From positions 1 through 64,000 of the IMG/VR virus record IMGVR_UViG_3300031088_000782: a stretch of DNA of 64,000 nucleotides, one strand, 5' to 3'. Each line of letters starts with the position of its first letter. Positions within the stretch are counted from its first letter, which is position 1. The position numbers and the translations under genes are program-made. The notes beneath the pieces were generated by a model. The model saw only the letters and a list, made by a program, of their open reading frames with translations. It was not told the origin of the DNA and did not search any database. Origin of the DNA: a virus. Its lineage: Duplodnaviria; Caudoviricetes. This document shows, piece after piece, positions 1 through 64,000 of the stretch.

Positions 1-21
1 TTGAGAAGGGATCAAGATAAA

Positions 22-976
22 ATGAGCAACTTGTACCATATAAACAAAGAGACAGGAAGAGTCAACATCTGCCGAGCCACAAAACAAAAATGCCCCTACG
101 GTGGAAAAACCGGACAAGAAAATCATTTCGCAACAAAAGAAGAAGCAAAACAGCATAACGAAAAAATTCTTTCAGAAATTTATTCAAACACAACATCGCT
201 GCGAAAAACCAAAAACTCTAAAAATCAATCAAACGCAAATTTAAACGACAGAAAATACAAAAGAAAAACTGTCCCCACGATGAATCAAGAACAAGCGTCT
301 AAGCTCACAACAGAGATGTATCAAGAATTCGAAAATTTAAAAAAAACAATTGACAAAAGACGAACAAAGAGCACTACACTTCTACTCAGGAAACGGAGCA
401 GAAAAAATTAACAACTTACTCAGAGAAACAGCAACAGAAGAAGAAATGAATAAAATCAGCAAAAAGACCGGATACGAAATAGCAAAAGAAATCACACCAG
501 TATTAGACAACTTAATGAAAGAACACGGAAACGGAGAAAACAAAGAACCCAAAAAACTTTACCGATACATAGAACTACCAGAAAAAACAAAAATTGACCA
601 ATACATTCAAGAAAATTTTGAAAACACTGACGAATATACTGACAAAGCATTCATCAGCACAACAGAAGATCCGGAACACATAGCAGGATTTATTCACGCT
701 TATGGAAAAAAGAAAAAATACGTGCTACTCGAAATAGAAACCAACAAAGGAATCAGCCTGCAAGAAAAACCAGAAGAGATGGCTGGATGGCTAGCAAGCT
801 TCGAAAAGGAAAGACTGCTACCAAGAGACATGAAATTTTCTATCGAATCCATCAATGAAACAGCTATCAAGCCTAACCCAACAAGAGAAACCCTTACTCG
901 CCAATTCACTACCTTTGCAGACCCCAAAATAGAACCAGCACAATTGAGAATGATAACACTAAAAGAAAAAGAATAA
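22..976 (+). pseudogene. ADP-ribosyltransferase (VIP2/C2-like R-S-E clade) with N-terminal H-C-C-H domain, split by a frameshift at the A8 run 339-346
   Basis: RBS GAAGGGA precedes ATG 22. Frame 1 (to 411) and frame 2 (341-976) join as ...EFENLKKQLTKDEQRALHFYSG... if one A is removed from 339-346. ART motifs: KLYR, FISTT, FEKERLLPR (ExE). Confidence 0.75.
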
Positions 977-983
977 TCCTTAG

Positions 984-1012
984 TTGACAAAAATAGTTTA
1001 CTATGGTATACT
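984..1012 (+). promoter_or_regulatory. Consensus housekeeping sigma70/SigA promoter for the restriction endonuclease
   Basis: TTGACA 984-989, 17-nt spacer, TATACT 1007-1012 with extended -10 TG. Confidence 0.8.
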
Positions 1013-1067
1013 TATTTTAAATTGTCGTACTTAACACTCGAATGCGAAGAAAAGGATACAAGTAAAA

Positions 1068-1808
1068 ATGAGTAGCAATATCAATATTTTAAAAGAATCC
1101 ATCAATGATGTTCATATGGAAAATCTCATTTCCGCTATAAAAGAAGGAAAATCGAAATATTTTTCGCATGGAGCAAGAAGCCCCAAAAAGATCGAACCCA
1201 TCCACAAGGCAATAGCTGAAATATTTGATGCAGAAAAGACTTTGACCGTTAAATCAAAAGGAATCGGAGACGATAAAGAGGAAAAAGTTGCCGGAGTCTT
1301 TTATGATAAAGATTGCGACATAACCATAAAGAATACGGAGAACAATAAAACCTCAGTCGTGGAAGTAAAATTTATCACTACAAACTATAAGCAGAACGCT
1401 AATAATTACTTTGAAAATCTTCTGGGAGCAACTGACAATTTACGAAGAAATAACATCAATGTGTCACAAGTTGTCATCCTCCCTAAAACTATTCCTTACC
1501 TAAAACGAGAAGGAATAGTTTCAAAACTAGAGATCATCAACGACAGAGATATTAGCAAATACCGAAAATTGATGGCAAACACAGAATACACATCCTCACC
1601 AAACAACCTTCTTTTCTTACTCATTGACATGTGGGCAGAAGTAAAAATTGGAGATATGCTCAAAAATGCTGTCATCCACAAAGAAAGTAATGTCAATATG
1701 ATAGATGTTATGAATTCAAACTTTAGCGAAGAAAATATTGAATTCATAAAAAATCACAGCAATTACAATGAATTTATTCAAAAAGTAAAAAATGATGTTA
1801 TGGCTTAA
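1068..1808 (+). CDS. Putative type II restriction endonuclease (PD-(D/E)xK)
   Basis: DCDITI...VVEVKF nuclease motif; convergent with and overlapping a DNA methyltransferase. Confidence 0.7.
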   Translation: MSSNINILKESINDVHMENLISAIKEGKSKYFSHGARSPKKIEPIHKAIAEIFDAEKTLTVKSKGIGDDKEEKVAGVFYDKDCDITIKNTENNKTSVVEVKFITTNYKQNANNYFENLLGATDNLRRNNINVSQVVILPKTIPYLKREGIVSKLEIINDRDISKYRKLMANTEYTSSPNNLLFLLIDMWAEVKIGDMLKNAVIHKESNVNMIDVMNSNFSEENIEFIKNHSNYNEFIQKVKNDVMA

Positions 1809-3270
1809 ATTTTTTAATCATACTTGATGATACTGTTTTATAATCTCCACTCAAATCTTTACCAACAATACGGCAATACTTTAAAAAATCTTCACTTTCG
1901 ATAATCTTCTGCAATTCTTCCAAAGAAAGATTATCGGAAAAAAGATTTCTTTCGTTAGCTGTAACAAACAACCCACTATAAATAAGAACATTAGAAGGAA
2001 CAACATATGTTTTAATAGTTTTTTGAGAAGGACTTATAACAGGACTAAACACTATTTTTTCCTTAGAAGTCTCCTGTATAGACTGACTCCTTCCATACCA
2101 AAACCAACTACTGCCTTTATCAAGAGACCTTTCCAACAATTTTTCCTTATTGTTTAGCAAATATTCATAAACAATCGGAGAATTAGCCAGCTCATCTTCA
2201 CTTATACCCCTGAAAGAATCACCAATCTTTTTATAAGGAAAAACAATTTTTTTAGTTATTGCTTCACCCTTATACTTAGACCCTTTAATAATAGGATAAA
2301 CATAATCGTTTTCTCCCAAATCCTCATTATCTATTAAAAAAAACTTATCTCCAAGAGTAGCAATCCCATTTTGAACTTTGCATAACTCAGAAAGACTCTC
2401 TCCGTCTTCTTTAAACAAAAAATTATTCAACAATAATTGATCCTCTTCAGAAGGAAAAGCAAAACTATCATTTTTTGATAAATCTATTTCTGAATAATTG
2501 ATTTTTCTTACATAGTTTTCTTCTAAATCCTTTTTAGCATCAACATACTCCAAAAAATTCGCATTTTCTTTTGACAAATAAGAGATACATGTATATGTTC
2601 CAACCTTATCAAAAACTTTATCAGCGTTGAAATTGACAATTTTATTCAACTGTCCATGATCAATAACATTCTTTCGAAAAGATTTTTGTGAAACATTTCT
2701 TAACCAAGAATTAGGAGTAATATAAGCAAGTCTGCCGTTTTTACTTAACATAGACAAGCCGATTTCAAAAAATATAATATACAAATCCGTACTCCCCTTC
2801 GAATGCGAATATGTCTTTACCTTCTTTCGCATATCAGCAGGCATATCATGAATTCTTATATAAGGAGGATTACCCACGACAAAATCAAACTTATCGAAAA
2901 TTTCAAAATCCAAAGTATCCATATTATAAAAATTCTTCAACTCAGGAGACAAAGAATACTCATCTGCCAGCCAACCCTTCAAACTTTCAACAGTGAAATC
3001 ATAGACATCTTTGTCATACTCAATAGAATAAACATTATCATCAATAATATTTTCGATTTCATTGTTAGATAAATTATTGATCAAAGAACATTCAATCAAC
3101 CTTTTTATTACTTCAAAAAGAAAAACCCCAGTTCCAGAAGAAGGCTCCATAATGCTTTGATGTAGAATAGAGTCATTATCTGAAGTATACCCAATTTCGT
3201 CAAGCATATTTTCAACAATATAATCAGGAGTCCAAACTTGCCCTAATTCTTCTTTACAAACAATTGTCAT
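1798..3270 (-). CDS. N6-adenine DNA methyltransferase (Eco57I/TaqI-like, gamma class)
   Basis: GQVWTP, motif I MEPSSGTGVF, motif IV VGNPPY, TDLYIIFFE, YITPNSW. Start moved to ATG 3270 after an AAAAGG RBS. Confidence 0.9.
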   Translation of the reverse strand: MTIVCKEELGQVWTPDYIVENMLDEIGYTSDNDSILHQSIMEPSSGTGVFLFEVIKRLIECSLINNLSNNEIENIIDDNVYSIEYDKDVYDFTVESLKGWLADEYSLSPELKNFYNMDTLDFEIFDKFDFVVGNPPYIRIHDMPADMRKKVKTYSHSKGSTDLYIIFFEIGLSMLSKNGRLAYITPNSWLRNVSQKSFRKNVIDHGQLNKIVNFNADKVFDKVGTYTCISYLSKENANFLEYVDAKKDLEENYVRKINYSEIDLSKNDSFAFPSEEDQLLLNNFLFKEDGESLSELCKVQNGIATLGDKFFLIDNEDLGENDYVYPIIKGSKYKGEAITKKIVFPYKKIGDSFRGISEDELANSPIVYEYLLNNKEKLLERSLDKGSSWFWYGRSQSIQETSKEKIVFSPVISPSQKTIKTYVVPSNVLIYSGLFVTANERNLFSDNLSLEELQKIIESEDFLKYCRIVGKDLSGDYKTVSSSMIKKFKP

Positions 3271-3325
3271 TATGAAACCTTTTCTTTTTCGCAATTCTCT
3301 ACTGTTTAATTATATCAAATAACAC

Positions 3326-5170
3326 TCAACTCTTCGCTCTCACAAAACGAATCTTTCCAGAATCCCACACCCGATCAAACCCATTTAACTCAGCAAGCTC
3401 CCTTTCAGACAAACCCTCTTCAAAAACCAGAAAAGGATCATTCTTAAACTTTGACAAACGAAAACCGAATTTATGGAAACGCTTATTCCCAATCACATAA
3501 GAATAATCAGGCGGAACAATCCCATCAATATTCCAACCAGTCTTTTCATACAAACCACCATCGCTAAAAGACAAATCAGCAAAAGTTACGAGACGTTCAA
3601 ACTCATAATTATTTTCAAAGAATTTGACAATTTTGCTGTGACCACCAACAACATGAACACAAGTAGCATAACGAGTCAAAGTATAATCACTTTTATTTTT
3701 AACGAAAGCAGCAACAGCAATAAGTTTCTTGCTCAATTTGTCAAATAAACCAAGATAAACAGAAGACCCAACAAACCCCTGAATATGGTAAGAATCCAAA
3801 AAACTTGAAGCTTCAAATTTTTCAATAACCTTCACAAAAGTATTGCGAGCAAAAACACGTTCAGAAGAAACACCTAAAACATGCTTAATATGAGATTTAA
3901 CAATATCTTGTTTATTGTCCCACTCATCCTCCCAAATCTGAAGTAAACGAACATTCTTATTCTTAGCCAATTGGAATTTATCTTTATGAAAATTTCGCCC
4001 CTTGAACTTCTCACTATGCCAATACAATCCATTGAACTCAATTCCAACATTCAAATCAGGAATGAAAACATCAATCTCTTTCCCATTAAGAATCTCACGA
4101 TCATTCTCAATAACTTCAAAACCCAAAGATTTAACAAAATTAGCCAAATCTTTTTCTTTTTTGGAAACGTTTCTGGTTCGACATTTTTTGCAACCCTCCA
4201 ATCCTTGAAGTATTCTAAAAATAGAGTAAGTAAAATATTCAAAATGTTTATTGCATTTTAAAACAGTATCACCTTGAAGACTATTTTTTAGCACAGTTTT
4301 GTCGAATCCATATCTGTTTTCACCATGAACACCTTTAACTCTTTCAATGAATTCCTCTAATGTTGTTGATCTATTTTCTTTATCACAAAGATTACAACCT
4401 GTCTTTCCCATCAATAGGCCATCAAGTGTTTGAGTGAAAAATCCATGTTCAGTAACAGAACATCCAATAGTTTGCTTTTCTCGAATCCCTTTATTCCAAT
4501 CTACTTGTGAAAAATCGAATTTTTTACTATGCACTTTAAAAGATTTTTCAATAATAACTTCTTTCGACATTTTCAAAGTTTTAGAACACTTATAGCATCC
4601 AATCATTTTATTCAAATTGGACCAAGCTTCTTGAATATATTCCACATTGTGAATATTACAAATCAAAACCACCTTAGTGTGAATTCCTTTAATCTCAGAA
4701 ACTTTTGAATAATCAAACCTATCCTCTCCGAAGATATTTTTTGATCTTTTTATAAATTCATCACGATCAATAGGTTTTTGACCATTACAATCAGTGCATC
4801 CATTAAATCCCTTCATAAAAGCCTGGGGGTTTTGAAAAAAGAAAACATCATGTTCAACACATTTAATCTTTACTTTTTCATTCATCTTAGTATAAACGGT
4901 TTCTGAAAAATCAAATTTGTCCTCACCATGAATTTTAATTGATCGTCTGATGAAATCCTCATTTGTCAACCTTTTCCCCCCGCAATCAGGGCATCCATTT
5001 TGAGATTGAAGTATTTTTCCGGGACGCATCGTAAACTCTAAATCATGCTTTTTACATACAACAGTAACAGGAGTGGTCGAATTTTTATAAATAGATTTAC
5101 TGAAATCAAGATCTGGAGACAAAGATTCTGCTCTTTCAACAAACTCTTTTTGAGTCAATTTTTTAGGCAT
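3326..5170 (-). CDS. Homing-endonuclease-like protein: 5 DUF723-like Zn repeats + PD-(D/E)xK/Vsr-like nuclease + C-terminal GNAT-like domain
   Basis: Five ~65-aa repeats (F..R...IHG..FDFS...C..H.....GC..C); EIDVFIPDLNVGIEFNGLYWH; C-terminal YHIQG..VYLGLF..LTRYA..GGHSK. RBS AGGGG before ATG 5170. Confidence 0.75.
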   Translation of the reverse strand: MPKKLTQKEFVERAESLSPDLDFSKSIYKNSTTPVTVVCKKHDLEFTMRPGKILQSQNGCPDCGGKRLTNEDFIRRSIKIHGEDKFDFSETVYTKMNEKVKIKCVEHDVFFFQNPQAFMKGFNGCTDCNGQKPIDRDEFIKRSKNIFGEDRFDYSKVSEIKGIHTKVVLICNIHNVEYIQEAWSNLNKMIGCYKCSKTLKMSKEVIIEKSFKVHSKKFDFSQVDWNKGIREKQTIGCSVTEHGFFTQTLDGLLMGKTGCNLCDKENRSTTLEEFIERVKGVHGENRYGFDKTVLKNSLQGDTVLKCNKHFEYFTYSIFRILQGLEGCKKCRTRNVSKKEKDLANFVKSLGFEVIENDREILNGKEIDVFIPDLNVGIEFNGLYWHSEKFKGRNFHKDKFQLAKNKNVRLLQIWEDEWDNKQDIVKSHIKHVLGVSSERVFARNTFVKVIEKFEASSFLDSYHIQGFVGSSVYLGLFDKLSKKLIAVAAFVKNKSDYTLTRYATCVHVVGGHSKIVKFFENNYEFERLVTFADLSFSDGGLYEKTGWNIDGIVPPDYSYVIGNKRFHKFGFRLSKFKNDPFLVFEEGLSERELAELNGFDRVWDSGKIRFVRAKS

Positions 5171-5254
5171 AATATCCCCTTTTCTTTTAATCTCTATATA
5201 AAATATCTTACCAAAAGTTGCGGAAAAATTTAAAAAATACGAATAAAAGCACAC

Positions 5255-5298
5255 AAAAATACCGTAGATCTTAGATTACTAAAACCTACGGTATTTTT
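5255..5298. terminator. Bidirectional intrinsic terminator downstream of nrdF
   Basis: AAAAATACCGTAG / CTACGGTATTTTT inverted repeat. Confidence 0.7.
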
Positions 5299-5328
5299 AT
5301 CAAAAACTACGAAATTCGTTTTTAATTG

Positions 5329-6333
5329 TCAGAAATCCCAGTCATCATCGTCCATATCCTCCGCTTTACCTACGATATACTGACTACTGGATTGGCTGAA
5401 AAAGTCGTGATTCTCATTAGATGGGTCAAGAGATGCCAAAATCTGCGGAGCAATAGTGGTTTCCTCTTTACCAAAGATTCCTTCAAACCCAAGATTGTTC
5501 AAAGCTTTGTTTGCATTGTATTTAAGGAATTTCTTAACTTCTTCAGTCAATCCCAAATCATCATAAATAGATTCGGTGTAGTGCTCTTCATTTGCGAAAA
5601 GATGATTCAAAAGTTCGATTGTGAAATCATACAATTCTTTTTGGCGTTCAGGTGTTGATTCATTGTAAGCTTTTTGGAATTTATAACCAATGTAATAACC
5701 ATGAATTGACTCGTCACGGACTATTAAGGAAATTATTGATGCTGTATTTGTCAATTTTCCTTTACTTGACCACCAAAGCGGCATGAAGAATCCTGAGTAG
5801 AACAAGAATGATTCAAGAAGGGTTGAAGCAATCTTTCGTTTCTCTGGGTCATCTCCACGGTAATAGTGTAAAACGATAGCTGCTTTCTTTTTCAGAAATT
5901 CGTCTTCTCTTGACCAACGAAACACTTCTTCAATTTCTTTACTTGATAAAAGAGTTGAGAAAATACTTGAATAAGATTTTGCGTGAACAGATTCCATAAA
6001 AGCAATGTTAGTATAGATTGCCTCTTCATGGGGGGTTCTGGCATCGGGAATGAGCGAAATAGCACCAACGCGACTTTGTATGGAATCCAAGAGAGTTAAA
6101 CCAGCAAAAATTTTTGCTGTTGAGTCTTTTTCTTGTTCAGTAAAGGTGTTCCATGAAGAGAGGTCATTACTGATCGGCACCTTAGTGTCAATCCAAAAGT
6201 TCTGCACCAAGCGTTGCCAAATTTCCAAATCTTTTTCATCTTCAATTTTGTTCCAGTTAATTGCTTCTTCAAGTTTAACATCGTCAATATTGAAATCGTC
6301 AAGTGTTGTGGGAGTTTCATTGTTGTCTGTCAT
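5329..6333 (-). CDS. nrdF: Class Ib ribonucleotide reductase beta subunit
   Basis: AINWN, LTLLD, MESVHAKSYS, LLESFLFYSGF, RDESIHG and C-terminal DDDDWDF; all metal ligands and the radical Tyr are present. Confidence 0.97.
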   Translation of the reverse strand: MTDNNETPTTLDDFNIDDVKLEEAINWNKIEDEKDLEIWQRLVQNFWIDTKVPISNDLSSWNTFTEQEKDSTAKIFAGLTLLDSIQSRVGAISLIPDARTPHEEAIYTNIAFMESVHAKSYSSIFSTLLSSKEIEEVFRWSREDEFLKKKAAIVLHYYRGDDPEKRKIASTLLESFLFYSGFFMPLWWSSKGKLTNTASIISLIVRDESIHGYYIGYKFQKAYNESTPERQKELYDFTIELLNHLFANEEHYTESIYDDLGLTEEVKKFLKYNANKALNNLGFEGIFGKEETTIAPQILASLDPSNENHDFFSQSSSQYIVGKAEDMDDDDWDF

Positions 6334-6447
6334 CAGTTCTCTTTCCTTTTTCTATTTTTCATTACTTGTTTAATATCTTAACAAATTTTGTTTTGCCGCA
6401 ATATCATTATTCGATTATTTTATCAAACTTAGCAAAATATTCTATTC

Positions 6448-8106
6448 TCAATCGTCATCATCTAAATCGAATGCGCTTCTTTCTATGCCAAGGTCTTCAC
6501 CAGAATTTATTTCATTTTTATCCGATGTTTTTGGGGTGTTGACTGTTTTGGATTTTGACGAATTTTGACTTTCTTCAATAATGTTTATAAATTCTTCTGG
6601 AAGGTCTACTTCTGGTAAGGAGAGTGAAGTATCATTTTCTTCTAAAATTATTTCATCAAGATCAAAAGCACTTTCTTCTACATCAAGGTCTTCATCATCT
6701 TCTTTTATCAATTGTTCAAGGTCTTTGCCTTTGATTTCGTCTTCATCAGGGAGGGATAGAGCTTCTTCATCTTCATTGTTTTTGTGAGAAAGAATCTGCT
6801 CTCTTTGTTTGGCTATTTCGGCCATGCTCAATTTTTTGGGTTCTTTCTTCTCATCAAGTTTTTTTGCAACATTTGCCGAAGCTACTCCGCTGGATATAGC
6901 ATTTGAACTGCTTTCAACAGCGTTTTCATTAATGTCTGGGAGAGGCTGTTCAGTTTCTTCGCTTTTATGAAGAAATTTCTTGTAGGTGATAATACCTTTT
7001 GCTGATTTATTGCCGAATTCCCATCCTTGTTTTTTCAGAAAATTTTCGATGCTGTTCTGTGTTCCATTGTTATTTCTGAATTTGACGCAAATTTCTTTCT
7101 TTTTCATCATTTCAGCAATTCTTCTGTAATCTTCGAGAATATATTTCAGAATTTTATGTCCATCTGTTTCTTGTCGATGGACTTTGATGTCATGTAATTC
7201 ATCAAAGTCTTTGTCAATTGTGTAGAAGGCTATCACCTTTCCGTTTTTGAGCACGACTCTGTAATTGGTGATTCCTTTTGCTTCGTTGCTTTTCATAAAC
7301 ATTTCGAAATCTTTTTCAGTAAGGTTGGATTGTTCGTTTGTTCGTGAAGTTGTGGTGTAGATTTCTTTTATTTTTTCGTAGTCTGAGGGGTGAAAATTTG
7401 AAAATTTTATCGAACTATTGATGATATAATCTTTTGGTAATAGTACAAATACTTGGAAAAGAGACAATATTGCAAACAGTGTGTTACAGAACAAATTGAT
7501 TGCTATTCCCATGAAAGACACAACAAGAGCTAAACCTATCAAGAGTATGATTACTGTGAAAGCTGAGTCAATTATTGTTCCTTCTTTCATAGTTGCGATT
7601 GGAAAAGATTGAACAATTGATTCTTTAATTTGGATTAATATTTCATAAATCCTTCCAGTGACAAACAGCTCTTTTACGATAACGAAAACAAAGGTTGATT
7701 GAATAGCAGCATGAGATAAGATAACTATGAAATTCATCAATGGTTTCTGCATTTGCTTTCCATAATTTGCACAGTATTCCATAATTTTATTATAAATAAA
7801 TTTAAGAATTATGGGAGTGGTGAAAAACATGAGGATGAATGTTATTGTCTCATATGCTGTTGGTTGAAAGAATGATTGGATGATCTCTGCTTCAGGGGAA
7901 CTTTTTCGTAAATAGGCAATGAGAAAGAAAAGCAGTGAGGCGGCTGTTGTAAGAATTAATGAGACTATCCAGAAGAAGGACTCTTTTCTTGTGTATTTAA
8001 TGAGTTTTCTGTTAGGGGAGTAGTCTTTTTGGGGTCTGCCTATTTTCCCTCTGTTGTCTTCTGTGACAAATAATTTCTTTTTTATATCTTGTATTTTGGT
8101 TTCCAT
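6448..8106 (-). CDS. Membrane protein with possible GNAT-like cytoplasmic domain and acidic tail
   Basis: About 4 hydrophobic segments; RVVLKNGKVIAFYTI...ENFLKKQGWEF pattern; D/E-rich C-terminus. Confidence 0.5.
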   Translation of the reverse strand: METKIQDIKKKLFVTEDNRGKIGRPQKDYSPNRKLIKYTRKESFFWIVSLILTTAASLLFFLIAYLRKSSPEAEIIQSFFQPTAYETITFILMFFTTPIILKFIYNKIMEYCANYGKQMQKPLMNFIVILSHAAIQSTFVFVIVKELFVTGRIYEILIQIKESIVQSFPIATMKEGTIIDSAFTVIILLIGLALVVSFMGIAINLFCNTLFAILSLFQVFVLLPKDYIINSSIKFSNFHPSDYEKIKEIYTTTSRTNEQSNLTEKDFEMFMKSNEAKGITNYRVVLKNGKVIAFYTIDKDFDELHDIKVHRQETDGHKILKYILEDYRRIAEMMKKKEICVKFRNNNGTQNSIENFLKKQGWEFGNKSAKGIITYKKFLHKSEETEQPLPDINENAVESSSNAISSGVASANVAKKLDEKKEPKKLSMAEIAKQREQILSHKNNEDEEALSLPDEDEIKGKDLEQLIKEDDEDLDVEESAFDLDEIILEENDTSLSLPEVDLPEEFINIIEESQNSSKSKTVNTPKTSDKNEINSGEDLGIERSAFDLDDDD

Positions 8107-8141
8107 TGAGCATCCTTAAAAAGTTCTATTGTATATATCTT

Positions 8142-8573
8142 TTATGGGCGTTTTTTGATGCCTTTTTCTAATTTTATAGCGACTTTATACATATTGTCGT
8201 TAAATTCTTTTTCTGTGTCTGTTTTATTTATCATGTAGTTCATTTCGGCATTTTTTTCAGAATTTTCTCTGTCTGTCACTCTTATAACAGATTCGGGGTA
8301 TGATAGGTTATTTCTTATATCTTCAATCATTCCGGTTAGGGGTTTTGATTCGAAAATTGTTTGCGCTTCATGATCGGTTAGTTTGATGATCATTTCATGT
8401 TTATATTCATTAACAGGGTTGGAGAAAGTCCAGCTCAATGCTGCTTCATTATCTTTCATAGGAACCAGAAATTGTGTAATTTCTCCATCCCAGTGATTGA
8501 GGACAGCTATTTCTTTTTGGCTATTCTTTTCGAATTCATCTAACCATTCGGGTTTTATAAATTTTTCATGCAT
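8142..8573 (-). CDS. Hypothetical protein
   Basis: 143-aa ORF co-oriented with neighbours. Confidence 0.65.
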   Translation of the reverse strand: MHEKFIKPEWLDEFEKNSQKEIAVLNHWDGEITQFLVPMKDNEAALSWTFSNPVNEYKHEMIIKLTDHEAQTIFESKPLTGMIEDIRNNLSYPESVIRVTDRENSEKNAEMNYMINKTDTEKEFNDNMYKVAIKLEKGIKKRP

Positions 8574-8671
8574 TTTAAACTCTTTCTTTTTTTTATGTTT
8601 TTCATTTTAATCATTTTATCATTCTTTTTTGTTAATATTTCGGTAATGTATTTTTTAATGAAGGGTTTATT

Positions 8672-9415
8672 GTGCAACTTATTATTGCTGATTGTTCTGC
8701 TATTTATTCTGGTCGAGGAGATACGTCTTTACCTCGCGGAGTGAGATCGATTATGGTGAAATCCGATGGATCTGTTTCTATTCATAATGATGTTGGAAAC
8801 AAGCCTTTGAATTATATGAAAACGGCATCTTTTTCTGAAACTTTTAACAATATTGGCGAAAAAGTGTGGACATATGATTCACGAAAGGAGTCTCTGTCAA
8901 TCACTATTCATTCCTTGTTGATGATGACTGAAATGCCTTTGATAGCTGAGGATCCTGGTCTTGAACGTGATGGAACTGAAAATCATCTGCAAGAGTGGTT
9001 GTCTCTTCATCCTGAAACTCTTGGTGCGGGTTTTTCTCTCATTTCAAGAGAATTCCCAACTGGCAAAGGTCCAGTGGATCTTCTGATGAAAGATGCAGAA
9101 GGAAATCCTGTTGCTGTGGAGGTAAAACGAGTTGCTATGCTGGGAGCTGTTGATCAGTGCAGGCGTTATCTTGATGGGTTAAAAGATCCAGAAAGTCAGC
9201 CTAATATTGAAAAATTCATTGATGAACACTCTCTTAGAGATTCAGGAATTATTGATGAAAAGTTCAGTTTACTTTCAGTTAGAGGAATGGTGGCAGCTGT
9301 GGATGTCAGACCAAAAACTTTCGATTGGGCACTCAAACATAACATTGAAACTGTAATCGTTCCTCATGACTGGAATGATCACAGCAAAAATGAAACCAAC
9401 TCTTCACCCGAATAG
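8672..9415 (+). CDS. nucS: Mismatch-specific endonuclease NucS/EndoMS
   Basis: IADCSAIYSGR, KSDGSVSIH, KPLNYM, REFPTGKGPVDLL, AVEVKR, VDQCRRY. Confidence 0.92.
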   Translation: MQLIIADCSAIYSGRGDTSLPRGVRSIMVKSDGSVSIHNDVGNKPLNYMKTASFSETFNNIGEKVWTYDSRKESLSITIHSLLMMTEMPLIAEDPGLERDGTENHLQEWLSLHPETLGAGFSLISREFPTGKGPVDLLMKDAEGNPVAVEVKRVAMLGAVDQCRRYLDGLKDPESQPNIEKFIDEHSLRDSGIIDEKFSLLSVRGMVAAVDVRPKTFDWALKHNIETVIVPHDWNDHSKNETNSSPE

Positions 9416-9525
9416 AATTTATTTGACATTAATGATTTTATTTTGAAAATTTTCTTATTATAGTTGCATAGATGATTCTTTTGTGTTATTATGTCATTAA
9501 TAATAACTTTATGAAAGGATTTATC

Positions 9526-10461
9526 ATGAGCACTATGAATACTGCAACGTTTTCAAATATTGAGGAAATCGGCTTCAGGGTCAAAGCTTCTCGACTTTCT
9601 CGTGGGCTTGGGGTTTCATCAGCCCATAAGGGTGTTATGACGCATGTTGCCTACACTCGATCAGAAGAGGGGCGCGGGTCTCTGAGTAATCTTGTTGCTA
9701 TCTGTGATGTTCTCAATCTGACAGTGGAGACAAGCTTCAAGTCAGTTTCGGGCGAGTGGGTTAAAATTCCACTTGCTGAAGCCCGAGATGCTGTTGTTTC
9801 TTATCGTGAAGCATCTGGGGTATCACCATCTGATTTAGCACGAGACATGAGTGTCCCTTATGCAAGTGTTCGTGTTTTTGAAAGTTCTGACAGGCCACAG
9901 GTTCGATCCATCAGTCGCTATGCACAGTCCCTTGGAATGGAATTTAAGTTCGCTGTTTCTGACGTCCACGGAGAATATGTCATTCCTTCGAAACGACTCA
10001 ACCAGACTGTCTTGGCAAAACTTGAAAAAGATCTTCATCAAGCATTGAATGGCTACCAAAGCTCTCATTTCGAAACAAAGCTGGGTAAAGAAATCAAGAA
10101 GATTCGAGAAAAGAAGAATATGACAAAAGCTGAAGTTTCACGACTTTCAGGTATCGGTCAGGCTTCAGTTGCTAAGGTTGAAAATTCTCGCACCACTCTG
10201 GAGACTTCACAAAAGGTTGTTGAAGCTCTCGGTAAGCAGCTTTTCGTTGTTTTTGAAGGGGACACGGTTCCAGCTTCGGAAATTCACACTGCTCTTGATA
10301 GAATTCGTTGTGAAAGAGGCATCACTCCGTCTGATTTCGCTCGACGTATCGGAACAACTTACCGCGCTGTGATGGTTTTCCCCAAAGCTCATCCGACCGT
10401 TCAGAGCATCAGTCGCTATGCACATGGGCTGGGAGTTGAGATCCGTCCTCTCATTGCCTGA
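9526..10461 (+). CDS. Multi-HTH (XRE/Cro-like x4) DNA-binding protein
   Basis: Four HTH_3-like units; units 2 and 4 share G.(S/T)PSD.AR...SISRYA..LG. Confidence 0.75.
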   Translation: MSTMNTATFSNIEEIGFRVKASRLSRGLGVSSAHKGVMTHVAYTRSEEGRGSLSNLVAICDVLNLTVETSFKSVSGEWVKIPLAEARDAVVSYREASGVSPSDLARDMSVPYASVRVFESSDRPQVRSISRYAQSLGMEFKFAVSDVHGEYVIPSKRLNQTVLAKLEKDLHQALNGYQSSHFETKLGKEIKKIREKKNMTKAEVSRLSGIGQASVAKVENSRTTLETSQKVVEALGKQLFVVFEGDTVPASEIHTALDRIRCERGITPSDFARRIGTTYRAVMVFPKAHPTVQSISRYAHGLGVEIRPLIA

Positions 10462-10488
10462 TATTCATTAATTGTTGATGAATTTTTC

Positions 10489-10535
10489 AAGAAAGATCCG
10501 ATGAAGCAAATCGTCAGCTTCATCGGATCTTTCTT
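10489..10535 (+). terminator. Intrinsic terminator
   Basis: 19-bp perfect stem AAGAAAGATCCGATGAAGC / GCTTCATCGGATCTTTCTT followed by T-rich sequence. Confidence 0.8.
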
Positions 10536-10591
10536 TTGTGATTTTTGTATGACCATAACCATTTAACAAATTTAAGGAAGGAGGATTGTGA

Positions 10592-10888
10592 ATGAGCATC
10601 AATGACATGAATGATGACTACTATTCGGGAAAAATACAGTATTGGCTTTCTCAACAACATCCGATTTTCGCTCACTGCGCACGAGGTTTTATTATATTTT
10701 CCGGGATTGCTGTTATACTTCTCGGAATTATTCTCATTCCCCTTCCCGGACCTGGTTGGCTGATTGTGTTTTTAGGGTTATCTTTGGTGGGCACCGTCTC
10801 CCGACCTGTTGATGAATTTGTAAAGAAAATCAAAAATTTCATTAAACAAAAATTCCAAAAGTTCGTACATAAAGAAAAACTTCGATAG
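10592..10888 (+). CDS. PGPGW-family small membrane protein
   Basis: Two TM segments around IPLPGPGW. Confidence 0.85.
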   Translation: MSINDMNDDYYSGKIQYWLSQQHPIFAHCARGFIIFSGIAVILLGIILIPLPGPGWLIVFLGLSLVGTVSRPVDEFVKKIKNFIKQKFQKFVHKEKLR

Positions 10889-10966
10889 AATCTTATTTTT
10901 TCAAATGTTGTTTCTTGCGATATTGAAAGTAACAATTGCTTAAATGATTTTGAAAGGATTTTCAGT

Positions 10967-11923
10967 ATGATTTCTTACACCTGTTCTTCGGAGGACATGA
11001 TCAATAACATTGAGAATTCCTTGCGTTCTGCTTTTTCGGATGTGGATAAAGGAATATTGGAGATGCGATTCATGTCAATGAGCAGAGGAACTGAAATATC
11101 CGCTAATTTTGTTACTGATTCTGACATTGATTCAAAAGAAGTAAGAACTCGAATTATAGATAAAATCAGTCTTTCAGCCATTTCAGAGTTGCGAGAAATC
11201 ATGAAAGACGAAGAGCAAGGAGTATGGCTCAGCGGACTTATCTCTTTTAATTGCTTGACAGAAGAATTCAAAATTTCATTCAATTATAACGAGAGATTCA
11301 ATGTCCTCACCGAAAATTGGGAATACAGTGAATCTGATGACGAGATTTTTCCTGACAGAGTAACATTGATCAATGATTTTGAAAAATATTCTCGAAACGA
11401 TAAAAACATTCCTGATTGGTATTTTGATCTTCTTCATGAACAACGTCAGATAAAAAATGCAATCAAGAAAGCAGTTCCAGAAGATGTTTTCAGTGAGCAA
11501 TTAGATGCTAATCCTCAAATAGAAGAGAAATTTGATTATCTTTCTGATTCAGAAGAATGGAAAATTGCATGGGGGCAGTTAGGTACTGTTTATATGAGAA
11601 CCCTATTGAAAGATAAGAGCCTTCTTGCTCTGTTTGTTGATGACAGTAAAATTCCAGAGAGAGCATCCTACATTTTTGATGAATTCGAACCTAATGTTCT
11701 TGATGAATTTTTAACATATTTCATGAATAGAACATCAACTAAACTCCGTGCTCACATGATCAACCTTGTTCAAGATTCTAATGGCTCTGAATCTTATGAT
11801 CTTGATTCAGAGGATGATTTCGATAGTGATCTTTTGGAAGAAGAATTCGAAGATGTAATCATTTCTATGATCATGTCTCAAACCAGACAACGTTTCCCCG
11901 ATTTAGATGAAGTGATTTTTTGA
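10967..11923 (+). CDS. YezG/DUF600-like polymorphic-toxin immunity domain with acidic C-terminal extension
   Basis: ELREIMKDEEQGVWLSG...FKISFNYN...DFEKYSRNDKNIPDWY pattern. Confidence 0.55.
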   Translation: MISYTCSSEDMINNIENSLRSAFSDVDKGILEMRFMSMSRGTEISANFVTDSDIDSKEVRTRIIDKISLSAISELREIMKDEEQGVWLSGLISFNCLTEEFKISFNYNERFNVLTENWEYSESDDEIFPDRVTLINDFEKYSRNDKNIPDWYFDLLHEQRQIKNAIKKAVPEDVFSEQLDANPQIEEKFDYLSDSEEWKIAWGQLGTVYMRTLLKDKSLLALFVDDSKIPERASYIFDEFEPNVLDEFLTYFMNRTSTKLRAHMINLVQDSNGSESYDLDSEDDFDSDLLEEEFEDVIISMIMSQTRQRFPDLDEVIF

Positions 11924-12348
11924 TGAATGATAATAAATTTTCAAAAAAGACAGAAGAAGAATCCGATGTAATACTTCAAATGGCTTTCAATTCTCTTTTA
12001 AGCTCATTAGATGGAGAGCCTGATGGCGATGTTATTTTCAAATACCAGGGCGCACACAAGGTTCTCAACTTTGCTTCTCTCAAAGAGTCTGATTTGATAA
12101 GAGTTAAAGAGGGAGATTTCTCAAATTTTATCTTTCTTTGTGAAAAGCTTCAAGAAACGATGTATTCACCAAAAACAGGCGCATGGTTAAGTTTTACTCT
12201 TATGCTGACTCATGACAGAAGATTCAATGCTGTATTTGATTTTGATAGTTATCCAACAGATTTAGACGGAGAACCTCTGTCTTTAGCTCCGGTTAGAGAG
12301 TTGTTTGAGCATTATCCCCGCAGAGACCTTCCTGAATGGTATTTCTAA
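11923..12348 (+). CDS. YezG/DUF600-like immunity protein
   Basis: ETMYSPKTGAWLSF...FNAVFDFDSYP...FEHYPRRDLPEWY; TGATG coupling with the upstream gene. Confidence 0.6.
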   Translation: MNDNKFSKKTEEESDVILQMAFNSLLSSLDGEPDGDVIFKYQGAHKVLNFASLKESDLIRVKEGDFSNFIFLCEKLQETMYSPKTGAWLSFTLMLTHDRRFNAVFDFDSYPTDLDGEPLSLAPVRELFEHYPRRDLPEWYF

Positions 12349-12461
12349 GCGTTTAATAGCGTTTGTAGAGACTAAACCGCTTTATAGGATAAAATGGCAT
12401 AGGTGTGATTTTATATCCTCTCTACGGGGCTTTTAGAGCTTTTCGAATTTCAAATATAAAT

Positions 12462-12513
12462 AAAAATTCAGCCACATGATTTCTACATAAAGTTATCATG
12501 TGGCTGAATTTTT
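12462..12513. terminator. Bidirectional terminator between convergent genes
   Basis: 19-bp stem AAAAATTCAGCCACATGAT / ATCATGTGGCTGAATTTTT. Confidence 0.75.
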
Positions 12514-12529
12514 GAAATTTATCAACAGT

Positions 12530-12691
12530 TCAAGAAGCTGGACGTTCTATAAGCAAGTTCCCGGTCAGATAATCATGAAGATCCTGTGCTGATGGAGAAT
12601 TCTCATATTCATCAAACTGTTCATCCCGCATATACATCTCTTCTTCCTCACGGCTCAGAGGGGCATCATTATCATTGTATTCCATATTCAT
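12530..12691 (-). CDS. Small acidic protein (53 aa), absent from the ORF track
   Basis: MNMEYNDNDAPLSREEEEMYMRDEQFDEYENSPSAQDLHDYLTGNLLIERPAS*; RBS AAAGGTG; stop lies just before the terminator at 12462-12513. Confidence 0.65.
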   Translation of the reverse strand: MNMEYNDNDAPLSREEEEMYMRDEQFDEYENSPSAQDLHDYLTGNLLIERPAS

Positions 12692-13141
12692 ACACCTTTA
12701 CTTTCTCAATATTTAAAAATACACAATCCTTACTTTTTCTTTTTACCAAAATATTCCGACAGATCTTCTCTTTACAAAAACATTCTCTTCTTTTTAAATT
12801 TTGTTTATTCAGATTGGTGTATTTGATAGCATTTGCAGAGTTTAATTGTATTTGACAGTATCCTTCTCAATTATATCCATTTAACAAACAGTAAAACCGA
12901 TAGTGTTAGATAGTTTCAATTTTCTAATTTTTTGTTAATATTAAGAAATGTTTTTATAGTATTATATAACTATTCGAAAATAAGTGTGCGCTTTGATAAA
13001 ATTGAACAAACTTGAAAAACAACGGTGGAATGCGACGTTTTCAAATGGTGCTTATACAGTGTTCCAAAAAATTTGTCAACCCCTCTACTTCCCTTTATTT
13101 ACGCGGAAAAATTAATAAAAAACTTTTAAAATAATGTTGTT

Positions 13142-13170
13142 TTGCATAACCATTTGAGGTAAGATAGTCT
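13142..13170 (+). promoter_or_regulatory. Probable SigA-type promoter
   Basis: TTGCAT-17 nt-TAGTCT, upstream of GGAGG RBS and ATG 13213. Confidence 0.5.
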
Positions 13171-13212
13171 TAGACAAGGGAAACAAAGAAGCTCAATAAC
13201 TCGGAGGTTATA

Positions 13213-13632
13213 ATGTTCAAAAATGTTCTTATGGAAACAGCATCCACCCGCGCTCATTCTGCTATTCTAAACACACTCGAAATTGAGGTCATCACACGCA
13301 GGGACACTGCAGTCACTGTTTATGATAAGGCTTACCTGAGAATGTACACTGTTGCACGTAAAGCATTCGCTGATAGCTGGGATGTTCTTATGCCACATGT
13401 TGATTCTATCTCTTATGCTGTTGCATGGGATAAGTACTACGAGACCTCACGACGCAAGAAGAATGTTATTGAAACCGTGAATGAATACATTGAACTGATT
13501 TTCCAAGATATTGCCGCTGACCTTGAGGCCATGTTCCCCATCTCGTCAATGGAAGAAATCTCTGGTGCTGAAAAGGCACTCAGTGAAATCGTTGGAGTTG
13601 AAAACCGAAACAACCTTCTTGCTCTCGTCTGA
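13213..13632 (+). CDS. Hypothetical protein
   Basis: 139 aa, strong GGAGG RBS, own promoter and terminator. Confidence 0.8.
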   Translation: MFKNVLMETASTRAHSAILNTLEIEVITRRDTAVTVYDKAYLRMYTVARKAFADSWDVLMPHVDSISYAVAWDKYYETSRRKKNVIETVNEYIELIFQDIAADLEAMFPISSMEEISGAEKALSEIVGVENRNNLLALV

Positions 13633-13653
13633 CAAAAACAAAACCTCCGAAAC

Positions 13654-13693
13654 AATAAAAGACAGTCTGTTAAAAAGCAGGCTGTCTTTTATT
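13654..13693 (+). terminator. Intrinsic terminator
   Basis: AATAAAAGACAGTCTG / CAGGCTGTCTTTTATT (one G-U pair). Confidence 0.75.
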
Positions 13694-13721
13694 CTTCAAT
13701 ATAAAAGAGTTCTCTCGAATA

Positions 13722-13750
13722 TTGACTTTTAAACTGAAATCTAATATAAT
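13722..13750 (+). promoter_or_regulatory. Consensus SigA-type promoter
   Basis: TTGACT 13722-27, 17 nt, TATAAT 13745-50; implies the downstream gene starts at GTG 13797. Confidence 0.75.
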
Positions 13751-13796
13751 GAAAACATACGATTTTATAAATAAGAAAGAACAATGGAGAAATATT

Positions 13797-14903
13797 GTGA
13801 ATTTGACTAAAACTGTTAACGGAGCTTCAGGCATCTATATTGCCTCTTTGTCTTCCCCTGAAAACTCAGATCATGAATTCGCCGTTGAAAGCTATAGACA
13901 CAACCGTCTTGGAAGCGTTACTCTTGATTCTATTCTTCTGGATCAAAAAGCAGTATCTGAATTTTTCGAAACAGTCACTGCCGATGATTTCTTTTTGTCA
14001 ATGCTGAAAAGAAACAGCTTCTCAAATGAATTGTCTCTTTCAACAAATCATTTTGAAACTGCAGAGAAAATTTCTGCCCAAGGTGTTCCCTCATCATTAG
14101 GGTTTTCTTTCTCTGCTCTCACAGACGGAAACTATGAAGCATTCGAAGCATTACTGAACACTAATGCCGCTATTCAAATGGATAACGAAACAACAAACAA
14201 TTCTTTGGAGATTTTTGCTAGAATTTTTTCCCAAAAAGGATTGAAAGTTGCGGAAAAAGTATTTACATCTTTGGGCGGAAACATTCAAGACCAAAATCGC
14301 TTTACACAGACTATTCTTAATCTGTCTTCTAACGCAGTTAAATCGCTTCTAGAAGTTCCTGATGAATCTTTTGTCTCAGCGTTGACTATCCTTTCAATTT
14401 CTAATCTTTCTGAAGAAGAATCAAACATTATTGCTGAACTCATAAATGAGTTTAGCAAAAGAGATTGGGTAAAGATTGGAGAACTGTTTACTATCCTGTC
14501 AGACTCAACATCGAATCTCTCTGAGATGTTAGCAGAAATAAATAAAGATCATTCAAGAATAGAATCTGACATCCTTGTAGAGATGATGAAAATGCCTCTC
14601 CATACTAACCAAAGAACCAGAGCCTTGTGGATCGACCATGAAACAAATCAGAATAATGTTAAAAAACTGATTGCAGTAATAATTTACAAATACACAGCAC
14701 AAGAGATTACAGAATCATATGAGAAAATTGTTGAATATGCTGAAGAGCACGAAAAGAATCTTCCTATCAGCGGATTCAAACCTATCAATCATTTCAGTAT
14801 TCTCCAATTTGGTGCAATACTTTTGCAGAATGATTGTGACATGGAAGTTTCGTTGTCTCTCAGTATGGCAGGTTTCGAGATCAATCCGTCTAAGTGGGAA
14901 TGA
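13797..14903 (+). CDS. Hypothetical protein
   Basis: Long ORF; GGAGA RBS before in-frame GTG 13797. Confidence 0.7.
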   Translation: MNLTKTVNGASGIYIASLSSPENSDHEFAVESYRHNRLGSVTLDSILLDQKAVSEFFETVTADDFFLSMLKRNSFSNELSLSTNHFETAEKISAQGVPSSLGFSFSALTDGNYEAFEALLNTNAAIQMDNETTNNSLEIFARIFSQKGLKVAEKVFTSLGGNIQDQNRFTQTILNLSSNAVKSLLEVPDESFVSALTILSISNLSEEESNIIAELINEFSKRDWVKIGELFTILSDSTSNLSEMLAEINKDHSRIESDILVEMMKMPLHTNQRTRALWIDHETNQNNVKKLIAVIIYKYTAQEITESYEKIVEYAEEHEKNLPISGFKPINHFSILQFGAILLQNDCDMEVSLSLSMAGFEINPSKWE

Positions 14904-14930
14904 TTTGTGCAAGTTTAAATAAAAAAATAG

Positions 14931-14968
14931 AAAACCGGCGAACAAAGTAAAAGTTGTTCGCCGGTTTT
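14931..14968. terminator. Bidirectional terminator
   Basis: AAAACCGGCGAACAA / TTGTTCGCCGGTTTT between convergent genes. Confidence 0.8.
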
Positions 14969-14981
14969 TAGATGTTTAATT

Positions 14982-15341
14982 TTATGCAGGTAGCAATTGA
15001 CTGTTGAGAGTATTGATTCTACCATTGGTTTTCTCAATAATCGATTTGAGACGATCATGAGCAACACTAGAAACAACCTTAAATCCCTCTATCGGATGAA
15101 AGATAAGATTGACGCTAGAAAAATCTGTCCCCTGAAACCAATAACTCTCCGGAATTTCCTTCGTGAAAATATTGATAAAATCTTGTTTCTTATTCTGATA
15201 AAATTCTTGCGCCTCTTCCGGCATCGTCTCATATCTAAAAACCCCAATGAATTCATCAAGGATTTTGTAAAGCTTCTCTGTCTCTGTTGTTGAAATAGCA
15301 GCCATGATAATTGCTTCCTTTTTCTCTTTTCTTATTGACAT
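14982..15341 (-). CDS. Hypothetical protein
   Basis: 119-aa ORF convergent on the terminator. Confidence 0.6.
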   Translation of the reverse strand: MSIRKEKKEAIIMAAISTTETEKLYKILDEFIGVFRYETMPEEAQEFYQNKKQDFINIFTKEIPESYWFQGTDFSSVNLIFHPIEGFKVVSSVAHDRLKSIIEKTNGRINTLNSQLLPA

Positions 15342-15595
15342 ATATTTTCGCTGTATTCTATTTTAAGGAACGCTATCAAGCGATCCTTTGAATTAAATAT
15401 CATGATAATGTTTCATAAAAATTCAACTCTCTCATAAAACATTTTCACGATCCAATTAATTCCTTTTTAATTTCAAAAAATTGTAAAAATGTTTTGAAAC
15501 ACTTCCGATTTAGCTATAAAAACAATTTTACTAAACAAAATAAAGATATTGAAAAACAATAAAATAATCAATAATTACAGCAGGAACGGACATAT

Positions 15596-15931
15596 ATGCT
15601 TTTAGGAAAACTTAATTACGTGGCAAAAGAATTTGAATACAAAATGTTGAAATTACCCTACAACACTAGAGTTATCTTAACTGTCATCGGTCTTCTGTTC
15701 CCCTACTTACTCCCTATGTCATTTTTAATTCTCAAAAAATCCGAATATGCTGTCACAGCAACCATAACCATAATAATCAATCTCGCTGCAATTCTCTTTT
15801 GGGAGTATTCATCAATATTTGTAATATTTTTTGCCATGTTAACATTATTGAGCTATCTTGCACTGGCTATGATTTGGGTAATGTGTCTGTTCTATCTTAT
15901 TAGCACACTCCACAAAAAGACATTTTACTGA
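15596..15931 (+). CDS. Small integral membrane protein
   Basis: About 3 hydrophobic segments; AGGA/GGA RBS-like sequence; hairpin 15939-15979 follows. Confidence 0.65.
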   Translation: MLLGKLNYVAKEFEYKMLKLPYNTRVILTVIGLLFPYLLPMSFLILKKSEYAVTATITIIINLAAILFWEYSSIFVIFFAMLTLLSYLALAMIWVMCLFYLISTLHKKTFY

Positions 15932-15993
15932 TAAAATAAAAGCCCTTGAATAATTTATTAATTTTTACCCAAGGGCTTTAAAATCACCAATTA

Positions 15994-16449
15994 TCAATGA
16001 GTTACAGTGATGCTCGCCTTCCCGATCAATTCATCCGCTGCATTACGCCATTCAGAAGACACATTCTCAGGCATTTGGCAAAACAAACATTCGGGATTTA
16101 ACATAATATGACCATCAGAAACAGATTCACTTAATTCATCCATCTGCAAATCTATCATACTCACAATTCTCTTATATTCAGAAATTCTTGACTCAGCTTT
16201 TTCAATCACTACTTTTTCAATAAATTCAGGAAAATTATTGCTTTTGATCTTTTCGATTTCAAGCTCAGGAGACCAATCAGGACGATTGTTGAAATCAATT
16301 CTTTCGTCTTCCACAACATCACCTTTGTAATCCCACATGAAACCATTATTGACATTAGTGAAAACATATTCCAAAACATCTAAACGATTCTTAAACATTC
16401 CCGGTTGAGTCAGAATCAACTTTCTCACCAAATCATTAACTGAACTCAT
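15994..16449 (-). CDS. Hypothetical protein
   Basis: GAGG RBS before ATG 16449. Confidence 0.65.
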   Translation of the reverse strand: MSSVNDLVRKLILTQPGMFKNRLDVLEYVFTNVNNGFMWDYKGDVVEDERIDFNNRPDWSPELEIEKIKSNNFPEFIEKVVIEKAESRISEYKRIVSMIDLQMDELSESVSDGHIMLNPECLFCQMPENVSSEWRNAADELIGKASITVTH

Positions 16450-16581
16450 CAACACACCAACCTCTTTATAAAAATAATTTCGCAAATTGTTTTTCTATCT
16501 TAACGAAAAAGCAGCGCAAGATATTTATCATAGTATTTTGAAAATAAACATTTAACCGATCAAAAACAAAAGGAGAGAACA

Positions 16582-16641
16582 ATGAAAAGAACAGTTTTGC
16601 AACTTGTTATGCTTTTAGTCGCTAAAATATTTGTCAAGTGA
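16582..16641 (+). CDS. 19-aa hydrophobic peptide (type I toxin-like), absent from the ORF track
   Basis: AAAGGAGAG RBS; MKRTVLQLVMLLVAKIFVK*; short hairpin ACTTAG/CTAAGT follows. Confidence 0.45.
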   Translation: MKRTVLQLVMLLVAKIFVK

Positions 16642-16911
16642 ATTACCGACTTAGCTAAAGACTAAGTGGCTTCCTTTATAAACAATAAATGAACAGATTT
16701 GACATAAAATTTCATTAATTATTTTCTCATCCCTCATAAAGCCATTTTGCCGCACAATAAAGCGGATTCCTCTGGATCTCATAACTCATGATATTAACCA
16801 ACAAAGGTTCATTAACCAACATCTAATAAATTAAAAAATTTTAACGAAAAAGTTAATGAATGTTATTAAAATTTAAATAAAATTTAATAAACGTTATGAA
16901 AGGAACTGGAA

Positions 16912-17601
16912 ATGAGTGACGGAATGAATTTTGATGATATTGAGTTTGCGGAAAATTCGGACGCGAGAGCACCCCTAATAATTTGCGTTGACGAAAGCGG
17001 CTCTATGGGAGACAAAAGACCAGGTGAGGACAGATCGCCCATAGAAGCTTTAGATTCTGGATTAGACAGCTTAGTCTCTTCCCTGGCATCTGATCCCCTT
17101 GCGAGACGGAGATGCGAGATTTCTTTTGTGACATACTCTTCTCAGGTTAATAATGTCACAGATTTTGCAACTATTGACAATCTTATTTTGCCAAATCTTC
17201 AAGCAGGCGGATTAACGGCTACAGGAGCTGCACTGAACGCTTGTTTAGACAAACTTGAAGAAAGAAAGAAAACATATAAGCAAAACGGAATTTCTATGTA
17301 TCGACCATTTTTGGTACTATTAACTGATGGATTGCAAACAGACAATGTTGATAAAGCTGCAAAAAGAATTGCCGAATATGAAGCAAGTAAAAAAGTCGCA
17401 TTCTTTCCTGTTGGTATTTCAGGATTTGATCCAGAGGGATTAAAGGAAATATGTCCTCCCGGAAAAGAACCTTTAGCTTTGTCAGGATTAAAGTTTGACG
17501 AATTTTTCCAATGGCTGTCTGCCTCACAATCAGCGGTCTCAGAATCTAACGTTGGCGACAAGGTAGCTTTGCCTAATCCTTCGGGATGGGCCGAAATCTA
17601 A
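16912..17601 (+). CDS. vWA-domain protein, TerY/YegL family
   Basis: MIDAS DESGS, GGLTATGAA, YRPFLVLLTDG, FFQWLSAS. Confidence 0.88.
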   Translation: MSDGMNFDDIEFAENSDARAPLIICVDESGSMGDKRPGEDRSPIEALDSGLDSLVSSLASDPLARRRCEISFVTYSSQVNNVTDFATIDNLILPNLQAGGLTATGAALNACLDKLEERKKTYKQNGISMYRPFLVLLTDGLQTDNVDKAAKRIAEYEASKKVAFFPVGISGFDPEGLKEICPPGKEPLALSGLKFDEFFQWLSASQSAVSESNVGDKVALPNPSGWAEI

Positions 17602-17614
17602 TCTTATAAAAATT

Positions 17615-17664
17615 AAAAAATGCTGCAAAAATTCTCGTTTTGAATCTTTTTTGCAGCATTTTTT
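17615..17664 (+). terminator. Intrinsic terminator
   Basis: AAAAAATGCTGCAAAAA / TTTTTGCAGCATTTTTT. Confidence 0.75.
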
Positions 17665-17803
17665 GTTACAGTTTGAGAAAAATTTCGAACAGGTTAGGTT
17701 TTTCCGAATACTCTTCTATTTTCAAAATTTCATTAAATCTTTTAGTAACAGATATTGAAATTTTATAGAACAATTTCGTCAGTTTTCAAAAGTAAGGTTT
17801 ATT

Positions 17804-18622
17804 GTGAAGTATAAAAAAACTATCTTTTTGTCTAATCTTGAGGGGCAATATAAATTGTGGAAGTCAGAGATTGCGCCTGCCTGCAATGGAGCGGATGAGG
17901 TTATCCAATTGGGAAATGTTATTGGTTGCAATAATCTTGTAAAAGATAAAGAAAAAATTGGGCCAAATGAGGCTGTTTTGAAATATTTGATTCTTTATCG
18001 ATCTACACAGGAGAATTGGACACAAATAGCAGGAACTAACGAAATGGCAGCTTTGAATTTTCCTGAAGAATGGACAAATGCTGTGAGTAGGCAAATTTTG
18101 AGAAATGCATGGTTCAATAAAAATCCTTCTATGGTTACAGCAGCAGTTAACAAAGAGAGGTTGATCACACATGGCGGTTTGACTTATGGGGAATGGCTGA
18201 GTATAGGCAGTCCTCAATCGCCACAGGAGGCTGCTGACAGACTTAATGAAAAATATTATGGGAGTATTTATCAGGGAGCATGTTTTAAGTTGGGAAATCC
18301 GCCTAATTATGCGGCTAACCCTATTTGGGCGGATCCTGTTATGGAAACTTATCCCTCTTGGATTACTGCTCCTGTGGCGATGCCTTTTGATCAGATTCAT
18401 GGTTCGAACAATCTTAATGCAAAAGAGAGTCGGGGCTTGATATCCGATAAACAATCTCCGTTATCTTTTTTTGATAAAGTGAACTTTAACTCCTATGGTT
18501 CACGAGTGTTTATAAAAGAAATGCAGATACTTGGTGTAAACCTTGAATTGCCACAGAAACTTATTTCGTCAATTCCTCAACCGCAATCTCTTTATATAGA
18601 AAAAATGTTGGTTCAAGAGTAA
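17804..18622 (+). CDS. Degenerate calcineurin-like metallophosphoesterase-fold protein
   Basis: Motif order is kept but altered: FLSNLEG (for DxHG), QLGNVIG (for GDxxD), AGTNE (for GNHE), ITHGG, QIHG. Confidence 0.55.
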   Translation: MKYKKTIFLSNLEGQYKLWKSEIAPACNGADEVIQLGNVIGCNNLVKDKEKIGPNEAVLKYLILYRSTQENWTQIAGTNEMAALNFPEEWTNAVSRQILRNAWFNKNPSMVTAAVNKERLITHGGLTYGEWLSIGSPQSPQEAADRLNEKYYGSIYQGACFKLGNPPNYAANPIWADPVMETYPSWITAPVAMPFDQIHGSNNLNAKESRGLISDKQSPLSFFDKVNFNSYGSRVFIKEMQILGVNLELPQKLISSIPQPQSLYIEKMLVQE

Positions 18623-18817
18623 TCGAAAAAATAATCATAGTGAGAGTGATGACATTTTACTATACAAAAACTTACACGGTATGGACCTAGAACTTATGAA
18701 GGGGTTCTTAGGGGAGACAGAAGATAGAAACTATTATTGCAGAAGAAATATTTTTAAAAAAATAATTGGTAGAATCAGAAAGCAATAATGAAATAAGATG
18801 AGGGGAGTGCGAGAACT

Positions 18818-20764
18818 ATGTTTGATGCTGACATTGATCTGTTCGATGATGTTGATCAGTCTTCGTCAAACCGAAAATTCTTGCAGAAGACTCTTGGTGA
18901 CAATGCCCAATACCTGAAATTGAAGAATAAATCTAAAACTCCCGATGGCTCTTTTGCAAAGGGGCGCAGGAACAGATTAAAAAACATTCCAAAAACAGGT
19001 AATTATGGCATTATTCCTCATAAGAAATTGTTTATTCTTGATTTTGATTGCCATAATGATGGTTTTTCTACTATTGATGAACAGATAGATTTCTTTAGTG
19101 AGTTTTTTGAAGTTAACTTACGTAAGAGTTTTGCTGTTGTCACACCTACTGGCGGTATCCATGTTTATCTGATGTTCCCGGAGGATATTTCTGAAACTTC
19201 AAAAAATGATTTTCCCAAGGCTTCTCTACGTGGTTATTCAAAAGCTTTTTCTGAAATTGTTGGTAGAGAAATAGTACTGGACGCTGACATTCGCAGTGGT
19301 TTAGTGAATGGTTATGTAGTTGGAGTTGAGAGCCTTTCTTCTCGTGTTAATGCTATTCATGAAAAATATTGGATTGCGGATCATACTGTGGGTTTTTCTT
19401 CTGAGGGATTTGACATTCTTTCTGTTCCACAGGAATCAATGGACAAGTTTAAGAGAGTCGTAGAATTCCGAAATAGCACCGAAAAATCTCTGAATGATAA
19501 GTTGGGAGAGATTGATGGTGAAAACCCGTTAAAGGCTATTTTTGAGTCTCTTGATAGTGCTTCAGGGGAAAAGACAAACATCAAGCCGCCAACTGAAATT
19601 ATTTATCGTTTGAAAAAATCAATCAAAACAAAAAATATAGTTTCTTATCATGCTAAAAGAGCCTTCGTCAAATCGGCTTTGCATTGCTGCTATGATGATT
19701 ACGCTATTGCTATTGCTTGCATTGAGATGGGAATTGATAAAGATTCATATAATGATAAATCTATCGGGTTCCGTTCTCTTATTACTGACATCAAAAGATT
19801 TACACCAGAGAAAAGATATCATGGATTTTACTGTTATCAGGGGCGTCAGAACCTCAGAATAGCGAAGAAACAAGAGTTCAAAGAACAGTATTCTGGCGTT
19901 GAATTTAATGTAGATGAATTCAAGCAGAAGATGAAACAAAAAATTTCACAACGTTCCAATGCTGGTGCTTCATCTTTTCGCGTTCTTAATCCGCGTGTTA
20001 TTGACATTGGAAAAGTATCTTCGGCTATTCTTATGGAAAAGAAAAAAGACAATCCTCCGCAACAGTATTTTGATGCTATGGCAATAGTCGATTATTTCAT
20101 TCAACCTTTGTCTAATGTCGGAACTTCTCGAATTCTTTTAGCTAAGACCGCTATATGTGAAAGGCTAGCTATTTCTCCGTCTCGCACTACTCAAGCTTTG
20201 CGATTACTGCGAGAAAATAAGGTCATTCGAATTGAGGAAAAACAAAAGAGTGGCATGGCTCCCACGTATTCTGTTTCTGAATCTTTCACTCAATTCTATT
20301 TGACGAAGGCTTTGCGTTTGGCTTGGGGAAGATTGAACAAAGGAAAGCCAAGAGAAGAGAGTGACTCCATCTATTTTGATAGATTGTCTGGCGTTTTTCG
20401 CAAGGTCTTTACTGATGAGGCTGTTGAGACTGTTTCTCCTGTTGATGATGTATTGAGAAAAATTTCCTTGTCAGTTCCAGCTGTTTCTTTTAAGTTCTAT
20501 GCTGGTGGAGCAGCAGTATCTTATTTAAAGTCTGAGGCTGAGAGGTACGATTTTTCTCCGGTTGTTCTTGATGACATTGTTGTTGATGAAAATACTGGTG
20601 AAATTGTTGAGGATCTTGATTTCAATGGTGAATTTTCTGTTGAAAGAATGTTGAATGATTCTGAATATTTAATAACTAATGAAAATAATTTAATTACACA
20701 AGAAAATAATGCTGTAGATAATATAGAGGGGCAGAATAATCATTGTTTGATAGATAGCAGTTAA
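18818..20764 (+). CDS. Bifunctional primase-polymerase (Prim-pol/AEP) with C-terminal wHTH; candidate replication initiator
   Basis: GNYGI...FILDFDCH, TPTGGIHVY, DIRS...GYVVG; C-terminal AICERLAISPSRTTQALRLL. Confidence 0.75.
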   Translation: MFDADIDLFDDVDQSSSNRKFLQKTLGDNAQYLKLKNKSKTPDGSFAKGRRNRLKNIPKTGNYGIIPHKKLFILDFDCHNDGFSTIDEQIDFFSEFFEVNLRKSFAVVTPTGGIHVYLMFPEDISETSKNDFPKASLRGYSKAFSEIVGREIVLDADIRSGLVNGYVVGVESLSSRVNAIHEKYWIADHTVGFSSEGFDILSVPQESMDKFKRVVEFRNSTEKSLNDKLGEIDGENPLKAIFESLDSASGEKTNIKPPTEIIYRLKKSIKTKNIVSYHAKRAFVKSALHCCYDDYAIAIACIEMGIDKDSYNDKSIGFRSLITDIKRFTPEKRYHGFYCYQGRQNLRIAKKQEFKEQYSGVEFNVDEFKQKMKQKISQRSNAGASSFRVLNPRVIDIGKVSSAILMEKKKDNPPQQYFDAMAIVDYFIQPLSNVGTSRILLAKTAICERLAISPSRTTQALRLLRENKVIRIEEKQKSGMAPTYSVSESFTQFYLTKALRLAWGRLNKGKPREESDSIYFDRLSGVFRKVFTDEAVETVSPVDDVLRKISLSVPAVSFKFYAGGAAVSYLKSEAERYDFSPVVLDDIVVDENTGEIVEDLDFNGEFSVERMLNDSEYLITNENNLITQENNAVDNIEGQNNHCLIDSS

Positions 20765-20781
20765 TTATCACTTATTTTGAC

Positions 20782-20810
20782 TTGCTTCTCTGCGATTTAT
20801 GGTGTAGAAT
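20782..20810 (+). promoter_or_regulatory. Probable SigA-type promoter
   Basis: TTGCTT-17 nt-TAGAAT upstream of the rIIA-like gene. Confidence 0.55.
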
Positions 20811-20848
20811 GTAGTTATTGAACATTTACACGATGATTGGAGAAAATA

Positions 20849-23389
20849 ATGACATTTCAGGGATTGTCTAAGGGCGATAAGAACTACTCAAGCGTTACTG
20901 ACCTTATGGTTGGACGTTCTTCTGGTCGAACTATCAAGATGAGAATGAATCTTGAAGATCAGGGTGCTCTTATGAACAAACTGACTGACATGTACGATAA
21001 GCCTATTACTGCAAGTGTGCGAGAGGTTCTGTCTAACGCTATTGATGCAACTGTATCTCTGATGAGTAAGGGTCATAAAGTAAATCCTGTTGAAGTCAGT
21101 ATGCCTTCTGTAATGTCTCCTGAATTTGTTGTAACTGATCATGGCATTGGAATGTCTGAAGATGACATTGAAAATCATTTTGCTGTTTTTGGTGGTTCTG
21201 AAAAGAAATCAGACTTTCAGCAAATTGGAGCTTATGGGCTTGGTGCCAAATCTCCGCTTGCTTATTGTGATCAGTTTTCTTTCGAAACAACTAAGGATGG
21301 AGTGACTTGTAAGGTTCTCGTTATTCGTTCTGAAAGAGGCCCGGAAACTCAAATTTTGTCTGTTGAAAATACTGGTAACGAGTCTGGAACTACTGTGCGA
21401 ATTCCTCTCAATTCTTCTGATGGAAGCGATCAAGCTATTGATATTTCCAGCTTCAATCAGGCTATTCAGTCATACAAAGATTTCTCTTTTGATGTTCCCG
21501 TTGTCATCAATGGTGTTGAATATTTTGGAAATCCTAACTATATTGAGCTTGGCACTGTTGAGATTGAATCCGACTCTAACACTCAGGGGCGTTTTTGGAT
21601 TACACACGAATGTCTTCTCAAAGTTTTGGGTGAAACTGGATATTATTCTCGTTTCAGTAACATTCATTCTTATGTCCTTTCAGGATATAGATACGATTCT
21701 GTTATGAGTAGTCCTTATGTTGAATCTAAAGATGTTATTGTCGAACTGAAGCCTGGTGTCGTTGATTTTATTTCGTCTCGTGATGGAATTACAAAAAACA
21801 ACCGTTCCATTGCTCTTGACAATCACATTAACGATGTTCTTAACAATAAAAAAGAATTCATTCTTAATGGAACGATTTCTGGAATTAAAGCTGGAAAATT
21901 TAGTAAGTATGAGACTTACAAGATTTTTGAAGCTCTGAATCCACAGATCTCTTCTGACGAAGATAAAGTGACTATTGAAAATGAAATTTTTGATTTTTCA
22001 GATTTCGATTCACCTGATGGATACAACTTTCTTAAAGAAAATGCGAAATTCTCTCATGAAAGTATTCATTCTGTTCTAAGGGTCAATGAAAGCTCTACTT
22101 ACTCGAATAGTCGCAATATTCTTACGCCTGTCAAGTCGGGAAATTTTTCAACATATTTCAAAGCTCCTTACAACTATTCAGGAAAAGTCAATGACCTTAT
22201 CAATGATGTTATAACAAACCTTAATCTTTCTGATAGAGAAGATAACAGAAGTGTGAGATTAGTTGATTGTGCAAGGGTTGTAAATGAATCATCTGGTGAA
22301 ATCTATTTTGTTTCTGGAATGAATAATGAAAAAGACATTAAAGCAGTCATTCGTCAACGTAAAGAAATTGCTTCATCTAGAGAATCTACTCTTATCATCA
22401 TGACACAAGATGATAAATTTTCAGACGAAGAGATTGAGGCTTTTCTTAACAAAGTTGATTCTGACATTCATTCCAAGATTAATTGGGTTGATGTTGAATT
22501 TTTTAAGAAGATTGCAAAAGAGAAGCGAAACAATTCTGTTTCTGTTTCGAAGGATTCAACTCCTTATGCAAGGATCTGGGCTTTTTCAGATGGTTTCGAT
22601 TCATCGGAAGAGATTGTTAATGGAGAAGTAAAAGATTCTTCTAAGAAAAACAATTCTTACCTTGGAAAAACAGATCTTAATACTGTTTATGGAGAAAATG
22701 CACTGATTATCGCTTCAGAGGGCGGAAGTAGTCGTAATGTTGTTTTCGACCTTTTGAATGGATATCAGCACATTAAGGGATTTGATGCTCTGAAAAATAG
22801 ACCTGTTTATGTTGTTGCTCAACTTTTGAAGAATTCGGTTCTGTCTCTCGTGAATTCGGGAGAAGAAGTTATTCGTGACAAATCTATCAGACACGCAAGC
22901 AAAGATGCCGAAGAGAAGCTTAATTCTCTTCCAACTTATTCTCGCTCTGTTGAGGATGATAGGCTTAACCTTGCCTCGGATGAAAGCTTGATCGCTAAAT
23001 ATGTGCAGTCAAAGCTGGGCGGATACTGCGATACAGTCAACCAAAGATTGCAGTCACTTGCGTCTTTTGGCAGTGATTCAAATTCTGTTGAAAATATTGA
23101 CAAAATGAAAAACTTTATTGACAGTGTTGATTACAAGTCTAATCTTTTGCAAGTTCCCGAAGTTTCTGTTGAATATATTGCGACTAGAGGCGGACTTGAT
23201 GGATTGATCAGAAAAGTTGAAATTCTTGAAAAGGTAAGCATGATGGGACGATACAGTTATGATCAAAAAATCAAAGAGTTTGTTTCTAGCATGGCTCTTC
23301 TGCTTAACATGAAAGAAGGAGAATCAGCTATCCCTGATTATTTGAAGCAATCTCTGGTGAAGTTCATTAATGATGAGCTTGCCTTGTGA
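20849..23389 (+). CDS. GHKL (HSP90-like) ATPase, T4 rIIA-like
   Basis: VREVLSNAIDA, DHGIGMS, FGGSEK, IGAYGLGAKSPLAY, GTTVRIP. Confidence 0.8.
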   Translation: MTFQGLSKGDKNYSSVTDLMVGRSSGRTIKMRMNLEDQGALMNKLTDMYDKPITASVREVLSNAIDATVSLMSKGHKVNPVEVSMPSVMSPEFVVTDHGIGMSEDDIENHFAVFGGSEKKSDFQQIGAYGLGAKSPLAYCDQFSFETTKDGVTCKVLVIRSERGPETQILSVENTGNESGTTVRIPLNSSDGSDQAIDISSFNQAIQSYKDFSFDVPVVINGVEYFGNPNYIELGTVEIESDSNTQGRFWITHECLLKVLGETGYYSRFSNIHSYVLSGYRYDSVMSSPYVESKDVIVELKPGVVDFISSRDGITKNNRSIALDNHINDVLNNKKEFILNGTISGIKAGKFSKYETYKIFEALNPQISSDEDKVTIENEIFDFSDFDSPDGYNFLKENAKFSHESIHSVLRVNESSTYSNSRNILTPVKSGNFSTYFKAPYNYSGKVNDLINDVITNLNLSDREDNRSVRLVDCARVVNESSGEIYFVSGMNNEKDIKAVIRQRKEIASSRESTLIIMTQDDKFSDEEIEAFLNKVDSDIHSKINWVDVEFFKKIAKEKRNNSVSVSKDSTPYARIWAFSDGFDSSEEIVNGEVKDSSKKNNSYLGKTDLNTVYGENALIIASEGGSSRNVVFDLLNGYQHIKGFDALKNRPVYVVAQLLKNSVLSLVNSGEEVIRDKSIRHASKDAEEKLNSLPTYSRSVEDDRLNLASDESLIAKYVQSKLGGYCDTVNQRLQSLASFGSDSNSVENIDKMKNFIDSVDYKSNLLQVPEVSVEYIATRGGLDGLIRKVEILEKVSMMGRYSYDQKIKEFVSSMALLLNMKEGESAIPDYLKQSLVKFINDELAL

Positions 23390-23449
23390 AAGATTTGTAA
23401 AATTTTTTTTAAAATGAAAAAAACAATAGGTGAATGGAAGGATTATATT

Positions 23450-23680
23450 ATGAATGATTCAATGAGTGTTATCAAGAAAGCTCTTTCTGAGAAGAGTGCA
23501 GTATCTTTCAATTATGAAAAAGCGGATGGGGATAGTTCTTTTCGAAATATTGTTCCTGAAGATGTGATTATTGCTTCTGACTCTAATCCGCTTGTTGTGG
23601 GGGTTGATCAAGATGTGCAGGGCTATCGTAGGTTTAATCTTTCACGAATGACTGATGTGAAGCTGTCTGTTGGTGAATGA
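23450..23680 (+). CDS. Stand-alone WYL-like domain protein
   Basis: ALSEKSAVSFNY...SFRNIVP...YRRFNLSRM. Confidence 0.65.
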   Translation: MNDSMSVIKKALSEKSAVSFNYEKADGDSSFRNIVPEDVIIASDSNPLVVGVDQDVQGYRRFNLSRMTDVKLSVGE

Positions 23681-23716
23681 TTGACAAACTTTTGTTTATG
23701 GTTTAAGTAGTAAGAT

Positions 23717-23765
23717 AATAAGGTTATCAGTGAGTTTCTTAATGTCTCTTACTGATAACCTTATT
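23717..23765 (+). terminator. Hairpin/terminator
   Basis: AATAAGGTTATCAGT / ACTGATAACCTTATT followed by a T-rich tract. Confidence 0.7.
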
Positions 23766-23891
23766 GTTTTTTTTGTAAAGATATTGAAAATGGTTTTTCA
23801 AAAGAATTTTGGTGATGATTTTTTGTTAAAATCTAAATGAAGTAGATAAATAGTTTTTCATATAGAGAAATTTTGAAAGGTAGTAAAAATT

Positions 23892-24986
23892 ATGACAGTT
23901 ATTGAGCCTTTGGTTCCTAAGTTTGACAATATTGAGGTAAATAAAGTTGATTTGCCTTACAGAAACGAGTCTTATCTTCGTTTTTCTTATTCAGATCCTA
24001 TGTTGGAGGGATATGAAGTTACAGTTATTGCTGATTCTGTTCCAGTAGGCAGTGAATTTAAGAATGGTGATGAAGAGGGGGAGCGTTTATTAACAATTTC
24101 AGCAAGATTCCCACGTTGCATCCTTTCGGAAGTAAACACTCACAGGGTTTTTTCAAGAAATTCAGCTTCTTCTCGTGCTCGTTCAGTTAAAGCCACTATT
24201 GGTGACATTATGCGTAAGCCTTATATTCCTTTGTTCACTAAAAACAAAAAAGGTATGAGCGGAGAATTTTTAACTGCTGCTGAAAGAGAATTAGCTGTCA
24301 AGGCTTGGCTTTTGGGGCGAGACTCGGCTGTTGTTTCTGAACTTCGGCTTTTATTGGGTGATTTACTTACTCCAAGCGGAACTATCACTGAAATTGCATC
24401 AAATTATGCATCTCACATTGACCGCTATTACAAGGAAGTTTATGAAGCTGAGATTATGCCTGTTGAAGCTATTTCTGTTCATAAACAAAATGCTAATCGA
24501 GTAATTGAGCCTTATATGTGGCATGAAGCTATTGTCACTTCGTCTTATTGGGAAAATTTTGTTGAATTGCGAACAGACTTGGAAGCTGCTCAACCTGAAA
24601 TTGTTGCTTTGTGTCGTTTGATTGAAAAAGCTTTGGAAGTTTCTCGGCCTTCGCAAACTTGGTTGCACCTTCCATTTATCGAAGATTCCGAAAAACCTGA
24701 ATCCTTTGATAATTTTGCGAATATTCGTGATTTGTTGCTTCTTTCTGCAACTGAGTCAGCACAGGTTTCTTATCGTGACAAATCAAGAGCAGATAAGTCG
24801 ACTGCGACTACTCGCTTAGGTGAGCGGTTACTGAAGATGCGCCATTTGAGTCCTTTTGAGCACGTTGCTTTCTCTTCGGATGCCTACCACAATAATTCTG
24901 AGGAGATCTTACCGCGAGGAAATGTCTTGCGGAGTAATTTGGATGATAACTGGGTTCAGCTTCGTCCAATTTTGACAGCTATGTGA
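23892..24986 (+). CDS. thyX: Flavin-dependent thymidylate synthase (ThyX/Thy1), phage type
   Basis: FPRCILSEVNTHRVFSRNSASSRA, HKQNANRVIEP, HLSPFEH. Confidence 0.85.
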   Translation: MTVIEPLVPKFDNIEVNKVDLPYRNESYLRFSYSDPMLEGYEVTVIADSVPVGSEFKNGDEEGERLLTISARFPRCILSEVNTHRVFSRNSASSRARSVKATIGDIMRKPYIPLFTKNKKGMSGEFLTAAERELAVKAWLLGRDSAVVSELRLLLGDLLTPSGTITEIASNYASHIDRYYKEVYEAEIMPVEAISVHKQNANRVIEPYMWHEAIVTSSYWENFVELRTDLEAAQPEIVALCRLIEKALEVSRPSQTWLHLPFIEDSEKPESFDNFANIRDLLLLSATESAQVSYRDKSRADKSTATTRLGERLLKMRHLSPFEHVAFSSDAYHNNSEEILPRGNVLRSNLDDNWVQLRPILTAM

Positions 24987-25001
24987 AAACTGTCAAACAT
25001 G

Positions 25002-25033
25002 GAGGGGTAGAGAAAAATCATTCTCTACCCCTC
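25002..25033 (+). terminator. Intrinsic terminator
   Basis: GAGGGGTAGAGAA / TTCTCTACCCCTC. Confidence 0.7.
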
Positions 25034-25091
25034 TTTCGTGGATATTTTTCTATGAATACCTATTAATATTAATGCAAAGGTTTGATAAAGA

Positions 25092-25718
25092 ATGAGTGAA
25101 TTGCTTGAAAAGTCCCCTGTGAGACGTTTTTGGAGTAAAGACGTGATTCTGTTCTCTACTATGCTCCTATCGGCTCTATCATGCCTTGTAGCATCTCTTG
25201 TGTTGTCGATTGATGCTGTCAAGCTAGCTTCTGACCCCACCGCGAATCTCTCCTGTGATATCAACGCAATAGTAAGCTGTGGAACTGTTGCCTTATCAGA
25301 TCAAGCTCAGATTTTCGGATTTCCTAATTCTTTTCTGGGACTTATCTGTGAACCTATTGTCATTATGATTGCTGTTGCTGGCTTATCAGGCGTAAAGTTT
25401 CCAAGATGGATGCTCACAGCTGCTCAAAGTGTTTATTTCATCGGTTTCGTCTTTGCATTGTGGCTGTTCTATCAATCTGCTTTTGTTATTGAAGCTTTCT
25501 GTCCTTGGTGCTTATTAGTGACTGTTGGGACAACTTTAACCTTCTTCACACTGTTGAGATATAACATTATTCATGACAGAATTTTCCTTCCTAAAAGATT
25601 GTCAAATTTTGCTAAAACTGCTGTAAGCTTGAGGATAGATAGCGGGTTGGCTGTTATTGTTTTGATGGTTTTTGCTTTCGTTATATTCTACAATTATGGA
25701 TTCTCAATGTTTGGCTAG
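25092..25718 (+). CDS. Vitamin K epoxide reductase (VKOR) family membrane protein
   Basis: SCDINAIVSCGTV..S.QA.IFGFPN and CPWC redox motif; several TM segments. Confidence 0.9.
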   Translation: MSELLEKSPVRRFWSKDVILFSTMLLSALSCLVASLVLSIDAVKLASDPTANLSCDINAIVSCGTVALSDQAQIFGFPNSFLGLICEPIVIMIAVAGLSGVKFPRWMLTAAQSVYFIGFVFALWLFYQSAFVIEAFCPWCLLVTVGTTLTFFTLLRYNIIHDRIFLPKRLSNFAKTAVSLRIDSGLAVIVLMVFAFVIFYNYGFSMFG

Positions 25719-25807
25719 AATTTTAAAATATGTTTTTATCAAACTGTTTTTGATCTGTTTTAGAAAAGTTCATAACTAAACCTAACGAACGATAAGGTAG
25801 GATGAAC

Positions 25808-26398
25808 ATGGCGAAAACAAAGTTTCACGTAAACCCTGAAACGGGTGAGTCCGGAGAATGCAATGCATCTGTTCGTGCTTGCATTTACGGTAATAGTAAG
25901 GGCGACTATCATTATGCTACCAAAGAAGAAGCTGAGAAAGCTGGACAGAATATTCTTGCTTCAAAATATGGGACTTTTAGTAAAAAGAAAAAATCTAACA
26001 AAACTTTAAAAGCTGTTTCATCTTCTGCCGTTTCTTCGGAAAAGGTTTCTTCAAATAAATCGAAGGCAGCTAAATTTCGATCTCAAATCGAAGACATGAA
26101 TCAAGAAGAAATTCGCCAATTCGCTGACATGTCTCAATCTAATTATAATGCTATTCATAAAATTGCTGAAGATAAAATTAATGAGGATAATGCTGTTTTG
26201 TCAAGACTCGGAGAGTTGTCCGAAAAGAATGGTGCACTTATTGCCGAAAACCGTGAGATAATTATGCGAGATTACAGTATAAATCATAAATCAACTTCTG
26301 AAATTGTCAAAGGATTGGCTAACAGCAAAAACTTTTCTCCATCTAACTCTATCCTTGATCATATAAGAGATGAATATGTTAAAAATTGTTTCAAATGA
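25808..26398 (+). CDS. Protein with the same N-terminal H-C-C-H domain as the ART at 22-976
   Basis: FHVNPETGESGECNASVRACIYG...HYATKEEA. Confidence 0.8.
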   Translation: MAKTKFHVNPETGESGECNASVRACIYGNSKGDYHYATKEEAEKAGQNILASKYGTFSKKKKSNKTLKAVSSSAVSSEKVSSNKSKAAKFRSQIEDMNQEEIRQFADMSQSNYNAIHKIAEDKINEDNAVLSRLGELSEKNGALIAENREIIMRDYSINHKSTSEIVKGLANSKNFSPSNSILDHIRDEYVKNCFK

Positions 26399-26537
26399 TT
26401 CAAATGTTCGATTAAGTTGATATTCTTTTCATGCCATTAAGTTCAAGTGCTGAAGCACATGTTTTCACACTGTTTTCAGGACAAATAAGCTTCTTATTTT
26501 GAACTTAATGGTCTTTAATTTTTGATTGGAGTTTTCT

Positions 26538-26819
26538 ATGACAGGTTCAAGTTTGAATGATCTTATTGATGCTATTCGTTCTCGTTCAGCTCTTATTAAT
26601 GAAGGACTTGATGACAACAGAGCAGATTTGGGAGATCTTTTTATCAAATCAATTCGAAAAACAATGAAGGAAATTCGTCATGGAGCAAATTCTGATGATT
26701 TTTCGGAATTGGTTGTTGTCAATCTTATTATAATGGGATCGAACGAAGGTTATTCTTCCGAAGAGATGAAAGATTTTGTAATGAACCTTAAATCAGATGA
26801 TGAAGATCATCTTTTATAG
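26538..26819 (+). CDS. Hypothetical protein
   Basis: GGAG RBS before ATG 26538. Confidence 0.65.
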   Translation: MTGSSLNDLIDAIRSRSALINEGLDDNRADLGDLFIKSIRKTMKEIRHGANSDDFSELVVVNLIIMGSNEGYSSEEMKDFVMNLKSDDEDHLL

Positions 26820-26926
26820 CAATGAAAGTATGATATTTTTATGTGATTAAACAACTTTGTAAAATTTTACATAAATTTAGGACATAGTGCAAAAGTTTAA
26901 AATATACAGGCAAGAAAGGTTTCACA

Positions 26927-27523
26927 GTGTTCTCATCGACTTGGATTAACACTCACGGCTCTCAACATGAGGTCAATGAAGCGATACTGTGGGCTGATGT
27001 CGAATCATCTGGAACTACCCCTGAAGTTGACACACTTTTGGAACTTGGAGCCGTTATTTCTGATATGTCAGGGAACAGAATAAGCTCAACATGGGAGACA
27101 CTGTTTGAAATACCTGATTTGTCAAGAATTATAGCAAACTCCAGTAATGATGTTCAAAGATTACATGATAATTCAGGTTTATGGCAGGACTTGTGGAGCA
27201 AAGAGACAAAAACATATGCAGAAGCTGATTCTGATTTTTCTGACTTTATATTATCTTCTGTTCCTGAGAATACCTTGCTTTATTTCGGTGGAAATTCAAT
27301 TACTTTAGATAGGCTTTTTATTCGAATGCATATGCCTAAAACTTATTCTCTTATTTCGTATCGCTCTATTGATGTGACTTCCCTCTCTATGACGTTACAA
27401 TCAAATACTTCAATCCCTGGATTTAATAAAGGAAAAGATCATAGAGGATTGAAAGATGCTTTAGATTCATTAGAGGAATATAATTATTATTTAAATTGTT
27501 TGAAAAAGATTAATAAAAATTAG
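26927..27523 (+). CDS. orn: Oligoribonuclease (DEDDh exonuclease)
   Basis: LWADVESSG, LLELGAVISD, GNSITLDRLF, YRSIDVTSL, HRGLKD. Confidence 0.85.
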   Translation: MFSSTWINTHGSQHEVNEAILWADVESSGTTPEVDTLLELGAVISDMSGNRISSTWETLFEIPDLSRIIANSSNDVQRLHDNSGLWQDLWSKETKTYAEADSDFSDFILSSVPENTLLYFGGNSITLDRLFIRMHMPKTYSLISYRSIDVTSLSMTLQSNTSIPGFNKGKDHRGLKDALDSLEEYNYYLNCLKKINKN

Positions 27524-27590
27524 TGAATAAAGTTGATAAGATTAAATAACGGTTAGAAAAATCGGTTTCATTGAAGGAGAAATTAGTTAA

Positions 27591-27857
27591 ATGAGTGAAG
27601 TAACAGTATATAGCAAACCTAATTGCGGAAATTGTGATAAGACATATACCCTTTTGGGGAACCTTGATGTTGATTATAATAGTGTCGACATTTCAAAAGA
27701 TAAAGAGGCTTTGAAGAAAATCAAGGCTATGGGCTTCAGAGAAGCACCAGTTGTCGTTGTTGGTAAAGATTCATGGGGTGGATTCAACGAAGATAAGATT
27801 CGTGAACATTTTGATCCTAATCACAGCAATAATGATGATGACACATGGGATTTCTAA
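27591..27857 (+). CDS. nrdH: NrdH-redoxin with C-terminal DDDTWDF extension
   Basis: VTVYSKPNCGNC, GFREAPVV, WGGF. Confidence 0.9.
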   Translation: MSEVTVYSKPNCGNCDKTYTLLGNLDVDYNSVDISKDKEALKKIKAMGFREAPVVVVGKDSWGGFNEDKIREHFDPNHSNNDDDTWDF

Positions 27858-27874
27858 GCTGTTGAGAAAAATCG

Positions 27875-27920
27875 AAAGTGAGAGACATGAGACTGTTTTG
27901 GTGCTCATGTCTCTCACTTT
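27875..27920 (+). terminator. Intrinsic terminator
   Basis: AAAGTGAGAGACATGAG / CTCATGTCTCTCACTTT plus T tract. Confidence 0.8.
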
Positions 27921-28027
27921 TTTGTTAGAATATATGATATATAATGTTGTTCTCATAAAACAAATGAGGTATAGATTAAAGACTTAGATTTAAAAGACAG
28001 AGTAGATGTTGAGGGGTAGCTTTAGTT

Positions 28028-29779
28028 ATGAAAAAAATTTACGCCAGAAAATGCGAAGTAAAAACAATTTCTAAGGATTTAGGAAGTGTTTTTATCGAAG
28101 AAAACCACACTCAAAAAGCAAGCAAAGCTTCTGCAAGTGTTTATATTGGAATCTTTTTTCAAGACAACCTTTTAGGCGTATGTATGTTTAGCAATCCCCG
28201 AACGACAAAAAAGAAAAAAGAATATTCAAGAGAACTACTTCGTTTATGCTTCAAAAAAGATACACAAGTTATTGGTGGGGCATCTAAATTGATTAAATAT
28301 TATATAAAAAATTATAACCCTGTAGATTTTTTTACATATCAGGATACAACTGGAGAGAATTCTGATGTATATGAAAGATCAGGAATGAAAATGGTAAAAG
28401 ACGGAATTAAAACAAAGAAACAATACATGGTTGCTCCTGGAAAAAACATGTCAACAGCAAATCGAAAAGAAGCTTTAAGTATGGCTTATGCTGTTAAATA
28501 TGGCCCAGACAGAATTCTTGGAACAAAAATAGGTGAAGTATTCGAAGAAAATGGAAAAAGAAAGTCCAATAGGAATATTTTCATAGAAGAATTAGGTTGG
28601 CATATAGAAGAGACAACAGGCGATTCTATATATGAGTGGACAAACCCAAATATATCTTTTTATGTTTATAAGATAACATCCAAATTAGATAATGGTTATT
28701 ATATTGGAAGAAGAAAAATAAACATAAAAAATGCAACCATACAGGAATGTATAAATGACAAGTATATGGGAAGCGGAGGTGTTAAATTTAAAAACTGGAT
28801 AAACAATATAGGAAAAGAAAATCTCGAAAAAGAAATTATGTGGATTGTAAATACAAAAAAAGAAGCAATCGCAAAAGAAGAAAAAGAAATAGGAGATTTG
28901 TATAAAACAGACGTGAATTGCAAAAATTCTCATAAAGGAGGGCTAGGCAAAAACGCTTCCAATTGGTCTGATTTATTTACAACAGGAAATTGTAGCGTTC
29001 ACGGTGAAACAAAATTTTTTGCATCTTATTGTTGCGCCTGCAGAAATCAAAAAACAGTCACTATAAAGATGTGTGACATTCATGGCGAAACAAAACACCA
29101 AGGAGGATCTTGTTCAAAATGCTCTTCTGAAAAAACTTTTCATATAAAAAAATGTATTATTCATGGGGATACAATGTTTGCAGGAAATGAATGTAGAAAG
29201 TGCTCGATTGATAAATCTTGGAGCATAATGTTTTGTGACATTCATGGGGAAACAAAACACCAATCAGGAAAATGCAAAAAATGTTCTATTGGAAAGAATA
29301 TAAATATTAAATTTTGTGACATTCATGGGGAGACTACATTCTATGGTGAATCATGTAGAAAATGCCAGGTGGATAAAAGTCTTAATGATAAAATATGTGC
29401 TATTCATGGAAAGACTAAGCATAGAGGCAATCAATGCTGCAAATGTGCATCAAAAGAAAAAGACGCAATTAAATTTTGCAAAATTCATGGTGAAACAAAA
29501 TTTCAATATAGCAAATGTATTTTATGCATAAAAGACAAAAGAGATTCATTAAAAGAATGTCCTACTCATGGGTTAGTTAAGCACAGGGGTGAAAATTGTT
29601 ATACTTGTACTATAGAAAAAGCAAACGCAATTAAATTTTGTGACATTCACGGTGAAACAAAATTTAGAGGAAATAATTGTTGTAAATGTTCTTCTGAAAA
29701 GGCCGCTCACAAAAGATTCCATGTAAAATTAAACACGAAGAAAAAAGATTGTAGGTTTTGTTTAAATTATGAAAAATGA
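28028..29779 (+). CDS. GNAT-like domain + GIY-YIG (Seg-like) endonuclease + 9 Zn-ribbon repeats
   Basis: FYVYKIT...YYIGRR...YMGSG; N-terminus aligns with the C-terminal domain of 3326-5170; 3' end overlaps the dnaG start. Confidence 0.8.
   Translation: MKKIYARKCEVKTISKDLGSVFIEENHTQKASKASASVYIGIFFQDNLLGVCMFSNPRTTKKKKEYSRELLRLCFKKDTQVIGGASKLIKYYIKNYNPVDFFTYQDTTGENSDVYERSGMKMVKDGIKTKKQYMVAPGKNMSTANRKEALSMAYAVKYGPDRILGTKIGEVFEENGKRKSNRNIFIEELGWHIEETTGDSIYEWTNPNISFYVYKITSKLDNGYYIGRRKINIKNATIQECINDKYMGSGGVKFKNWINNIGKENLEKEIMWIVNTKKEAIAKEEKEIGDLYKTDVNCKNSHKGGLGKNASNWSDLFTTGNCSVHGETKFFASYCCACRNQKTVTIKMCDIHGETKHQGGSCSKCSSEKTFHIKKCIIHGDTMFAGNECRKCSIDKSWSIMFCDIHGETKHQSGKCKKCSIGKNINIKFCDIHGETTFYGESCRKCQVDKSLNDKICAIHGKTKHRGNQCCKCASKEKDAIKFCKIHGETKFQYSKCILCIKDKRDSLKECPTHGLVKHRGENCYTCTIEKANAIKFCDIHGETKFRGNNCCKCSSEKAAHKRFHVKLNTKKKDCRFCLNYEK
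28991..29719 (+). repeat. Nine tandem 81-bp (27-aa) CxxH-x9-CxxC coding repeats
   Basis: First Cys codons at 28991 and 29639 are exactly 8 x 81 nt apart; consensus IKFCDIHGETK(F/H)xGxxCxKCxxxK. Confidence 0.9.
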
Positions 29780-31655
29780 TTTCAAAAGCTTAGTTGCTGA
29801 AGTGAAATTGGCATACAATATTGTTGATTATATTCAGCAGTCAGGGATCAAGCTTCAACAGAGAGGCATGAAGCATAAAGGCTTGTGCCCATTTCACAAC
29901 GAAAAAACGCCTTCTTTCACTGTTGATGAAAACTATCAGAATTTTAGATGTTTCGGTTGCGGAGCTGCAGGCGATCTGATGAATTTTGTTATGAGACAAG
30001 AAAGTCTTGATTTTTTTGAAGCTTTGAAGAAACTTGCTGAAGATAAAGGAATCGAAGTTGAGATTGATGGGGATAATTCTTCATCTGTTGATTACAAGTC
30101 ACTTCGTGCCTGCATAAAGACAGCTGCTAATTTCTTCGTTGCAGAGTTCAGGAAATTAGATAATGATCATGTGGCAAAGAAAGAAGTTTCGAACCGTGGA
30201 TTGTCTATCAATGGAAAAATGCTTTATGGGTATGCTCCCGAAGGCCGACAGACCTTGTTTAATTTTCTTAAAGGACAGGGGTTCAGCGAAGAAACTATTG
30301 TAATGACTGGGGTGTGCGGAAAATCAGAAAAAGGGAATTTCTATGATTTCTGGCAGGGGCGCTTGATGTTCTTTATCACAGATATCACAGGTAAGCCTAT
30401 TGGTTTTTCTGGTCGAAAACTCTATGATACTGACAATAGAGGAAAATATGTAAACTCTTCTGATACGCCTTTGTTTGATAAAAGTGCATCTCTTTATCAT
30501 GTTGACAAGGCAAAGAAAACCGCTTCTGACGAGAAAGAAATGTTTGTTGTTGAAGGTCAGTTTGATGTTTCTTCTTTTGTTGAGGCTGGTTTGAAAAACG
30601 TTGTTGCATCTTCAGGAACTGCTTTCACAGAAAAACAAGGGATGATGATTCGCCGTCTTGTTTCTGAGAGCGGACGAATTGTGTTTGCGTTTGACGGTGA
30701 CAGTGCTGGTGTTGCAGCTGCTGTTAAAGTTTTCAAAAACGTTCCTGGTATCCATGATCAATCTTATGTTGTGTCTTTTCCTGATGATCAAGACCCCTGC
30801 GACTACAGATTAGAAAATGGTTCAGAAGAACTTGTAGAATATGTGAAAAACAATGCAAAGCCGATGATTGAGTTTATTTTGGAAGCGACTGCTGATGATT
30901 ATGATCTTGATTCTACTCTTGGTAGGTCTCGTTATGTTGATGCTGCATGTAGGGTTCTCAAAACAATTTCAAGTGCATCTCTTCGTGAAGTCTTTTTGAA
31001 GAAAGTTTCTTTGGATTCTTTCACTTCTGTTGAAGCTGTTCGTGAAGTTCTCGTAAAAGCCGATCCCATTGAAACTTATTCATCTTTTTCTGGTAACAAT
31101 GAGGATAAAGAACATAGAGAAAGACCTGATTTGGATGAGGGATCTGTTATTGATCAAGATGAGATTTTAGTTAAGATTAAAAAGGATTCAACATATAATG
31201 TCACTGCCCGTTTTATTTCTCTTTGTTTTATGCAGAAGAAGTTTATTCCTTATCTGATTAAGGCTCAAAGTATTATTCCATCTGAAATGTCTTCTATTGT
31301 TGATGACTTGAAAGAATTGAATTACACTGAGACTTTGGTTCCTGAACAGTTCCAATTGTCAAAAGTTGTTTCAGCTTTGTTCAATGCTAATTTCTTTCCG
31401 CTTGCACATATGATGACTTTTGCAGATCAGAAAGATCAATTCATTTATCTTCGAAATTATTTGTATAAGAGAGAGATGAGTGCTAATAAGAATCGCATTC
31501 GTTCAAAAATTTCAAGAATTATTGAACAATCTAATAATACTGATGTTGATTTCTTGGAGAGGGCTTTAATGAAAGAAGAACAGGAGTTGCAGAAACTCAA
31601 ATCATCACATCATGAAAACACAGATAGTTCAGAGAGTGAGATTGTTGAACAATAG
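29769..31655 (+). CDS. dnaG: DNA primase
   Basis: CHC2 Zn finger CPFH..KTPSF..CFGC; GKYVNS; TOPRIM VEGQFD and FDGD. Confidence 0.96.
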   Translation: MKNDFKSLVAEVKLAYNIVDYIQQSGIKLQQRGMKHKGLCPFHNEKTPSFTVDENYQNFRCFGCGAAGDLMNFVMRQESLDFFEALKKLAEDKGIEVEIDGDNSSSVDYKSLRACIKTAANFFVAEFRKLDNDHVAKKEVSNRGLSINGKMLYGYAPEGRQTLFNFLKGQGFSEETIVMTGVCGKSEKGNFYDFWQGRLMFFITDITGKPIGFSGRKLYDTDNRGKYVNSSDTPLFDKSASLYHVDKAKKTASDEKEMFVVEGQFDVSSFVEAGLKNVVASSGTAFTEKQGMMIRRLVSESGRIVFAFDGDSAGVAAAVKVFKNVPGIHDQSYVVSFPDDQDPCDYRLENGSEELVEYVKNNAKPMIEFILEATADDYDLDSTLGRSRYVDAACRVLKTISSASLREVFLKKVSLDSFTSVEAVREVLVKADPIETYSSFSGNNEDKEHRERPDLDEGSVIDQDEILVKIKKDSTYNVTARFISLCFMQKKFIPYLIKAQSIIPSEMSSIVDDLKELNYTETLVPEQFQLSKVVSALFNANFFPLAHMMTFADQKDQFIYLRNYLYKREMSANKNRIRSKISRIIEQSNNTDVDFLERALMKEEQELQKLKSSHHENTDSSESEIVEQ

Positions 31656-31698
31656 TTTGATATAATAATTTTATTTAAGCATTCTGAAAAAGGAGAAT

Positions 31699-32232
31699 AT
31701 GGTGCCTAATCATAAAAAGGTTTTTGTTGTTGATTCTGATTTGTCGAAGCTTGAAGAAACTTTTAAAAGTCAGAGAATAGAAGATGTTGAAAGATTCAAT
31801 ATTATTGAAAGTTTTATAACATCTTTTGAATCAGTTAAAGAAGTTGTTCAGCTAATGAGTCTGTCAAGGATAGGCGACTTAGAGAGGAGAGGCGTTTTCT
31901 TTAAAACTGTATTCTCTGTGGATGATGACACTTTTAATCAAGTGACAAATAAAGTTGAAATTCCTCAGCAAGAATATTATGATAGACTTCTTGGTGCTGC
32001 ACCTGAAGTTGTTGAAAGAAAATTGAGAATGAAATTCAATTTCCGTGGTGCTAATTATACTCTTGACTTTTATCCTGACTTGTCTTTCGCTGTTGCTGAA
32101 ATTGAATGTTTTGATGAAGCCGCAGAATTAGACTGGGAACTATTCAGTTTTGGGTCTTTGCTTTTTGAACATGATTTAAATATGAGTTTAGATGAATCAG
32201 CTTACAGAAAATTTTTAGAGCGTTCTCTCTGA
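31699..32232 (+). CDS. CYTH-like (triphosphate tunnel) protein
   Basis: VERKLR.KF...YTLDFY....VAEIE pattern. Confidence 0.5.
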   Translation: MVPNHKKVFVVDSDLSKLEETFKSQRIEDVERFNIIESFITSFESVKEVVQLMSLSRIGDLERRGVFFKTVFSVDDDTFNQVTNKVEIPQQEYYDRLLGAAPEVVERKLRMKFNFRGANYTLDFYPDLSFAVAEIECFDEAAELDWELFSFGSLLFEHDLNMSLDESAYRKFLERSL

Positions 32233-32388
32233 TTGTTTTTTAGATCAATAGATAATTATTTCGAATCGATTTGAAATGTCTTCTAATTTTATACTTCAAA
32301 GCGATTCTGATAACTGTTTGATATTTATAAAAAGGTAGATATTGTAACTATAAATAGCAATAACGATAAAAAGAATGGACTCCGAGAT

Positions 32389-34260
32389 ATGGGATTTTTC
32401 AAGAAGAACAACAAGGCAGAACCGCCTAAAACAAGCGTTCCTAAAATAGAATATGCTGACCTTAAAACGTCTTTAGTTGAAGCTCTGAGTGTCGGCTCCA
32501 AAGACTCTAAATTTCTTGACGTTTTGACAGAGGATGGAGATCAGATATTCATTTATGCTAACAGCGGAGAAATCAAATACGCTTATAGTAAGAATAACCC
32601 TTTAAGATTTAGCGAAAGACTATTTTGGGTGTCCGAAGATTCTCTTTCTTTTGAGAAACGAGAAAAACTTTCTACTCTTGTCAATGATTTTAGTAATGTT
32701 AATTTTTATGCTGAAATAATGAAAGAAATTCCTGAATCTAAAGATGTAGTAGATGGAATACTTAGGGATTACACGCTTTCTGTTATTCTTAATTCAAAAA
32801 GAGCGAAAATCACAAAGATTTTTACCGAACTTTTATTCCATCCTGAAAATGCTATTGTTGAAAATATTAATTTCTTTGAAAAGTCTATTGATGAACTTAT
32901 TGATGAAGTTGAGAAACTTGATAAGGATGAAAACAAATTTCTCCATGCTTTGAGTAAGAATAAAGATGAAAAAGTCTCTATCGCTTTACCAGAGGGTTTC
33001 AACCAGAAGCCAAATAATGATATCGAGTATCTTCTTTTCTCTGCGGCTGAAGCAGAAAGCACAATTGCAGAAGTTCGAGAAGCTTCAACAGGATTTGTGT
33101 TTGCAGAAGTTTTGAGTGTTTTGAATTCTCTTATTTATAACAAGGTTATTACTATTGACGAAATTGGAGATGACGATGATGCTTTGCCAACTTTTCCATT
33201 TGAAGAAACAGCTGAAAAAGAATCTATTGTAGTTTCACCAAAAGATGAAGAAACAGAATCTTCTAATGAAGAGAGAAAAGAAATCCCCATTGATGATTAT
33301 TCAACAGTCATTTCAAATGATTTTGATGTTTTCAAACAAGAACCAGAGAACAAAGATTTAGAATCCACAGAAAGCGATTTGATGGTAGAAAATGTTACTG
33401 AGGAGGTTGAGTCCGATAGTGATGATTCTGATACCCATGACAGCACTCTTCATGGCTCTCATCATATTCATCCAAGTTCTGGCATGTTTGAGGTTGAGGA
33501 AGATGATGAATTTGTTTTCGCTTACCCTCCTAAAGATTCTGCTGATGATTCTGTTGGCTCTGAGGATGATGGCGGATTCGATTTCGAGGTTGTTGAAGAT
33601 GCAGAATCAGCAGGAACTACTGGAGCTTTGGATGATGAAGATTTTGTAAAAGATTTTGAAAAAGTTTTGAAGGATAAAAAGATTTCCGAAGAAAACAGAA
33701 AAGAAGTTCGCTCTCTTGTGGAAAACAATGACAAACTTGAGATTGAATTGAAATCTGTGGAACAGGAAGTTGTTTCTGCGCAAGAAGAATACAATAAATC
33801 AGACAGTTCAGCAGAAAGTGATAGTGATTCTCATGATTCTTTATCTACTCTTTATGAAGTAGAATCCCAGAGACAAGAAATAAATACTGCTCGTAAGTCA
33901 GTTCTTGAGCGATTGTTTATTATTACTGATTCTCTTCCAAGTGACTATGTTCAGGAGATGTTGCATCGAATTACTTTGAAATTGGATGGAATTGAATCAG
34001 TAGTTAATGTTGCTTTCAATGTTTCAGAGCAAGAAGATGTATCAGAATCAGAAGTAACAATTGTTAATGTTACAGAAGAATTCGAACCTATTGAAGAAGC
34101 TGTTGGAATTGATGCAGAAGAGTTTAAAGAAAAAGTTGAAAAAGAATTTCATGATGTTCTTGATTTAACAACTGAAGTTGATTTCAGTGAAGAATCGACA
34201 CCTATATATTCAGAATTAATCAAAACGATGGGATTCAACCCTTCTAACAAGACAAAATAA
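32389..34260 (+). CDS. Large acidic hypothetical protein
   Basis: 623 aa; central D/E-rich low-complexity region and coiled-coil-like segment. Confidence 0.75.
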   Translation: MGFFKKNNKAEPPKTSVPKIEYADLKTSLVEALSVGSKDSKFLDVLTEDGDQIFIYANSGEIKYAYSKNNPLRFSERLFWVSEDSLSFEKREKLSTLVNDFSNVNFYAEIMKEIPESKDVVDGILRDYTLSVILNSKRAKITKIFTELLFHPENAIVENINFFEKSIDELIDEVEKLDKDENKFLHALSKNKDEKVSIALPEGFNQKPNNDIEYLLFSAAEAESTIAEVREASTGFVFAEVLSVLNSLIYNKVITIDEIGDDDDALPTFPFEETAEKESIVVSPKDEETESSNEERKEIPIDDYSTVISNDFDVFKQEPENKDLESTESDLMVENVTEEVESDSDDSDTHDSTLHGSHHIHPSSGMFEVEEDDEFVFAYPPKDSADDSVGSEDDGGFDFEVVEDAESAGTTGALDDEDFVKDFEKVLKDKKISEENRKEVRSLVENNDKLEIELKSVEQEVVSAQEEYNKSDSSAESDSDSHDSLSTLYEVESQRQEINTARKSVLERLFIITDSLPSDYVQEMLHRITLKLDGIESVVNVAFNVSEQEDVSESEVTIVNVTEEFEPIEEAVGIDAEEFKEKVEKEFHDVLDLTTEVDFSEESTPIYSELIKTMGFNPSNKTK

Positions 34261-34360
34261 TGCTATATGAGATATTGATATAGGCACAGCTGAAATGTTA
34301 GATGCTGTGTCTATATTTCTTTAATCGAACATATAGCAAAAGAGTTTGGTGGTTTGTGTA

Positions 34361-36781
34361 ATGTTATTTCTTTCTTCTGAAGATAAGGATGATGACAACA
34401 ATAAAGGGTTTGTCGGACTCCTTGTTGTGCTGTCAATAATCTTTCTCCCCGCTTTCATTCTCGGATGGGGTTATTATAGTTTGATTCGGTTTTTCAAACA
34501 GCGTTTTTCCGTAATAGCTACTGTTGTCCTCTTTGTTGATTTGATTGCTGTGCTCTACGGATTCTTGTCTCATGCAGTAGAAAGAGCTTTAGGTGTTTTT
34601 GCCAATCTTTTCCAAATTCAAAATTTATGGACTGATTTGATACCTTTTGCTATTGTTTTCAATATTATTTTAGGTGGATTTTTTGGATTATTGCTAGTGT
34701 TTATACAAATACAGCAGATTAAAGCTAGCCCTTATAAACTTAAATTTAAGGGAACATGGCTTTATGAATTCAAGTTTAGAAGAACACCTTTACAATATTT
34801 CCGAAAGAAAAAAATTATTGAAGGTTTAAAAGAAGGTAAATATTCATCACCTGAAAAAGCACCACTAGGATTAGATGAAAACAATGGCGATGTTGTTGCA
34901 TCAATGTATGGTTCAGAGAGTGGTAAGCCTACGTTGATCTCAGGAGCAGCAGGTTCAGGAAAAACTATTACTATGCTTTCAATGATTCACAATAATATTA
35001 AAAATGGGAAACCCTCTGTTGTGATTGATTTCAAGCGAAGTCCAGAACTTTCTTCAAAACTTGCGTCTTGGGCAAAAGAAAACAACAGAAAATTTTATCA
35101 TTTTGTGAACGGAGACCCTGATAGATATGATGTTAAAGATTCTCCTGGTCAAGCTTGTTATGACGCTTTGATTAACGGTGATGCATCTAAGGCAGACATG
35201 GTTTTGGGAATGCGAGAATATGATGTTGCGGCTGAAGTCTATAAATCTAGTATGCGTCAGTTACTACAAGTTCTTTTCTCTATGCTGAAGTATGCAGATA
35301 AAAGTAAGGCTCCAAATGTTGATTGGGATCATGGTGAACTTTATCAAGTTGCCTCTTCAATCACTGGTGGTAATTTTACGGATCTTGTTGGGGCTTGTGA
35401 AGGAACAATTATTCAAGCTAGTGCTGAGGAAGTTGAGATTGGGTTACGTAGCAGAACTTCTAGTTTGCATAAGGCTATGGAGGAACTGCGAGGTCAGATG
35501 AGAACTATCATTTCGTCCGAGTATGGGCGTTGGTTAAAAACTGAAAAAGGCGGAAGGAATATTGACCTTTATAAACTTACGTCTGAATCAGATAGTGATA
35601 GCGTTATTCTATTCTCTCTTAACTCTGATTCTGAGAAAGACTTTTCAAAATATTTGGGATCTTTAATCCTAGCAGATTTGAGTGCAGTATCTGCTAAGCG
35701 CAGAAATAATGGCATTAAGAATCAAATAAGTGTTTATGTTGATGAGTTCCAAGCTGTTCCCCCTACAGCCGTTACAAGCCTTTTGGAAAAATCTCGTGAA
35801 TCCAAAATGGGCATGACTCTTTCCAGTCAGTCTTATGAACAGATTGTTGCAGCTTCTGATAACAATGGTGAAGCTTATTTGATCAGTATTATGGATACTT
35901 GTTCTAACTTCATAGTCCATAACGGTGCTACTGAAAAGTCTGCTGTAAGATTGGCTGAAATTATTGGTAAAGATTTCGAAACTGTTTATTCAGCTTCTAA
36001 TCAGAATGATGGTTTCTTATTCTCTATCAATTGGTTTAATAAGAGGAATCAGATTGTGAAAACAGACGAAGAGGAAAGATGGATCGTACATCCTAAAGAA
36101 TTCATGTCTTTGTCTTCTCCAAGTGAAAATAATGGTTATAAATCTACTGCTGTTATCATTAACAAATCACCTGATGATCCTTTGTTTAAAAATAACGCAG
36201 GCGGTGCTGTTGCTAGACATGTTTGGATGATTCCTAATCAAGAAGTAATCAATGATTATTATATTCCTAAATTAGCTTCTGATGACAGTTACGATGAAAC
36301 CGACCTTCCGCCAGCTCTAGTTGAACTTACTGGTAAAGGGCATAATTCTATTCTTGAAGAACAGGAAGCTCCAAGAGATTATCTTTCTGAAAGACTTGAT
36401 GGACATCGCTCAACAGATTCTATTGTTGAAGAATACGATTATTCAGGTATGGAAGATGAAGATCTTGACGGATCTTTTGGATTTGAAACTATTGAAGAAG
36501 ATGAGGATGACAGCTTCAAAGATGTTCAAAGCATAGATTATCGGAAGGTCATGAATCAAAGAAAAACAAACAATGATGATCTTTTTGAATCTGCTCGACC
36601 AAAAACGAGAAGATCAGCCATTGAATCTGCTTCTTTTGAAAGCTTATTCAATTCAGAGGCAACTCCTGATTTGGTGAGACGTAAAGAATCACCAAAGAGC
36701 AGACTACCCAAAAAACCAGACCCAATTGAGGAAGACCTTTATGAAGAGGAAGCTCTGCCCGATATAGAGGAACTTATGTGA
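34361..36781 (+). CDS. Type IV coupling protein (VirD4/TraD-like)
   Basis: N-terminal TMs, Walker A GAAGSGKT, Walker B YVDEF, EKSRESKMGMTLSSQS; acidic tail. Confidence 0.88.
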   Translation: MLFLSSEDKDDDNNKGFVGLLVVLSIIFLPAFILGWGYYSLIRFFKQRFSVIATVVLFVDLIAVLYGFLSHAVERALGVFANLFQIQNLWTDLIPFAIVFNIILGGFFGLLLVFIQIQQIKASPYKLKFKGTWLYEFKFRRTPLQYFRKKKIIEGLKEGKYSSPEKAPLGLDENNGDVVASMYGSESGKPTLISGAAGSGKTITMLSMIHNNIKNGKPSVVIDFKRSPELSSKLASWAKENNRKFYHFVNGDPDRYDVKDSPGQACYDALINGDASKADMVLGMREYDVAAEVYKSSMRQLLQVLFSMLKYADKSKAPNVDWDHGELYQVASSITGGNFTDLVGACEGTIIQASAEEVEIGLRSRTSSLHKAMEELRGQMRTIISSEYGRWLKTEKGGRNIDLYKLTSESDSDSVILFSLNSDSEKDFSKYLGSLILADLSAVSAKRRNNGIKNQISVYVDEFQAVPPTAVTSLLEKSRESKMGMTLSSQSYEQIVAASDNNGEAYLISIMDTCSNFIVHNGATEKSAVRLAEIIGKDFETVYSASNQNDGFLFSINWFNKRNQIVKTDEEERWIVHPKEFMSLSSPSENNGYKSTAVIINKSPDDPLFKNNAGGAVARHVWMIPNQEVINDYYIPKLASDDSYDETDLPPALVELTGKGHNSILEEQEAPRDYLSERLDGHRSTDSIVEEYDYSGMEDEDLDGSFGFETIEEDEDDSFKDVQSIDYRKVMNQRKTNNDDLFESARPKTRRSAIESASFESLFNSEATPDLVRRKESPKSRLPKKPDPIEEDLYEEEALPDIEELM

Positions 36782-36842
36782 TTTCAGACCGTGATTGATA
36801 TTCTCAATAGTATATGTATGATAATTTGTATGGGAGCTTTAA

Positions 36843-38780
36843 ATGCCAATTCCTAAGAATGCTTCACCAGGAGGAAACTCTAACAGGGGTAACGATTCGA
36901 ACAGAGGTCCGGGTGGAAATCCTCCTCGAAATAACCCTAATCGTTCAAATAACCCTAATATTCCACGCAGACCGCCTGCTGGTGGTAATCAGTCACCTTC
37001 AGTGCCTCATTCCCCGCAAAGAGGGAATGGTAACGCAAGGCAAAATCCTGCAAGGTCAGGACAAAACCCAAATCAAGATCCACGTCAGGCAAGACGTCCA
37101 CAGCAGTTACCGCAGAATAATCCTCCGGTAAGAGGTCAAGGCCCAAGACAATCCACTGCTCAGGCTTCTCATTACGTAGATGACGAATTGGGTTTTGAGG
37201 AAAATCAATCAAATCAGGTTCCTTCCCAAGAAGGCAGAAGAAGACCTCCAAGCTCTCACGTTGAGCAGTATGACTATGATGAACGTTCTTTTGATAATAC
37301 ACCTAATCCCTCTCCAAGAGAAAATTATCAGCGTCCAAATCGATCTTACCCTCAAGACGATCAAGAGAGAGAAGTTCGTGAACCTTTTGTCAATGAATTT
37401 GATGAATATGAAGATGAAACATTCAGCCCTATTTCTATTGATGAACAGTTAAGAATAGAAGATGAAGAAGACAATCGTTCATCAAATAATTCTCGTAATC
37501 GTTCACGTAGAGATGAGGAAGTTTCTTATGAGCCTTCTCCCTTAGATGATTATGAAGATGACGAGGAAAAAGAAGTTTCGGTTCCCCAAAAAGCTCCTAA
37601 GTCAAAGCCTAAAAAAGTAAAGAAAAACCGTAAAGATAAAAAAGGGCAAGATGTTTTTATTGATGAGAAAAAAGGTGTTGTAAAACCTTTCGGTGGAAGA
37701 AAAATTAAAGAGAATGAATTTGATAAGAGAAAGAACATTCGTAAAAACGCAATCGTCATTCAATGGGTTGTTATCAGTCTTATCGTTATTCTTGTCGGAT
37801 TAGGTGTGAAAAATGCTGTTGTTCCGCCAAAAACTCTTGATGAACAAGAAGTAGCTGACATTGCTGCAGTTACAACTGGTGTGACAAATTATCCATTAGA
37901 AAAAGGAAAAGGTTTCGCAACTGATTTCATGAAGGCTTACCTTACTATTAACAATGATGAGGTCGCTTCAAAAGTGTTGGGATACTACTATTCTGGAAGC
38001 TTAACTGTTGAGGATGATAATAGTAACAAAGAGGCAACCAGTAATTACAAACAGACTATCCTTTATGGCCCAACTGTTTATGATTCTTTCGCTTTCAATG
38101 ACTACTCAGCTCGTTATACAATAGGATCTTTGGTCAAGCCAGGAGCAGTAGAGGGTAAAGCTTCAGGAGTAGATCCTCATTGGGTATTCTTTAATGTTAA
38201 TGTATATTACAATTCCGCAGCTGATTCATTTACTATTACTGATGATTCACCAACAGTTGTTCCTTCAGCTGAAGTAGGAAATATTGCGGACCTTCCTGAA
38301 CGACAAGTTTTGGGCACAGGCGAAGCAGATCAAGGTATTGGAGAATCTATCAAATCTGTTGTATTCGGATTCTTACAAGGCTATGCTGAATCTTCTCCTG
38401 CAGATCATTCAAGTCTTGATCAATACATTACTGACTCAAAAGACTCGGAACTAATAAAAGGATTAGACGGAGAATATGAATTCTCAGGAGAAATGAATGA
38501 CGCAGTTCAATTTGAAGCTTTCCCTGTTGATGAATCAGAAAGCCCAACTGAGATAAAAGCTCTTACGAAAGTAAGATGGGCCAACAAAGTTAAGGTTTCA
38601 GATCAAGAAACACGAGTTGATTATACCTCCACTTATGTTATGACTCTTCAAAAAGTTGGAGATAAATATTTGGTATCAAAATTCCAACCACAATATTACG
38701 CCTCTGAGGAAGCCGAGAAGCCTGTTGTTCCTGACTATGAAGAAGATCCAGCCACAGATACTTCTATCGAAGAAGAGTGA
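36843..38780 (+). CDS. TcpC/VirB8-like conjugation protein with long disordered N-terminus
   Basis: P/N/Q/R-rich N-terminus, single TM, FATDFMKAYLT and two NTF2-like halves. Confidence 0.7.
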   Translation: MPIPKNASPGGNSNRGNDSNRGPGGNPPRNNPNRSNNPNIPRRPPAGGNQSPSVPHSPQRGNGNARQNPARSGQNPNQDPRQARRPQQLPQNNPPVRGQGPRQSTAQASHYVDDELGFEENQSNQVPSQEGRRRPPSSHVEQYDYDERSFDNTPNPSPRENYQRPNRSYPQDDQEREVREPFVNEFDEYEDETFSPISIDEQLRIEDEEDNRSSNNSRNRSRRDEEVSYEPSPLDDYEDDEEKEVSVPQKAPKSKPKKVKKNRKDKKGQDVFIDEKKGVVKPFGGRKIKENEFDKRKNIRKNAIVIQWVVISLIVILVGLGVKNAVVPPKTLDEQEVADIAAVTTGVTNYPLEKGKGFATDFMKAYLTINNDEVASKVLGYYYSGSLTVEDDNSNKEATSNYKQTILYGPTVYDSFAFNDYSARYTIGSLVKPGAVEGKASGVDPHWVFFNVNVYYNSAADSFTITDDSPTVVPSAEVGNIADLPERQVLGTGEADQGIGESIKSVVFGFLQGYAESSPADHSSLDQYITDSKDSELIKGLDGEYEFSGEMNDAVQFEAFPVDESESPTEIKALTKVRWANKVKVSDQETRVDYTSTYVMTLQKVGDKYLVSKFQPQYYASEEAEKPVVPDYEEDPATDTSIEEE

Positions 38781-38960
38781 TAAAAGATTAAATAATTGTT
38801 TTTATTAAATATTGTTGTAATTTCTTTTTAGAAAACGATATTAAAGAATAATTATAGAATAAAAAACTATTCTGATATTAAGGGTGTAGTATTTATCATA
38901 AAGCCGGTTTATTAACGAATATTACATCTGATCAGAATACTAAATCTACGGAGTAGGAAA

Positions 38961-39350
38961 ATGGAATTTTTAAACATATTGGCATCATCAAATTTGGTTG
39001 ATATGCACGCAGTGGGCAGTTTTGTTGATATGCACGCAGCAGGTTTGACCGATCTTTGGGGCAAAGTTCTCAAAAACTGGATCACACCACTTTACATTGC
39101 AGCGGTTGCTGTATTTGCTATTATCTTCCTTAAGGATAGGGCATGGATGAAGCTTATTGGATTCGTCGGTATTGCAGCAGTTGTTGGAGTTCTTGTCTTT
39201 GCTGGTTCTGAGATCTTCGGACAAAAGAACAAAGGTTTGACAGGAGTTGCAAAGAAAGCGGCTACTGAGATCAATACAGTGAACGGGCCTTCGCTGGCAA
39301 GCGGTGGGGATAACTCGTTCCTCGGTTCGTCAAGTGCATTCAACAAGTGA
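38961..39350 (+). CDS. Small T4SS membrane protein (VirB2/TcpD-like)
   Basis: Two hydrophobic helices; lies between the TcpC-like and VirB4-N genes; 30-bp internal duplication (VDMHA x2). Confidence 0.55.
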   Translation: MEFLNILASSNLVDMHAVGSFVDMHAAGLTDLWGKVLKNWITPLYIAAVAVFAIIFLKDRAWMKLIGFVGIAAVVGVLVFAGSEIFGQKNKGLTGVAKKAATEINTVNGPSLASGGDNSFLGSSSAFNK

Positions 39351-39386
39351 AATTTTAATAATAATTAATTAAAATTAAATAACGCA

Positions 39387-39444
39387 AAATAAAGCAAAAG
39401 AAACAAGGTAAGACACAAAAGACCTTGTTTCTTTTGCTTTATTT
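39387..39444 (+). terminator. Long hairpin/terminator
   Basis: 23-bp stem AAATAAAGCAAAAGAAACAAGGT / ACCTTGTTTCTTTTGCTTTATTT. Confidence 0.75.
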
Positions 39445-39536
39445 ATTTATATTAAAATTGTTTTTATGGGTGTGCGCTATAAGTTGATATTTAATTTGAG
39501 CAATAGTAGTTTTATTATATTTTTCAAGGAGATACA

Positions 39537-40922
39537 ATGACTGAAAACAAGGAAAAAGAAGTTTCACCAAAGAATAACAGGAAAAGGTTAGACATTGCAC
39601 CAGTAGCAATAATTGATAATCTTGTTTTCAGTAGAACAGAAGTTTTTGCTTATTTTCAAGTAACTAATTCGGTATTCGACTTTCTTTCAAATGATCAAAA
39701 AGTAAATTTGGCACTTCGTATTTCAAACGCTTTTAACAATTTAATGAACGACAAGCAACAACCTGTGGAATGTCACACTATCATCACTTCTGTTCCTTTT
39801 GATGTTGATGCATGGGCTGAACAGGTAAGAGGGGTTTCAGAAGATTGGCCGACTGGACCTGGTTTTGAAAGATACATCAATGAACAGATGTTTTATCTTG
39901 AACAAAAAAGCTTTATGAAAAAAGTGACGTATGTTGGTGTTTCTCTTGGAAAAAGGGGAGCTTTGGATATGTCTAATTTGAATGTCTTTGAGAATGGGGT
40001 CAGAGGAGCTTGGGATGTTGTAAAAGCTTGGGGAAACACAATGCTTCAAGTTCCTACTGCATCAGTATCAAGTAAAGAAGAAGATGATATGCGAAGAAAG
40101 GAAGCAGAACTATTCAGAACACTCTCAAACGGCCATTTACAGGCTTCGAGAGCAACGACTGAGGATTTACTGCTTCTCATCAAAAGACAGCTTTATCCGT
40201 CCATGCCTGCGCCCTATCTTGATGTTGATCACGAGAACAGAGTTGGCCCAGGAGATCTTGATTTAGAATTGGGATCCGCTATCGAAAATAAATATAGATG
40301 GCTTAAAATTACACAAATGTTTGATGATATTGAAATTTCTGGCTACAGAGCAGCTTTGTCTTTTGCTAAATTCCCTAAACATATGGAGTATCCTGGTGCA
40401 GCACCATTTTTGTATTTCCCATCTCAGCTGGGAGCGCCATTCACTTGTTACTCCCGTTTCACACTACATCCTAGTCAAAAGATGAAATTAGAGCTTGAGA
40501 AAAAGAAGAAAGAACAGAAAGACGAACTTGAGAACTTAACAGCAGCTCAGGATCAATACGATTCCGCTGTGGACAGTATGCCTTCGGATATTGTTCAATC
40601 ATTGGAAGATATACGACAAATCGAAAACATGCTTTCGCAGGACAAAACAGCTTGGGTCGAAGGATCTTACCGTATCGTTGTTGAAGCTCCTAGCGAAGAA
40701 AGACTAAGGGAATATTGTTCCAAGTTAAAGCAGTCTTATGATGATTTGGGAATTCTCCTACAATGGACAGCAGGCGATCAAAAGCAGTTACTTTTGGAAC
40801 AAATGCCGGGTGATACTCACAGGGTAAAAGCTTTCCAGCAGATTACCAGCCTTAATATGTTATCTACTTCAGGAATGAATTTTAGTTCTGATGTTGGGGA
40901 TCCGATTTTTAAATCTAATTGA
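39537..40922 (+). CDS. VirB4-family (Tn916 Orf16/TcpF-like) N-terminal half lacking the ATPase domain
   Basis: IIDNLVF...FAYFQV..SVFDFLS start resembles Gram-positive VirB4 N-termini; no Walker A/B. Confidence 0.6.
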   Translation: MTENKEKEVSPKNNRKRLDIAPVAIIDNLVFSRTEVFAYFQVTNSVFDFLSNDQKVNLALRISNAFNNLMNDKQQPVECHTIITSVPFDVDAWAEQVRGVSEDWPTGPGFERYINEQMFYLEQKSFMKKVTYVGVSLGKRGALDMSNLNVFENGVRGAWDVVKAWGNTMLQVPTASVSSKEEDDMRRKEAELFRTLSNGHLQASRATTEDLLLLIKRQLYPSMPAPYLDVDHENRVGPGDLDLELGSAIENKYRWLKITQMFDDIEISGYRAALSFAKFPKHMEYPGAAPFLYFPSQLGAPFTCYSRFTLHPSQKMKLELEKKKKEQKDELENLTAAQDQYDSAVDSMPSDIVQSLEDIRQIENMLSQDKTAWVEGSYRIVVEAPSEERLREYCSKLKQSYDDLGILLQWTAGDQKQLLLEQMPGDTHRVKAFQQITSLNMLSTSGMNFSSDVGDPIFKSN

Positions 40923-40984
40923 TGTTTTTAAAAAATCAGATAGAGAAGTATTACGTAATATTGAAAAAGTTTAGGAGAAAGTAA

Positions 40985-41788
40985 ATGGCCCAAAGAAAAG
41001 GACGAAGCGGCGGTGGGTTCAAAGGTTTTTTTGCCAGTGGATTAATCTTAACTCTGTTGGTTTGCGGATTAGTAGCAATTGCAAAAAATAACAATCTTCA
41101 GTCCCCCGCCGATGTTTATGAATACGTAAAAAGTTGGTCTGATAAAGCCTGGAGTTGCGGGGCTGGCGAAGCTGAGTGGGAATGTCGTGGTGGTAAAGGC
41201 AGTCCCGGTGGAGATGGAAGCAAAGAAGGCGATGAGGCAGCTTCTAAAATTAAATCTTCTTCTACTAAAAAAGATGAAGCCTTAGCACAACTTGACAAAA
41301 TTGTTATTCGTGATCGCAAAGAGGTAGCTTACAAGCGTTCAGAATGGAAGCATTGGACAGGAAGCCCTTGTGACACCAGAGAGAAAGTACTCAAATCTCA
41401 AGGGGCAAAAGTGAAAACTGATGATAATTGTAAAGCGGTAAGCGGAACATGGGTGGATCCTTATTCTGGTGACATATTTAAAGATTCATCTAAACTTGAC
41501 ATAGATCATGTTATTCCTCTGTCAGCAGCTGCGCAAAGTGGTGGGCAAGCATGGAATAGCGAGAAAAAAGAAAAATTTGCAAATGACACTTCTCAATTAT
41601 TAGCTGTTTCCGCTGGAGAAAACCGTAAGAAGTCAGACAAGGGGCCGGGAGATTATATGCCACCTAATAAGGATTTCAGATGTGATTATGCAAAACTTTG
41701 GATTGACACTGCTCTCAAATATGAGCTTTCTATTGACAAATCAGATAAAACAGCTTTGACTGCTGCTCTTCGAAAATGCTCCGCGTGA
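40985..41788 (+). CDS. Membrane-anchored/secreted HNH nuclease (DUF1524-like)
   Basis: Signal/TM; YKRSEWKHW, WVDPYSG, DIDHVIPLS, FAND, NRKKSDK. Confidence 0.85.
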   Translation: MAQRKGRSGGGFKGFFASGLILTLLVCGLVAIAKNNNLQSPADVYEYVKSWSDKAWSCGAGEAEWECRGGKGSPGGDGSKEGDEAASKIKSSSTKKDEALAQLDKIVIRDRKEVAYKRSEWKHWTGSPCDTREKVLKSQGAKVKTDDNCKAVSGTWVDPYSGDIFKDSSKLDIDHVIPLSAAAQSGGQAWNSEKKEKFANDTSQLLAVSAGENRKKSDKGPGDYMPPNKDFRCDYAKLWIDTALKYELSIDKSDKTALTAALRKCSA

Positions 41789-41818
41789 GTGAATTAAACT
41801 AAGAAAAGGATTATTATA

Positions 41819-42688
41819 ATGGTTAATACAACAAGCAGCTCACGTTCAAAAAGAATTGCAGAAGAATTCAAACAGAATCAAGAGCAAGCAAAAAATCAAG
41901 ATTATCAAATTGGTGCAGCGCAACTCACTGTTGATGAGAAGTTGAAATTTCTGGAAGAGACTGGTCGGGAAGAAATGATCGATTTGTTCAAAGAATGGAA
42001 GCCTCGCGTATCTAATAGAAAAAAACGCGGTGCCCCTCTTGATCAGCGTGTCTCTATTACAGTAACAAGCCAAGAGCGTGTTTCTTTGGATAGAGAACTA
42101 AAGACTGTCAAAGCATCTGGAGAAAAAATCAGTATGTCTCAATTTATTAGAAACAGAGCTTTGGGGACAGTAGATATCAATGGCTGGAAAGAAATAGCAG
42201 AAAAAGCATTGAACGAAATTGAAGATACTGTAAAGAACCAGTCAGAATTGAGAAAGTCAAAACTTGCCATTGCTGAAATGTTTGACAATGAAGAGGATCC
42301 TGACGAAGCTTCTCTATATGCAAAACAGATTGATGATATCAACCGAAAACTGAATAAACTTGTAGGACAAAATGAAAAAAGAGCTAATCGCCTGTCAGGA
42401 CGTATGAGTATGCCAGAAGCCGAGACTGTTAAATGGCGTGCTCAAAAACTTTGCGTTTCTTCATCGGATTATTTAAGAATGATGATTTTTGCATTGGAGC
42501 CAGATTCTAACGCTGATTCTCATATGAGTTTAGATGCAAAAAGAAGATTTTATTTGTCGATTATGGAGGTCGCTAAAAATGGATGGGGAACACCTCCTAC
42601 TATTTACGAGTGCTCACAATGCCAGAATTATATGGATGAAATCAGAAAACTTCGTCAAGAGAATGAACAATTGAGAAAATTTTCTTAA
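41819..42688 (+). CDS. Tandem ribbon-helix-helix protein (MobC/relaxosome accessory-like)
   Basis: RVSITVTSQER...MSQFIRNRAL and RLSGRMSMPE...SSDYLRMMI. Confidence 0.55.
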   Translation: MVNTTSSSRSKRIAEEFKQNQEQAKNQDYQIGAAQLTVDEKLKFLEETGREEMIDLFKEWKPRVSNRKKRGAPLDQRVSITVTSQERVSLDRELKTVKASGEKISMSQFIRNRALGTVDINGWKEIAEKALNEIEDTVKNQSELRKSKLAIAEMFDNEEDPDEASLYAKQIDDINRKLNKLVGQNEKRANRLSGRMSMPEAETVKWRAQKLCVSSSDYLRMMIFALEPDSNADSHMSLDAKRRFYLSIMEVAKNGWGTPPTIYECSQCQNYMDEIRKLRQENEQLRKFS

Positions 42689-42753
42689 GATATATAGAAA
42701 AGAGATTACTTGATATTAGTATTAACGATCTTATAAATAGGGAAGTACAGACC

Positions 42754-43329
42754 ATGCTTAAGAAATTAACGAAAAAGCTCAATTCGGACAAAGGCGATTC
42801 TCTTGTGTCTACAATTATCATTTTTCCTTTGATGATTATCATGCTTGTCACAGCAATTGACTTCAGTATATATATGGCTAACCGTGGTCAGATACAAGGC
42901 ATTGCGAGAGACGGGGCACGAACTGTTGCTATCATGGGTGGCAATGGAACAAATAAACAGGGAACGGCAATTGAGGCTAAATACGGTAATGCTAGAAGCG
43001 AATCGTGTGCTGGGTTGGAATCTGAAGCATTCACAAGTAAGTCTACTTCTATAGAATGTAACATTATCAGAAATTTAGAAAATTATAAAGGTTTGGTCAA
43101 TGTTGAGATTAAAGCTGTAAAATGTACTCCACAAAAGGCTAATTTCATTGGACAGCGAGTTTCTTGTGAAATTTCTTGGAAGTATGGCGGAATTCCTGGT
43201 TCTACTATGACTTTGATGAGAAATGCCGCATCGTTCAACTCTGATCCTGCTTTACAGGGATTGAATACGACAGCTGGTTCTTCTGAGTCAGAGGTTAATT
43301 TGAACGGTGTCAGTTTGGTAAATAGGTGA
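42754..43329 (+). CDS. tadE: TadE-like pseudopilin
   Basis: Prepilin cleavage DKG|DSLV, hydrophobic helix, IARDGARTVA. Confidence 0.75.
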   Translation: MLKKLTKKLNSDKGDSLVSTIIIFPLMIIMLVTAIDFSIYMANRGQIQGIARDGARTVAIMGGNGTNKQGTAIEAKYGNARSESCAGLESEAFTSKSTSIECNIIRNLENYKGLVNVEIKAVKCTPQKANFIGQRVSCEISWKYGGIPGSTMTLMRNAASFNSDPALQGLNTTAGSSESEVNLNGVSLVNR

Positions 43330-43940
43330 TGATGAAATTGTTAAATTATTTTATTAGCAAAAACAAAAGTGATCGCGGCGATACGCTTGTCATGTTTATA
43401 GTAAGTATTCCTTTCATTATGATCCTTATGGGTTTTTCCGTAAATATTAATCAACAGATAAACAGCGGAATTGAAAACAAAGCAATGGCTCAAACCTCTG
43501 TTGAAACAGCGGTAAAAAGAGTTGACTCACAAGGTAGTTTAAATACTGCTTCTGTGCAAAGCTTTGTTAATGAGTATCGAATCCAAACGGGTGATTCTTC
43601 AATAAAAAGCGGAAGCACGAGCGAATCTCAAGCATATAGGTCACCTGTATGCAGTAAAGCTGAAGTTGATGGAGTTGAAAGAGAGATGCCTTACATGATT
43701 GTCAAGTTAGGGTCTGAACGCGGAGTTGAAAAAACTCAATCTTCTACTTGGGTGATTGAAGGCTTGAACAATGATGAAGTAGAACAGAGAGATTTGGGCA
43801 ACACTCGTTATCGTGTTATCTCTGCAACAGTATATAACACAACAACAAGTTTGTGGGGTGCAGTTGGATTGTCTGATTGCCAGATGCACAAATCGGAAGT
43901 TTCAGCTATTGCCTTCGGAAGCAATGCTGACTTGAATTAA
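43326..43940 (+). CDS. TadE/TadG-like pilus protein
   Basis: DRG|DTLV prepilin motif and TM; overlaps the previous gene. Confidence 0.65.
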   Translation: MMMKLLNYFISKNKSDRGDTLVMFIVSIPFIMILMGFSVNINQQINSGIENKAMAQTSVETAVKRVDSQGSLNTASVQSFVNEYRIQTGDSSIKSGSTSESQAYRSPVCSKAEVDGVEREMPYMIVKLGSERGVEKTQSSTWVIEGLNNDEVEQRDLGNTRYRVISATVYNTTTSLWGAVGLSDCQMHKSEVSAIAFGSNADLN

Positions 43941-44153
43941 TATTTTTTAAAAAAAGAAGTTTACATCACTTCTTTTTTGATAGAATGATTTCAAATTGAA
44001 TATAGTAAGTTTTAATTATTATTAGTTTTCAACATGAAAGGAGATGGCTGTCAAAGGTTATCTCTTTTTGTGTTTTGAATTAGAAAAGGTATATAAGAAC
44101 GCTATTCCGAAAAGCGGTTTAGCTGTACCGAGTAATAGATAGGATAACTAAAA

Positions 44154-45581
44154 ATGGTGAATGATTCCAGAAATATAACAGTCCCACTATCGGAATCTCT
44201 CAAAGGTAAGTATGTTGTTGCTGATACATCCTCACTTTTGATGGCTGGAACAGGAATGTTGAGCATTATGAAGGGATGCTTTTTGATTATTCCAGCAATT
44301 GTTGTTCAGGAACTTGAAGATAAAAGAGCGCATTCAACTATAGGATTTCTTGCAAGAGAATGGTTGAGGTTACTGGAGGACAATCGAGTAAAACACGGTT
44401 TGGAGTTATCCAAAGGAATTGATCTTGAAGATCATGGATTATCTATTCAAGTTGAACCGAACCATTCTAATCAAGGGTCTCTCCCTGTTCATCTTCAAAA
44501 TGGAACGCATGACAGCACTGTTCTTGCTGTAGCGAACAACCTTTTGCAAGAAGGTAAAGAGGTCGTTCTTTTGTCCAACGATATGCCTATGCGACTTCAT
44601 GCCACTTTGGACTTAAAGATCGATGCTTATGAATTCAATGCAACACAGATTATTGGAGCGAAAGATTTCGATGGTCGATACAAAGTTTCTCTTACTGATG
44701 AAGAATATGCTGAAATTTGCGAAAGTGGAACTCGACATAACCAAGATCTTCACGAAGCTGTAATGAAAAAGTTGCCGAAAAACCACTCTAAGAATGCTTT
44801 TATCGAAGTTGTTCTTGAAGGAAATAGCGTTTTGTTTGAAATGATTTTGACAGACGAAAGGCTATCTGAAGTTGGACATAAAGGTAAGGCTTTCGGTATC
44901 ACTGCAAGAACTCGTGAACAAGACGTTGCTCTGGAGTACTTAAAGAAGTCAGCTAAAGATCTTCCTATTGTTTCTATCGGTGGTGGAGCCGGAACAGGAA
45001 AGACTCTTCTGACTATTGCGAATGGGCTTGAACAGTTGAAAGCTGGAGCTTACCAAAAAGTTATTGTATTCCGTTCTCTTCATGAGATGGGTGCAGGACA
45101 GGAAATGGGATTCTTACCAGGTGGTGTTGATGAAAAGATGAATGCTTGGGCTGGAGCAATTTATGATGCTCTTGATGTTTTAGCGGCAAAGAAAAAACCA
45201 TTGAAAAAGAATTCTGGCGTTCATGGACAGGTAGCTCAGAAAGAAGAAGCTGAAAAGCTTCGTGACATGATTGAAATTTCTCCAATTACCTATCTACGTG
45301 GTCGTTCTTTGGCAAACACTTACATGGTTTTGGAAGAAGCTCAAAACTTCTCTCGTTCTGAGATTCTGAATATTCTTTCTCGCGCTGGAGAGGGGTCAAA
45401 GATTATTCTTACTTTCGATGCCGCTCAGGTAGATAACAGATTCTTGCAGGCAGGTAAGAATGCTGATATTTGGTCAGTGATTGAAACCCTTAAAGACGAA
45501 AATCTTTTTGCCCATATTACACTGAAAAAGACTGAACGATCACAAGTTGCTGAACTAGCTTCTCGTATTCTTGAAAAATAA
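44154..45581 (+). CDS. phoH2: PIN-PhoH (PhoH2-type) RNase/ATPase
   Basis: PIN: VADTS, VQELE, HDSTVL, SNDMPMR; PhoH: GGAGTGKT, GFLPG, YLRGRSL, EEAQN, RSQVAELA. Confidence 0.9.
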   Translation: MVNDSRNITVPLSESLKGKYVVADTSSLLMAGTGMLSIMKGCFLIIPAIVVQELEDKRAHSTIGFLAREWLRLLEDNRVKHGLELSKGIDLEDHGLSIQVEPNHSNQGSLPVHLQNGTHDSTVLAVANNLLQEGKEVVLLSNDMPMRLHATLDLKIDAYEFNATQIIGAKDFDGRYKVSLTDEEYAEICESGTRHNQDLHEAVMKKLPKNHSKNAFIEVVLEGNSVLFEMILTDERLSEVGHKGKAFGITARTREQDVALEYLKKSAKDLPIVSIGGGAGTGKTLLTIANGLEQLKAGAYQKVIVFRSLHEMGAGQEMGFLPGGVDEKMNAWAGAIYDALDVLAAKKKPLKKNSGVHGQVAQKEEAEKLRDMIEISPITYLRGRSLANTYMVLEEAQNFSRSEILNILSRAGEGSKIILTFDAAQVDNRFLQAGKNADIWSVIETLKDENLFAHITLKKTERSQVAELASRILEK

Positions 45582-45610
45582 TTTTTGAATAAAGTCAAGT
45601 AGTTCATTTT

Positions 45611-45654
45611 CGGGCTGCAGTTGATATTCTTCATAGGATATCAACTGCAGCCCG
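45611..45654. terminator. Hairpin/terminator containing a GATATT box
   Basis: 17-bp stem CGGGCTGCAGTTGATAT / ATATCAACTGCAGCCCG. Confidence 0.7.
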
Positions 45655-45715
45655 CAGTTTTTTAGAAAAGCTTGTGCAAGAGTTTTAATAGTCATATATG
45701 ATTGTGGAGTTATGA

Positions 45716-48700
45716 TTGATGAGTAAAAGACTTGATTCTTCTTATATAGAGAATGAGAATAAAATAAATGCCGCTATGGTGAATAACCGAAAGGCTCCTT
45801 TTGCTGTCGCAATTTCAGCATCTCTTGCTTTTGCTGTACTTATGATGATGTTCCAACCATTCTTAATGACTTTATTCAAAAATGATTCTACAACACAAAA
45901 CAACAGTATAGTAACAACTAACTCTACTCTTGCTGAAGCCGGTGAACCAGGATGGTTCTGCAGTGATAAATTCGGCGGAGGAATGAATTCTAAATCAACT
46001 TGGGAAGGCCCATTAGACATTAAAGTATATCCTGAAAAGGGAAGCCGAGAGGTCACTATTCAAGAAGCTTTAGGTGCTGGTTTAGCATTTGTCACTTATG
46101 ACGGCGAAGGCGAAGCCAAAGATCGCATGTTTGTTAAGGGAAAAGAAAAACCAAAACCTGGTGATAAAGTTTTCGGCAGCAGTGAAGCTAAATTTGACAA
46201 ACTCTTTGAAAAGAATAAATCAAAATTAGAAAAGGAAAGAACTCTTGGTAAATGTTTGGGCGGAGTCTTTGTTCCTAACATAGCAAATGCTGTTATGTGG
46301 GTTTCAAGTAGTGTGACAAAAATTGCTCAGTTTACAGCTGTTATGGTATTCAACGGTAATTTGATCTGCGAAAAACCAGGTAAGGGTGGAGCGTGTTTGG
46401 ATCTTATCGGAATTATTGGTGGTAAAGGTTCAAGTGACGGAGGAATTATTGGTGTTCTTACATCAAGCATCTACTACCCTCTGTTGATTATAGCTGTAGC
46501 GATCACAGGTTTGTGGGTCTTGAAGAGAGGTCTTGTTGACAGGAAGCTTCGAGAATCCTTATTTGGCGCATTATGGATGTGCTTGTCGGTGATTATAGGT
46601 CTTGCATTGTTGTTGAATCCACTTCTTATCACTAAAGCTCCAATGGCTGTTTCAAATGTCGTTTCAACATGTGTTATTGGGGCTTTTAATGGTAAAAACT
46701 GTTTTGACTCAAGCGGTGGAAATTCTGTCAAATATGAAGATGGAGATTCAACTTCTGAAAAAGTTTGCCGAAGCAGTTCAGATCAGGCAAGTATTAATGA
46801 ACAAATGACATTCACTACTTCATCTATTACTTGTAGTATTTGGCGAGCATTCATTCTTGAGCCATATGCACAGGGTTCTTTTGGAACTTCATTCAATGAT
46901 CTTGATGTCAAAGCTAATCCACAATTGAATAAATTGATTAAAGATCAGGGGCTTGATCCTAACATTTTCTGTGTTAATCTTGCAACTACAAAATCTTTGG
47001 ATTCTATGAATGGTAAATACATTCAATTGAATAGTACCAAAAACAAGGTATGCAACCTTGCAGCTTACCAAATGTATTTGAAGACACAAGCAACAACAAG
47101 TGGCGATAAGAACGTCTCTGATGTGGATTACAAATGGTACAGAGTTATCATGGTAGCAGCTGCTGATGAGGGATTGTGGGCTAACTGGACTAACACAGCA
47201 GGATCTGCATTCAATAAAATGACAGTTTCAAGCATTTCTCTGTTTGCATCAGGATTGGGAACATTTATTATTTTCATTACATCAATTTTTGCTCTTGTTT
47301 ATTACATTTCCTCAATCCTACTTATGGCTTTTGCTCCAGTATTCTTCTTAATGGGTGTTCATCCCGGTAGAGGAAAGAGGATTCTTTTGGGATGGCTTGA
47401 AAAAGTTATTTCAAATGTTCTGAAATATATGGCTTCTGCGGTGTTCCTTATTGTTACTATCTCGATTTATGGTGGAATTCTGTCATCTATCAGCAATATT
47501 GGATTAACTTTGATTTTCATTATCATCGTTACTATGGCTTTGTTTATGTATCGCTCTGAACTTATTGATTTAATAGGAAGGGCAAATATGGGAGGAGAGA
47601 AGATTTCTAGCTCTCTTTCTGAGAAGCTTGGTAACTCCACTAAGGGTGCCTTGAAGTTTGCTGGTTCAACTGCGGTTGCTGGAGCTGGTGGTGTTGCTGG
47701 CGCAGCTTTGACAAGCGATGGAATGAAGGTTAGCAATCCATTCAAGAAGGGTGGGTTCGAAGAACTTAGGAAAAACAGCAGTGAGCTTCGAAAAGACATG
47801 TCTGCTGGCTTTAAAGATGGTATTAAACGTGAAACTAAGCGTAATCCAGGATTCATTGGAAATGTTGCTCGACAATATGACCGTAACACTGTTGACAACA
47901 AGCAAGACTTGAGAAGCAAGAGGGATCGTGCTGCTGAAGCTGAAGAAGCTGCGGAGAAAGCATATAATGAGAAACGTGATGATTACCAAGAAGTCTTGGA
48001 CAGACAATCCAAGTTCAATTTTGACTCTAATGCGGATAAAGCAGATTTGAAATCTCTTGAAGACAGCCATGAGAACATTAAGAATGTAGAGAATAAAACC
48101 CTTAATGATTTCAGGGGCAAGGCTGACAGAAATTATGCTCAAGAAAAACAAAGAATTGACAGATCTGATATGCTTGATGAAGACAGAATAAAACATCTTA
48201 ACAATATTGCTATCCAAAGAGATGAAAGCCATAATTTTGCTCAACTTCAAGAATTAGTCAACGCTATGCGAGACAATAAGATTCAACTTGACGTAGCAGT
48301 TCGAACAGGTAATGTTGATGAGCAGAATAGACTTAAATCTGAAATTAATTCTCAACAAAGTCAAGCAGGTGAGCTTCGTTCAAAGATTTCTGAAAGAAAT
48401 TACAACCGATTCACAAGAGAATATGGTAATGCCATGAACACTCAAAGAGACATTGGTGCTATTGACACTCTTGATGATGATATGAAGAACGATTTGGCAA
48501 CAAAGAGAGCAGCAGCTTTAACTTACGAAGATAGACGCAATGAAATTGCTCAACAGCTTAACTACGCAGAAAATGAGTTGTCTGAAGCTGAGGCAAGACT
48601 TGACAAAGAGAGTCTAGCTAGCAAGCTATATGATGAAAAGTATATTGGTCATCGTCCAGGTGAGGGATTGAACGACAAGAAAGTCAACAAGATTGAAAAA

Positions 48701-49360
48701 GAGCTGAAGCAACATCAGAATGTCTATAATGACAGAAGGGATAGAGAAATTGCTGCGAATCAAGAAAAGTATGAGAAAACTGTGAATGGAGAAAATGAAT
48801 CACAATCATCTAATTCTTCATCTGGTTCATCAAGAGGGTCGAACAATGAAAACTATTTTGATAAAAATGATGTTGATTTAGTCGAAAAACAGGATATTCG
48901 TCAAATTGTGACTCCACCTAAACCTAGTTCTTCTCCGACAAACCATTTGCCAGATAAGCCTAGCTCTGCTCCAACTAATCATATTCCAAATAAGCCGACT
49001 AAAGCACCAACTAATCATTTGCCACCTAAACCTACTAAGGAACCGGACGCACATAAAATTCCACCTAAGCCTACTAACTTACCTTCTGCTCCAAGAGGGC
49101 AAGATGCAGATAACGTTAGAAGGGCTGAAGCCAGAATTAATAAGGATGACAGTTTTTCAAGAAAAGACAGCAGTAAATCCAACTTTGAAAACAAATTGTC
49201 AAACAAAGAAAACGACAAAGGCAGCGGTAAAGGCGGAAATGGAAACAGGGGAAGCAATTCGTTAGCAGATATTGCCAAACGAAGAGAAGAGATTAGAAAT
49301 AAAAATAACCCCAGTTCCCGACCTGATGACAATGGTAGCGGAAACGGGAATAAGTTCTGA
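45716..49360 (+). CDS. VirB6-like (TcpH/ConG-type) polytopic T4SS membrane protein with coiled-coil and Pro-rich tail
   Basis: Multiple TMs, FAPVFFLMGVHPGRGKRILLGWL, long charged C-terminus; position upstream of the VirB1-like hydrolase. Confidence 0.75.
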   Translation: MMSKRLDSSYIENENKINAAMVNNRKAPFAVAISASLAFAVLMMMFQPFLMTLFKNDSTTQNNSIVTTNSTLAEAGEPGWFCSDKFGGGMNSKSTWEGPLDIKVYPEKGSREVTIQEALGAGLAFVTYDGEGEAKDRMFVKGKEKPKPGDKVFGSSEAKFDKLFEKNKSKLEKERTLGKCLGGVFVPNIANAVMWVSSSVTKIAQFTAVMVFNGNLICEKPGKGGACLDLIGIIGGKGSSDGGIIGVLTSSIYYPLLIIAVAITGLWVLKRGLVDRKLRESLFGALWMCLSVIIGLALLLNPLLITKAPMAVSNVVSTCVIGAFNGKNCFDSSGGNSVKYEDGDSTSEKVCRSSSDQASINEQMTFTTSSITCSIWRAFILEPYAQGSFGTSFNDLDVKANPQLNKLIKDQGLDPNIFCVNLATTKSLDSMNGKYIQLNSTKNKVCNLAAYQMYLKTQATTSGDKNVSDVDYKWYRVIMVAAADEGLWANWTNTAGSAFNKMTVSSISLFASGLGTFIIFITSIFALVYYISSILLMAFAPVFFLMGVHPGRGKRILLGWLEKVISNVLKYMASAVFLIVTISIYGGILSSISNIGLTLIFIIIVTMALFMYRSELIDLIGRANMGGEKISSSLSEKLGNSTKGALKFAGSTAVAGAGGVAGAALTSDGMKVSNPFKKGGFEELRKNSSELRKDMSAGFKDGIKRETKRNPGFIGNVARQYDRNTVDNKQDLRSKRDRAAEAEEAAEKAYNEKRDDYQEVLDRQSKFNFDSNADKADLKSLEDSHENIKNVENKTLNDFRGKADRNYAQEKQRIDRSDMLDEDRIKHLNNIAIQRDESHNFAQLQELVNAMRDNKIQLDVAVRTGNVDEQNRLKSEINSQQSQAGELRSKISERNYNRFTREYGNAMNTQRDIGAIDTLDDDMKNDLATKRAAALTYEDRRNEIAQQLNYAENELSEAEARLDKESLASKLYDEKYIGHRPGEGLNDKKVNKIEKELKQHQNVYNDRRDREIAANQEKYEKTVNGENESQSSNSSSGSSRGSNNENYFDKNDVDLVEKQDIRQIVTPPKPSSSPTNHLPDKPSSAPTNHIPNKPTKAPTNHLPPKPTKEPDAHKIPPKPTNLPSAPRGQDADNVRRAEARINKDDSFSRKDSSKSNFENKLSNKENDKGSGKGGNGNRGSNSLADIAKRREEIRNKNNPSSRPDDNGSGNGNKF
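48912..49090 (+). repeat. Imperfect 33-bp (11-aa) Pro/Thr coding repeats
   Basis: PPKPSSSPTNH LPDKPSSAPTNH IPNKPTKAPTNH LPPKPTKEP... Confidence 0.7.
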
Positions 49361-49433
49361 AAGATGATTGAATTTTGAAAAATATTATTAAGATTAAACA
49401 ATCATCTTTCAGAACACAAAACAAGGAGTAAAA

Positions 49434-51128
49434 ATGGCGGAAGAAAAGCCTACTGGACAGGGTCAAGGGAACGAATCATCTAAAAATAATGATAACACTA
49501 ATAAGCAACCCCAAAGTGGCTCTCCTTCTGCTAAAAACAACAATCCAAATGGCACAAATGGCTCTGAGGGCAACATAAAGGCACCAAGAAACGCTTTTGA
49601 TGTAGCTAAACAAGCAACATCAGATCCGGCAGACGAAAAAGGCTCAGAGGGGCAAAAAGGGAAAACTGACATATCTAAAAATATGAAAACAACAGCAGAC
49701 ATTGCTAAAGATCCTAAAAAGGGATTAACAAATGCTGTTAAAGATAAAGGTATGGAAGTTGCTAAAAAAGCGGGCCAAGGAGCAGCTCCCGAAAGCGTTC
49801 AAAAGGGTATGGAAGTCGCTCAAAAAGCTACAGACATTGCCATGAAAGCGAAAAGCGCTTTTCTTGCAACAAAAGGTGGTATTGCTATTTTCGCCGCAAC
49901 AGTAGCGGATCCTATTTTCTGGATTATCGTTCTTGTCATTCTTGTTATTATTATTTTGATTATTGGCATTGTAGGAACTGTTCAAGTTGTCGGCAGAACC
50001 GAAAATGGTGATGGCTGTGGCGTGGCTGGAGATAGTGGTGATGGAGTTGAAGCAAAAGATACGGGAAATTGGCTTGAAAACGCAAGTTCAGCCGCTAATT
50101 GGATGATGTCTACGAAGTTCAAATTCTTAGGCGACAAACCTATGACTTTGAATCAAGCTGCTGGCATTATTGGTAACTGGTCACAAGAATCTCGTGTCAG
50201 TCCAAAAATTGTGCAAGGTGGATCTGGGTTGTCTACCGATATGTCAAACGAAGCTCTTATGGGAGTCAGCGGCGGCGGAAAAGCTGTTGGACTGGCACAA
50301 TGGGATGGAGGACGTAGAACAAATTTGGCAAAGTTTGCGAAAAGTCAGGGAAAACACTGGACTGAAATGACTGTTCAACTTGAATTCTTCAAAACTGAAC
50401 TTGAAGGATACGAAGGTTCAAGTCTTGTTGCCGGAGGATTTAATGACCCATCCAAATCAGCTAAAGATTTAGTGCTGATTTTCGAAGAGAAGTTTGAGCG
50501 TGCTGGAAAACCTGCTATGGAAAATCGTTATAAGGGAGCTGAAGATTTCTTGGCTAACTTCAAAGGTGGAGGAAATTACAGCGAAGACACAGGAGGAAGT
50601 TGCCTTACCGCTGGTGAAGGAGATGTTGATACTTCAGATTTGGTAAACCTTGCTATTTCACTCTCCTATCCGACATCTGCAGAATCAAAAGTTGGACCTG
50701 GTGATTCTTATGGACAAAAGAAAGCAAAACCTGAATATAAGTCTGCAAAAGCCGAAGCCGAAAAGGTTGGCGGTAAAGACGGTATGGCTCTTTATGCATC
50801 ATGCGACCGTTTTGTTGCTACTGTGATAAAGCTAACTACAGATAAAGACATTCCTTGGGGATCAACAGCAGAACAAGGAACTTATCTGAAAAATAGCCCT
50901 AAATGGAAGCAATACACAAAGAAATCAGATGCTAAACCTGGCGATATTTGGATTACAAAAACACGAGGACACGTTATTCTTTATTTAGGAAACGTTAAAG
51001 GTAGAGATACCATTGCTCACGCTTCTTATCTTTCTCGTGTGGCTGCTTTGGGTGATGCTAATTATCTTTCAGCTAATCTTGTTGATACTGGTGGTAGAGC
51101 ATATTACGGATATACTTTTGTAGGATAA
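49434..51128 (+). CDS. Conjugative peptidoglycan hydrolase (VirB1/CwlT-like): phage-tail-lysozyme domain + NlpC/P60-like amidase
   Basis: AAGIIGNWSQES, GLAQWDGGR, FERAG; C-terminal SCDRFV...KPGDI...GHV. Confidence 0.85.
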   Translation: MAEEKPTGQGQGNESSKNNDNTNKQPQSGSPSAKNNNPNGTNGSEGNIKAPRNAFDVAKQATSDPADEKGSEGQKGKTDISKNMKTTADIAKDPKKGLTNAVKDKGMEVAKKAGQGAAPESVQKGMEVAQKATDIAMKAKSAFLATKGGIAIFAATVADPIFWIIVLVILVIIILIIGIVGTVQVVGRTENGDGCGVAGDSGDGVEAKDTGNWLENASSAANWMMSTKFKFLGDKPMTLNQAAGIIGNWSQESRVSPKIVQGGSGLSTDMSNEALMGVSGGGKAVGLAQWDGGRRTNLAKFAKSQGKHWTEMTVQLEFFKTELEGYEGSSLVAGGFNDPSKSAKDLVLIFEEKFERAGKPAMENRYKGAEDFLANFKGGGNYSEDTGGSCLTAGEGDVDTSDLVNLAISLSYPTSAESKVGPGDSYGQKKAKPEYKSAKAEAEKVGGKDGMALYASCDRFVATVIKLTTDKDIPWGSTAEQGTYLKNSPKWKQYTKKSDAKPGDIWITKTRGHVILYLGNVKGRDTIAHASYLSRVAALGDANYLSANLVDTGGRAYYGYTFVG

Positions 51129-51180
51129 TTTTGATTTTTGATATAATTAAAATTATTAAGCAAAAAGTCAAGGGGAAAAA

Positions 51181-52002
51181 ATGGAAAATGATGAAATTAA
51201 TAGCAAAACAGAAAAAAAGCGAATGATAATGCTTATTGCTGGCATTTTCGCTGTTCTTGCTGTTGTTTTAAGTCTTGCATTTGCGTTCATTCCTGATAAT
51301 TCTGACCAAGAAGAGGATATAAAAAGCGAAGTCGTTGTCTCTAAAGAAGATCAACTTATAATAGAAGAACTCTCTTCTTCTATTATGGAAGATATAGGAA
51401 ATTTTGGGGTTGTCACTGACTCTCTCACAGCTGAAAACGCTTTAGATGTTGAATACATTATTGCGCAAACTCCTAATAGCGGAGGAGAGTTTTATACTTC
51501 CAGAAAAAATTCTTATGACAAGATAAGAGAAGACATTCTTAAAGGCTCTCCTATTGATTACTCACCGAAAGTCGCTTCTGAGTGGATTAACGAATCTGAA
51601 ACAGATGGGCTTATTTCCTATGAAATGATTTCTCAAAATTCAACTGCTGTTGAAAAAGGAAGTTATTTGAATTTTAACGGGACAGATGAAGCAGCTGCTT
51701 ATGTTGATGTTAATTTCACCAGTAAAGAAACTATTAGACAAGCTACAGCGGATGATTCAAGTTGGGATGGAAGTTATGACATTCTTGAAAAAACTTTTCC
51801 AAACAATACTTTGCGCATGACGTTTCTCAAAGATGCTAACAATGAATGGAAATTATATTCTTTGATTAATTTGGAAAACAAGTTCCTTTTGTCTACTTGG
51901 GAAACTCCTTCATCTTTTGATACTTATGCAACAACACAATATGATTTCAAAAAAGTCGGAAAGCTTAACAGAGAAAAACCACTTTCTCCGCCTGAAGATT
52001 GA
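51181..52002 (+). CDS. Membrane-anchored hypothetical protein (transfer region)
   Basis: N-terminal TM; GGGG RBS. Confidence 0.75.
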   Translation: MENDEINSKTEKKRMIMLIAGIFAVLAVVLSLAFAFIPDNSDQEEDIKSEVVVSKEDQLIIEELSSSIMEDIGNFGVVTDSLTAENALDVEYIIAQTPNSGGEFYTSRKNSYDKIREDILKGSPIDYSPKVASEWINESETDGLISYEMISQNSTAVEKGSYLNFNGTDEAAAYVDVNFTSKETIRQATADDSSWDGSYDILEKTFPNNTLRMTFLKDANNEWKLYSLINLENKFLLSTWETPSSFDTYATTQYDFKKVGKLNREKPLSPPED

Positions 52003-52128
52003 TTATATATTATTTTTAAATTTTGGTCAGTAGTCGATATTTTCAGTAGATGAAATATTGAATTGGTATTTTTGAGTAAATTTTTGGTAATATTCTAGAA
52101 TAGGTATTTCTTAGAGAAGGATTTGATT

Positions 52129-52923
52129 GTGGCAGATGAGAAAGAAACCGTTGAGAACAACAATAGCATAGATGACATTATTGATTCTGTAGTGGATGAA
52201 GTAGAAAATTCAGAAGATAATTCTAATTCTGTTATAAGTGTATCTGATGACAATAATGTTGATGATAACAATTCTGACGAACCAAAAACTACTGAAGAAG
52301 AAAATGATGAGTCAAAAAGCTTAGATGAAGAGACTATTGATGATCTTTCTGTTGATGATAATTTGTCAAAGGTTAATGAAGAGAATGAAAAAATTTTGGA
52401 AAGTGACACTACCGAATCTGAATTAGATAATTTTGACGAAAAATTTGCATCTGAAGTCAATAGAGATTATTTCGATGATGATGAAGAGTTTCTTGCTGGT
52501 GATGATGCAGAAATTTATGACGAAGATGCTCTTTCTATGTTTCAGCAATCAGATAAAGTTGTTTCAGTTGAGGTTTTGAATCTTTACACACCAGAGGGGA
52601 ATTTGAGAAATCGTTTGTCTTTAAGATCGGATCCCCCTATTCTTGAAATTAAAAGCAACGATGGTCAGACTGCTCAATTCATTTTGACAAAGAATTTTTC
52701 CTATGGACTGTTAGGAAAAATTGATGATGCATATAGTGCTTATTTCGGAATTCAGTCTAAGACTTCAAAGAATAAGAAAAAGATAAAAGACAAAGAAGAA
52801 GATGAAAAATTGACTTTTCAAGATAGAGTGAATAACGGTTTGAATTGGATGCAGGATAATAAAGGAAAAACCTTTATGGGTATTATTATTGTGTTTTTGG
52901 TTATTTTCGGACTGGTCTTCTGA
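52129..52923 (+). CDS. Acidic protein with C-terminal TM anchor
   Basis: D/E/N-rich N-terminal half; terminal hydrophobic helix. Confidence 0.7.
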   Translation: MADEKETVENNNSIDDIIDSVVDEVENSEDNSNSVISVSDDNNVDDNNSDEPKTTEEENDESKSLDEETIDDLSVDDNLSKVNEENEKILESDTTESELDNFDEKFASEVNRDYFDDDEEFLAGDDAEIYDEDALSMFQQSDKVVSVEVLNLYTPEGNLRNRLSLRSDPPILEIKSNDGQTAQFILTKNFSYGLLGKIDDAYSAYFGIQSKTSKNKKKIKDKEEDEKLTFQDRVNNGLNWMQDNKGKTFMGIIIVFLVIFGLVF

Positions 52924-52968
52924 TATATATAATGGTATTTAAAATAGGCTTAAATGGAAGGTTTATTA

Positions 52969-53595
52969 ATGGCTGTTTTCAACAAAAAACCAAAGAAGGC
53001 TGTTAAGCCTAAAAGTCGCTCTCCACAAATAAGGGTGACTCATAAGGCGTATACTAAAATTGTTTTCAAAAGATTGGTGAAAGTCTGTTCGGTTGTCGTT
53101 ATCCTTCTTATGGGGCTGTATGTAGTTTTTGCGGCGACATTGCTGAGAGCTGTTCCTACTACGAACATCGGATTTGTCCCGGTTAAGAATGTTACATATA
53201 GTGGGGGTATTGTCCCTAAAGATGCACAGGTTCTTGTCAATATGGATAAGAAACAAGGGATAGAATTTATGGATAGATTGAAGCAGAGTTTTGTTCCTAC
53301 TTCTGATGCAGCTATTATACAGGTTGTTGCAGGGCCATACGGAAAAATGCATTGGACCGAACCTGATATTCTCAGTGTTGATGGATACCCTACAAATGTT
53401 TCTCTTGCACCTGAAGAAGGGGAAAAATCTCCTTTGGAAAGCAGAGAAAGTGAATATCTTGAAGATGAGTATTTGGCAATTTGCGTTAAGGGTGCCTGCG
53501 GTGAAGCTGGAAGCGGACTGATTATATCTAAAGATAATATTATGGGATCGCCTTTGAGTAAAGAAACCGTTGATAAAGTAGTAGCGGGAGAATAA
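52969..53595 (+). CDS. Membrane-anchored protein, possibly degenerate S26 signal-peptidase-like fold
   Basis: TM followed by a beta-rich domain ending IISKDNIMG; catalytic S/K not recognised. Confidence 0.4.
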   Translation: MAVFNKKPKKAVKPKSRSPQIRVTHKAYTKIVFKRLVKVCSVVVILLMGLYVVFAATLLRAVPTTNIGFVPVKNVTYSGGIVPKDAQVLVNMDKKQGIEFMDRLKQSFVPTSDAAIIQVVAGPYGKMHWTEPDILSVDGYPTNVSLAPEEGEKSPLESRESEYLEDEYLAICVKGACGEAGSGLIISKDNIMGSPLSKETVDKVVAGE

Positions 53596-53837
53596 TGGGT
53601 AAAATGTTTGATGACTTCGATCAAGTCAAAAAGATGAAAGATCCAGAAGCAAGACAAGTAGAAGATCTGAAAAGGTCAAAGAAGAAGCTTCGTGGATACA
53701 GAAAGCAGAGCAGTTCTGTCAGTATGAAAGCTGTTAATTTCAGCTTGATTGTTGTAAGTATTGTTGCAGGTCTTGCAGTTGCAGGAGTAGTAGCATATGG
53801 AGTTTATTTTGGTATTCAACTGTATTTAAACGGTTGA
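53595..53837 (+). CDS. Small membrane protein
   Basis: TAATG coupling; C-terminal TM. Confidence 0.7.
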   Translation: MGKMFDDFDQVKKMKDPEARQVEDLKRSKKKLRGYRKQSSSVSMKAVNFSLIVVSIVAGLAVAGVVAYGVYFGIQLYLNG

Positions 53838-53852
53838 TCAGATAGGAGTAAA

Positions 53853-54341
53853 ATGACTAGGTCTTTCCTAGAGTTGCTATCAGATCTTCGTGTAGCTGAA
53901 ACTCATGATGAAATAGAAAGTTTAACGAATTCTTTGAGTGAAATCCTTGAAGAAGATGATAAGCACGCCAATTTTTTCCTATATTCAATGTTCAAAGAGA
54001 TAGCTGAAAGTGCATCTTCGAAAAGTTTTTCTTCCGCAGCTAACAGTGAATTTTATACAGTGAAAATAAATTCATACATTGATGATGAAGATGAAATGTT
54101 TAGAACTAAAATATTTGTCAACATGGCTTTCTTGCAAGATAACGGAAATCATGAAGATAATCTTGATGAAAAGATTTTAGATACTATTATTGAATATTTA
54201 AAAAAGAACAATTTAAACATACTGGTAAATGATATTTCAGTAAATACTGTACAATTCAGAAATGGAAAAAAGTTTGAATTAGATTCTTATAGGGGGAAAC
54301 ATGTTTTTCAAGAAGAAGAAACAAGCGGAGGAGAAATCTGA
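53853..54341 (+). CDS. Hypothetical protein
   Basis: AGGAG RBS. Confidence 0.7.
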   Translation: MTRSFLELLSDLRVAETHDEIESLTNSLSEILEEDDKHANFFLYSMFKEIAESASSKSFSSAANSEFYTVKINSYIDDEDEMFRTKIFVNMAFLQDNGNHEDNLDEKILDTIIEYLKKNNLNILVNDISVNTVQFRNGKKFELDSYRGKHVFQEEETSGGEI

Positions 54342-54729
54342 TTCTCGCTTCCTTCCAAAAGCAGATATTAGTGATTTCGTGCCTCCTGTTGACCCAGCGA
54401 TTGAGCGGATAAATAATTCTGATGCTAATGTTCTAAAAAGTTTACAAAGTGAGCTTGTCAAATCTGGAGTTGTTGATGACAATACAGATAAAGTAGATCA
54501 TGGAACGCAAAAAATTGATGAATTGTTAAATATTATGAAAGATGCTAATAATAACGCGAAAAGCGAAAAAGATTTTAATAGCGAATTTTATGATGCTGAT
54601 GTTGATTTGTATTTTGATAATGATGAAGAATTAAGAAGCCGAAGTGATTTTGATAATCCTGTCCTAGATGGAGTTGACGATTATGGAAATCAGGTGTATG
54701 ATGATAGTAGAAATAAAAGGTTCATCTAA
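54301..54729 (+). CDS. Hypothetical acidic protein
   Basis: GGGG RBS; 41-bp overlap with the previous gene. Confidence 0.6.
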   Translation: MFFKKKKQAEEKSDSRFLPKADISDFVPPVDPAIERINNSDANVLKSLQSELVKSGVVDDNTDKVDHGTQKIDELLNIMKDANNNAKSEKDFNSEFYDADVDLYFDNDEELRSRSDFDNPVLDGVDDYGNQVYDDSRNKRFI

Positions 54730-54922
54730 ATTATTATTCTACTGAAAGAAGTAATTTTATATTAATTTTCAATCACGATAATTAAATATAAATTGTTATA
54801 AAAAACTTCATTTTTCGGGAATGTTTGCATTGATGCTTGAGTTACAATAAAGCATGTGCTTATTCTCGAAAGTGGAGTTAGCGGCATTTGTAAGTAAAAG
54901 TATAAGATTAGTGAGGAAAAAT

Positions 54923-55837
54923 ATGAGCAAAGACAAGCATTTGGACAAAGAAGAAGAGCTGCGTTTAGGGTTTCTGATTCAAGATATGCTAAAATCTCGG
55001 GAAATATTGAAAAATAACGAGTTTGAGTTGACAGAGAATGAAGTGTCCATTATTAAAGATAAAATCATCCTGGGAGAGAACGCAGTCGCAAAATTAGTTG
55101 AAGCTTATACAGGATTAGTTCATAATAAAGCAAGAATCTTCAAATCAAAGTATCCAGGTGCACCCGATCTTGATGACATTATTCAAGATGGTATGGCAGG
55201 ATTGCTGAATGGTATTTATCATTATGATCCAACACGCGGAAATAAAGTTTCTACAGTAGTTTCATATTGGATTTTTCAGTCCATTACCCGCTGGACAAAC
55301 AAAACCGGAAGATTAGTTAGACTTCCAGAAAATCGCGTCTCGGATTTTAGTAAAATTTCAGAAATGAGAGCCTCCCTTGACTTCAAAGGCTACACCCCCA
55401 AAGAAGCTGATGAAAAAATTATGAAAGATCTTAACCTTTCTGAAGAAGATCTTTATTACATTACGAATGCCGCGTCTACCCCAGCAAGTTTGAACAAAGT
55501 CGTTTCTTCCGATGAGTCTACAACAAAAGAGCTTATGGATATTGTGACAGAAGATCAAACCTCTGAATCATCCGAAGATCTTGTGATGAAGAATGCCGTT
55601 TATGACATTCTTTCTGACTGTTTCGAAGATCTGAGCGAACTTCAGGTTGATACTGTTGCGTCTACATTCATGTTAGACGGATTTGAAAGCGGACAAATGA
55701 ATGCCAAACAAGTTCGAGAAAAGCATGGTGTATCCCCCACAAAATTTAAAAAACAACTTGGGGAAGCATTGAAGATAATTAAGGTGAGACTTGATGAAAT
55801 TGGAATTAGTTATCAAGACTTTTTTGAGCACAGTTGA
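54923..55837 (+). CDS. RNA polymerase sigma-70 family factor (RpoD-like regions 1.2-3, divergent region 4)
   Basis: LDKEEELRL, DIIQDGMAGLLNGIYHYDPTRGNKVSTVVSYWIFQSITR, RLVRLP, SLNKVV; GAGG RBS before ATG 54923. Confidence 0.9.
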   Translation: MSKDKHLDKEEELRLGFLIQDMLKSREILKNNEFELTENEVSIIKDKIILGENAVAKLVEAYTGLVHNKARIFKSKYPGAPDLDDIIQDGMAGLLNGIYHYDPTRGNKVSTVVSYWIFQSITRWTNKTGRLVRLPENRVSDFSKISEMRASLDFKGYTPKEADEKIMKDLNLSEEDLYYITNAASTPASLNKVVSSDESTTKELMDIVTEDQTSESSEDLVMKNAVYDILSDCFEDLSELQVDTVASTFMLDGFESGQMNAKQVREKHGVSPTKFKKQLGEALKIIKVRLDEIGISYQDFFEHS

Positions 55838-55870
55838 TCTTGAATAATAATTAAATATAGAATGATCAAT

Positions 55871-55919
55871 AAAAGAACCTGCTTTGTTATAATAATATTT
55901 GTAACCAGCAGGTTCTTTT
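55871..55919 (+). terminator. Hairpin/terminator after the sigma gene
   Basis: AAAAGAACCTGCT / AGCAGGTTCTTTT with 23-nt loop containing TATAAT. Confidence 0.65.
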
Positions 55920-55953
55920 ATTTTTTCGATTTGATTTTAGGTAGAATACGAAC

Positions 55954-56286
55954 ATGAGCATATTAAAAAAATACGAAACAGACAACAGCCTTTATTTATT
56001 CATAGCTTTTCACAATTCATATGATGATTCAGTACAGGCATCACAAGCAAAACTTGAAAAACTAATGAAAGAAATTTTCAAAAATGATGAAAGATACCAT
56101 TTGATGTCTTCAGGTGAAGAAATAGAAGATAATGAGATTATTTATCGTTTTCAAAAACCACTCATGGCTTCTGAAAGAGAAACACTTGCTTTTTTCACAA
56201 AACTGAAATTAGTTTTTCAAATGACTTCAGAAATGTCGCCTCATTTCACTCAAATGACCGCAGAAGACAAAGGAGCTAATAAATAA
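55954..56286 (+). CDS. Hypothetical protein
   Basis: 110 aa; TAATG-coupled to the next gene. Confidence 0.7.
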   Translation: MSILKKYETDNSLYLFIAFHNSYDDSVQASQAKLEKLMKEIFKNDERYHLMSSGEEIEDNEIIYRFQKPLMASERETLAFFTKLKLVFQMTSEMSPHFTQMTAEDKGANK

Positions 56287-57572
56287 TGAATGCATTATTT
56301 ACTAAAGATAATTTAAAGAAACAATCAGCTGATTTTAGAATTGGTGCTATTATTTCTGATGGTATGTGGTATTCGCTCCCTAAGTGGAGAAAATTAGCTA
56401 AAGTTTCAGAAGAAGAAATTAACAAATGGATTGATGAAAAACTTGATGAAGGAGTTTTGATACAATCTCCCACAGGTGCAAAATCATATCGTTTCCCTTT
56501 GACTGAAATTTACAAATGGTATGACGAACATGAACTTCCTTTGGGTGTTCAACTGATTGATTCTATCTTCCCTCCACGAATTTGGGACGAAATGACAGAG
56601 ACAGAAGGTTTTCTTTCTGCTCCATTGAGGAAAATAGGAATCGTTTCTTTTTCTTGCGGCTCTGATGTTGCATTAGAGATAACTCAGGCATTAAGAGGAA
56701 TAGCAAAGATTAGAGAAACTGATCCCGGAAGATATAAAGCATATTCTTTAAGCTCATCTTATGTAAAAGAAATTATTGAAGATATCTTAAAAAAGCATGA
56801 GCCAATTTCTGCGAATAGAAAAATTTATTCAAGAGCTGAGTCGAAGCGAAGAGAGATGGTTGATTTTACTCCTGATTTCGCTCATGGTTTAGTAATGTTC
56901 TACAAGCAATTTGCAAAAACTTTGGTAAAGAAGTTTATGGATACAATTCAGATTTTTGTTCCTGATCCTGAAGATCAAGAATCTCAAATTCTCATTTGGG
57001 TGATTGCATCTATTGAAAAATTTGATGAATCAGCATCGGTTCCTTTCAGTGGCTATCTCAACAGTGTTCTTAACAGGAGACCTTTTGATCTTCCATCAGA
57101 TCATCTTGGCAAAGAATTAAGCTCGTTCCAAAGAAATCGTTCTCGTAGCATTAATGCCATGAAGAAACGTTTTGGTGAGGATAAGAACTTCACTAATGTG
57201 GAGATAGCTTCAGAGATGGGTATGGCACAGATCAAATTTAACGATTTGGAAGAAAAGCACAGAGTGTGGACACGATCAAGAAATACAACAACTCTTACTT
57301 GGGATGAGAATGCTGATGAGAAATCTATCGAATCTAATCTTTCTGGAGATTTCAGCGGTTCGGGTGATTCTGATATATTACTTGCAAACAAACTTTCACA
57401 ATCGGTTATACAAACAGCTATCAACACAGGTCTTTATGAAGATGCTTTTGCAATTATCAGCCAAATAGATCTTTCTGAAATCAATGTCAGTAAAATACAG
57501 TCGATTTCCGAACCTTTCATTCAAGAACTTGGATTTGTGTTAGGAGTTGAAGGAGAACAGCAAAATGGCTAA
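56286..57572 (+). CDS. Divergent sigma-70-like protein with N-terminal Xis/MerR-like HTH
   Basis: ESQILIWVIASIEKFDESASVPFSGYL (region 2-like), TNVEIASEMGM (region 3-like HTH), N-terminal YSLPKWRKLAKVSEEEINKW..YRFP. Confidence 0.5.
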   Translation: MNALFTKDNLKKQSADFRIGAIISDGMWYSLPKWRKLAKVSEEEINKWIDEKLDEGVLIQSPTGAKSYRFPLTEIYKWYDEHELPLGVQLIDSIFPPRIWDEMTETEGFLSAPLRKIGIVSFSCGSDVALEITQALRGIAKIRETDPGRYKAYSLSSSYVKEIIEDILKKHEPISANRKIYSRAESKRREMVDFTPDFAHGLVMFYKQFAKTLVKKFMDTIQIFVPDPEDQESQILIWVIASIEKFDESASVPFSGYLNSVLNRRPFDLPSDHLGKELSSFQRNRSRSINAMKKRFGEDKNFTNVEIASEMGMAQIKFNDLEEKHRVWTRSRNTTTLTWDENADEKSIESNLSGDFSGSGDSDILLANKLSQSVIQTAINTGLYEDAFAIISQIDLSEINVSKIQSISEPFIQELGFVLGVEGEQQNG

Positions 57573-58134
57573 AAGAGAACTAAACGATGAGCAGAAACAG
57601 TTCATAGAGGACACATTGAAATCACATGAGGATCTTGAGATGGCTGTGTCTGAAGGCAATTCTGACAAAGAGAAAGTTAAAATTGTCAAAGTTAAAAAAG
57701 AACGAGTTCCAGGATACAAAAATCCTGTTCACTGGCTTATCGCTGTTACCTCTCTCCCCGTTCTTCTCGTTATCGGATTCTTTGCTCTTTTGATGAGAGC
57801 AGAGCAATATCTTGGCGGAAAAGAAACCTTAGATTACCTTGTAGAGCATAACAAAGGCGAAGAAGGTAGAATGATAAGAGAAGTTGCTGTACAGGCAGGG
57901 CAAGGGTGGCTTCCAGGTTTTCTTACGGTCTATGAATACAGAACTGCTATTGTTGCAGCTCTTATCGCGCTATTTCTTGTAATAATTATTATGTTTGTAC
58001 TTATTGACAACAAAATTCATACTAAAAAAGATTCTGCTGTTGATGATAATAAAGAAAATGAAAATTTGGATTATTCAGAAGATCATAAAGAAAATACTGA
58101 AGAAGATTTTGAGACAAATGATAAAGAAAACTAA
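57565..58134 (+). CDS. Membrane protein
   Basis: Two TMs; GGAG RBS. Confidence 0.75.
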   Translation: MAKRELNDEQKQFIEDTLKSHEDLEMAVSEGNSDKEKVKIVKVKKERVPGYKNPVHWLIAVTSLPVLLVIGFFALLMRAEQYLGGKETLDYLVEHNKGEEGRMIREVAVQAGQGWLPGFLTVYEYRTAIVAALIALFLVIIIMFVLIDNKIHTKKDSAVDDNKENENLDYSEDHKENTEEDFETNDKEN

Positions 58135-58145
58135 TTGGAGAATGT

Positions 58146-58808
58146 ATGTTTGACAAAATAACCACTGGCAGAAAGAGATTACTAATAGTCCTGGGTATTG
58201 CTTTGATTCTTATTTTGGGAACAGGTGGATATTTTGCATGGTCTGCTTATTCAAATGATAAAAGCCAAACCGAAACTATTGAAAAAGAATCTGCTGATGG
58301 AAATGAATCCGCTAAGCAGGCAAAGAAAACCGTGAGTGGAAAATCTGCAAATCAAGACCGCAAAGATGCTTTGGAAGCAGCTGGTGAAATTCTGACTCTT
58401 GCCGCTAAATCAGACAAAGACATGACACCTGAAGAACGCGCTGAAGCTCTTGACAAGGGAGACACTTCAGTTGTTGACAAATCTTTGAGCAAAAGAATTA
58501 GACTCGCTGATGTGTATTCTGAAGAGGATATGAAAATCAATGTTTATCAGGCTTTGATTGCAATGACTAAGTATATTGCTGTAGATGGTAAAGTCAAACC
58601 TATTTCAGAAGATTCATGGCAAAACGTTTATGTCGATTCAGAAATTGGGGTCGCATATGTTCCTCTAACAACTTTCTATGAGAATGGAACAGTTTTTAGT
58701 TTCGAAATGGTTTATGTAGATGGAGAATGGAAATTCGCTCCATACTCCTTCATGGATATTGTCAAACTCTCAGCAAGCCTTCAAGATTCAGAAGAAAGTA
58801 GCGAATGA
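58146..58808 (+). CDS. Membrane-anchored hypothetical protein
   Basis: N-terminal TM; ends FEMVYVDGEWK (NTF2-like C-terminal pattern). Confidence 0.75.
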   Translation: MFDKITTGRKRLLIVLGIALILILGTGGYFAWSAYSNDKSQTETIEKESADGNESAKQAKKTVSGKSANQDRKDALEAAGEILTLAAKSDKDMTPEERAEALDKGDTSVVDKSLSKRIRLADVYSEEDMKINVYQALIAMTKYIAVDGKVKPISEDSWQNVYVDSEIGVAYVPLTTFYENGTVFSFEMVYVDGEWKFAPYSFMDIVKLSASLQDSEESSE

Positions 58809-58852
58809 GAGCCTATTTTTGAAGCATTAAAAGCTCTTTAAATTTCGTCCTG

Positions 58853-58903
58853 TAACGCTATACGAAAACATAGCATAAAACCTAACGTTTTCGTATAGCG
58901 TTA
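58853..58903. terminator. Hairpin/terminator
   Basis: 17-bp stem TAACGCTATACGAAAAC / GTTTTCGTATAGCGTTA. Confidence 0.7.
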
Positions 58904-59086
58904 TTGTGTTTTTCGAGAACTTTTTTGGAAAATTGCTTTTATAGTATCACCTATCATATTTTTGTTATTTTTCTCTCAAAATCCTTTCTGTGCTTTTTTA
59001 AACTCATTTTGAAAATTTGATTTTTGAAATTATTGCATAAGAAATTGATAAAATAAAAGTAACTGCCTATGACGAAAAGGATAAGT

Positions 59087-61372
59087 ATGAGCATCAAATT
59101 AAAAAGAGTTGAACTGTCTAATTTCAGAACACATGATCATATTGTGTTTTCACCTGAAAATGATGGAATAACAGCTATCAGTGGTCCTAATGGGTCGGGG
59201 AAATCTACTATTGTCGATTCTGTTGTTTGGGCTTTGTATGGAGTCAAGCCCCAAGGAGTAAGCAAAAATTCAGACTTAACAAAAAGTGATGTTAAATTAG
59301 AGAAAAATGGAAAAGAAGCTTTTGTTAGTGTCAATATTGTCATAGATGGCCAAGAACTGAAAATTAAAAGATTCTTCACTGATGGCGGAAAGCATGTGCA
59401 ATGCACTGTCTCAGAAACAGGAGTTGATGATAAAGGCATACCTTATGAAAATAAAAAAGCAGGAGATGCTGTTTCTGATGCTGAATCATACATTAGACAA
59501 ATTATGAAAATGGACAAAAAAGGATTTCTTGCGGCTATTCTCGTTCAGCAGAAACAAGTTGATAATCTTATTGCAGCAGGATCAAAAGAACGTGCACAAG
59601 TTATTGAAAAATTGATTGGTGTATCATCAATCACTAAGGCGTTAGATTCAGCAAGAGAGCATAATCGTGAACTTAAAAAAGAATTTGATTACATTGATGT
59701 AAATGAAGAAGATTTCGAAAAATTAAAAAAAGAAAAAGAAAAATCAGATAAAGACTTTGAAAAGAATCAGAAAATTCATGCAGACTTAAAAATCAAACTT
59801 AAAGAAATTATTGAAAAAACGAAAGAATCTAGAGAAAAACTAAATTCAGAAACTTCAAAAATAAATTCCGTAGAAGAATTTAATCAAATAGTTGTCACTT
59901 TGCAGGCTCAGATCAAAGCTCAGGAAGAAACTCTGGAAGCCGTCATAGTTGAGAAGAATAGCAAAAAAGAGCAATTGTCTCGTGCAGAAGCAGGAGCATC
60001 TATTGATGAACTCGAACCGCAAGTTCAAGAGCATAGAAGAAAGATAAGACAACTTGAGAACGAAAAATCATCTATGCAAAAAGATCTTGATGAAGCTAAA
60101 AAAGAATTGAAAAATGCTCAGGATTTGATTGAAAAATCTTCTATAAAAACTACCGAAGAAGCTGAGAGTGGATTAGCAAAGAAAGAAGCACAGCTCATTG
60201 CTATGATCAATAAATTAAACAATTCTCGTGCTGAAATCCTATCTTCTGATTCCGAAGTTAAAAAACTTGATAAAGCAATCAAAGTTTTGTCTAATGGTGA
60301 TGGGACATGCCCTACTTGTCTTCAGCATGTTGAAGATGTTTCGGATGCAATTAAGGTTCTCAACTCTCAAAAAGATGAGTTGTTGAGAAAAAAAGAAGAA
60401 GAAAAAGCCAATGTTGAAACATATGAAATCAATATTGAGAAAGTTAATCAAATTATTGAAAAATTTAATCAACTTATCGAAGCTATCAATATTGATGAAG
60501 TTCTTGCTGAAAGCATTACGGAAGATGAAAAAGAAATTCAAAAGCATTCAAGCATGATAAAGGTTTCAGAATCAGAATATGCTGCTTTTGACAAGGTTTA
60601 TCAAGCTGCGAAACGTAAAAGCGAGACAAAAGAAGAATATGACAGACTTCTTTCTCGTTCAAAGAACATCAGTAATGATATAAACACGAAAAACAAAGAG
60701 CTTGAGGAAGCACAAAAAGCCATCAAAGAGTCTGGTGTTATTAGTTCGTCTGCTTTGGAAAAACTTCGCAAAAATTTTGATGAATATTCAGCGAAATATA
60801 ATGATATCCGAGAGAAAGAAGGCAATGTCAGAGTTGACTTGAATGTTTCTGCTGAAAGATCGAAAAATCTTCAGGAAAAAGTTAACGAATACAAGAAACG
60901 ATTAGATCTTCATAGTGAGTTAGTAAAAACTTATGAAATTGCTACAACTACCACCAAAGTTCTTGAAGAATTCAGATCTGATAGAATAGATAATTCCATT
61001 CCAGTTATCGAAGTTTACGCTTCTGATTTGTTAAACCGTTTCACTGATGGAATGTTTACTAGATTGAAAATTGATTCAAAGTTCAATACCAAAGTCGTTC
61101 GATCTGACGGCAGGGAAGTTGCGGTAGGTTTGCTTTCAGGTGGAGAGCTTTCAGCAACAGCAATTGCTTTAAGATTGTCAATTTCAATGTTGTTGAATGG
61201 AGGAGGATCGGAAAATTTGATAATTCTTGATGAAGTTTTGGTTTCCCAAGATGATAACAGAGCAAGTCTTATTCTATCTACTATCAAAGAGGTTTGTAAA
61301 GGTCAAGTTATTCTTGTTGCCCATAATAGTGTAACTGACGAAATTTCAGATAAAGTGTTTGATTTGAGATGA
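59087..61372 (+). CDS. sbcC: SbcC/Rad50 SMC-family ATPase
   Basis: Walker A GPNGSGKST, Q-loop LVQQ, Zn-hook CPTC, signature LSGGE, Walker B ILDE, H-loop VAH. Confidence 0.92.
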   Translation: MSIKLKRVELSNFRTHDHIVFSPENDGITAISGPNGSGKSTIVDSVVWALYGVKPQGVSKNSDLTKSDVKLEKNGKEAFVSVNIVIDGQELKIKRFFTDGGKHVQCTVSETGVDDKGIPYENKKAGDAVSDAESYIRQIMKMDKKGFLAAILVQQKQVDNLIAAGSKERAQVIEKLIGVSSITKALDSAREHNRELKKEFDYIDVNEEDFEKLKKEKEKSDKDFEKNQKIHADLKIKLKEIIEKTKESREKLNSETSKINSVEEFNQIVVTLQAQIKAQEETLEAVIVEKNSKKEQLSRAEAGASIDELEPQVQEHRRKIRQLENEKSSMQKDLDEAKKELKNAQDLIEKSSIKTTEEAESGLAKKEAQLIAMINKLNNSRAEILSSDSEVKKLDKAIKVLSNGDGTCPTCLQHVEDVSDAIKVLNSQKDELLRKKEEEKANVETYEINIEKVNQIIEKFNQLIEAINIDEVLAESITEDEKEIQKHSSMIKVSESEYAAFDKVYQAAKRKSETKEEYDRLLSRSKNISNDINTKNKELEEAQKAIKESGVISSSALEKLRKNFDEYSAKYNDIREKEGNVRVDLNVSAERSKNLQEKVNEYKKRLDLHSELVKTYEIATTTTKVLEEFRSDRIDNSIPVIEVYASDLLNRFTDGMFTRLKIDSKFNTKVVRSDGREVAVGLLSGGELSATAIALRLSISMLLNGGGSENLIILDEVLVSQDDNRASLILSTIKEVCKGQVILVAHNSVTDEISDKVFDLR

Positions 61373-61460
61373 TATAAGTGAATTTTATAGGTTTTATCTG
61401 ATCTTTTCGGTGTTTGATATTAATATTTAAACACACAGTCCGTTTATTTGAGGAGTTTTA

Positions 61461-64000
61461 ATGTACAATATTTCTGAGTGGCCTGAATGGAATGCATGTC
61501 TCAATATTCTTTTGGATCCAGAGGTTTCCGAAATAGCAAGCAATGGGCCTAACAGTTTCTTCGTTGTGAAAAACGGAAAAAGAATAAAGTTAGACATTAA
61601 AGTTGCTTCCGAAGAGAAATATGCTGAAGGTGTTGAAAAAGGGCTTGTTCCCAAAGTAAAGACAACCAGGGACTTTGACATCAATGGTTATCTATTTGAA
61701 GGTAGGCTCACTTACAGCGCAGGTGGTACTGAAGTCATCGCTCGTTGTCACATTGGACTTTCTCCTTCAACTGTTACTCCACAAGTTTCCATTGCGAAAA
61801 AGAGTGCATCTTTACGTAATCTTGATTCAATTGCTTCACAAGGATCAATGAGTACAGAGATGATGAACTTTTTGAAAATGACTGTGGATGCGGGGTTGAC
61901 AACAGTGCTTTCAGGTGGAACCGGAGCCGGGAAAGAGGTACATAAAAATACTCTTATTCCAACCCCTTCAGGAATGCGAAAAGTTGATGATTTGAACATT
62001 GGTGATACAATTTTTGATGAAGTTGGTAAAAAAACCAAAATTGTTAACAAATATTCACCAAAAGATCCTAAACATTACAGATTGACATTCAATGATGGAA
62101 CAACTGTTGATGCGGGTATGGGGCATTTGTGGAAAGTATATGCACTGAACGAAAAAGTGAATTTCGGCCATAAATCTCATCCTATTCTTGATGAATCTCA
62201 AGTTGCTAATTTAAACAATATTCTTAATGAAGAAGAAGAATTTATTACTTTTTCTGAACTTAGAGAAAAAATTGGTGGAAATATCGACAAAACTGGATCT
62301 ATAAGAGAAACAGTCAAAGGTTTTGGCACAAAAGCAATTGATTTTTTTAATTTTGAGAAAGATTCAGTTGTTGAAAAAATCAAAAAATCAACAATCAATG
62401 AAAAAGATAAGAATGAAATCCTGAAAAGATTTAATACTGTTCAAGAGTCTTCTTTGTCTTTGAGAAAAGTGAAAGAACTTGTTGATAGCAGATATTTCGT
62501 TTCTAAGATTCTCCCCACTGAGCACAAAATTTCACAAGAAACAGTGTTTGTAAAGAAAGAAGTTGCTACACATCTTTTGAAAGATGACGAATTAAGAAAA
62601 GAAGCAAGAAAAAATCTTGACAAATCTTATCAAAGTGCTACTCGCCCTGTGAAAGTGATGACCACTCAAGAATTGGTTGATTATGGAGTAGTTAATAAAA
62701 AAGGGCGTTTAAATTTTGCTGTTGAAAGCTTACAGAATCCTGTTGAATACGATAAGCAAGATCTTCCTATTGATCCTTATACTCTAGGTGCCTGGTTAGG
62801 TGATGGATATTCAGCAACCGGAAGTATTTGCGGAATAGATAAAGAAGTTATTGAAAAAATTTATGAAAATGGGTTTAACTACAAAGAAAGACAGGATTTT
62901 AACGAAAGACAGAATATTCCTCTGAGTATTTGGACAGTTGAGGGTTTGAGTAAACTTCTCAGAGAAAACAATTTGAAGAACAATAAGCACATTCCAGAAA
63001 TTTACAAATATTCTTCTGTTAAACAAAGAATTCAATTACTTTCAGGATTGCTTGACACCGATGGGACTTTGGATTATCGTCGTGGAACAGTTCATGTTGG
63101 AATGACTGTTGAAAGCATTGTTAAAAACATGAGAGAAATAGTTTGCTCTCTCGGATGGCACGCTACTCCTGTTATTTCTCGTGAGAGAAGCTACAAAGCT
63201 GCTGACGGAACTAAAGTTGAGTGCAAGGATAGTTACGGCTTCAGTTTTGTTCCTGATGTTCAATTGTTTAATATTTCAAGAAAAGCGAAACTTCTGCATG
63301 AAAGATTAGGTAGAGATATTTCTCAGCAAGACAGACGAAACAGGCACTATATCAAAGATATTCAGTTGATTGAAGACGCTAAGGCCGAGGACTATTACTG
63401 CTTTGAAGTAGATTCAGCAACTCATATGTTCTTGTGCTCTGAGTCTTTCATTCCTACTCATAACACTACTATGCTTGAAGCCATGACTAAATTGTTCCCG
63501 AATGATTATAGAATTGCTGTTGCCGAGGATATTCCTGAACTTGTTCTTGTCCAGCCTAACGTCACTTATTGGGAGGCTGTTCCGTTTGTTCCTGGTATGG
63601 ATCCGAATGAAGTTGCCACTTTGCAGTGGGTTGTGAAGCAGTTCCAGCGTAATAGAAATGACAGAATCATCATTGGTGAGACTCGTGGCGCTGAGTTTTC
63701 TGAATTCTTAGTCGCTGCTAACTCTGGTAAAAACGGTTCTTTGACAACAATCCACGCTGATGATCCTGTATCATGCTTGAGAAAGATGACAAATTTTGCT
63801 ATTCAAGGTTTCGGAGGATTGAACATTCGTTCTGTTAACACTGAATTATCTACTGCTGTAAATATTATTGTACAGTTGAATAGGTTCCCTGACACTGGAA
63901 GGCACCGTGTGACTCAAATTCAAGAAGTTACACAAACTTTGAGTAATCAGGAGAATGCTCAAATTTCTACTCAACCTTTGTATTCTTATGATCCGTTGAG
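61461..64000 (+). CDS. cpaF: CpaF/TadA (VirB11-family) secretion ATPase with intein; 3' end beyond the window, so absent from the ORF track
   Basis: GAGGAG RBS; DPEVSEIASNG, SGGTGAGK|intein|TTML, VAEDIPEL, DRIIIGETRG, GSLTTIHA. I translated it open to the window end. Confidence 0.9.
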   Translation, partial: MYNISEWPEWNACLNILLDPEVSEIASNGPNSFFVVKNGKRIKLDIKVASEEKYAEGVEKGLVPKVKTTRDFDINGYLFEGRLTYSAGGTEVIARCHIGLSPSTVTPQVSIAKKSASLRNLDSIASQGSMSTEMMNFLKMTVDAGLTTVLSGGTGAGKEVHKNTLIPTPSGMRKVDDLNIGDTIFDEVGKKTKIVNKYSPKDPKHYRLTFNDGTTVDAGMGHLWKVYALNEKVNFGHKSHPILDESQVANLNNILNEEEEFITFSELREKIGGNIDKTGSIRETVKGFGTKAIDFFNFEKDSVVEKIKKSTINEKDKNEILKRFNTVQESSLSLRKVKELVDSRYFVSKILPTEHKISQETVFVKKEVATHLLKDDELRKEARKNLDKSYQSATRPVKVMTTQELVDYGVVNKKGRLNFAVESLQNPVEYDKQDLPIDPYTLGAWLGDGYSATGSICGIDKEVIEKIYENGFNYKERQDFNERQNIPLSIWTVEGLSKLLRENNLKNNKHIPEIYKYSSVKQRIQLLSGLLDTDGTLDYRRGTVHVGMTVESIVKNMREIVCSLGWHATPVISRERSYKAADGTKVECKDSYGFSFVPDVQLFNISRKAKLLHERLGRDISQQDRRNRHYIKDIQLIEDAKAEDYYCFEVDSATHMFLCSESFIPTHNTTMLEAMTKLFPNDYRIAVAEDIPELVLVQPNVTYWEAVPFVPGMDPNEVATLQWVVKQFQRNRNDRIIIGETRGAEFSEFLVAANSGKNGSLTTIHADDPVSCLRKMTNFAIQGFGGLNIRSVNTELSTAVNIIVQLNRFPDTGRHRVTQIQEVTQTLSNQENAQISTQPLYSYDPL
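61935..63464 (+). mobile_element. 510-aa intein with LAGLIDADG homing endonuclease, inserted in the P-loop (GK|T)
   Basis: Block A EVHKNTLIPTPSG, block B DAGMGHLW, blocks C/E LGAWLGDG and SGLLDTDG, block F YYCFEVDS..HMFL, block G PTHN|T. Confidence 0.92.

Follow-up and report, generated by a model that had tools for sequence, protein, structure and literature searches.

We favor, with moderate confidence, the interpretation that the 64,000-nucleotide stretch analyzed here (the window, the first 64,000 positions of IMG/VR record IMGVR_UViG_3300031088_000782) is part of a giant AT-rich conjugative element that would exist outside the chromosome, belongs to an undescribed family and probably resides in Actinomycetota. 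This interpretation draws on gene content, on conservation across a family of records, on the lack of matches to virion hallmarks and on a VirB4 ATPase split into two genes. Automated pipelines had filed the record in a virus catalogue as a tailed phage, whereas we detected no virion or packaging genes in it. The combination of undetected capsid and packaging genes with a full DNA-transfer machine makes giant conjugative elements the most likely identity. A sequence-only reading had proposed an under-described class of conjugative megaplasmid or a phage-plasmid hybrid. The former is supported: the hallmarks are absent, and VirB4, the coupling protein, TadA/B/C, FtsK and a sigma factor occur in all five records of the family. 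The latter, in its strict sense, is unsupported, since no virion module was found.

The five records (G000, which is this record, and G001 to G004, of 345-438 kb) span 310-438 kb and have a common gene order. Relatives of the coupling protein form at least 174 clusters at E<1e-168 on contigs of up to 828 kb, among which sizes of ~344 kb and ~400 kb recur and others reach 670-828 kb. The coupling protein was absent from 185,579 species genomes, and a literature search found no published description of this element family. Apparently, these 0.3-0.8-Mb elements are a widespread, uncultured and undescribed family. Relative to G000, the specific part of G001 holds genes for ADP-ribosyltransferases, NAD salvage, a Ter operon, a kinase/phosphatase and helicases, and no virion genes. 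The assembly path of G002 is circular, and G003 contains a perfect inverted repeat of 110,183 bp. Both the G001 "ITR" and the G002 "DTR" measure exactly 55 bp, which makes them look like assembler k-mer overlap.

The record comes from a leaf surface (phyllosphere) metagenome, where it was excised as a "provirus" from a 681,645-bp contig; therefore, the window is not the beginning of a complete genome. The AT-richness noted earlier was borne out, with 32.9-38.7% GC in 4-kb bins of the window and 35.0% over the whole 309,534-bp record. We asked whether the contig could belong to the chromosome of an unknown low-GC bacterium of ultra-small size, or carry a true prophage in one. The "provirus" label, relatives on 0.67-0.83-Mb contigs and cell-type genes (class A PBP, FtsK, sigma, tmRNA, a full tRNA set) would fit, as would the likeness of the PBP to Patescibacteria proteins (~30% identity) besides its top matches in Cellulomonas and Acidimicrobiales. 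However, GC and gene orientation run unbroken across both "provirus" cuts, and a single strand carries 180 of the 200 large ORFs. The element is at least 319 kb long on this contig. The ~66 tRNAs, accompanied by a tmRNA, all lie in one redundant array (tRNA-Met, for example, occurs eight times). The absence of the coupling protein from species genomes also argues against a chromosome, as do searches of G000 (309 kb) and its relatives G001 and G003 (345 kb and 438 kb), which yielded no rRNA primer sites, RNAP motifs or EF-Tu motifs. A chromosomal origin is thus highly improbable. The single 515F-like match, in G001, was read as chance because it is isolated and lies within a protein-coding ORF.

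The features of the window are collected in Table 1. The claim of a type IV secretion system (T4SS) together with Tad genes held up, although the TrbL/VirB6 match is below the Pfam cut-off. The membrane-protein-rich block at 34-87 kb has the same gene order in G001, where the region 40985-42688 is 75% identical. Two paralogous-type giant membrane proteins (67973-75114) follow the VirB6-like gene. Two T2SSF genes lie around a T2SSE ATPase gene in 5/5 records. The T2SSE ATPase of the window carries a LAGLIDADG intein of ~510 aa at residues 159-668, inserted in the Walker A loop GxxGxGK|T. The intein ends HN|T and is missing from the orthologue in G001, a protein of 414 aa.

Table 1. Features of the window, in order of position
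Feature	Coordinates	Strand	Evidence
ADP-ribosyltransferase-like protein, candidate effector/toxin	350..976	+	Pfam ADPrib_exo_Tox 1.5e-9, over cut-off
N6 adenine DNA methyltransferase, Eco57I/N6_Mtase type	1798..3294	-	Pfam 1.2e-27, 3.1e-15
DUF723 zinc-finger protein, homing-endonuclease-like	3326..5254	-	Pfam DUF723 5.8e-9; copy in G003, 42% identity
NrdF (ribonucleotide reductase small subunit)	5329..6333	-	Pfam 2.9e-89; G001 orthologue 70% identical
NucS/EndoMS mismatch endonuclease	8672..9415	+	Pfam NucS_N, NucS_C
HTH_3 (Cro/C1-type) transcription regulator	9472..10461	+	Pfam 7.1e-20
648-aa protein, weak prim-pol-like N-terminus	18818..20764	+	tblastn ~1e-6, residues 27-127, to Enterococcus phage prim-pol
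rIIA-like protein, Bergerat-fold ATPase	20837..23389	+	HATPase_c_3 2.2e-9
Partial ThyX-like segment protein	23892..24986	+	Pfam Thy1 3.8e-8, residues 288-328 only (41 residues of model)
VKOR disulfide-bond oxidoreductase, 5 TM segments	25092..25718	+	Pfam 7.3e-32; hydropathy
RNase T/Orn-like exonuclease	26927-27523	+	Pfam RNase_T 2.7e-8
NrdH-like glutaredoxin	27591-27857	+	Precomputed PF00462
Mom-like / GIY-YIG (SegE-like) free-standing nuclease-type protein	28028..29779	+	Pfam, both matches weak, near/below cut-off
DnaG primase	29769..31655	+	Six domains; Zn_ribbon_DnaG 9.4e-30, DNAG_N 7e-27, Toprim, DnaB_bind
T4SS coupling protein (VirD4/TraG class), 3 N-terminal TM segments	34346..36781	+	TrwB_AAD_bind, TraG-D_C, both over cut-off
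TcpC (VirB8-like) conjugation protein	36843..38780	+	Pfam TpcC 4e-11; Pfam match in 4/5 records
N-terminal half of split VirB4 ATPase, no Walker A	39537..40922	+	BLASTP 3e-31
Membrane-anchored HNH/GmrSD_C nuclease	40985-41788	+	Pfam 1e-11
NikA-like protein, weak	41819-42688	+	4e-5, below Pfam cut-off
TadE-like pseudopilin	42754-43329	+	Pfam TadE 5.7e-7; N-terminal TM segment
Neighbor overlapping TadE ORF	43326-43940	+	N-terminal TM segment; no TadE Pfam match
PIN-PhoH ATPase	44154..45581	+	Pfam PhoH 3e-41, PIN_4 2e-12
1214-aa polytopic membrane protein, VirB6/TcpH-like	45716..49360	+	Pfam TrbL 4.4e-5, below cut-off; at least 7 TM segments
Membrane-anchored peptidoglycan hydrolase, CwlT/TcpG role	49434..51128	+	Pfam Phage_lysozyme2 6.7e-28; 2 TM segments
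Sigma-70 family factor	54854..55837	+	Sigma70_r2 over cut-off
Strongly conserved 428-aa protein, possibly second divergent sigma	56286..57572	+	Atlas feature score 0.90-0.92 to sigma clusters, lead only; G001 70% identical
SbcC/Rad50-type nuclease ATPase	59069..61372	+	AAA_23 3.5e-22, SbcC_Walker_B, zinc hook
T2SSE (TadA/VirB11-class) secretion ATPase, intein-interrupted	61461..64274 (past window end 64000)	+	Pfam T2SSE 8.5e-20

A new finding is that VirB4 is split into two far-apart genes in every record of the family. The N-terminal half stands alone in 5/5 records and in at least 168 clusters; it aligns to residues 19-435 of a VirB4-like protein (847 aa) encoded on a Nocardiopsis plasmid, and its Atlas structure has a TM of 0.75-0.80 to AAA_10 proteins. 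The C-terminal half (AAA_10), likewise found in all five records, lies 206 kb away in this element and 144-206 kb away across the records. The best VirB4 matches are on Nocardiopsis and Nonomuraea plasmids, and the best plasmid match of the coupling protein is on a Streptomyces plasmid (6e-22). These matches and those of the PBP, together with NucS, the LGFP domain and DUF3039 (also present in the family), point to Actinomycetota as the probable host. Against this, a search for WhiB found none.

The cargo of the element is largely of jumbo-phage type. The nrdF, nrdH, orn, dnaG, rIIA-like, sbcC, homing-type nuclease and intein calls were all confirmed, mostly by Pfam; the homing-type nucleases are those at 3326-5254, 28028-29779 (weak) and 40985-41788, and the rIIA-like protein matches rIIA genes in 2765 phage records (tblastn, best 3e-30). 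Three further calls proved weaker than stated. The thyX call has its Thy1 match over a short segment of the model, and a PDB sequence search with that protein gave no match. The Prim-pol call has its tblastn match, but Pfam, PF09250 included, gave none. Of the sigma factors, given in the plural, one passes Pfam, and the second is a language-model lead; by Pfam, G003 has two and each of the other records one. Beyond the window, the same record encodes DnaB, DnaE, a clamp, ligase and gyrase and, by PHROGs, UvsX-like and Dda-like proteins, ribonucleotide reductase and a dozen homing endonucleases. Such abundance of rIIA, homing nucleases, inteins, Mom-like proteins, PhoH and ribonucleotide reductase suggests that the element is phage-derived or exchanges genes heavily with huge phages.

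Therefore, we asked whether the element could be a genuine huge tailed phage, with capsid, portal and terminase too divergent to match or encoded in the other 359 kb of the contig, and with the T4SS and Tad genes as accessory cargo serving, for example, in adhesion, in superinfection exclusion or in the delivery of effectors. Beyond this cargo, the tRNAs and the tmRNA, the filing of all five records as viruses by IMG/VR, the mostly Uroviricota Atlas clusters of window proteins and the many ORFs that match no library speak for it. Indeed, rIIA, homing nucleases, tRNA arrays and an IMG/VR call are expected of a real huge phage too. However, the earlier observation that the window lacks virion genes was upheld, with no virion-family match in ORFs of at least 100 aa. 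The suggested wider search for capsid and terminase genes, made with sequence profiles on the 309.5-kb record of the 681.6-kb contig and its relatives, also argues against a phage. Ten Pfam models that detected their control genomes (Terminase_6N, Terminase_6C, TerL_ATPase, Terminase_3, TerL_nuclease, Phage_capsid, Phage_portal, SPP1_portal, Phage_sheath_1 and Peptidase_S78) were silent in all five records, including the circular-path G002; an eleventh, Gp23, was silent there and in its control. PHROGs, which includes terminases of cultured jumbo phages, found no capsid, portal, sheath or baseplate family in 60 of the 67 ORFs of at least 330 aa outside the window (seven were left out). Its "terminase" matches in the record were rejected as artefacts, as they fall on inteins or on the VirB4 C-half; those on inteins are shared with DnaB. 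The provirus caller omitted the 359 kb upstream, which would speak against strong viral hallmarks there, and a conserved membrane-machine block of ~50 kb far exceeds accessory cargo. We consider a huge phage unlikely.

The suggested search for a relaxase came back empty with Pfam models for MOBP, MOBH, MOBF, MOBT and MOBQ, TraI_2 (MOBH) included. Partly because these models were silent, we infer rather than observe that the element is a plasmid and conjugative. The same silence would fit a giant extrachromosomal element whose T4SS-like machine exports toxins and effectors, not its own DNA, and that spreads vertically or by another route, such as an FtsK-type DNA pump. FtsK-like ATPases occur in 5/5 records, and candidate effectors are many: the ADP-ribosyltransferase of the window, an RHS toxin and, in G001, three ADP-ribosyltransferases and an ART-PolyVal protein. 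However, the proteins closest to VirB4 and to the coupling protein are encoded on plasmids from actinobacteria and Bacillota, adjoining "conjugal transfer protein" genes, and the block holds a weak NikA-like, relaxosome-type protein. Relaxases are also diverse and often missed by profiles, a problem met in the Hodor study as well (PMC12934698). Export of proteins alone is quite improbable.

The element would replicate using a bacterial-type replisome and a nucleotide supply of its own (DnaG, NrdF/NrdH, NucS, SbcC, DnaB, DnaE, clamp, ligase, gyrase). Host takeover may proceed through its own sigma factor or factors, the ~66 tRNAs and the tmRNA, and the tRNAs would compensate for the codon-usage gap to a probably high-GC Actinomycetota host. 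Against this reading, 35% would be an uncommon GC content for an element of such a host. Spread from cell to cell would use a Gram-positive-type T4SS/conjugation machine, assisted by a Tad-like pilus, with VirD4-like and TcpC/VirB8-like proteins, the two-piece VirB4, three giant VirB6-like proteins and the membrane-anchored wall hydrolase as its putative parts.

Elements of the pCW3/ICEBs1/Tn916 type (MPF-FA) are 18-75 kb long, and their relaxase (MOBT, MOBP or TcpM) is known; their VirB6-like protein is TcpH/ConG, and their hydrolase is TcpG/CwlT. This element shares with them the coupling ATPase, TcpC, a VirB4-class ATPase, a large polytopic VirB6-like protein and a membrane-bound peptidoglycan hydrolase. 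It differs in that no relaxase was found and in that it carries genes for a Tad-like pilus and two additional T2SSE ATPases. The best VirB4 match is on the smaller, linear Nocardiopsis changdeensis plasmid NZ_CP074136.1 (144.8 kb), with 34% identity and 3e-63 for the ATPase half and 3e-31 for the N-half. There, VirB4 is a single 847-aa protein instead of two, and its gene adjoins those for "conjugal transfer", for a cell-wall hydrolase and for MinD/ParA; the annotation of the 26.5 kb examined shows no cargo of phage type.

Compared by description, the nearest published precedent appears to be the "Hodor" megaplasmids, >300-kb conjugative elements that turned up in a collection of huge-phage genomes and are mostly without TerL (Yuan et al., bioRxiv 2026, PMC12934698). 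Like this element, they exceed 300 kb and carry VirB4, VirD4 and a hard-to-recognize VirB6 but no canonical relaxase (PMC12934698). Hodors are circular, Bacillota-linked elements of the human gut with 44-47% GC and a MOBH-like HD relaxase, and their main text does not mention "tRNA" (PMC12934698). By description, the present element is set apart by its phyllosphere source, 35-44% GC, Actinomycetota affinity and silent TraI_2, and by its own replisome, 44-66 tRNAs, tmRNA, rIIA, many inteins and homing nucleases, and split VirB4. With huge phages (the clades of Al-Shayeb et al. 2020; IMG/VR Uroviricota) it shares size, a tRNA array with tmRNA, rIIA, ribonucleotide reductase, PhoH, homing endonucleases, inteins and NAD/tRNA-repair genes; unlike them, it has no terminase, portal, capsid, sheath or prohead protease detected in the five records. 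Giant linear Mycobacterium avium plasmids, Inocles (PMC12340149) and Borgs are likewise giant extrachromosomal elements; their GC is as in their hosts, and the abstracts do not mention phage-type cargo. The M. avium report mentions type IV secretion and describes tRNA array units on the plasmids (DNA Res 2026, PMC12803027), so that tRNA arrays are known on actinobacterial plasmids.

We searched five records, G000 (the record that begins with the window) and its relatives G001 to G004, in six frames with eleven Pfam models of virion hallmarks: five for terminase, two for capsid, two for portal, one for sheath and one for prohead protease. Control genomes were matched by the same searches, except for Gp23, whose control was silent. 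None of the large-terminase models (Terminase_6N, Terminase_6C, TerL_ATPase, Terminase_3 and TerL_nuclease) matched in the five records, while their controls were positive. The HK97-fold capsid model Phage_capsid was also unmatched in all five, as was Gp23 with its silent control, and the same result was obtained for portal, prohead protease and tail sheath (Phage_portal, SPP1_portal, Peptidase_S78 and Phage_sheath_1). The sequence-only reading had seen no virion genes in the window, and by sequence profiles the five records are likewise without hallmark matches. Its proposal of a phage-plasmid is not supported: phage-plasmids such as P1, N15 and SSU5 combine a complete virion module with plasmid maintenance genes, and no such module was found, although G000 does have a ParA-like gene.

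We then consider the PHROGs profiles, which covered 60 of the 67 G000 ORFs that lie outside the window and are 330 aa or longer. The families found were those of replication, repair, nucleotide metabolism and homing endonucleases, and no capsid family was found among the scanned ORFs of this size. Matches named "terminase" were artefacts confined to the VirB4 ATPase half and to proteins with inteins, DnaB among them; those named "tail" were confined to a lytic-enzyme domain. A highly conserved 781-aa protein that had been suspected as a capsid is a class A penicillin-binding protein (PBP). That the element is a huge tailed phage is therefore unlikely; this explanation keeps some weight because the tests are sequence profiles only and cover the record, not the further 359 kb or so of the parent contig upstream of the window.

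Between 34 and 87 kb of G000, almost all products are membrane proteins or ATPases. The block encodes a VirD4/TraG-class coupling protein with three transmembrane (TM) segments, three polytopic giants (1214, 1360 and 1019 aa), a pair of pseudopilin-like proteins, many single-pass proteins and a hydrolase with two TM segments. Its gene order is kept throughout in G001 at 30 to 78% identity, and we read it as one machine rather than as dispersed genes. The firm Pfam calls of the conjugation set in the window are the coupling protein, the VirB8-like TcpC, TadE and a Phage_lysozyme2 hydrolase. The type IV secretion system (T4SS) claimed from the sequence alone, here compared with the Gram-positive (MPF-FA-like) kind, stands for the coupling protein, TcpC and Phage_lysozyme2, but its TrbL/VirB6 and NikA matches fall below the Pfam cut-offs. 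VirB6/TrbL scored 23.8 and 17.9 bits and is otherwise supported by polytopic topology only. FtsK-type ATPases occur in all five records. The Tad genes that had been claimed are present as TadE in the window (Pfam) and as a T2SSE/T2SSF cluster elsewhere on G000, where TadB-like, TadA-like and TadC-like genes are followed by the VirB4 ATPase half and a ParA-like gene. With the TadA ATPase, the TadB/TadC platform proteins and TadE, a Tad (type IVc) pilus set is present. Coordinates are collected in the table.

Features of the G000 element and its relatives
Record	Position	Feature	Remark
G000	6448-8106 (-)	552-aa protein, five predicted TM segments	Between nrdF and NucS
G000	32389-34260	ORF directly upstream of coupling protein	Acidic, poorly conserved
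G000	34346-36781	Coupling protein	TrwB_AAD_bind and TraG-D_C, both over Pfam cut-off
G000	39537-40922	VirB4 N-half	461 aa
G000	56286-57572	Second sigma-factor candidate	Language-model lead
G000	61461-64274	T2SSE ATPase	Insertion in Walker A loop
G000	108497-110842	Class A PBP	Transglycosylase and transpeptidase
G000	145-178 kb	66 tRNA genes and tmRNA	tRNAs in a single redundant array
G000	226568-232939	2123-aa RHS-repeat protein	DUF6531 and 8 RHS repeats
G000	238.9-250 kb	Tad-like cluster	
G000	~239.4 and ~243.5 kb	TadB-/TadC-like T2SSF genes	Flank the T2SSE gene in all five records
G000	239796-243005	TadA-like ATPase (T2SSE)	Intein-bearing
G000	246398-247594	VirB4 ATPase half	398 aa
G000	248787-250142	ParA-like gene	
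G000	258,050-259,000	GC-rich non-coding island	52-58% GC, at strand switch
G001		IMG/VR record	344,889 bp
G001	258-275 kb	Complete Ter stress cluster	TerC, three TerD, TelA
G001	303145-321069	Sixteen tandem paralogues	~380 aa each
G002		IMG/VR record	420,240 bp
G003		IMG/VR record	437,576 bp; IMGVR_UViG_3300012642_000011
G003	1-110183 and 327394-437576	Terminal inverted repeat	110,183 bp, mismatch-free
G004		IMG/VR record	398,101 bp

A relaxase, for which the sequence-only reading had proposed a search, was not matched in the five records by any of five Pfam models (PF03432, PF07514, PF08751, PF02486 and PF03389). We rejected as a relaxase the ORF directly upstream of the coupling protein, which has no HUH motif. 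Against 50,697 phage records, neither the 12-kb T4SS region nor the coupling protein nor this ORF had a match by megablast and tblastn.

The conserved protein that we assign to the VirB4 N-half has no Pfam match and no Walker A motif. Its ESM Atlas neighbours are VirB4/TrbE clusters, and its Atlas model compares with AAA_10 proteins at TM 0.75 to 0.80. By BLASTP it aligns (3e-31) to residues 19 to 435 of a VirB4-like protein of 847 aa from a Nocardiopsis linear plasmid. The product of the distant gene matches AAA_10 (Pfam 8e-52), carries the Walker A motif GQPGSGKT and aligns to residues 448 to 813 of the same Nocardiopsis protein (3e-63). These alignments indicate that VirB4, a single protein in the Nocardiopsis plasmid, is encoded by two genes in this family. 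The two halves are separate open frames 144 to 206 kb apart in all five records. A stand-alone N-half was found in at least 168 protein clusters, whereas only five fused forms were found (821 to 833 aa), and these are more distant (28 to 37% identity). Neither half carries an intein-sized extension at the break. A family-wide two-gene VirB4 would make the family a test bed for the assembly of split molecular machines.

Signs of a cellular origin were sought in G000, G001 and G003. The only 16S primer site matched in these records was a 515F-like one in G001; it is isolated, falls within a protein-coding ORF, and we read it as chance. Sites for 23S were absent from G000. The NADFDGD, GHVDHGKT and RNA-polymerase beta motifs (signatures of RNAP-beta', EF-Tu and RNAP-beta) were found in none of the three records. 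By these motif scans the records do not qualify as cellular chromosome, and the tRNA genes of G000 are gathered in one redundant array.

The class A PBP matches PBP2/PBP1A chains in the PDB (2.4e-28) and shares 68% identity with its G001 counterpart and about 51% with that of G003. Its closest cellular counterparts are only about 30% identical, with Cellulomonas and Acidimicrobiales at the top, mixed with Patescibacteria. The best matches of VirB4 are on Nocardiopsis and Nonomuraea plasmids, and the strongest match of the coupling protein by E value is on a Streptomyces plasmid. NucS, an LGFP domain and DUF3039 also point to Actinomycetota; WhiB was not found. Together, this points weakly to an actinomycetotal host. 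The large tRNA set could be explained by a host of high GC content.

We observed at least 174 relatives of the coupling protein at E<1e-168. The contigs that bear them reach 828 kb, and lengths of about 344 and 400 kb recur in independent assemblies. There were none in 185,579 species genomes. The four large IMG/VR relatives were found by an alignment-based search; a single-protein IMG/VR search gave no match. Of the 357 ORFs of G001, 155 have counterparts in G000, in preserved order. G001 also has 115 kb that G000 lacks, and no virion genes were found in this DNA. It encodes ADP-ribosyltransferases, helicases, enzymes of NAD salvage and of RNA repair, a Ter stress operon, a PP2C phosphatase together with a Ser/Thr kinase, and a tandem family of 16 copies. 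The Ter cluster is linked to genes for PRTase_2/TRSP, a C-C bond lyase, StiP and R2K. The sixteen paralogues lie beside PP2C, an M23 peptidase and a Ser/Thr kinase; they have no Pfam match and are absent from G000. Four relatives of the coupling protein (P0004, P0028, P0031 and P0062) are proteins of 1.1 to 1.4 thousand residues with LAGLIDADG/Hom_end domains. Thus, the coupling protein carries an intein in other family members; that of the window (811 aa) does not.

These results support the reading of the window as part of an under-described conjugative giant element and extend it to a family. Among the papers searched, we found none describing this family. The nearest published precedent is the Hodors, conjugative megaplasmids without TerL that were discovered within a huge-phage collection (PMC12934698). 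They are circular, larger than 300 kb, from the gut and linked to Bacillota, and they have a MOBH-like HD relaxase with a helicase and a conserved sortase-linked surface module (PMC12934698). In contrast to their MOBH-like relaxase, TraI_2 was unmatched in the five records, and the best matches of this family point to Actinomycetota. As described, the Hodors are thus set apart from it.

We tentatively raise the possibility that the family is a capsid-less lineage that descends from jumbo phages, or one that closely shares genes with them, and that a conjugation machine has taken the place of the virion. Its members might then be a class of their own, namely giant "virus-like" replicons of Actinomycetota, 0.3 to 0.8 Mb in size, that replicate themselves and are conjugative. 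They would bring a sigma factor, tRNAs, tmRNA, SRP RNA and even a cell-wall synthase with which to re-tool the host, and would routinely encode essential machines (e.g., VirB4) in separate pieces. If the reading as a conjugative giant element is correct, widespread very large elements catalogued as "huge phages" are a conjugative-element family, and estimates of huge-phage diversity and host range would change. The Hodor precedent, so far one of gut Bacillota, would extend to environmental hosts that are probably actinobacterial; the G000 element is from a leaf-surface sample. The family would also be a natural case in which modules for phage-type replication and host takeover are combined with a mating machine, a union that bears on identity exchange between phages and plasmids.

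A Pfam scan of every window ORF of 100 aa or more, those nested inside a longer ORF excepted, confirmed most of the genes that had been named from the sequence: NrdF, an RNase_T/Orn-like exonuclease, DnaG, SbcC, NucS and homing-type nucleases (DUF723 and GmrSD_C/HNH). Further firm calls are an HTH_3 regulator, VKOR, a PIN-PhoH ATPase, an N6-adenine methyltransferase, an ADP-ribosyltransferase-like protein, a VWA protein and one sigma-70 factor. The named nrdH corresponds to an NrdH-like glutaredoxin among precomputed Pfam matches. The rIIA-like gene encodes an 850-aa HATPase protein with tblastn matches to the rIIA genes of 2765 phage records (best 3e-30). The intein is also there, as an insertion of about 510 residues in the T2SSE ATPase at the window's end; it shows LAGLIDADG traces and an HN|T end, and the 414-aa orthologue in G001 is free of it. 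Other assignments are weaker than had been claimed. ThyX has a Pfam match, but over only 41 residues of the model; Prim-pol is matched by tblastn at about 1e-6 over 100 residues but not by Pfam (PF09250); and one of the claimed sigma factors passes Pfam, but the second is a language-model lead only. Sequence searches of the PDB gave no match, or none of any meaning, for the VirB4 N-half, for the ORF upstream of the coupling protein and for the ORFs at 13722-14903, 23892-24986, 36843-38780, 49434-51128 and 255397-257802. The membrane protein between nrdF and NucS has no Pfam match and no orthologue in G001. Outside the window, the RHS-repeat protein is of the polymorphic-toxin type.

G000 is 309,534 bp long with 35.0% GC, its first 64,000 bases being the window, and 180 of its 200 large ORFs are on one strand. 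IMG/VR labels it "provirus." Its parent is a 681,645-bp MEGAHIT contig (ena:ERZ27247443:k141_1824489), from which it was excised at gene borders; the contig continues for about 12.8 kb beyond the 3' end and for about 359 kb upstream of position 1. The flanks on both sides have 33 to 39% GC and unchanged gene orientation. Therefore, the "provirus" borders are software borders and not integration sites, and G000 does not represent a closed genome. The phyllosphere sample was also assembled a second time, and that assembly has 829 bp more upstream of position 1, bearing another gene. Among the sequencing runs listed for this DNA, none was of RNA. A long-read study of the rice phyllosphere (PMC10973392) was rejected as the source, its circular contigs beginning at 36.8% GC and its text having no mention of the element. 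The 829 upstream bp match nothing anywhere in the record, and there is no terminal overlap, which rules out that G000 is circular by itself.

At exactly 55 bp each, the "ITR" of G001 and the "DTR" of G002 look like assembler k-mer overlap artefacts. The inverted repeat of G003 duplicates the entire T4SS block, DnaG, sigma, PBP and clamp; it would be compatible both with a linear molecule that ends in long repeats and with a circular one that contains a large inverted repeat. No Rfam match was obtained at gathering thresholds for the window or for 240 to 275 kb of G000, a stretch that includes the 1-kb GC-rich island. This island contains six copies of GCGTCAGCG and five of GTGTGCGNNACAC, both almost absent from the rest of the record, and the ParA-like gene lies 8 kb away. 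We regard the island as a possible iteron, partition site or oriT.

Follow-up and report, generated by a model that had tools for sequence, protein, structure and literature searches.

Polymorphic toxins, such as those of the LXG/T7SS, Rhs and CDI kinds, combine a conserved N-terminal module with swappable C-termini. In phage T4, the capsid-targeting sequence is a short, unfolded and cleaved peptide that needs a prohead. Polyvalent proteins carry 2-15 domains per polypeptide, often together with a zincin peptidase, and are presumed to be active early in establishment or in counter-defence (Iyer, Burroughs, Anand, de Souza, Aravind 2017, PMC5512222).

The window, i.e., the whole stretch of DNA analysed here, covers the first 64,000 nucleotides of a 309-kb record, IMGVR_UViG_3300031088_000782. 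The record is a cut-out ('provirus'), and its position 1 is an artificial border. Two genes of the window share a small N-terminal module, below called the tag or the head. They and their surroundings contain the following features:

22..411, + strand: frame-1 open reading frame of 129 aa, stop at 409-411
339..346, + strand: A8 homopolymer with a one-base frame offset
341..976, + strand: frame-2 ADP-ribosyltransferase (ART) domain, PF03496 (start 341/350), stop at 974-976, with YR, S-T-T and E-x-E (EKE) motifs
1068..1808, + strand: gene after the ART, with its own strong sigma-70-like site at 984-1012
25759..25767, + strand: TTTAGAAAA box, a member of the TTAGA[GAT]A family, 49 nt upstream of the ATG at 25808
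25808..26398, + strand: tagged protein of 196 aa, with the tag at residues 5-55, a Ser/Lys-rich linker at ~58-95 and a C-terminal domain

A small His/Cys domain heads two genes of the window

The initial annotation proposed that both window proteins open with the same module of about 50 residues, followed by a linker and then by unrelated C-termini. Both proposals are borne out: the modules are identical at 21/51 positions (41%, BLASTP E 2e-11), and a basic Ser/Lys-rich stretch follows the tag in both proteins. The shared consensus is M-x-K-[YF]-H-[IV]-N-x-E-T-G-x4-C-x-A-x4-5-C-...-H-[YF]-x-T-K-E-E-A, and the N-terminus of both proteins is polar, without a hydrophobic leader.

The tag spans ~50-55 residues, with four His/Cys spaced H-x10-C-x6-C-x3-13-H. 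All copies in the record have the H, C, A, C and A, and the second H is nearly invariant, the tag of a CCA enzyme being the exception, as it lacks the last His. Among 145-148 distant metagenomic representatives, H, C, C, H and A are invariant. Judging from the four invariant residues only, the four His/Cys most likely hold a zinc ion. In the AF2 model of the protein at 25808-26398 (mean pLDDT 75.6, with disorder past about residue 60), residues 6-8 and 15-17 form strands, 35-36 a bridge and 39-54 a helix; the predicted architecture is a beta-hairpin with a short third strand and one helix.

The tag is nearly always the first part of its protein, lying at most 12 residues from the N-terminus in 146/149 (98%) of the best representatives. 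However, eight of the same 149 carry 2-3 tags and in two the tag is solely C-terminal, behind a Ser-rich linker, which argues that it is a self-contained domain and not a terminal signal.

No family matching the tag was found in Pfam, NCBIfam or PHROG, the tag profile had no match below E 0.5 among PDB sequences, and a full-text literature search found no description of an HCCH tag domain. The possibility, raised earlier, that the tag is a known housekeeping zinc domain finds no sequence match, and the fold likeness to the N-Ada zinc domain is weak, a repeated match with TM 0.38-0.40 and Foldseek E 0.5-3. The RNase H1 hybrid-binding domain (HBD) is another weak match, with TM 0.48-0.55 using the Atlas model. 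All fold matches of the tag lie below significance (Foldseek E >0.2, VIA Z <=2.8, hhalign P 0.03-0.04).

From the models, the tag repeatedly appears to resemble, if weakly, these two nucleic-acid-binding beta-beta-alpha modules. N-Ada (PF02805) and the HBD (Cauli_VI, PF01693) share with the modelled tag the small beta-beta(-beta)-alpha layout and an [FY]-x-[ST]-x-x-E-A motif at the last strand/helix entry, and N-Ada also has two Cys in the loop behind the hairpin. The ligand patterns differ, being HCCH in the tag, C4 in N-Ada and none in the HBD. Homology found no significant support from hhalign, for N-Ada (P 0.03, probability 1.6%) or for the HBD (P 0.044 over 14 columns, against only three sequences), and hmmscan gave no match of the tag to Ada_Zn_binding (PF02805) at E <1.

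A broken ART gene and a cargo without known family

The region 22-976 was initially read as one protein. This reading does not hold, as the region is 955 nt long, which is not a multiple of three, and consists of two frames offset at the A8 run. In the first frame, the HCCH tag (~nt 34-190) is followed by a basic Ser/Lys/Asn-rich linker and by the helices with which the ART N-terminal region begins. The second encodes the predicted ExE ART, which is indeed an R-S-ExE ADP-ribosyltransferase (PF03496, E 1.3e-10, 41.4 bits vs a cut-off of 23.4). An intact ART paralogue is located at record positions 167218-168135. The two halves of the window gene align collinearly to it with 38% and 42% identity and a junction at paralogue residues 93-95, and the YR, STT and EKE motifs are conserved between the two.

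The A8 run is also present in the source run's own contig. The window copy is recently broken, because contigs of three other runs (~97.5%, 88-90% and 87% identical) have one base fewer at 339/341 and a frame that reads through. A full-length tag-ART product could arise, if at all, solely by slippage. The closest solved structure to the window ART is Vip2, a weak match (E 0.0017); the intact paralogue, folded without an alignment, gave an unusable model (pLDDT 41).

In the second gene, AAGGTAGG precedes the ATG at 25808, and an alternative ATG is found at 25802. As initially described, its cargo is of unknown kind: the C-terminal domain matched no known family and its relatives are near-identical only.

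Distribution and cargo of the tag family

The tag extends well beyond the two window genes, contrary to the two-copy case considered earlier. The record holds 11 copies with differing C-termini, and in metagenomes 5,059 cluster representatives match the tag among 1.84 billion proteins. The proposed design of one conserved head with variable cargo therefore stands: the cargos of 158 tagged metagenomic proteins form 107 clusters, with 79/158 being singletons, and in a related element a syntenic slot retains the tag while the cargo differs. Tag-bearing metagenome contigs reach 727 kb and range from 24 to 64% in GC. Elsewhere, tag genes can stand back to back, nine of them within 21 kb and five within 13 kb.

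Among cultured phages and plasmids (50,697 and 72,556 records), tblastn with two tag variants found nothing up to E 1. The pattern YHINPETG-x4-C-x-A has only two matches in 185,579 species genomes, one in a MAG that carries 19 tags on small contigs, the other a truncated relic, and the tag profile was found in 0/401 genomes of one phylum. A VKOR neighbour used as synteny anchor in IMG/VR retrieved no relatives.

In Pfam scans, the window proteins and 148 representatives each have one head and at most one recognisable cargo type. The Pfam families among the cargos of the 148 are ART (four), 2H-SAK (two), RNase_T (two), YqaJ, Zeta, Fic and LPD29, and most cargos belong to no Pfam family. Over the whole family the range includes ADP-ribosyltransferases, a CCA-type nucleotidyltransferase, 2H phosphoesterases, DEDD and YqaJ nucleases, Zeta/PNK-like kinases and Fic, next to mostly unknown domains. 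In the record, the tagged CCA-type enzyme follows the intact ART paralogue and adjoins an array of 67 tRNAs. Most of this arsenal is new enzymology, probably aimed at host defence, RNA/tRNA and protein modification.

One head with many tails, including the toxin-type cargos ART, Fic and Zeta, would be expected of a classical polymorphic toxin system, in which an N-terminal trafficking domain, a C-terminal toxin and a downstream immunity gene serve interbacterial competition. The initial annotation leaned towards this architecture; taken strictly, it is not supported here and we consider it highly improbable. No immunity gene is found behind the window genes or the intact ART, which argues against a classical polymorphic toxin system. 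The gene at 1068-1808 is not an immunity candidate, because it has its own sigma-70-like site and is paired with an Eco57I-type methylase (1798-3294, minus strand), with which it overlaps convergently. Further, the tag proteins lack a signal peptide or known secretion domain, their genes form back-to-back arrays, and the cargos include the CCA-adding enzyme and repair-type nucleases.

A shared upstream box

A TTAGA[GAT]A box is found 10-85 nt upstream of 100/181 tag genes vs 15/426 other ORFs (odds ratio 34, P 3e-47), counted in 80 metagenome loci with a GC of 24-62%. The distance between box and start peaks near 31 nt. In sources of 31-64% GC, the box is present at 17/36 tag genes vs a chance rate of 0.005-0.05 per gene. 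In this record, the form T[TA]TAGAAA[AG] lies 30-63 nt upstream in 7/10 evaluable tag genes. A related ATAGAAAAG box occurs at 42693, 61 nt upstream of a TadE-like gene, and a variant also precedes the gene of a 1214-aa protein in the transfer block described below. The coupling between box and tag is new here and, from the sequences, would mark a co-regulated set of effector enzymes.

Conjugation genes of the element and a search for virion genes

The transfer genes of the window include:

34346..36781, + strand: type IV coupling protein; three TM helices at the N-terminus, Walker A motif, highly acidic tail at the C-terminus
36843..38780, + strand: TcpC-family conjugation protein
42754..43329, + strand: TadE-like pilin-type protein

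The coupling protein, TcpC, TadE and a NikA-like protein are present both in the element and in its relative G002. The conserved transfer block spans 27-64 kb of the window and contains no tag gene.

IMG/VR lists the record as viral, clusters of tag proteins in the ESM Atlas bear the label Uroviricota, and the gene content is phage-like (RNR, ThyX, primase and the 67 tRNAs). The head could then be a capsid-packaging signal of a huge phage, comparable to the capsid-targeting sequence on T4 Alt and the internal proteins, Alt itself being a packaged ART (PMC5512222). We regard this as improbable. Terminase_6N, Terminase_6C, TerL_ATPase, HK97 Phage_capsid and Phage_portal (PF03237, PF17289, PF03354, PF05065 and PF04860) gave no match in the record or in G002, while control genomes were positive, the sensitivity being limited for divergent virion proteins such as capsids. 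Conjugation genes are found in the element instead, and the recurrent neighbours in 537 kb of tag loci include no virion gene.

What the head may do

We suggest, tentatively and as somewhat short of probable, that the tag serves a co-regulated set of effectors as a portable docking domain. Both window genes belong to one large undescribed family headed by a probably zinc-binding domain, which a flexible Ser/Thr/Lys-rich linker connects to many unrelated enzymes. The tag genes would be switched on jointly through the TTAGA[GAT]A box ~25-50 nt upstream of the start codon, and the head would bind the co-expressed enzymes of these giant conjugation-type elements, which would modify the host or counter its defence, to a single common partner. 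Docking would take place in the cell that harbours the element or into which it has just been transferred. We infer that the partner may be a nucleic-acid or nucleoprotein hub, e.g., the incoming DNA or the transcription/translation machinery.

Several observations count against this proposal, among them the fold matches below significance and the missing last His in the CCA-enzyme copy. The near-N-terminal placement in 98% of the proteins would not be needed by a mere binding domain, so a free N-terminus, or else a 5' cassette, may play a part. Further, the tag is neutral to slightly acidic (mean net charge -0.6; about +1 for the linker across the family), which is unusual for a nucleic-acid binder and argues against docking to nucleic acid.

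Alternatively, the tag could be a delivery signal, recognised by the conjugation machine (coupling protein and T4SS plus Tad-type pilus), so that the enzymes enter the recipient together with the DNA. This would be the one-enzyme-per-handle counterpart of polyvalent proteins, and we see it as possible, if doubtful. The presence of the coupling protein, TcpC, the NikA-like protein and TadE in both the element and G002 fits such a role, as do the box variants before the TadE-like gene and the 1214-aa protein gene. In this genome the linker is basic and the tail of the coupling protein strongly acidic; however, family-wide, where the linker is enriched in S/T/K/P, basicity is a weak trend, with a net charge of at least +3 in 36%. 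The absence of immunity genes is as expected of enzymes that modify the host and do not kill it, and the cargo overlaps that of polyvalent proteins, proposed by Iyer et al. 2017 (PMC5512222) to be delivered with DNA. Tandem tags, C-terminal tags and tag proteins nearly without cargo fit a signal poorly, and the conserved transfer block is without a tag gene. Neither position nor sequence nor structure was found to link the tag to the T4SS/Tad genes, and a complex prediction of tag plus linker (1-95) with the coupling protein (130-811) was uninformative (score 0.00, partner pLDDT 46). To our knowledge, the T4SS signals described so far lie internally or at the C-terminus, and a folded N-terminal zinc domain is not among them, which also counts against delivery.

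In a bolder and fairly unlikely version, head and box would define a conserved 'effector regulon' shared by a large lineage of uncultivated 0.3-0.7-Mb conjugation-type elements. The head would then act as translocation signal of a Gram-positive-type T4SS, the first such signal in the form of a folded N-terminal zinc domain, and dozens of interchangeable enzymes would be loaded into recipients with the DNA.

The near-obligatory N-terminal position and the single box that co-regulates the tag genes would also suit a regulatory handle. The tag would then set the amount or activity of the enzymes as a degron, a zinc/redox switch or a client site for a chaperone or peptidase, e.g., MoxR-VWA(DUF2201_N), and a transient burst of potentially harmful enzymes would be ended together. 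Harmful cargo (ART, Fic, Zeta) without antidotes agrees with this. A MoxR AAA+ / DUF2201_N metallopeptidase-like pair stands directly beside tag genes in the record (283163-285908), and a corresponding pair (45% and 33% identity) does so in a 64%-GC contig. However, this query did not find the pair in G002, and MoxR-VWA was rejected as a universal partner. The handle is pure inference, with no protease site or sign of processing, and we consider it unlikely.

Identifying the one partner of the head would explain the deployment of the whole enzyme set. If that partner is the transfer machine, the head would represent a secretion signal of a new kind and, with it, a portable tag for delivery.

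Comparison with known systems

Thousands of proteins, encoded by mobile elements that rank among the largest known from metagenomes, are headed by a domain of ~55 residues that is absent from databases. The constancy of head and box offers a ready means of searching for the effector arsenal of such elements.

The first cargo has the R, S-T-T and E-x-E motifs of the C3/Vip2-type R-S-ExE ADP-ribosyltransferases (PF03496). It is, however, very distant from the characterised members, fused to the HCCH head and broken in frame.

As in polymorphic toxins, the cargo is replaced at a syntenic slot behind a conserved N-terminal module. In contrast to them, the tag set has no known secretion domain and no immunity genes, includes many non-toxic cargos and consists of dispersed, co-regulated genes on a mobile element.

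With the T4 capsid-targeting sequence (Alt, IPI-III) and MuF-fused effectors, the tag shares the principle of an N-terminal element common to an ART and other effectors. It differs in being a folded His/Cys domain of ~55 residues, in elements where capsid, portal and terminase families were not found.

Polyvalent proteins occur in the same kind of element and have a similar cargo repertoire; ART, 2H-SAK, LPD29, Zeta/kinase and nucleases are common to both sets (PMC5512222), and a term search of that paper did not find the HCCH domain. The main difference is the organisation: while polyvalent proteins join many domains in one chain, every enzyme of the tag set has a gene of its own, with the small head and the upstream box in common.

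A portable N-terminal domain on unrelated proteins

The products of the two window genes, both on the plus strand, open alike in the ORF list and in the sequence. By BLASTP, the homology (21/51 identities, E 2e-11) covers only the tag, residues 5-55 of one against 8-57 of the other, and is followed in both proteins by a basic segment rich in Ser, Lys and Asn and then by unrelated sequence, as the initial annotation had described. The first cargo is an ADPrib_exo_Tox match (PF03496, E 1.3e-10) in which the R, S-T-T and E-x-E motifs are retained, in agreement with its earlier description as an ExE ART. The second cargo has no family match, and its relatives are near-identical only.

An HMM built from the genome's own copies finds ten clear tags and a weak one, every one at an ORF start.

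Tag genes in the genome (start positions)
22, 25808, 93253, 164505, 167218, 168131, 196588 (minus strand), 198907, 233764, 250316, 281586

All these copies share H6, C17, A19, C24 and A42, and 10/11 have the second His; the copy without it is the weak one, a CCA-type nucleotidyltransferase. The earlier consideration that only two copies might exist falls away, as there are 11 in the genome, and of 1.84 billion proteins 5,059 representatives match the profile at E ≤1e-3, of which 719 reach E ≤1e-10. In the 149 best representatives the tag starts within 12 residues of the N-terminus in 146, occurs two or three times per protein in eight, and is solely C-terminal, after a Ser-rich linker, in two. 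Across 145-148 sequences the H, C, C, H and A are invariant, and a variable loop separates the second Cys from the second His. Judged from this pattern, the tag is probably zinc-stabilised.

The tag model is absent from Pfam, NCBIfam and PHROGs, its profile finds nothing among PDB sequences, and tblastn gives no match among 50,697 phage or 72,556 plasmid records. A strict DNA pattern of the tag matches 81 stretches of JGI metagenome sequence but only 2 of 185,579 species genomes. A 55-aa ORF in a gut MAG (Clostridium sp. CAG:967 scaffold, L013:5038-5202) holds the first half of the tag only (FHVNPETG...C.AS..AC), then a stop, and is either a relic or a chance fragment.

A recent frame break in the tag-ART gene

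The span 22-976 is indivisible by three, and the gene is split between two frames.

Parts of the tag-ART gene and its paralogue
22-411, plus strand: tag half, frame 1, terminated by a stop
339-346, plus strand: A8 run in the sequence, point of the frame switch
341/350-976, plus strand: ART half, frame 2
genome 167218-168135: intact tag-ART paralogue, 306 aa

The two halves are collinear with the intact paralogue: residues 5-110 of the first correspond to its residues 4-95 (38% identity, E 2e-16), and residues 2-189 of the second to 93-273 (42%, E 1e-47). In public contigs, rather than reads, compared over window positions 1-1100, the A8 run is also present in a second, independently made assembly of the source run, while contigs from three other runs (~97.5%, 88-90% and 87% identical) are one base shorter at 339/341 and give a single continuous tag-ART frame. 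The continuous frame in other runs, together with the collinear paralogue, therefore identifies the tag-ART architecture as the ancestral state, and the window copy is a recent homopolymer frame break. The architecture first described for 22-976 thus stands, but not as a single intact frame in the window, where any full-length product would require slippage.

A conserved DNA box upstream of tag genes

The box T[TA]TAGAAA[AG] lies 30-63 nt upstream of 7/10 evaluable genome tag genes, including the second window gene (box at 25759-25767), and only 35 such 9-mers occur in 309 kb. These ten do not include the first gene, whose 5' flank is lost because the record starts at an artificial cut. The core TTAGA[GAT]A precedes 17/36 tag genes from seven sources (31-64% GC) and, in the metagenome loci, 100/181 tag genes versus 15/426 other ORFs (odds ratio 34, Fisher P 3e-47). 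C is never found at the base preceding the box, the spacing to the start codon is mostly 24-50 nt, and nothing further upstream is conserved. Tag genes lacking the box often lie directly downstream of another tag gene. A variant of the box also precedes the TadE-like gene and a 1214-aa gene of the transfer block.

Five untagged genes, starting at genome 86429, 96589, 236695, 267836 and 278006, have TTAGA[GAT]A 19-59 nt upstream and encode a hydrophobic, membrane-type segment at the N-terminus. Membrane proteins may thus belong to the box regulon, or these are chance matches in AT-rich DNA.

Cargos and gene neighbourhood

Most of 148 representatives carry a cargo without any Pfam family; the families found are ART (4), 2H-SAK (2), RNase_T (2), YqaJ, Zeta toxin/AAA_33, Fic and LPD29. 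A set of 80 metagenome loci (537 kb, GC 24-62%) contains 184 tag ORFs, roughly one every 3 kb. Back-to-back tag genes are frequent, with nine in 21 kb and five in 13 kb. The 158 tagged proteins from these loci with cargos of at least 50 aa form 107 cargo clusters, 79 of them singletons, which together with the 11 genome copies bears out the proposed combination of conserved head and variable cargo.

The neighbourhood does not support a polymorphic toxin in the strict sense: no immunity-type gene was found downstream of the window tag genes, and the gene next after the intact ART is the tagged CCA enzyme.

Features following the tag-ART gene
984-1012: near-consensus sigma-70-like site, TTGACA-17-TATACT with TG
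1068-1808: gene after the ART, 246 aa, no family, with 984-1012 as its own strong promoter-like site
1798-3294, minus strand: Eco57I/N6_Mtase-type methylase, convergent overlap with 1068-1808

The last two genes are probably a restriction-modification pair.

The recurrent untagged neighbours of tag genes (RNR small subunit, a dNMP kinase/NT5C fusion, a T2SSE-type ATPase, DUF4379 zinc-finger proteins) are backbone genes, with no virion genes among them in the 80 loci (537 kb). One tag gene is followed immediately by genes for a MoxR-type AAA+ ATPase and a DUF2201_N (metallopeptidase-like/VWA) protein (genome 283163-285908, L018:2182-4912); the pair recurs directly 3' of a tag gene in a 64%-GC metagenome contig (L017:16267-18992; 45% and 33% identity) and, with the query used, was not found in the related element G002 (IMGVR_UViG_3300012642_000011).

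The carrier element

IMG/VR lists the 309,534-bp record as a 'provirus' cut-out. Several tag matches occur on each of a number of JGI contigs of 673,773-727,571 bp (L045, L049, L067 and L047 among others), and the cluster to which the second window protein belongs has 681,645 bp as its longest listed contig; therefore the record is probably cut from a much larger replicon or genome. The window encodes conjugation-type proteins (type IV coupling protein, TcpC, a NikA-like and a TadE-like protein) as well as RNR, ThyX, NucS, primase and VKOR. Searches with five Pfam families of virion proteins (three for terminase, one each for HK97 capsid and portal) give matches in control genomes but none in the record or G002, within a limited sensitivity for divergent virion proteins. 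This argues against the tag as a capsid-packaging signal, which we consider very improbable and rank below delivery through a T4SS.

A single array of 67 tRNA genes, many of them duplicates, occupies genome 145134-160000. One of its tRNAs, with anticodon TTA (152966-153037), is read by ARAGORN as a stop suppressor; the tagged CCA-type enzyme lies ~8 kb downstream of the array.

In G002, 21 tag matches, several of them mirrored, represent ~13 distinct genes. The element is collinear with the window over 17.7-52 kb, its proteins being 30-54% identical. Each of the two elements has a tag gene between ThyX and an RNase T gene, and the two products (a 109-aa ORF against 196 aa) are alike in the tag only, at 27% identity. 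The comparison shows an old slot with a replaceable cargo.

Some further features were observed. In G002 (437.6 kb), matches to the tag and to the coupling protein recur in mirror image at the two ends, to at least 107 kb (e.g. 107525 and 329897), and therefore form an 'inverted terminal repeat' of >100 kb; this may be a true giant palindrome or may have arisen by fold-back during assembly. A 583-aa window protein (28028-29779), encoded directly 5' of the DnaG-type primase, has a weak N-terminal Mom family match (PF25680, E 5.8e-6, just below cut-off). The conserved transfer-gene block includes a GmrSD_C-type nuclease domain protein (40985-41788) and a PIN-PhoH fusion (44154-45581), both kept in G002.

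Fold and possible role of the tag

The AlphaFold2 model, from an alignment of 145 sequences (mean pLDDT 75.6), has a beta-hairpin (6-8/15-17), a short strand (35-36) and a helix (39-54), and is disordered beyond ~residue 60. The model puts the four His/Cys in the loop and where the strands end. No PDB fold match is significant (best Foldseek E 2.9, VIA Z at most 2.8). The N-Ada zinc domain is a recurrent weak match (TM ~0.4), and the RNase H1 hybrid-binding domain is among the Atlas-model neighbours (TM ~0.5); profile-profile comparison of genome-built alignments is not significant for either (P 0.03-0.04). We take these likenesses as analogies at the level of fold only.

These results establish the tag as a portable domain on a flexible linker, joined to very diverse co-regulated enzymes of giant conjugation-type elements. 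We favour a docking domain for one shared partner in the cell, because tandem and C-terminal tags, near cargo-less versions, a housekeeping-type CCA cargo and the lack of immunity genes fit less well with an export signal or a polymorphic toxin. The tag would then dock diverse enzymes to one common cellular partner. A regulatory handle is quite unlikely and ranks below T4SS delivery. The latter, in which tagged enzymes travel along with DNA, is the main rival, and we regard it as possible, if doubtful: the strict N-terminal position and the coupling protein encoded in the element speak for it, while the tandem and C-terminal tags, near cargo-less versions and CCA cargo suit an export signal less well. 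Delivery of this kind, together with the DNA, has been proposed for polyvalent proteins (PMC5512222).

Follow-up and report, generated by a model that had tools for sequence, protein, structure and literature searches.

Genes of a huge phage that join one Mom-like GNAT domain to two unrelated homing-type nucleases

The closest described systems fall into five groups. Hef of the T-even phage U5 and the Hef-like enzymes (Hef85 of NCTC12673, F-LimIII/VII/VIII/X of LIMEstone and those of PA5oct) are clearly homologous to the first of the two genes described here, gene A, and share its architecture. U5 Hef is reported to cleave nrdB, the gene for the small subunit of ribonucleotide reductase (RNR), and cleavage and homing are known only for this member (PMC2988022). 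Hef-type enzymes have been assigned to the EDxHD family, whose prototype, I-Bth0305I (PDB 3r3p), resembles the gene A nuclease by profile and fold, but is encoded in an intron, binds DNA through NUMOD/HTH parts and lacks a Mom-like domain (PMC3239194). T4 SegE, the other Seg proteins and I-TevI have a GIY-YIG domain like that of the second gene, gene B (the match to I-TevI being weak), and gene B, like the Seg proteins, is a free-standing insertion beside a replication gene. However, the DNA-binding parts of Seg proteins and I-TevI are of the NUMOD/HTH or single zinc-finger type and a GNAT domain is absent. Mom of phage Mu (8bv8), a GNAT fold with a helical insertion between its last two strands, is a Gly-tRNA-dependent N6-adenine DNA modifier. 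The type IIG/IIL restriction-modification enzymes (MmeI, Eco57I) offer a functional analogy only; they place nuclease, base modifier and specificity part in one polypeptide, but they rely on SAM methyltransferases and short sites, serve defence rather than homing and have no homology to gene A or B.

The window analysed here, a stretch of 64,000 nucleotides from the 309.5-kb record of an uncultured huge phage, contains both genes (Table 1). The original prediction of two open reading frames with a common domain in shuffled architectures is borne out. Residues 437-564 of gene A align with residues 2-147 of gene B (28% identity, BLASTP E 4e-12), the common domain spans roughly 150-200 aa and tblastn finds no third copy of it within the window. 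Gene A runs from zinc modules through a Vsr-like nuclease to the Mom-like domain, while gene B runs from the Mom-like domain through GIY-YIG to zinc fingers, and the Mom-like domain adjoins the nuclease in both.

Table 1. Positions of genes A and B, their domains and their neighbours in the window
Feature	Position	Strand	Basis
Gene A, Hef-type free-standing homing endonuclease, 614 aa	3326..5170	-	phrog_559, phrog_3339 and Hef85 matches
Gene A, C-terminal Mom-like GNAT domain	3329..3865	-	AF2, Foldseek, VIA
Gene A, Vsr-like (EDxHD) nuclease domain	3866..4171	-	family profile and fold match
Gene A, five zinc modules, presumed DNA-reading part	4181..5056	-	regex; Pfam DUF723, DUF4379
nrdF (RNR small subunit), directly upstream of gene A; likely target	5329..6333	-	Pfam Ribonuc_red_sm E 2.9e-89
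Glutaredoxin gene	27591..27857	+	Pfam Glutaredoxin E 1.9e-13
Gene B, Mom-like + GIY-YIG + zinc-finger-array nuclease, 583 aa	28028..29779	+	ORF
Gene B, N-terminal Mom-like GNAT domain	28028..28642	+	AF2, Foldseek, VIA, Pfam, PHROG
Gene B, GIY-YIG nuclease domain (SegE/I-TevI-like)	28649..28942	+	Pfam, family profile
Gene B, nine tandem 27-aa CxxHG-x8-CxxC zinc fingers	28991..29719	+	exact spacing
dnaG primase, directly downstream of gene B	29769..31655	+	phrog_6444 E 1.3e-97

Gene A represents the usual Hef-type homing endonuclease, a large family whose architecture has already been published. It matches phrog_559 (E 5e-113) and phrog_3339 (E 1e-94) and is 33% identical to Hef85 of Campylobacter phage NCTC12673 over 365 aa (E 6e-54). 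Relatives occur in 897 GenBank phage records, though none of the GenBank phage proteins is more than 34% identical to it. The reading frame is open up to a GTG at 5254, but the homologues begin at the ATG at 5170. Gene A differs from the described Hef-like enzymes in its five zinc modules and its origin in an uncultured huge phage. The modules were located by a regular expression of the pattern C..H..GC..C at residues 39-63, 104-128, 171-195, 237-262 and 306-330 with a period of about 65 aa; Pfam places this region in DUF723 (E 4.6e-9) and DUF4379. The nuclease, predicted originally as PD-(D/E)xK, belongs to the Vsr-like (EDxHD) branch, a divergent one, of that superfamily. The family profile matches I-Bth0305I with an E of 4.2e-9 and, in VIA, the nuclease part of the model (residues 10-111) gives a Z of 13.0 to 3hrl and of 11.7 to 3r3p, with 96 of 98 residues aligned to the latter. 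The EDxHD motifs are present as EKDL, EIDVF, YWHSE and IWEDEW.

Gene B has only the Mom-like domain in common with the Hef-like family. Its nine zinc fingers (CxxHG..CxxC) repeat with an exact 27-aa period, the units starting between residues 322 and 538, and 139 proteins of its family carry 4-14 such units each. The central domain is predicted to be a GIY-YIG nuclease, an assignment that is weak for gene B alone (SegE_GIY-YIG, E 1.8e-3) and holds at the family level. Among 58 family members, 12 match SegE_GIY-YIG (best 1.3e-7) and three match PF01541 (GIY-YIG; best 2.7e-9), and the sole match of the family profile to PDB sequences is I-TevI (1ln0), weakly, at E 0.075. Y212/Y214, Y224/Y225, E284 and N300 are near-invariant in the family alignment, while the arginine that follows YIG is not conserved in the consensus. 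This architecture is absent among 50,697 GenBank phages and no paper describing it was found in the literature; the design of gene B seems undescribed, that of gene A being already in print. In metagenomes, at least 234 protein clusters have the first 330 aa of gene B, the best matches listed among them covering 92-100% of this segment, and many of the gene B-like clusters lie on contigs of 300-830 kb.

The shared domain had been proposed to be GNAT-like and related to Mom, and structure prediction agrees. The AF2 models have a pLDDT of 94.5 for gene B and 95.8 for gene A, and Foldseek returns Mu Mom (8bv8) first for both, with an E of 2.8e-7 for gene B (next entry 9.7e-5) and of 2.6e-7 for gene A (next entry 1.5e-6). 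VIA also places Mom at rank 1 for gene B (Z 13.6) and aligns 141 residues for gene A (Z 13.0), although these Z-scores tie with those of ordinary GNATs, which fill the Foldseek and VIA lists of both models at Z 11-14. The alignments of both models to Mom extend to Mom residue 222. Between β6 and β7, Mom has an essential HTH-like insertion (residues 175-209). At the same topological place, the gene B model has helices 152-164 and 181-188 and the gene A model helices 243-253 and 265-271. In sequence, the two domains are 14-18% identical to Mu Mom, and the family profile does not reach the Mu Mom sequence in the PDB at E <= 1. Against the Pfam Mom family (PF25680, curated cut-off 27.1 bits), gene B scores 28.0 bits with its N-terminal 321 aa and 28.7 in the genome scan, but 26.5 as a whole protein; gene A has no match at E <= 0.01, and 4 of the 10 copies in the phage pass the cut-off. 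Gene B also matches phrog_1384, 'Mom-like', with an E of 1.8e-10. The shared domain thus very likely belongs, if distantly, to the Mom branch of the GNAT transferases.

Several residues of Mom are kept in this domain. Equivalents of H58, R111, S124, D149 and Y159 are all present in genes A and B. In the family, H58 is kept in 243 of 244 sequences, R111 in 242 and Y159 in 241. Of the 152 N-type sequences, 148 have S124 and 134 have D149; of the 92 C-type sequences, 61 and 71 do, respectively. R111 is essential in Mu Mom (PMC13219725); its conservation covers the Mom homologues but not GNATs at large, and a role in substrate recognition has been proposed (10.1101/861617). Its near-invariance here agrees with the proposed kinship to Mom. 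The family also retains the GNAT pyrophosphate-loop motif, in the form [R/Q]xxGGA, where Mu Mom has RNSES. The position of Mom R151, whose assignment depends on the hhalign register, is Thr in gene B, Ser in gene A and Thr or Ser in the N-type sequences; none of the 10 copies in this phage has Arg there, whereas 37 of 92 C-type sequences elsewhere do. The R151A mutant of Mu Mom has no detectable activity (PMC13219725). Neither Y59 of Mom nor W48, a residue of its dimer, is conserved in the family.

The placement of the two genes beside nrdF and dnaG, which had been compared with that of free-standing homing endonucleases, is matched by empty alleles in relatives. Between the stop of gene B and the start of dnaG there is an overlap of 11 nt, and the window carries a 1.9-kb insertion at the site before dnaG. 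In four related huge phages gene B is missing and dnaG adjoins a glutaredoxin or an exonuclease gene. The empty site is recognisable in L013, L011 and L020 by a glutaredoxin gene that directly abuts dnaG, and the gap before dnaG in these three and in L012 is <500 bp and holds no ORF of >=50 aa that matches gene B. Similarly, the A-like gene 3' of nrdF is present in the window and in a more distant relative, G004, where it directly follows nrdF (42% identity, E 6e-146), but is missing in G003 and in G001, whose nrdF is 70% identical. Genes A and B therefore behave as mobile free-standing homing-type insertions, since presence and absence at fixed intergenic sites beside conserved genes is a signature of homing. 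The full record has 10 such genes, the Hef-like family being known to occur in several copies within single genomes, and those checked adjoin genes of DNA metabolism, namely those for the RNR large subunit, a helicase, a ligase and two topoisomerase II subunits. Gene A adjoins the RNR small-subunit gene, the same gene that U5 Hef cleaves.

With high confidence, genes A and B encode free-standing homing endonucleases of this huge phage: the product reads a site and cuts it, and the gene is copied in. The zinc-module arrays would recognise a long site lying within or beside the neighbouring conserved gene, predicted to be nrdF for gene A and the glutaredoxin-dnaG junction for gene B. The nuclease would then cut gene-free genomes during co-infection, and recombinational repair would copy the homing gene into the cut genome. 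The Mom-like domain, for its part, would attach an acyl or aminoacyl group to an adenine that flips out of the same site, and this mark would protect the carrier genome from the nuclease it encodes, much like the methylase part of single-chain type IIG enzymes. An active transferase of this kind is the favoured reading of the domain, though somewhat less likely than not. The donor may be Gly-tRNA, as in Mu Mom, or acyl-CoA, the latter being considered because of the canonical GNAT loop. In favour of an active enzyme, the equivalents of H58, R111 and Y159 are near-invariant, two unrelated nuclease folds both carry the domain, although each can serve as a homing enzyme without it, as in I-Bth0305I and I-TevI, and the pTM of the two-domain models points to a fixed packing. 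On the other side, the changes at R151, Y59 and W48 count against the transferase step, and Hef is said, from the work of Sandegren et al. in 2005, to cut the DNA of its own phage too, which argues against full self-protection unless the substrate was unmodified. The combined explanation, homing endonucleases with a Mom-like, self-protecting transferase, has slightly less than an even chance; its most specific form, a site-directed DNA-adenine acyl/aminoacyl transferase recruited independently by two unrelated nuclease folds to 'cut others, mark self', is rather doubtful.

The loss of R151, Y59 and W48 would also suit a Mom-like domain that is no longer a transferase and serves the endonuclease as a structural module, aiding recognition or double-strand cutting through dimerisation, DNA clamping or base-flipping. 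GNATs often dimerise, GIY-YIG and Vsr-like homing enzymes both need two cuts, the pTM of the two-domain models (0.87 and 0.90) suggests a fixed, tight packing of the domain on the nuclease, and a minority of the family has lost the S124 or D149 equivalents. However, the near-invariant H, R and Y of the pocket and a GGA(S/T)K loop retained across 244 diverse sequences are hard to explain without ligand binding or catalysis, and the structural reading is rather unlikely. Should the substrate be other than DNA, the domain might act on aminoacyl-tRNA or a protein and modulate the host during homing. Toxins such as TacT and AtaT and the RNAP-acetylating phage GNATs are precedents, the combination of GNAT fold and intact CoA-type loop is a generic one, and VIA ranks RimI-like protein acetyltransferases level with Mom. 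Such a substrate is nevertheless highly improbable, given that the Mom-specific R111 and H58 are retained, that Pfam and PHROG place the domain in Mom rather than among protein acetyltransferases, and that its invariable partners are domains that bind and cut DNA, which suggests DNA as the substrate.

Two further alternatives keep DNA as the substrate. For Mom-REase fusions of jumbo phages, a reading as restriction plus protective momylation is already in print as a prediction (PMC7824862, Iyer et al. 2021), so that the idea of cutting and protecting is not new. On that reading, the nuclease would attack host or superinfecting-phage DNA while momylation shields the phage genome at large. The 10 paralogues within one genome would fit such weapons, but the presence and absence at fixed intergenic sites bears the mark of homing and arrays of 5-14 zinc modules point to sites too long and rare for restricting or protecting a whole genome; this explanation is improbable. 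Anti-restriction was one of the roles named in the original prediction. A general modification of that sort, as Mom provides in Mu, would leave the nuclease and zinc parts without a role of their own in it, and draws on the homology to Mom. It is extremely improbable: every copy of the domain in this genome is joined to a site-specific nuclease, none standing alone, and tethering to readers of long sites would restrict modification to few of them.

The joining of two unrelated nucleases to a domain with near-invariant pocket residues makes a strong case that this domain meets some need of homing elements. Were it to write an adenine mark at a specific site, the genes would form a new class of self-immunising mobile elements, and in their products a reader array, a DNA writer and a cutter would be naturally combined in one protein, in which the 27-aa finger arrays are a candidate modular DNA-recognition code. 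The branch with the CoA-type loop may then use acyl-CoA rather than charged tRNA and write an undescribed DNA mark. With the Gly-tRNA chemistry and the structure of Mu Mom published in 2026, a test of function is now straightforward. The search for the Mom-like family gives 9,583 clusters at 50% identity (E <= 1e-3), the domain being borne by thousands of phage homing endonucleases.

The C-terminus of gene A, the Hef-type ORF beside nrdF, and the N-terminus of gene B, the ORF beside dnaG, share a domain as the original prediction held, with 28% identity across 148 aligned columns (E 4e-12); no third copy was found within the 64-kb window. AlphaFold models of B residues 1-321 (pLDDT 94.5, pTM 0.87) and A residues 325-614 (pLDDT 95.8, pTM 0.90) are of very high confidence. 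In a Foldseek search of 350,542 PDB chains, phage Mu Mom (crystal structure 8bv8), the enzyme with which the domain had been compared beforehand, is the top match for both models (E 2.8e-7 for B, 2.6e-7 for A) and ordinary GNAT acetyltransferases rank after it. The second aligner, VIA, gives Z 13.6 to Mom for B (rank 1) and Z 13.0 for A, tied with other GNATs. These matches make the GNAT fold of the domain certain, and the specific kinship with Mom is supported mainly by sequence. Against a cut-off of 27.1 bits, the Pfam Mom model scores B at 28.0 and 28.7 bits (N-terminal fragment, genome scan); the whole protein scores 26.5 bits. PHROG 1384, "Mom-like DNA modification protein", is a further match of B (E 1.8e-10), and hhalign aligns about 120 columns of the family profile with Mu Mom at E 6e-4. 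Gene A does not reach the Pfam Mom model and is tied to B by the direct alignment and through phrog_559/3339. A search of PDB sequences with the family profiles did not reach Mom at E <= 1, so the case for kinship is built on Pfam, PHROG, hhalign and the fold; homology of the shared domain to Mom is very probable.

Gene A is an ordinary, standard homing endonuclease of the Hef type, a family on record since 2005. PHROG searches place it with phrog_559 (E about 1e-113) and phrog_3339 (E 1e-94), and it shares 33% identity with Hef85 of Campylobacter phage NCTC12673 across 365 residues. Among GenBank phages, 897 records hold relatives of A, and 92 of these cover at least 80% of it. The predicted order of five zinc repeats, PD-(D/E)xK nuclease and shared domain stands, with the refinement that the nuclease belongs to the divergent Vsr/EDxHD branch of PD-(D/E)xK: its family profile matches I-Bth0305I (PDB 3r3p, E 4.2e-9), and by VIA the domain scores Z 11.7 against 3r3p and Z 13.0 against 3hrl. 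Hef-type proteins are included in the Vsr-like EDxHD family (PMC3239194), their multi-copy character is known from the literature, and Hef of phage U5, a homing endonuclease, cleaves nrdB (PMC2988022). Downstream of gene A by 32 bp lies a gene for an N6-adenine DNA methyltransferase, of which a 31%-identical homologue is found near nrdF in G003, one of the relatives.

Gene B differs in architecture from the Hef type. Its predicted composition of shared domain, GIY-YIG nuclease and nine zinc repeats is borne out, the nuclease at the family level. The GIY-YIG match is weak when B is taken alone (E 1.8e-3) and clear in the B family, where SegE_GIY-YIG matches 12 of 58 members (best 1.3e-7) and PF01541 matches 3 of 58 (best 2.7e-9); the sole PDB sequence match of the family profile is I-TevI (E 0.075). 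The nine C-terminal zinc fingers have an exact 27-residue spacing, and 139 family members carry 4-14 copies each of such 27-aa fingers. In GenBank phages, matches to gene B span at most 35% of it. The first 330 residues match 234 metagenomic protein clusters (E <= 1e-10), with 92-100% coverage among the best matches listed; many of the B-like proteins lie on contigs of 300-830 kb and all are unnamed or "hypothetical protein". No mention of a Mom-GIY-YIG fusion was found in the literature. When the tree is rooted with Mu Mom, the N-type domains (at the N-terminus, as in B) form one clade of 149 tips, indicating that the fusion is old. Together with the identity of only 27-34% between B and the C-type copies (domain at the C-terminus, as in A) of the same genome, this clade led to rejection of the idea that A and B exchanged the domain recently.

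The placement of both genes beside conserved genes had been likened to that of free-standing homing endonucleases, and empty sites in relatives support this for dnaG and nrdF alike. In four related huge phages with dnaG 40-55% identical, dnaG directly follows a glutaredoxin or exonuclease gene; at the same junction in the window the 1.9-kb gene B is inserted, its stop overlapping the dnaG start. These loci were found with an alignment as query, the dnaG protein alone giving none. After nrdF, the closest relative by that gene (70% identical) lacks an A-like gene, and a more distant one carries an A-like gene (42% identical) exactly there. In G003 an insert of about 240 aa separates the two RNR halves of nrdF and looks like an intein, another mobile element targeting nrdF; no Pfam intein match was found in it at E <= 1e-3. 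The record contains ten Mom-domain nuclease genes, three B-type and seven Hef-type, and the other copies checked sit behind the RNR large subunit gene, behind a helicase gene, near a ligase gene and between topoisomerase II subunit genes. A Hef-like gene lacking the Mom-like domain, directly upstream of a full-length copy, is probably a truncated or decayed copy. Such presence and absence, together with the gene neighbours, is classically seen in free-standing homing endonuclease genes. That A and B act as site-specific homing nucleases, with zinc-module arrays guiding them, is strongly supported, and we hold their homing identity with high confidence.

Positions of the nuclease genes and other features in the window, the whole 309.5-kb record (G000) and relative G003
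Feature	Sequence	Position	Strand	Description
Gene A	window	3326-5170	-	intact ORF, 614 aa
Gene B	window	28028-29779	+	intact ORF, 583 aa
Two B-type genes in tandem	G000	217246-221472	+	Mom-like + GIY-YIG, 6 and 11 fingers; between two topoisomerase II subunit genes
Hef-like gene without Mom-like domain	G000	87920-88891 (L099:1921-2892)	+	323 aa; phrog_3339 E 1.3e-34
Full-length copy	G000	88972-91239
nrdF with insert	G003	L098:6029-7849	-	single 607-aa frame
DNA methyltransferase	window	1798-3294	-	498 aa, Eco57I/N6_Mtase type; Pfam Eco57I E 1.2e-27
ORF adjoining nrdF	window	6448-8106	-	552 aa; no Pfam or PHROG match
ORF adjoining rIIA-like gene	window	18818-20764	+	648 aa; no Pfam or PHROG match
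Conjugation-type genes	window	34346-38780	+	TraG/VirD4-type coupling protein, TcpC-like proteins
tRNA cluster and tmRNA	G000	145134-178814		66 tRNA genes, many duplicated; outside the window

The Mom pocket consists of H58, Y59, R111, S124, D149, R151 and Y159, with W48 as a dimer contact and an essential HTH-like insertion at residues 175-209 (2026 structure-function paper, PMC13219725). According to an earlier study, which numbers it R101, R111 is conserved among Mom homologues, not across GNATs, and is probably involved in substrate recognition (10.1101/861617). These positions were mapped in 244 domain sequences (152 N-type and 92 C-type) with the register to Mom taken from hhalign of the family profiles; a MAFFT alignment of three sequences, Mu Mom included, was set aside because its register near S124 and D149 was misleading. 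Equivalents of H58, R111 and Y159 are present in 243, 242 and 241 of the 244 sequences, that of S124 in 148/152 N-type and 61/92 C-type domains, and that of D149 in 134/152 and 71/92; all five are present in both A and B. Y59 and W48 are not conserved. The R151 position holds Thr or Ser in N-type domains and Arg in 37 of the 92 C-type domains, and none of the ten copies of this phage has Arg there. In each model, helical insertions occupy the place of the HTH-like insertion of Mom. The GNAT pyrophosphate loop, [R/Q]xxGGA followed by S/T-K, is kept in the family and is replaced by RNSES at the same place in Mu Mom, so the acyl donor cannot be inferred from Mom.

As a putative active transferase, the Mom-like domain would mark adenine in the element's own recognition site, and the mark would make the carrier genome immune in the manner of a single-chain type IIG enzyme. 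Such self-protective modification is possible, is the favoured reading of the domain's role and is put forward tentatively. The aligned sequences suggest activity through near-invariant pocket residues, the Mom-specific arginine among them, and the domain is predicted to pack tightly on the nuclease in both models. Moreover, two unrelated nucleases carry it, each a working homing enzyme without it. The apparent absence of R151 and the great sequence distance from Mu Mom argue against activity, as does a statement that Sandegren and colleagues reportedly made in a 2005 abstract, namely that Hef also cuts its own phage's DNA. The main rival, that the domain is non-catalytic and has a structural or base-flipping role, is rather unlikely and is countered by the conserved pocket.

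Nuclease-Mom fusion and the idea of "restriction plus protective momylation" have been published for jumbo phages (PMC7824862). The new contributions are evidence from empty sites for A and B alike, a comparison, residue by residue, against the 2026 paper on the Mom structure, and the observation that this Mom-like branch retains a CoA-type loop. The finding is real and well resolved, and the functional question raised by gene B is worthwhile but was posed earlier elsewhere.

The window covers the first 64 kb of a virus record of 309,534 bp, whose proteins are assigned by the protein database to a 681,645-bp contig, and we read its source as an uncultured huge phage. The TraG/TcpC-like genes and the size of the parent contig, 681 kb, prompted the question whether the record is instead a small bacterial genome. 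This was ruled out, since no 16S rRNA gene was found in the record, which has the tRNA cluster with its duplicates, a tmRNA (tag ANANKNAYALAA), rIIA/rIIB-like genes and a phage tail lysozyme. A primase gene is also encoded, and the cluster includes a suppressor tRNA with anticodon tta (reads TAA). A 'distant' blastn search of GenBank phages with a 4.6-kb piece of the window gave no DNA-level match, so a close cultured relative is absent. The conjugation-type genes are unusual phage cargo, and mis-trimming may be the reason why IMG/VR labels a 309-kb piece of the 681-kb contig as 'provirus'.

Follow-up and report, generated by a model that had tools for sequence, protein, structure and literature searches.

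The NrdH-like redoxin of this element carries, past its glutaredoxin fold, a C-terminal extension which ends in a near copy of the terminal heptapeptide of the element's own class Ib NrdF, the beta subunit of ribonucleotide reductase (RNR). Its gene is an open reading frame at 27591-27857 on the plus strand (88 amino acids and a stop), the translation of which ends ...EHFDPNHSNNDDDTWDF, and it lies in the window analysed here, the first 64 kb of a record of 309,534 bp and 35% GC classed as a provirus by IMG/VR. Judged by sequence, the match between the two tails is a non-random mimicry, and because it is also conserved the NrdH-like tail is very probably functional. As to its role, we favour, with a probability of about 0.5 and on the strength of comparative sequence evidence and structure models, a docking of the tail in the cleft of NrdE that receives the beta tail, so that the reductant would be held at the enzyme.

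By sequence the protein is most like the redoxins of the NrdH kind, which are glutaredoxin/thioredoxin folds of about 75-80 amino acids. Pfam Glutaredoxin (PF00462) matches residues 4-60 with an E value of 1.9e-13, and TIGR02194 (NrdH) is the top NCBIfam family at 73.0 bits, which is under its curated cut-off of 85.75, with YruB the next family at 52 bits. A PDB search returns the NrdH redoxins of M. tuberculosis, Corynebacterium and E. coli as the closest solved structures, and these cover only residues 3-74, the alignments stopping at 71-74. An AlphaFold2 model built on 31 relatives places strands at residues 4-8, 29-33, 54-57 and 60-63 and helices at 13-24, 38-47 and 67-74 (pLDDT about 81-87), that is a beta-alpha-beta-alpha-beta-beta-alpha fold of residues 4-74 closing with the helix 67-74; by the model and the solved NrdH alignments the folded glutaredoxin-type domain is residues 1-74 (27591-27812, plus strand). 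Over residues 75-88 the pLDDT drops to 66 and then to 48, and in the model these residues are a disordered extension past the fold, a disorder which is as expected of a docking peptide.

Only C12, C15, P53 and W62 are invariant in the alignment of 31 NrdH-like relatives. The two cysteines form the redox-active CxxC (C12-G-N-C15; 27624-27635, plus strand) and Pro53 is at the usual cis-proline position of the fold, and since the CxxC and Pro53 are retained the sequence argues for a working redoxin and against a mere decoy. The CxxC, which in NrdH redoxins opens helix 1, reads C-G-N-C where the aligned M. tuberculosis and Corynebacterium NrdH proteins have C-V-Q-C, and the motif W-S-G-F-R-P-[DE] of NrdH is W-G-G-F-N-E-D in the element's protein, with W62 and G64 conserved and the R and P replaced. 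Given the score under the NrdH cut-off and the departures from CVQC (here CGNC) and WSGFRP (here WGGFNE), the partner preference of the protein may differ from that of the studied NrdH proteins, and for these same reasons, together with the lack of operon linkage, it is called NrdH-like here.

The gene has expression signals of its own. A Shine-Dalgarno-like GAAGGAG (27573-27579, plus strand) can be read 11 nt 5' of the ATG, and 16 nt past the stop a terminator-like hairpin followed by a T-run (27874-27927, plus strand) closes the unit made of nrdH and the gene before it, which encodes an RNase T/DnaQ-family exonuclease (PF00929; 26927-27523, plus strand) and is a conserved upstream neighbour of nrdH. 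The hairpin and its U-run were seen by direct RNA folding, with a folding energy of -30.5 kcal/mol and a z of -5.9 against shuffles, and were not reported by a simple terminator scan.

The extension is made up of a linker of residues 75-81 (DPNHSNN; 27813-27833, plus strand), predicted as disordered by its low pLDDT and varying in sequence and length among relatives, and of the C-terminal heptapeptide DDDTWDF (27834-27854, plus strand). The element's class Ib NrdF, of 334 amino acids, is encoded at 5329-6333 on the minus strand (PF00268, E value 2.9e-89; TIGR04171 at 448.8 bits, over the cut-off of 355) and its translation ends ...EDMDDDDWDF, as the initial annotation had it. The last seven of these residues, DDDDWDF (5332-5352, minus strand), are the alpha-binding tail, and the NrdH-like tail has the same residue at six of the seven positions. 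The earlier description of a NrdH which runs past its fold into a NrdF-type tail was thus borne out, with the fold ending at about residue 74 and DDDTWDF set against DDDDWDF.

A C-terminus of the form W-x-F is found in just two of the 1134 open reading frames of at least 50 amino acids in the whole 309,534-bp record, and these two are the NrdH-like protein and NrdF. With amino acids at the frequencies found in this element, an end DDDxWDF would arise by chance in about 1e-8 of proteins. The NrdH-like tail also fits the form [DE]3-4-W-D-F of actinobacterial-type class Ib NrdF. Of the 120 closest homologues of NrdF, 118 have an acidic W/F-x-F end and 105 end in WDF, most of those not in WDF having close variants such as WEF, WAF and WNF, and the nearest cellular NrdF proteins end ..D-W-D-F, as does the element's own. 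The codons common to the NrdH-like and NrdF tails of the element are identical.

Across relatives the heptapeptide is kept while what surrounds it changes. DDDTWDF is identical in four close relatives of 58-95% identity, before which the linkers differ (DPNHSNN, DENSETE, DTNNATE and SSQN). A profile search covered 1.84 billion representative proteins, of which the best 150 matches were inspected; W-[DEN]-[FY] ends occur in 15 further 50%-identity clusters among these best 150, and related ends such as ..DDDIWN, ..DDVWA and ..SSIFDF in about ten more, the profile having included the tail so that tailed proteins are enriched at the top of the list. The more distant NrdH-like relatives ending ..DDDIWN, ..DDVWA or ..SDIWA are without the terminal Phe of NrdF. 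At least 90% of the 31 aligned relatives have the tail tryptophan, and representatives down to about 36% identity keep the W at -3 and the acidic residues preceding it, with linkers of about 5-40 residues across the 31. Tail codons vary synonymously between elements (ACA/ACC/ACT, GAT/GAC), and the motif is found in elements spanning 31-60% GC. Because the peptide is kept despite these synonymous codon changes and a freely varying linker, the tail has the look of a short linear motif which sits on the tip of a disordered tether and is kept by purifying selection.

Ordinary NrdH proteins are without it. In a chromosomal control of 80 nrdE loci from species genomes, nrdH lies just upstream in 79, and none of these 79 genes, which sit beside the nearest cellular nrdE genes, encodes the tail or any other acidic or aromatic end, their products having Ala/Val-rich ends instead. 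The tail is likewise absent from all 80 of a further set of metagenomic NrdH-like genes taken from the most similar loci, many of which adjoin NrdE and an NrdF ending DWDF, the matches of the metagenome scan being ordinary tail-less NrdH operons only, and from all six cultured-phage NrdH-like proteins, several of them beside nrdI or an RNR gene. The statement in the initial annotation that typical NrdH lacks such a tail therefore agrees with the counts (0/79 chromosomal, 0/80 metagenomic, 0/6 from cultured phages), and at 0/79 tails of this kind are not common in chromosomal NrdH. Among IMG/VR viral contigs no relative of the tailed NrdH was found. Stenotrophomonas phage TPWB-10 had been a candidate for a tailed homologue and was rejected, its tblastn match over residues 3-88 overrunning the end of the annotated CDS.

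All tailed proteins whose context was examined share one replication-gene neighbourhood or have a close relative of it, on contigs of up to 670 kb, and for that reason the tail is, by these sequence comparisons, a trait of one family of giant elements. The usual order around the tailed nrdH is ThyX, VKOR, two small genes, the RNase T-like exonuclease, NrdH, DnaG and a TraG-like ATPase. The exonuclease adjoins nrdH in nearly all related loci seen, with loci L107 and L108 having none, and the DnaG primase gene (Pfam Zn_ribbon_DnaG, DNAG_N and Toprim; 29769-31655, plus strand) is the conserved downstream neighbour, separated from nrdH in this element by a mobile insertion. Within the same gene module one locus (L104, protein P0251) encodes an NrdH that ends right after the fold at three stop codons and has no tail, so that on this reading at least one lineage can dispense with it.

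Conjugation genes in the window, for a TraG/TrwB-like coupling protein, TcpC, a TrbL/VirB6-like protein and a T2SSE-family ATPase, make the element look like a giant conjugative or plasmid-like one and not a lytic phage; a cell-wall hydrolase is encoded in the window as well. The initial annotation had noted that the window holds no nrdE or nrdI, which is right for the window and wrong for the element as far as nrdE goes: a class Ib NrdE of 725 amino acids (TIGR04170, 1166 bits) is encoded at G000:C1:121104-123281 of the record, outside the window, and NrdI was not found anywhere in the 309,534 bp. The NrdE C-terminus, ...CESCQL, has the C-terminal CxxC redox pair, and the nrdH-like gene is the sole gene for a glutaredoxin or thioredoxin fold in the element, where no second one was found. 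With nrdF at 21 kb and nrdE at 94 kb from nrdH and no operon linkage, NrdH, NrdF and NrdE are a complete but dispersed set. NrdE and NrdF share 70-75% identity with their counterparts in Actinomycetaceae, Micrococcaceae, Nocardia and bacteria related to these, and in at least two relatives NrdE is judged to share a contig with the tailed NrdH (contigs matched at 135,859 and 670,635 bp).

In class Ib enzymes the C-terminal heptapeptide of the beta subunit, EDDDWDF in M. tuberculosis, is the NrdE-binding determinant, and the C-terminal CxxC of alpha is re-reduced by a redoxin after each turnover, NrdH redoxins being reduced in their turn by thioredoxin reductase. Quite how a redoxin finds the mobile alpha C-terminal cysteines in class I RNR, and how their reduction is coordinated with the binding of the beta subunit in the asymmetric alpha2beta2 complex, is to our knowledge poorly understood. 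The docking of the beta tail has been described in some detail. The B. subtilis NrdEF complex has a hydrophobic cleft of NrdE filled at high occupancy by about eight residues from the NrdF C-terminus, with the NrdF core hanging flexibly from the bound tail, and the tail competes for the cleft with other interfaces (PMC6572854). In a mycobacterial class Ib complex the surface of alpha is where the distal beta tail is anchored (bioRxiv 10.64898/2026.06.02.729529). Binding of R2 to R1 needs the last seven R2 residues, which also suffice for it, viral R1 has been purified on an F4 heptapeptide column, and RNR is inhibited by free mimics of the R2 C-terminal peptide (PMC2900304). The general principle from which the initial annotation argued, that about seven terminal R2 residues bind R1 and that free peptides of them inhibit, is documented (PMC2900304, PMC6572854).

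On the reading favoured here, an NrdH-like redoxin would have gained a flexible C-terminal extension ending in a copy of the distal peptide of class Ib NrdF, and this peptide would bind the hydrophobic beta-tail cleft on the large subunit NrdE. The redoxin would so be held on a leash of about 12 residues beside NrdE, whose C-terminal CxxC needs re-reduction at each turnover, and tethering would raise the local concentration of reductant where nrdH, nrdF and nrdE lie scattered and do not form one operon. Host NrdE would probably be a target as well, because host-type NrdF tails are the same. Occupancy of the cleft by the NrdH tail would be transient, alternating with that of the beta tail and not blocking it, because one short peptide binds more weakly than a dimeric NrdF with longer contacts. 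Both the binding of the tail to the NrdE cleft and a kinetic benefit of that binding we infer.

A complex prediction for NrdE with NrdH, which the initial annotation had proposed, is consistent with such a pairing. The score is 0.46 (0.46, 0.41 and 0.52 in the separate runs), where the best of three controls has 0.02, the runs share at least 50% of their contacts and the partner pLDDT is at least 78, all of which the tool rates as weak support. The mark for this score is reached by 58 of 80 solved complexes and by 2 of 110 mismatched pairs, a calibration which holds only roughly here, where own alignments were used, and the range up to 0.60 holds only 7 of those 58 solved complexes together with both of the passing mismatches. 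The 0.46 covers the whole pair, contact by the tail and contact by the redoxin domain not being told apart in it, and as NrdE-NrdF tail complexes are already solved it may reflect likeness to them.

Unlikely, and going further than tethering as such, is a time-sharing of the beta-tail cleft of NrdE, in which after each turnover the tail of the radical subunit leaves and the reductant docks at that site by an identical peptide. The docked NrdH would then re-reduce the alpha C-terminal cysteines as these swing out of the active site and would afterwards yield the cleft. If true, motif mimicry would here encode a hand-over of the cleft from one partner to the next, and the cleft would be a general docking hub for RNR accessory proteins and not for beta alone. 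A possible co-variation of the NrdH and NrdF tails hints at such a scheme: the NrdF variants ..EDEWGSAFD and ..DDDWDDIEW resemble the NrdH variants ..DDVWSGAF and ..DDDIWN, their pairing within the same element being a candidate one. The NrdH P0271 (..DDIWNF) and the NrdF P0048 (..DDWNF) come from different samples. At locus L106 an NrdH ending ..SSDIWA occurs with an intein-bearing NrdF, the last 46 residues of which fall off the locus and the body of which shares only about 56% identity with those NrdF variants whose tails are unusual.

Any peptide bound in that cleft would formally compete with NrdF, and that the tail is of net benefit is an assumption.

The competition could be the very purpose of the tail. 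It might act as a regulator or inhibitor which, from the NrdE cleft of the host, of the element or of both, mainly keeps NrdF off, so that RNR would be throttled or gated, for example by the supply of reduced NrdH, or the host enzyme suppressed. The mimicry itself, with its only two W-x-F ends and the ..DWDF tails of NrdF, speaks for this role as it does for tethering, free C-terminal R2 peptides are established RNR inhibitors (PMC2900304) and the NrdF tail already has to compete for the NrdE cleft with other interfaces (PMC6572854). A decoy, however, would have no need of the CxxC, Pro53 and W62 that are invariant in all the tailed relatives, and since the tails of the element's NrdF and of its nearest cellular counterparts are the same, the NrdH tail cannot discriminate host from self. 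The element moreover has an NrdE and an NrdF of its own and conjugation genes typical of a resident element, and a single heptapeptide should be a much weaker ligand than an NrdF dimer. Overall we consider a mainly competitive role quite unlikely. The initial annotation had offered tethering and the displacement of host NrdF side by side; tethering has become the best-supported reading, from the comparative evidence and the weak complex prediction, and displacement is not favoured because the NrdF tails are identical, the CxxC and Pro53 are invariant and a resident element would gain little from blocking the dNTP supply of its host.

The location of the gene, mostly between the exonuclease gene and dnaG and not beside RNR genes, could point to another partner for the tail, such as a replisome component from a neighbouring gene (the RNase T-like exonuclease or DnaG), or else thioredoxin reductase. 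Docking by way of an acidic tail with a final Phe is common (SSB and T7 gp2.5 have acidic tails of this sort), and the distant relatives which end ..DDDIWN, ..DDVWA or ..SDIWA do without the terminal Phe of NrdF. Yet the tail matches NrdF at 6/7 positions with the W-D-F included, no open reading frame of the element other than those of the NrdH-like protein and NrdF has a W-x-F end, the element's SSB ends in a different motif, ..DDQPF, and the complex score fell to 0.02 when an unrelated protein replaced NrdE, which is a weak argument. A different partner is on this evidence unlikely. It is very improbable that the tail is a non-functional relic, left by an ancestral redoxin::NrdF fusion or by recombination with the 3' end of nrdF and carried neutrally. 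Fusions of the Grx::NrdB type do exist and an internal deletion in one could leave a redoxin with a tail (PMC6187632), one lineage (L104) has lost the tail, and the codons common to the two tails in this element are identical; the peptide, on the other hand, survives in relatives as distant as about 36-45% identity and over a GC range of 31-60%, with a varying linker and synonymous changes in the tail codons, and codons would be identical by chance about 1 time in 10, by a rough estimate from typical AT-rich codon usage.

Set beside the known NrdH redoxins (E. coli 1H75, C. ammoniagenes 1R7H, M. tuberculosis 4F2I/4HS1 and C. glutamicum 4FIW) the element's protein has the same small glutaredoxin fold and CxxC, the W-x-G-F motif region and a co-occurrence with class Ib NrdE and NrdF. 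In contrast to the solved NrdH proteins and the 165 natural NrdH or NrdH-like ones checked, which end shortly past the last helix, it adds a disordered linker and the NrdF-type heptapeptide, and whereas those of cells and cultured phages are encoded in nrdHIEF operons, the nrdH, nrdF and nrdE of the element are dispersed over more than 100 kb.

A reductant physically attached to RNR, as is proposed here, has precedents in the Grx::RNR fusions, which include Grx::ATP-cone::NrdB of Facklamia ignava, Grx::NrdB of Francisella and of viruses and Grx::NrdE of S. pneumoniae (PMC6187632). Fusions of Grx to NrdA, B, D, E or J are found in bacteria and in 24 viruses, as part of an NrdB fusion the Grx domain reduces RNR efficiently, and in the Grx::NrdB fusions the redoxin reaches alpha via the C-terminal tail of beta (PMC6187632). 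The element's protein is not such a fusion, being an 88-aa open reading frame with its own ribosome-binding site, stop and terminator. The fusions are covalent and involve a whole subunit, whereas this redoxin is free-standing and has seven NrdF-like residues only, and its attachment would, unlike theirs, be non-covalent, reversible and in competition with beta. It would be a non-covalent alternative to the known Grx::RNR fusions and would add, from a bacterial mobile element, a case in which one partner of an enzyme mimics a short linear motif of another. In the literature searched no published description of a redoxin or NrdH with a beta-subunit-like tail was found, and a natural redoxin with the beta docking peptide would offer a simple genetic handle on redoxin targeting and its coordination with beta.

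The R2 peptide inhibitors (mammalian FTLDADF and HSV YAGAVVNDL; PMC2900304) are likewise short copies of the beta C-terminus for which the same alpha cleft is expected. The M. tuberculosis peptide EDDDWDF is another of this kind. Those peptides are synthetic and free, whereas that of the element is natural, gene-encoded and carried on the electron donor. For class Ib RNR the cleft for the beta tail has been put forward as a target of drugs against mycobacteria, so that a naturally occurring protein which binds there would be of interest to that field too. The acidic C-terminal tip of SSB (..DDDIPF) likewise joins a disordered linker to an acidic tail ending in Phe and is a portable docking motif which serves as a hub for recruiting proteins, and a mimicry of the SSB tail was considered and rejected: the SSB tip is [IL]-P-F and that of the NrdH tail W-D-F, DDDTWDF has no Pro at -2, and because the element's own SSB ends ..DDQPF the NrdH tail is modelled on NrdF and not on an SSB-type tip.

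Among single proteins recovered in the homologue searches, the rare NrdF tails ..EDEWGSAFD and ..DDDWDDIEW (P0056, P0058) resemble rare tails of NrdH-like proteins, namely ..DDVWSGAF and ..DDDIWN (P0252, P0260, P0359), and so the tails of NrdF and NrdH may co-vary, the comparison being one between protein sets and not element by element. A natural tail-less control is found in the related locus L104 (L104:4001-4249), where the NrdH of a family member with the same module of RNase T-like exonuclease, NrdH and DnaG stops just past the fold, without a tail, at TAA TAA TAA.

NrdI was not found in the whole record, though NrdE, NrdF and NrdH are all encoded there. As read from its sequence, the NrdF of the window retains the radical Tyr together with the full set of six canonical metal ligands, and with NrdI lacking from the record it presumably depends on a host NrdI or on iron self-assembly. 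In the related element L106 (L106:1-3123) NrdI adjoins an intein-bearing NrdF of 688 aa, the two lying 7-10 kb upstream of that element's own nrdH. The NrdE (G000:C1:121104-123281 of the record) and NrdF (window 5329-6333) are 70-75% identical to counterparts in high-GC Actinomycetota (Varibaculum, Actinomyces, Schaalia, Boudabousia, Arthrobacter and Nocardia), and yet the GC content of the element is just 35%; that of related elements runs from 31% to 60%.

The IMG/VR label of the record as a provirus looks doubtful, because the window holds genes of conjugation type (34346-38780, 45716-51128 and 61461-63998). These encode a coupling ATPase similar to TraG/TrwB, TcpC, a 1214-aa protein of TrbL/VirB6-like type, a protein with a lysozyme domain and an ATPase of the T2SSE family. 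The record looks like a giant element of conjugative or plasmid-like type.

Between nrdH and dnaG lies an ORF of 583 aa (28028-29779, plus strand) whose N-terminus is Mom-like and which also has a GIY-YIG region of SegE type and, in tandem, about ten Cys-rich units of the form C-x-I-H-G-E-T-K-F ... C-x-K-C. Of the loci from related elements compared for gene order, L004 and L005 carry a gene of about 580 aa at the equivalent position and L003, L002, L006 and L008 have no such gene there, and because of this presence and absence the ORF behaves like a mobile insertion of homing-endonuclease type. Next to nrdF on the minus strand, an ORF of 642 aa (3326-5254) with repeated DUF723/treble-clef zinc-finger units may be another homing-endonuclease-like gene adjoining an RNR gene. 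The 498-aa ORF at 1798-3294, also on the minus strand, has an NPPY motif of the N6-adenine methyltransferase type (..VGNPPYIRI..), and from this reading may encode a restriction-modification enzyme of type II or IIG.

Upstream of nrdH, a ThyX-like gene and a VKOR-family gene form a pair on the plus strand (23892-25718) which is kept in most related elements. The ThyX-like product is divergent (364 aa), its Pfam Thy1 match being short only, and after it is encoded the VKOR-family membrane protein of 208 aa. Further upstream, before ThyX, is a GHKL (HATPase_c_3) ATPase of 850 aa (20837-23389, plus strand), conserved in related elements. The VKOR gene is carried on a mobile element and adjoins genes of nucleotide metabolism.
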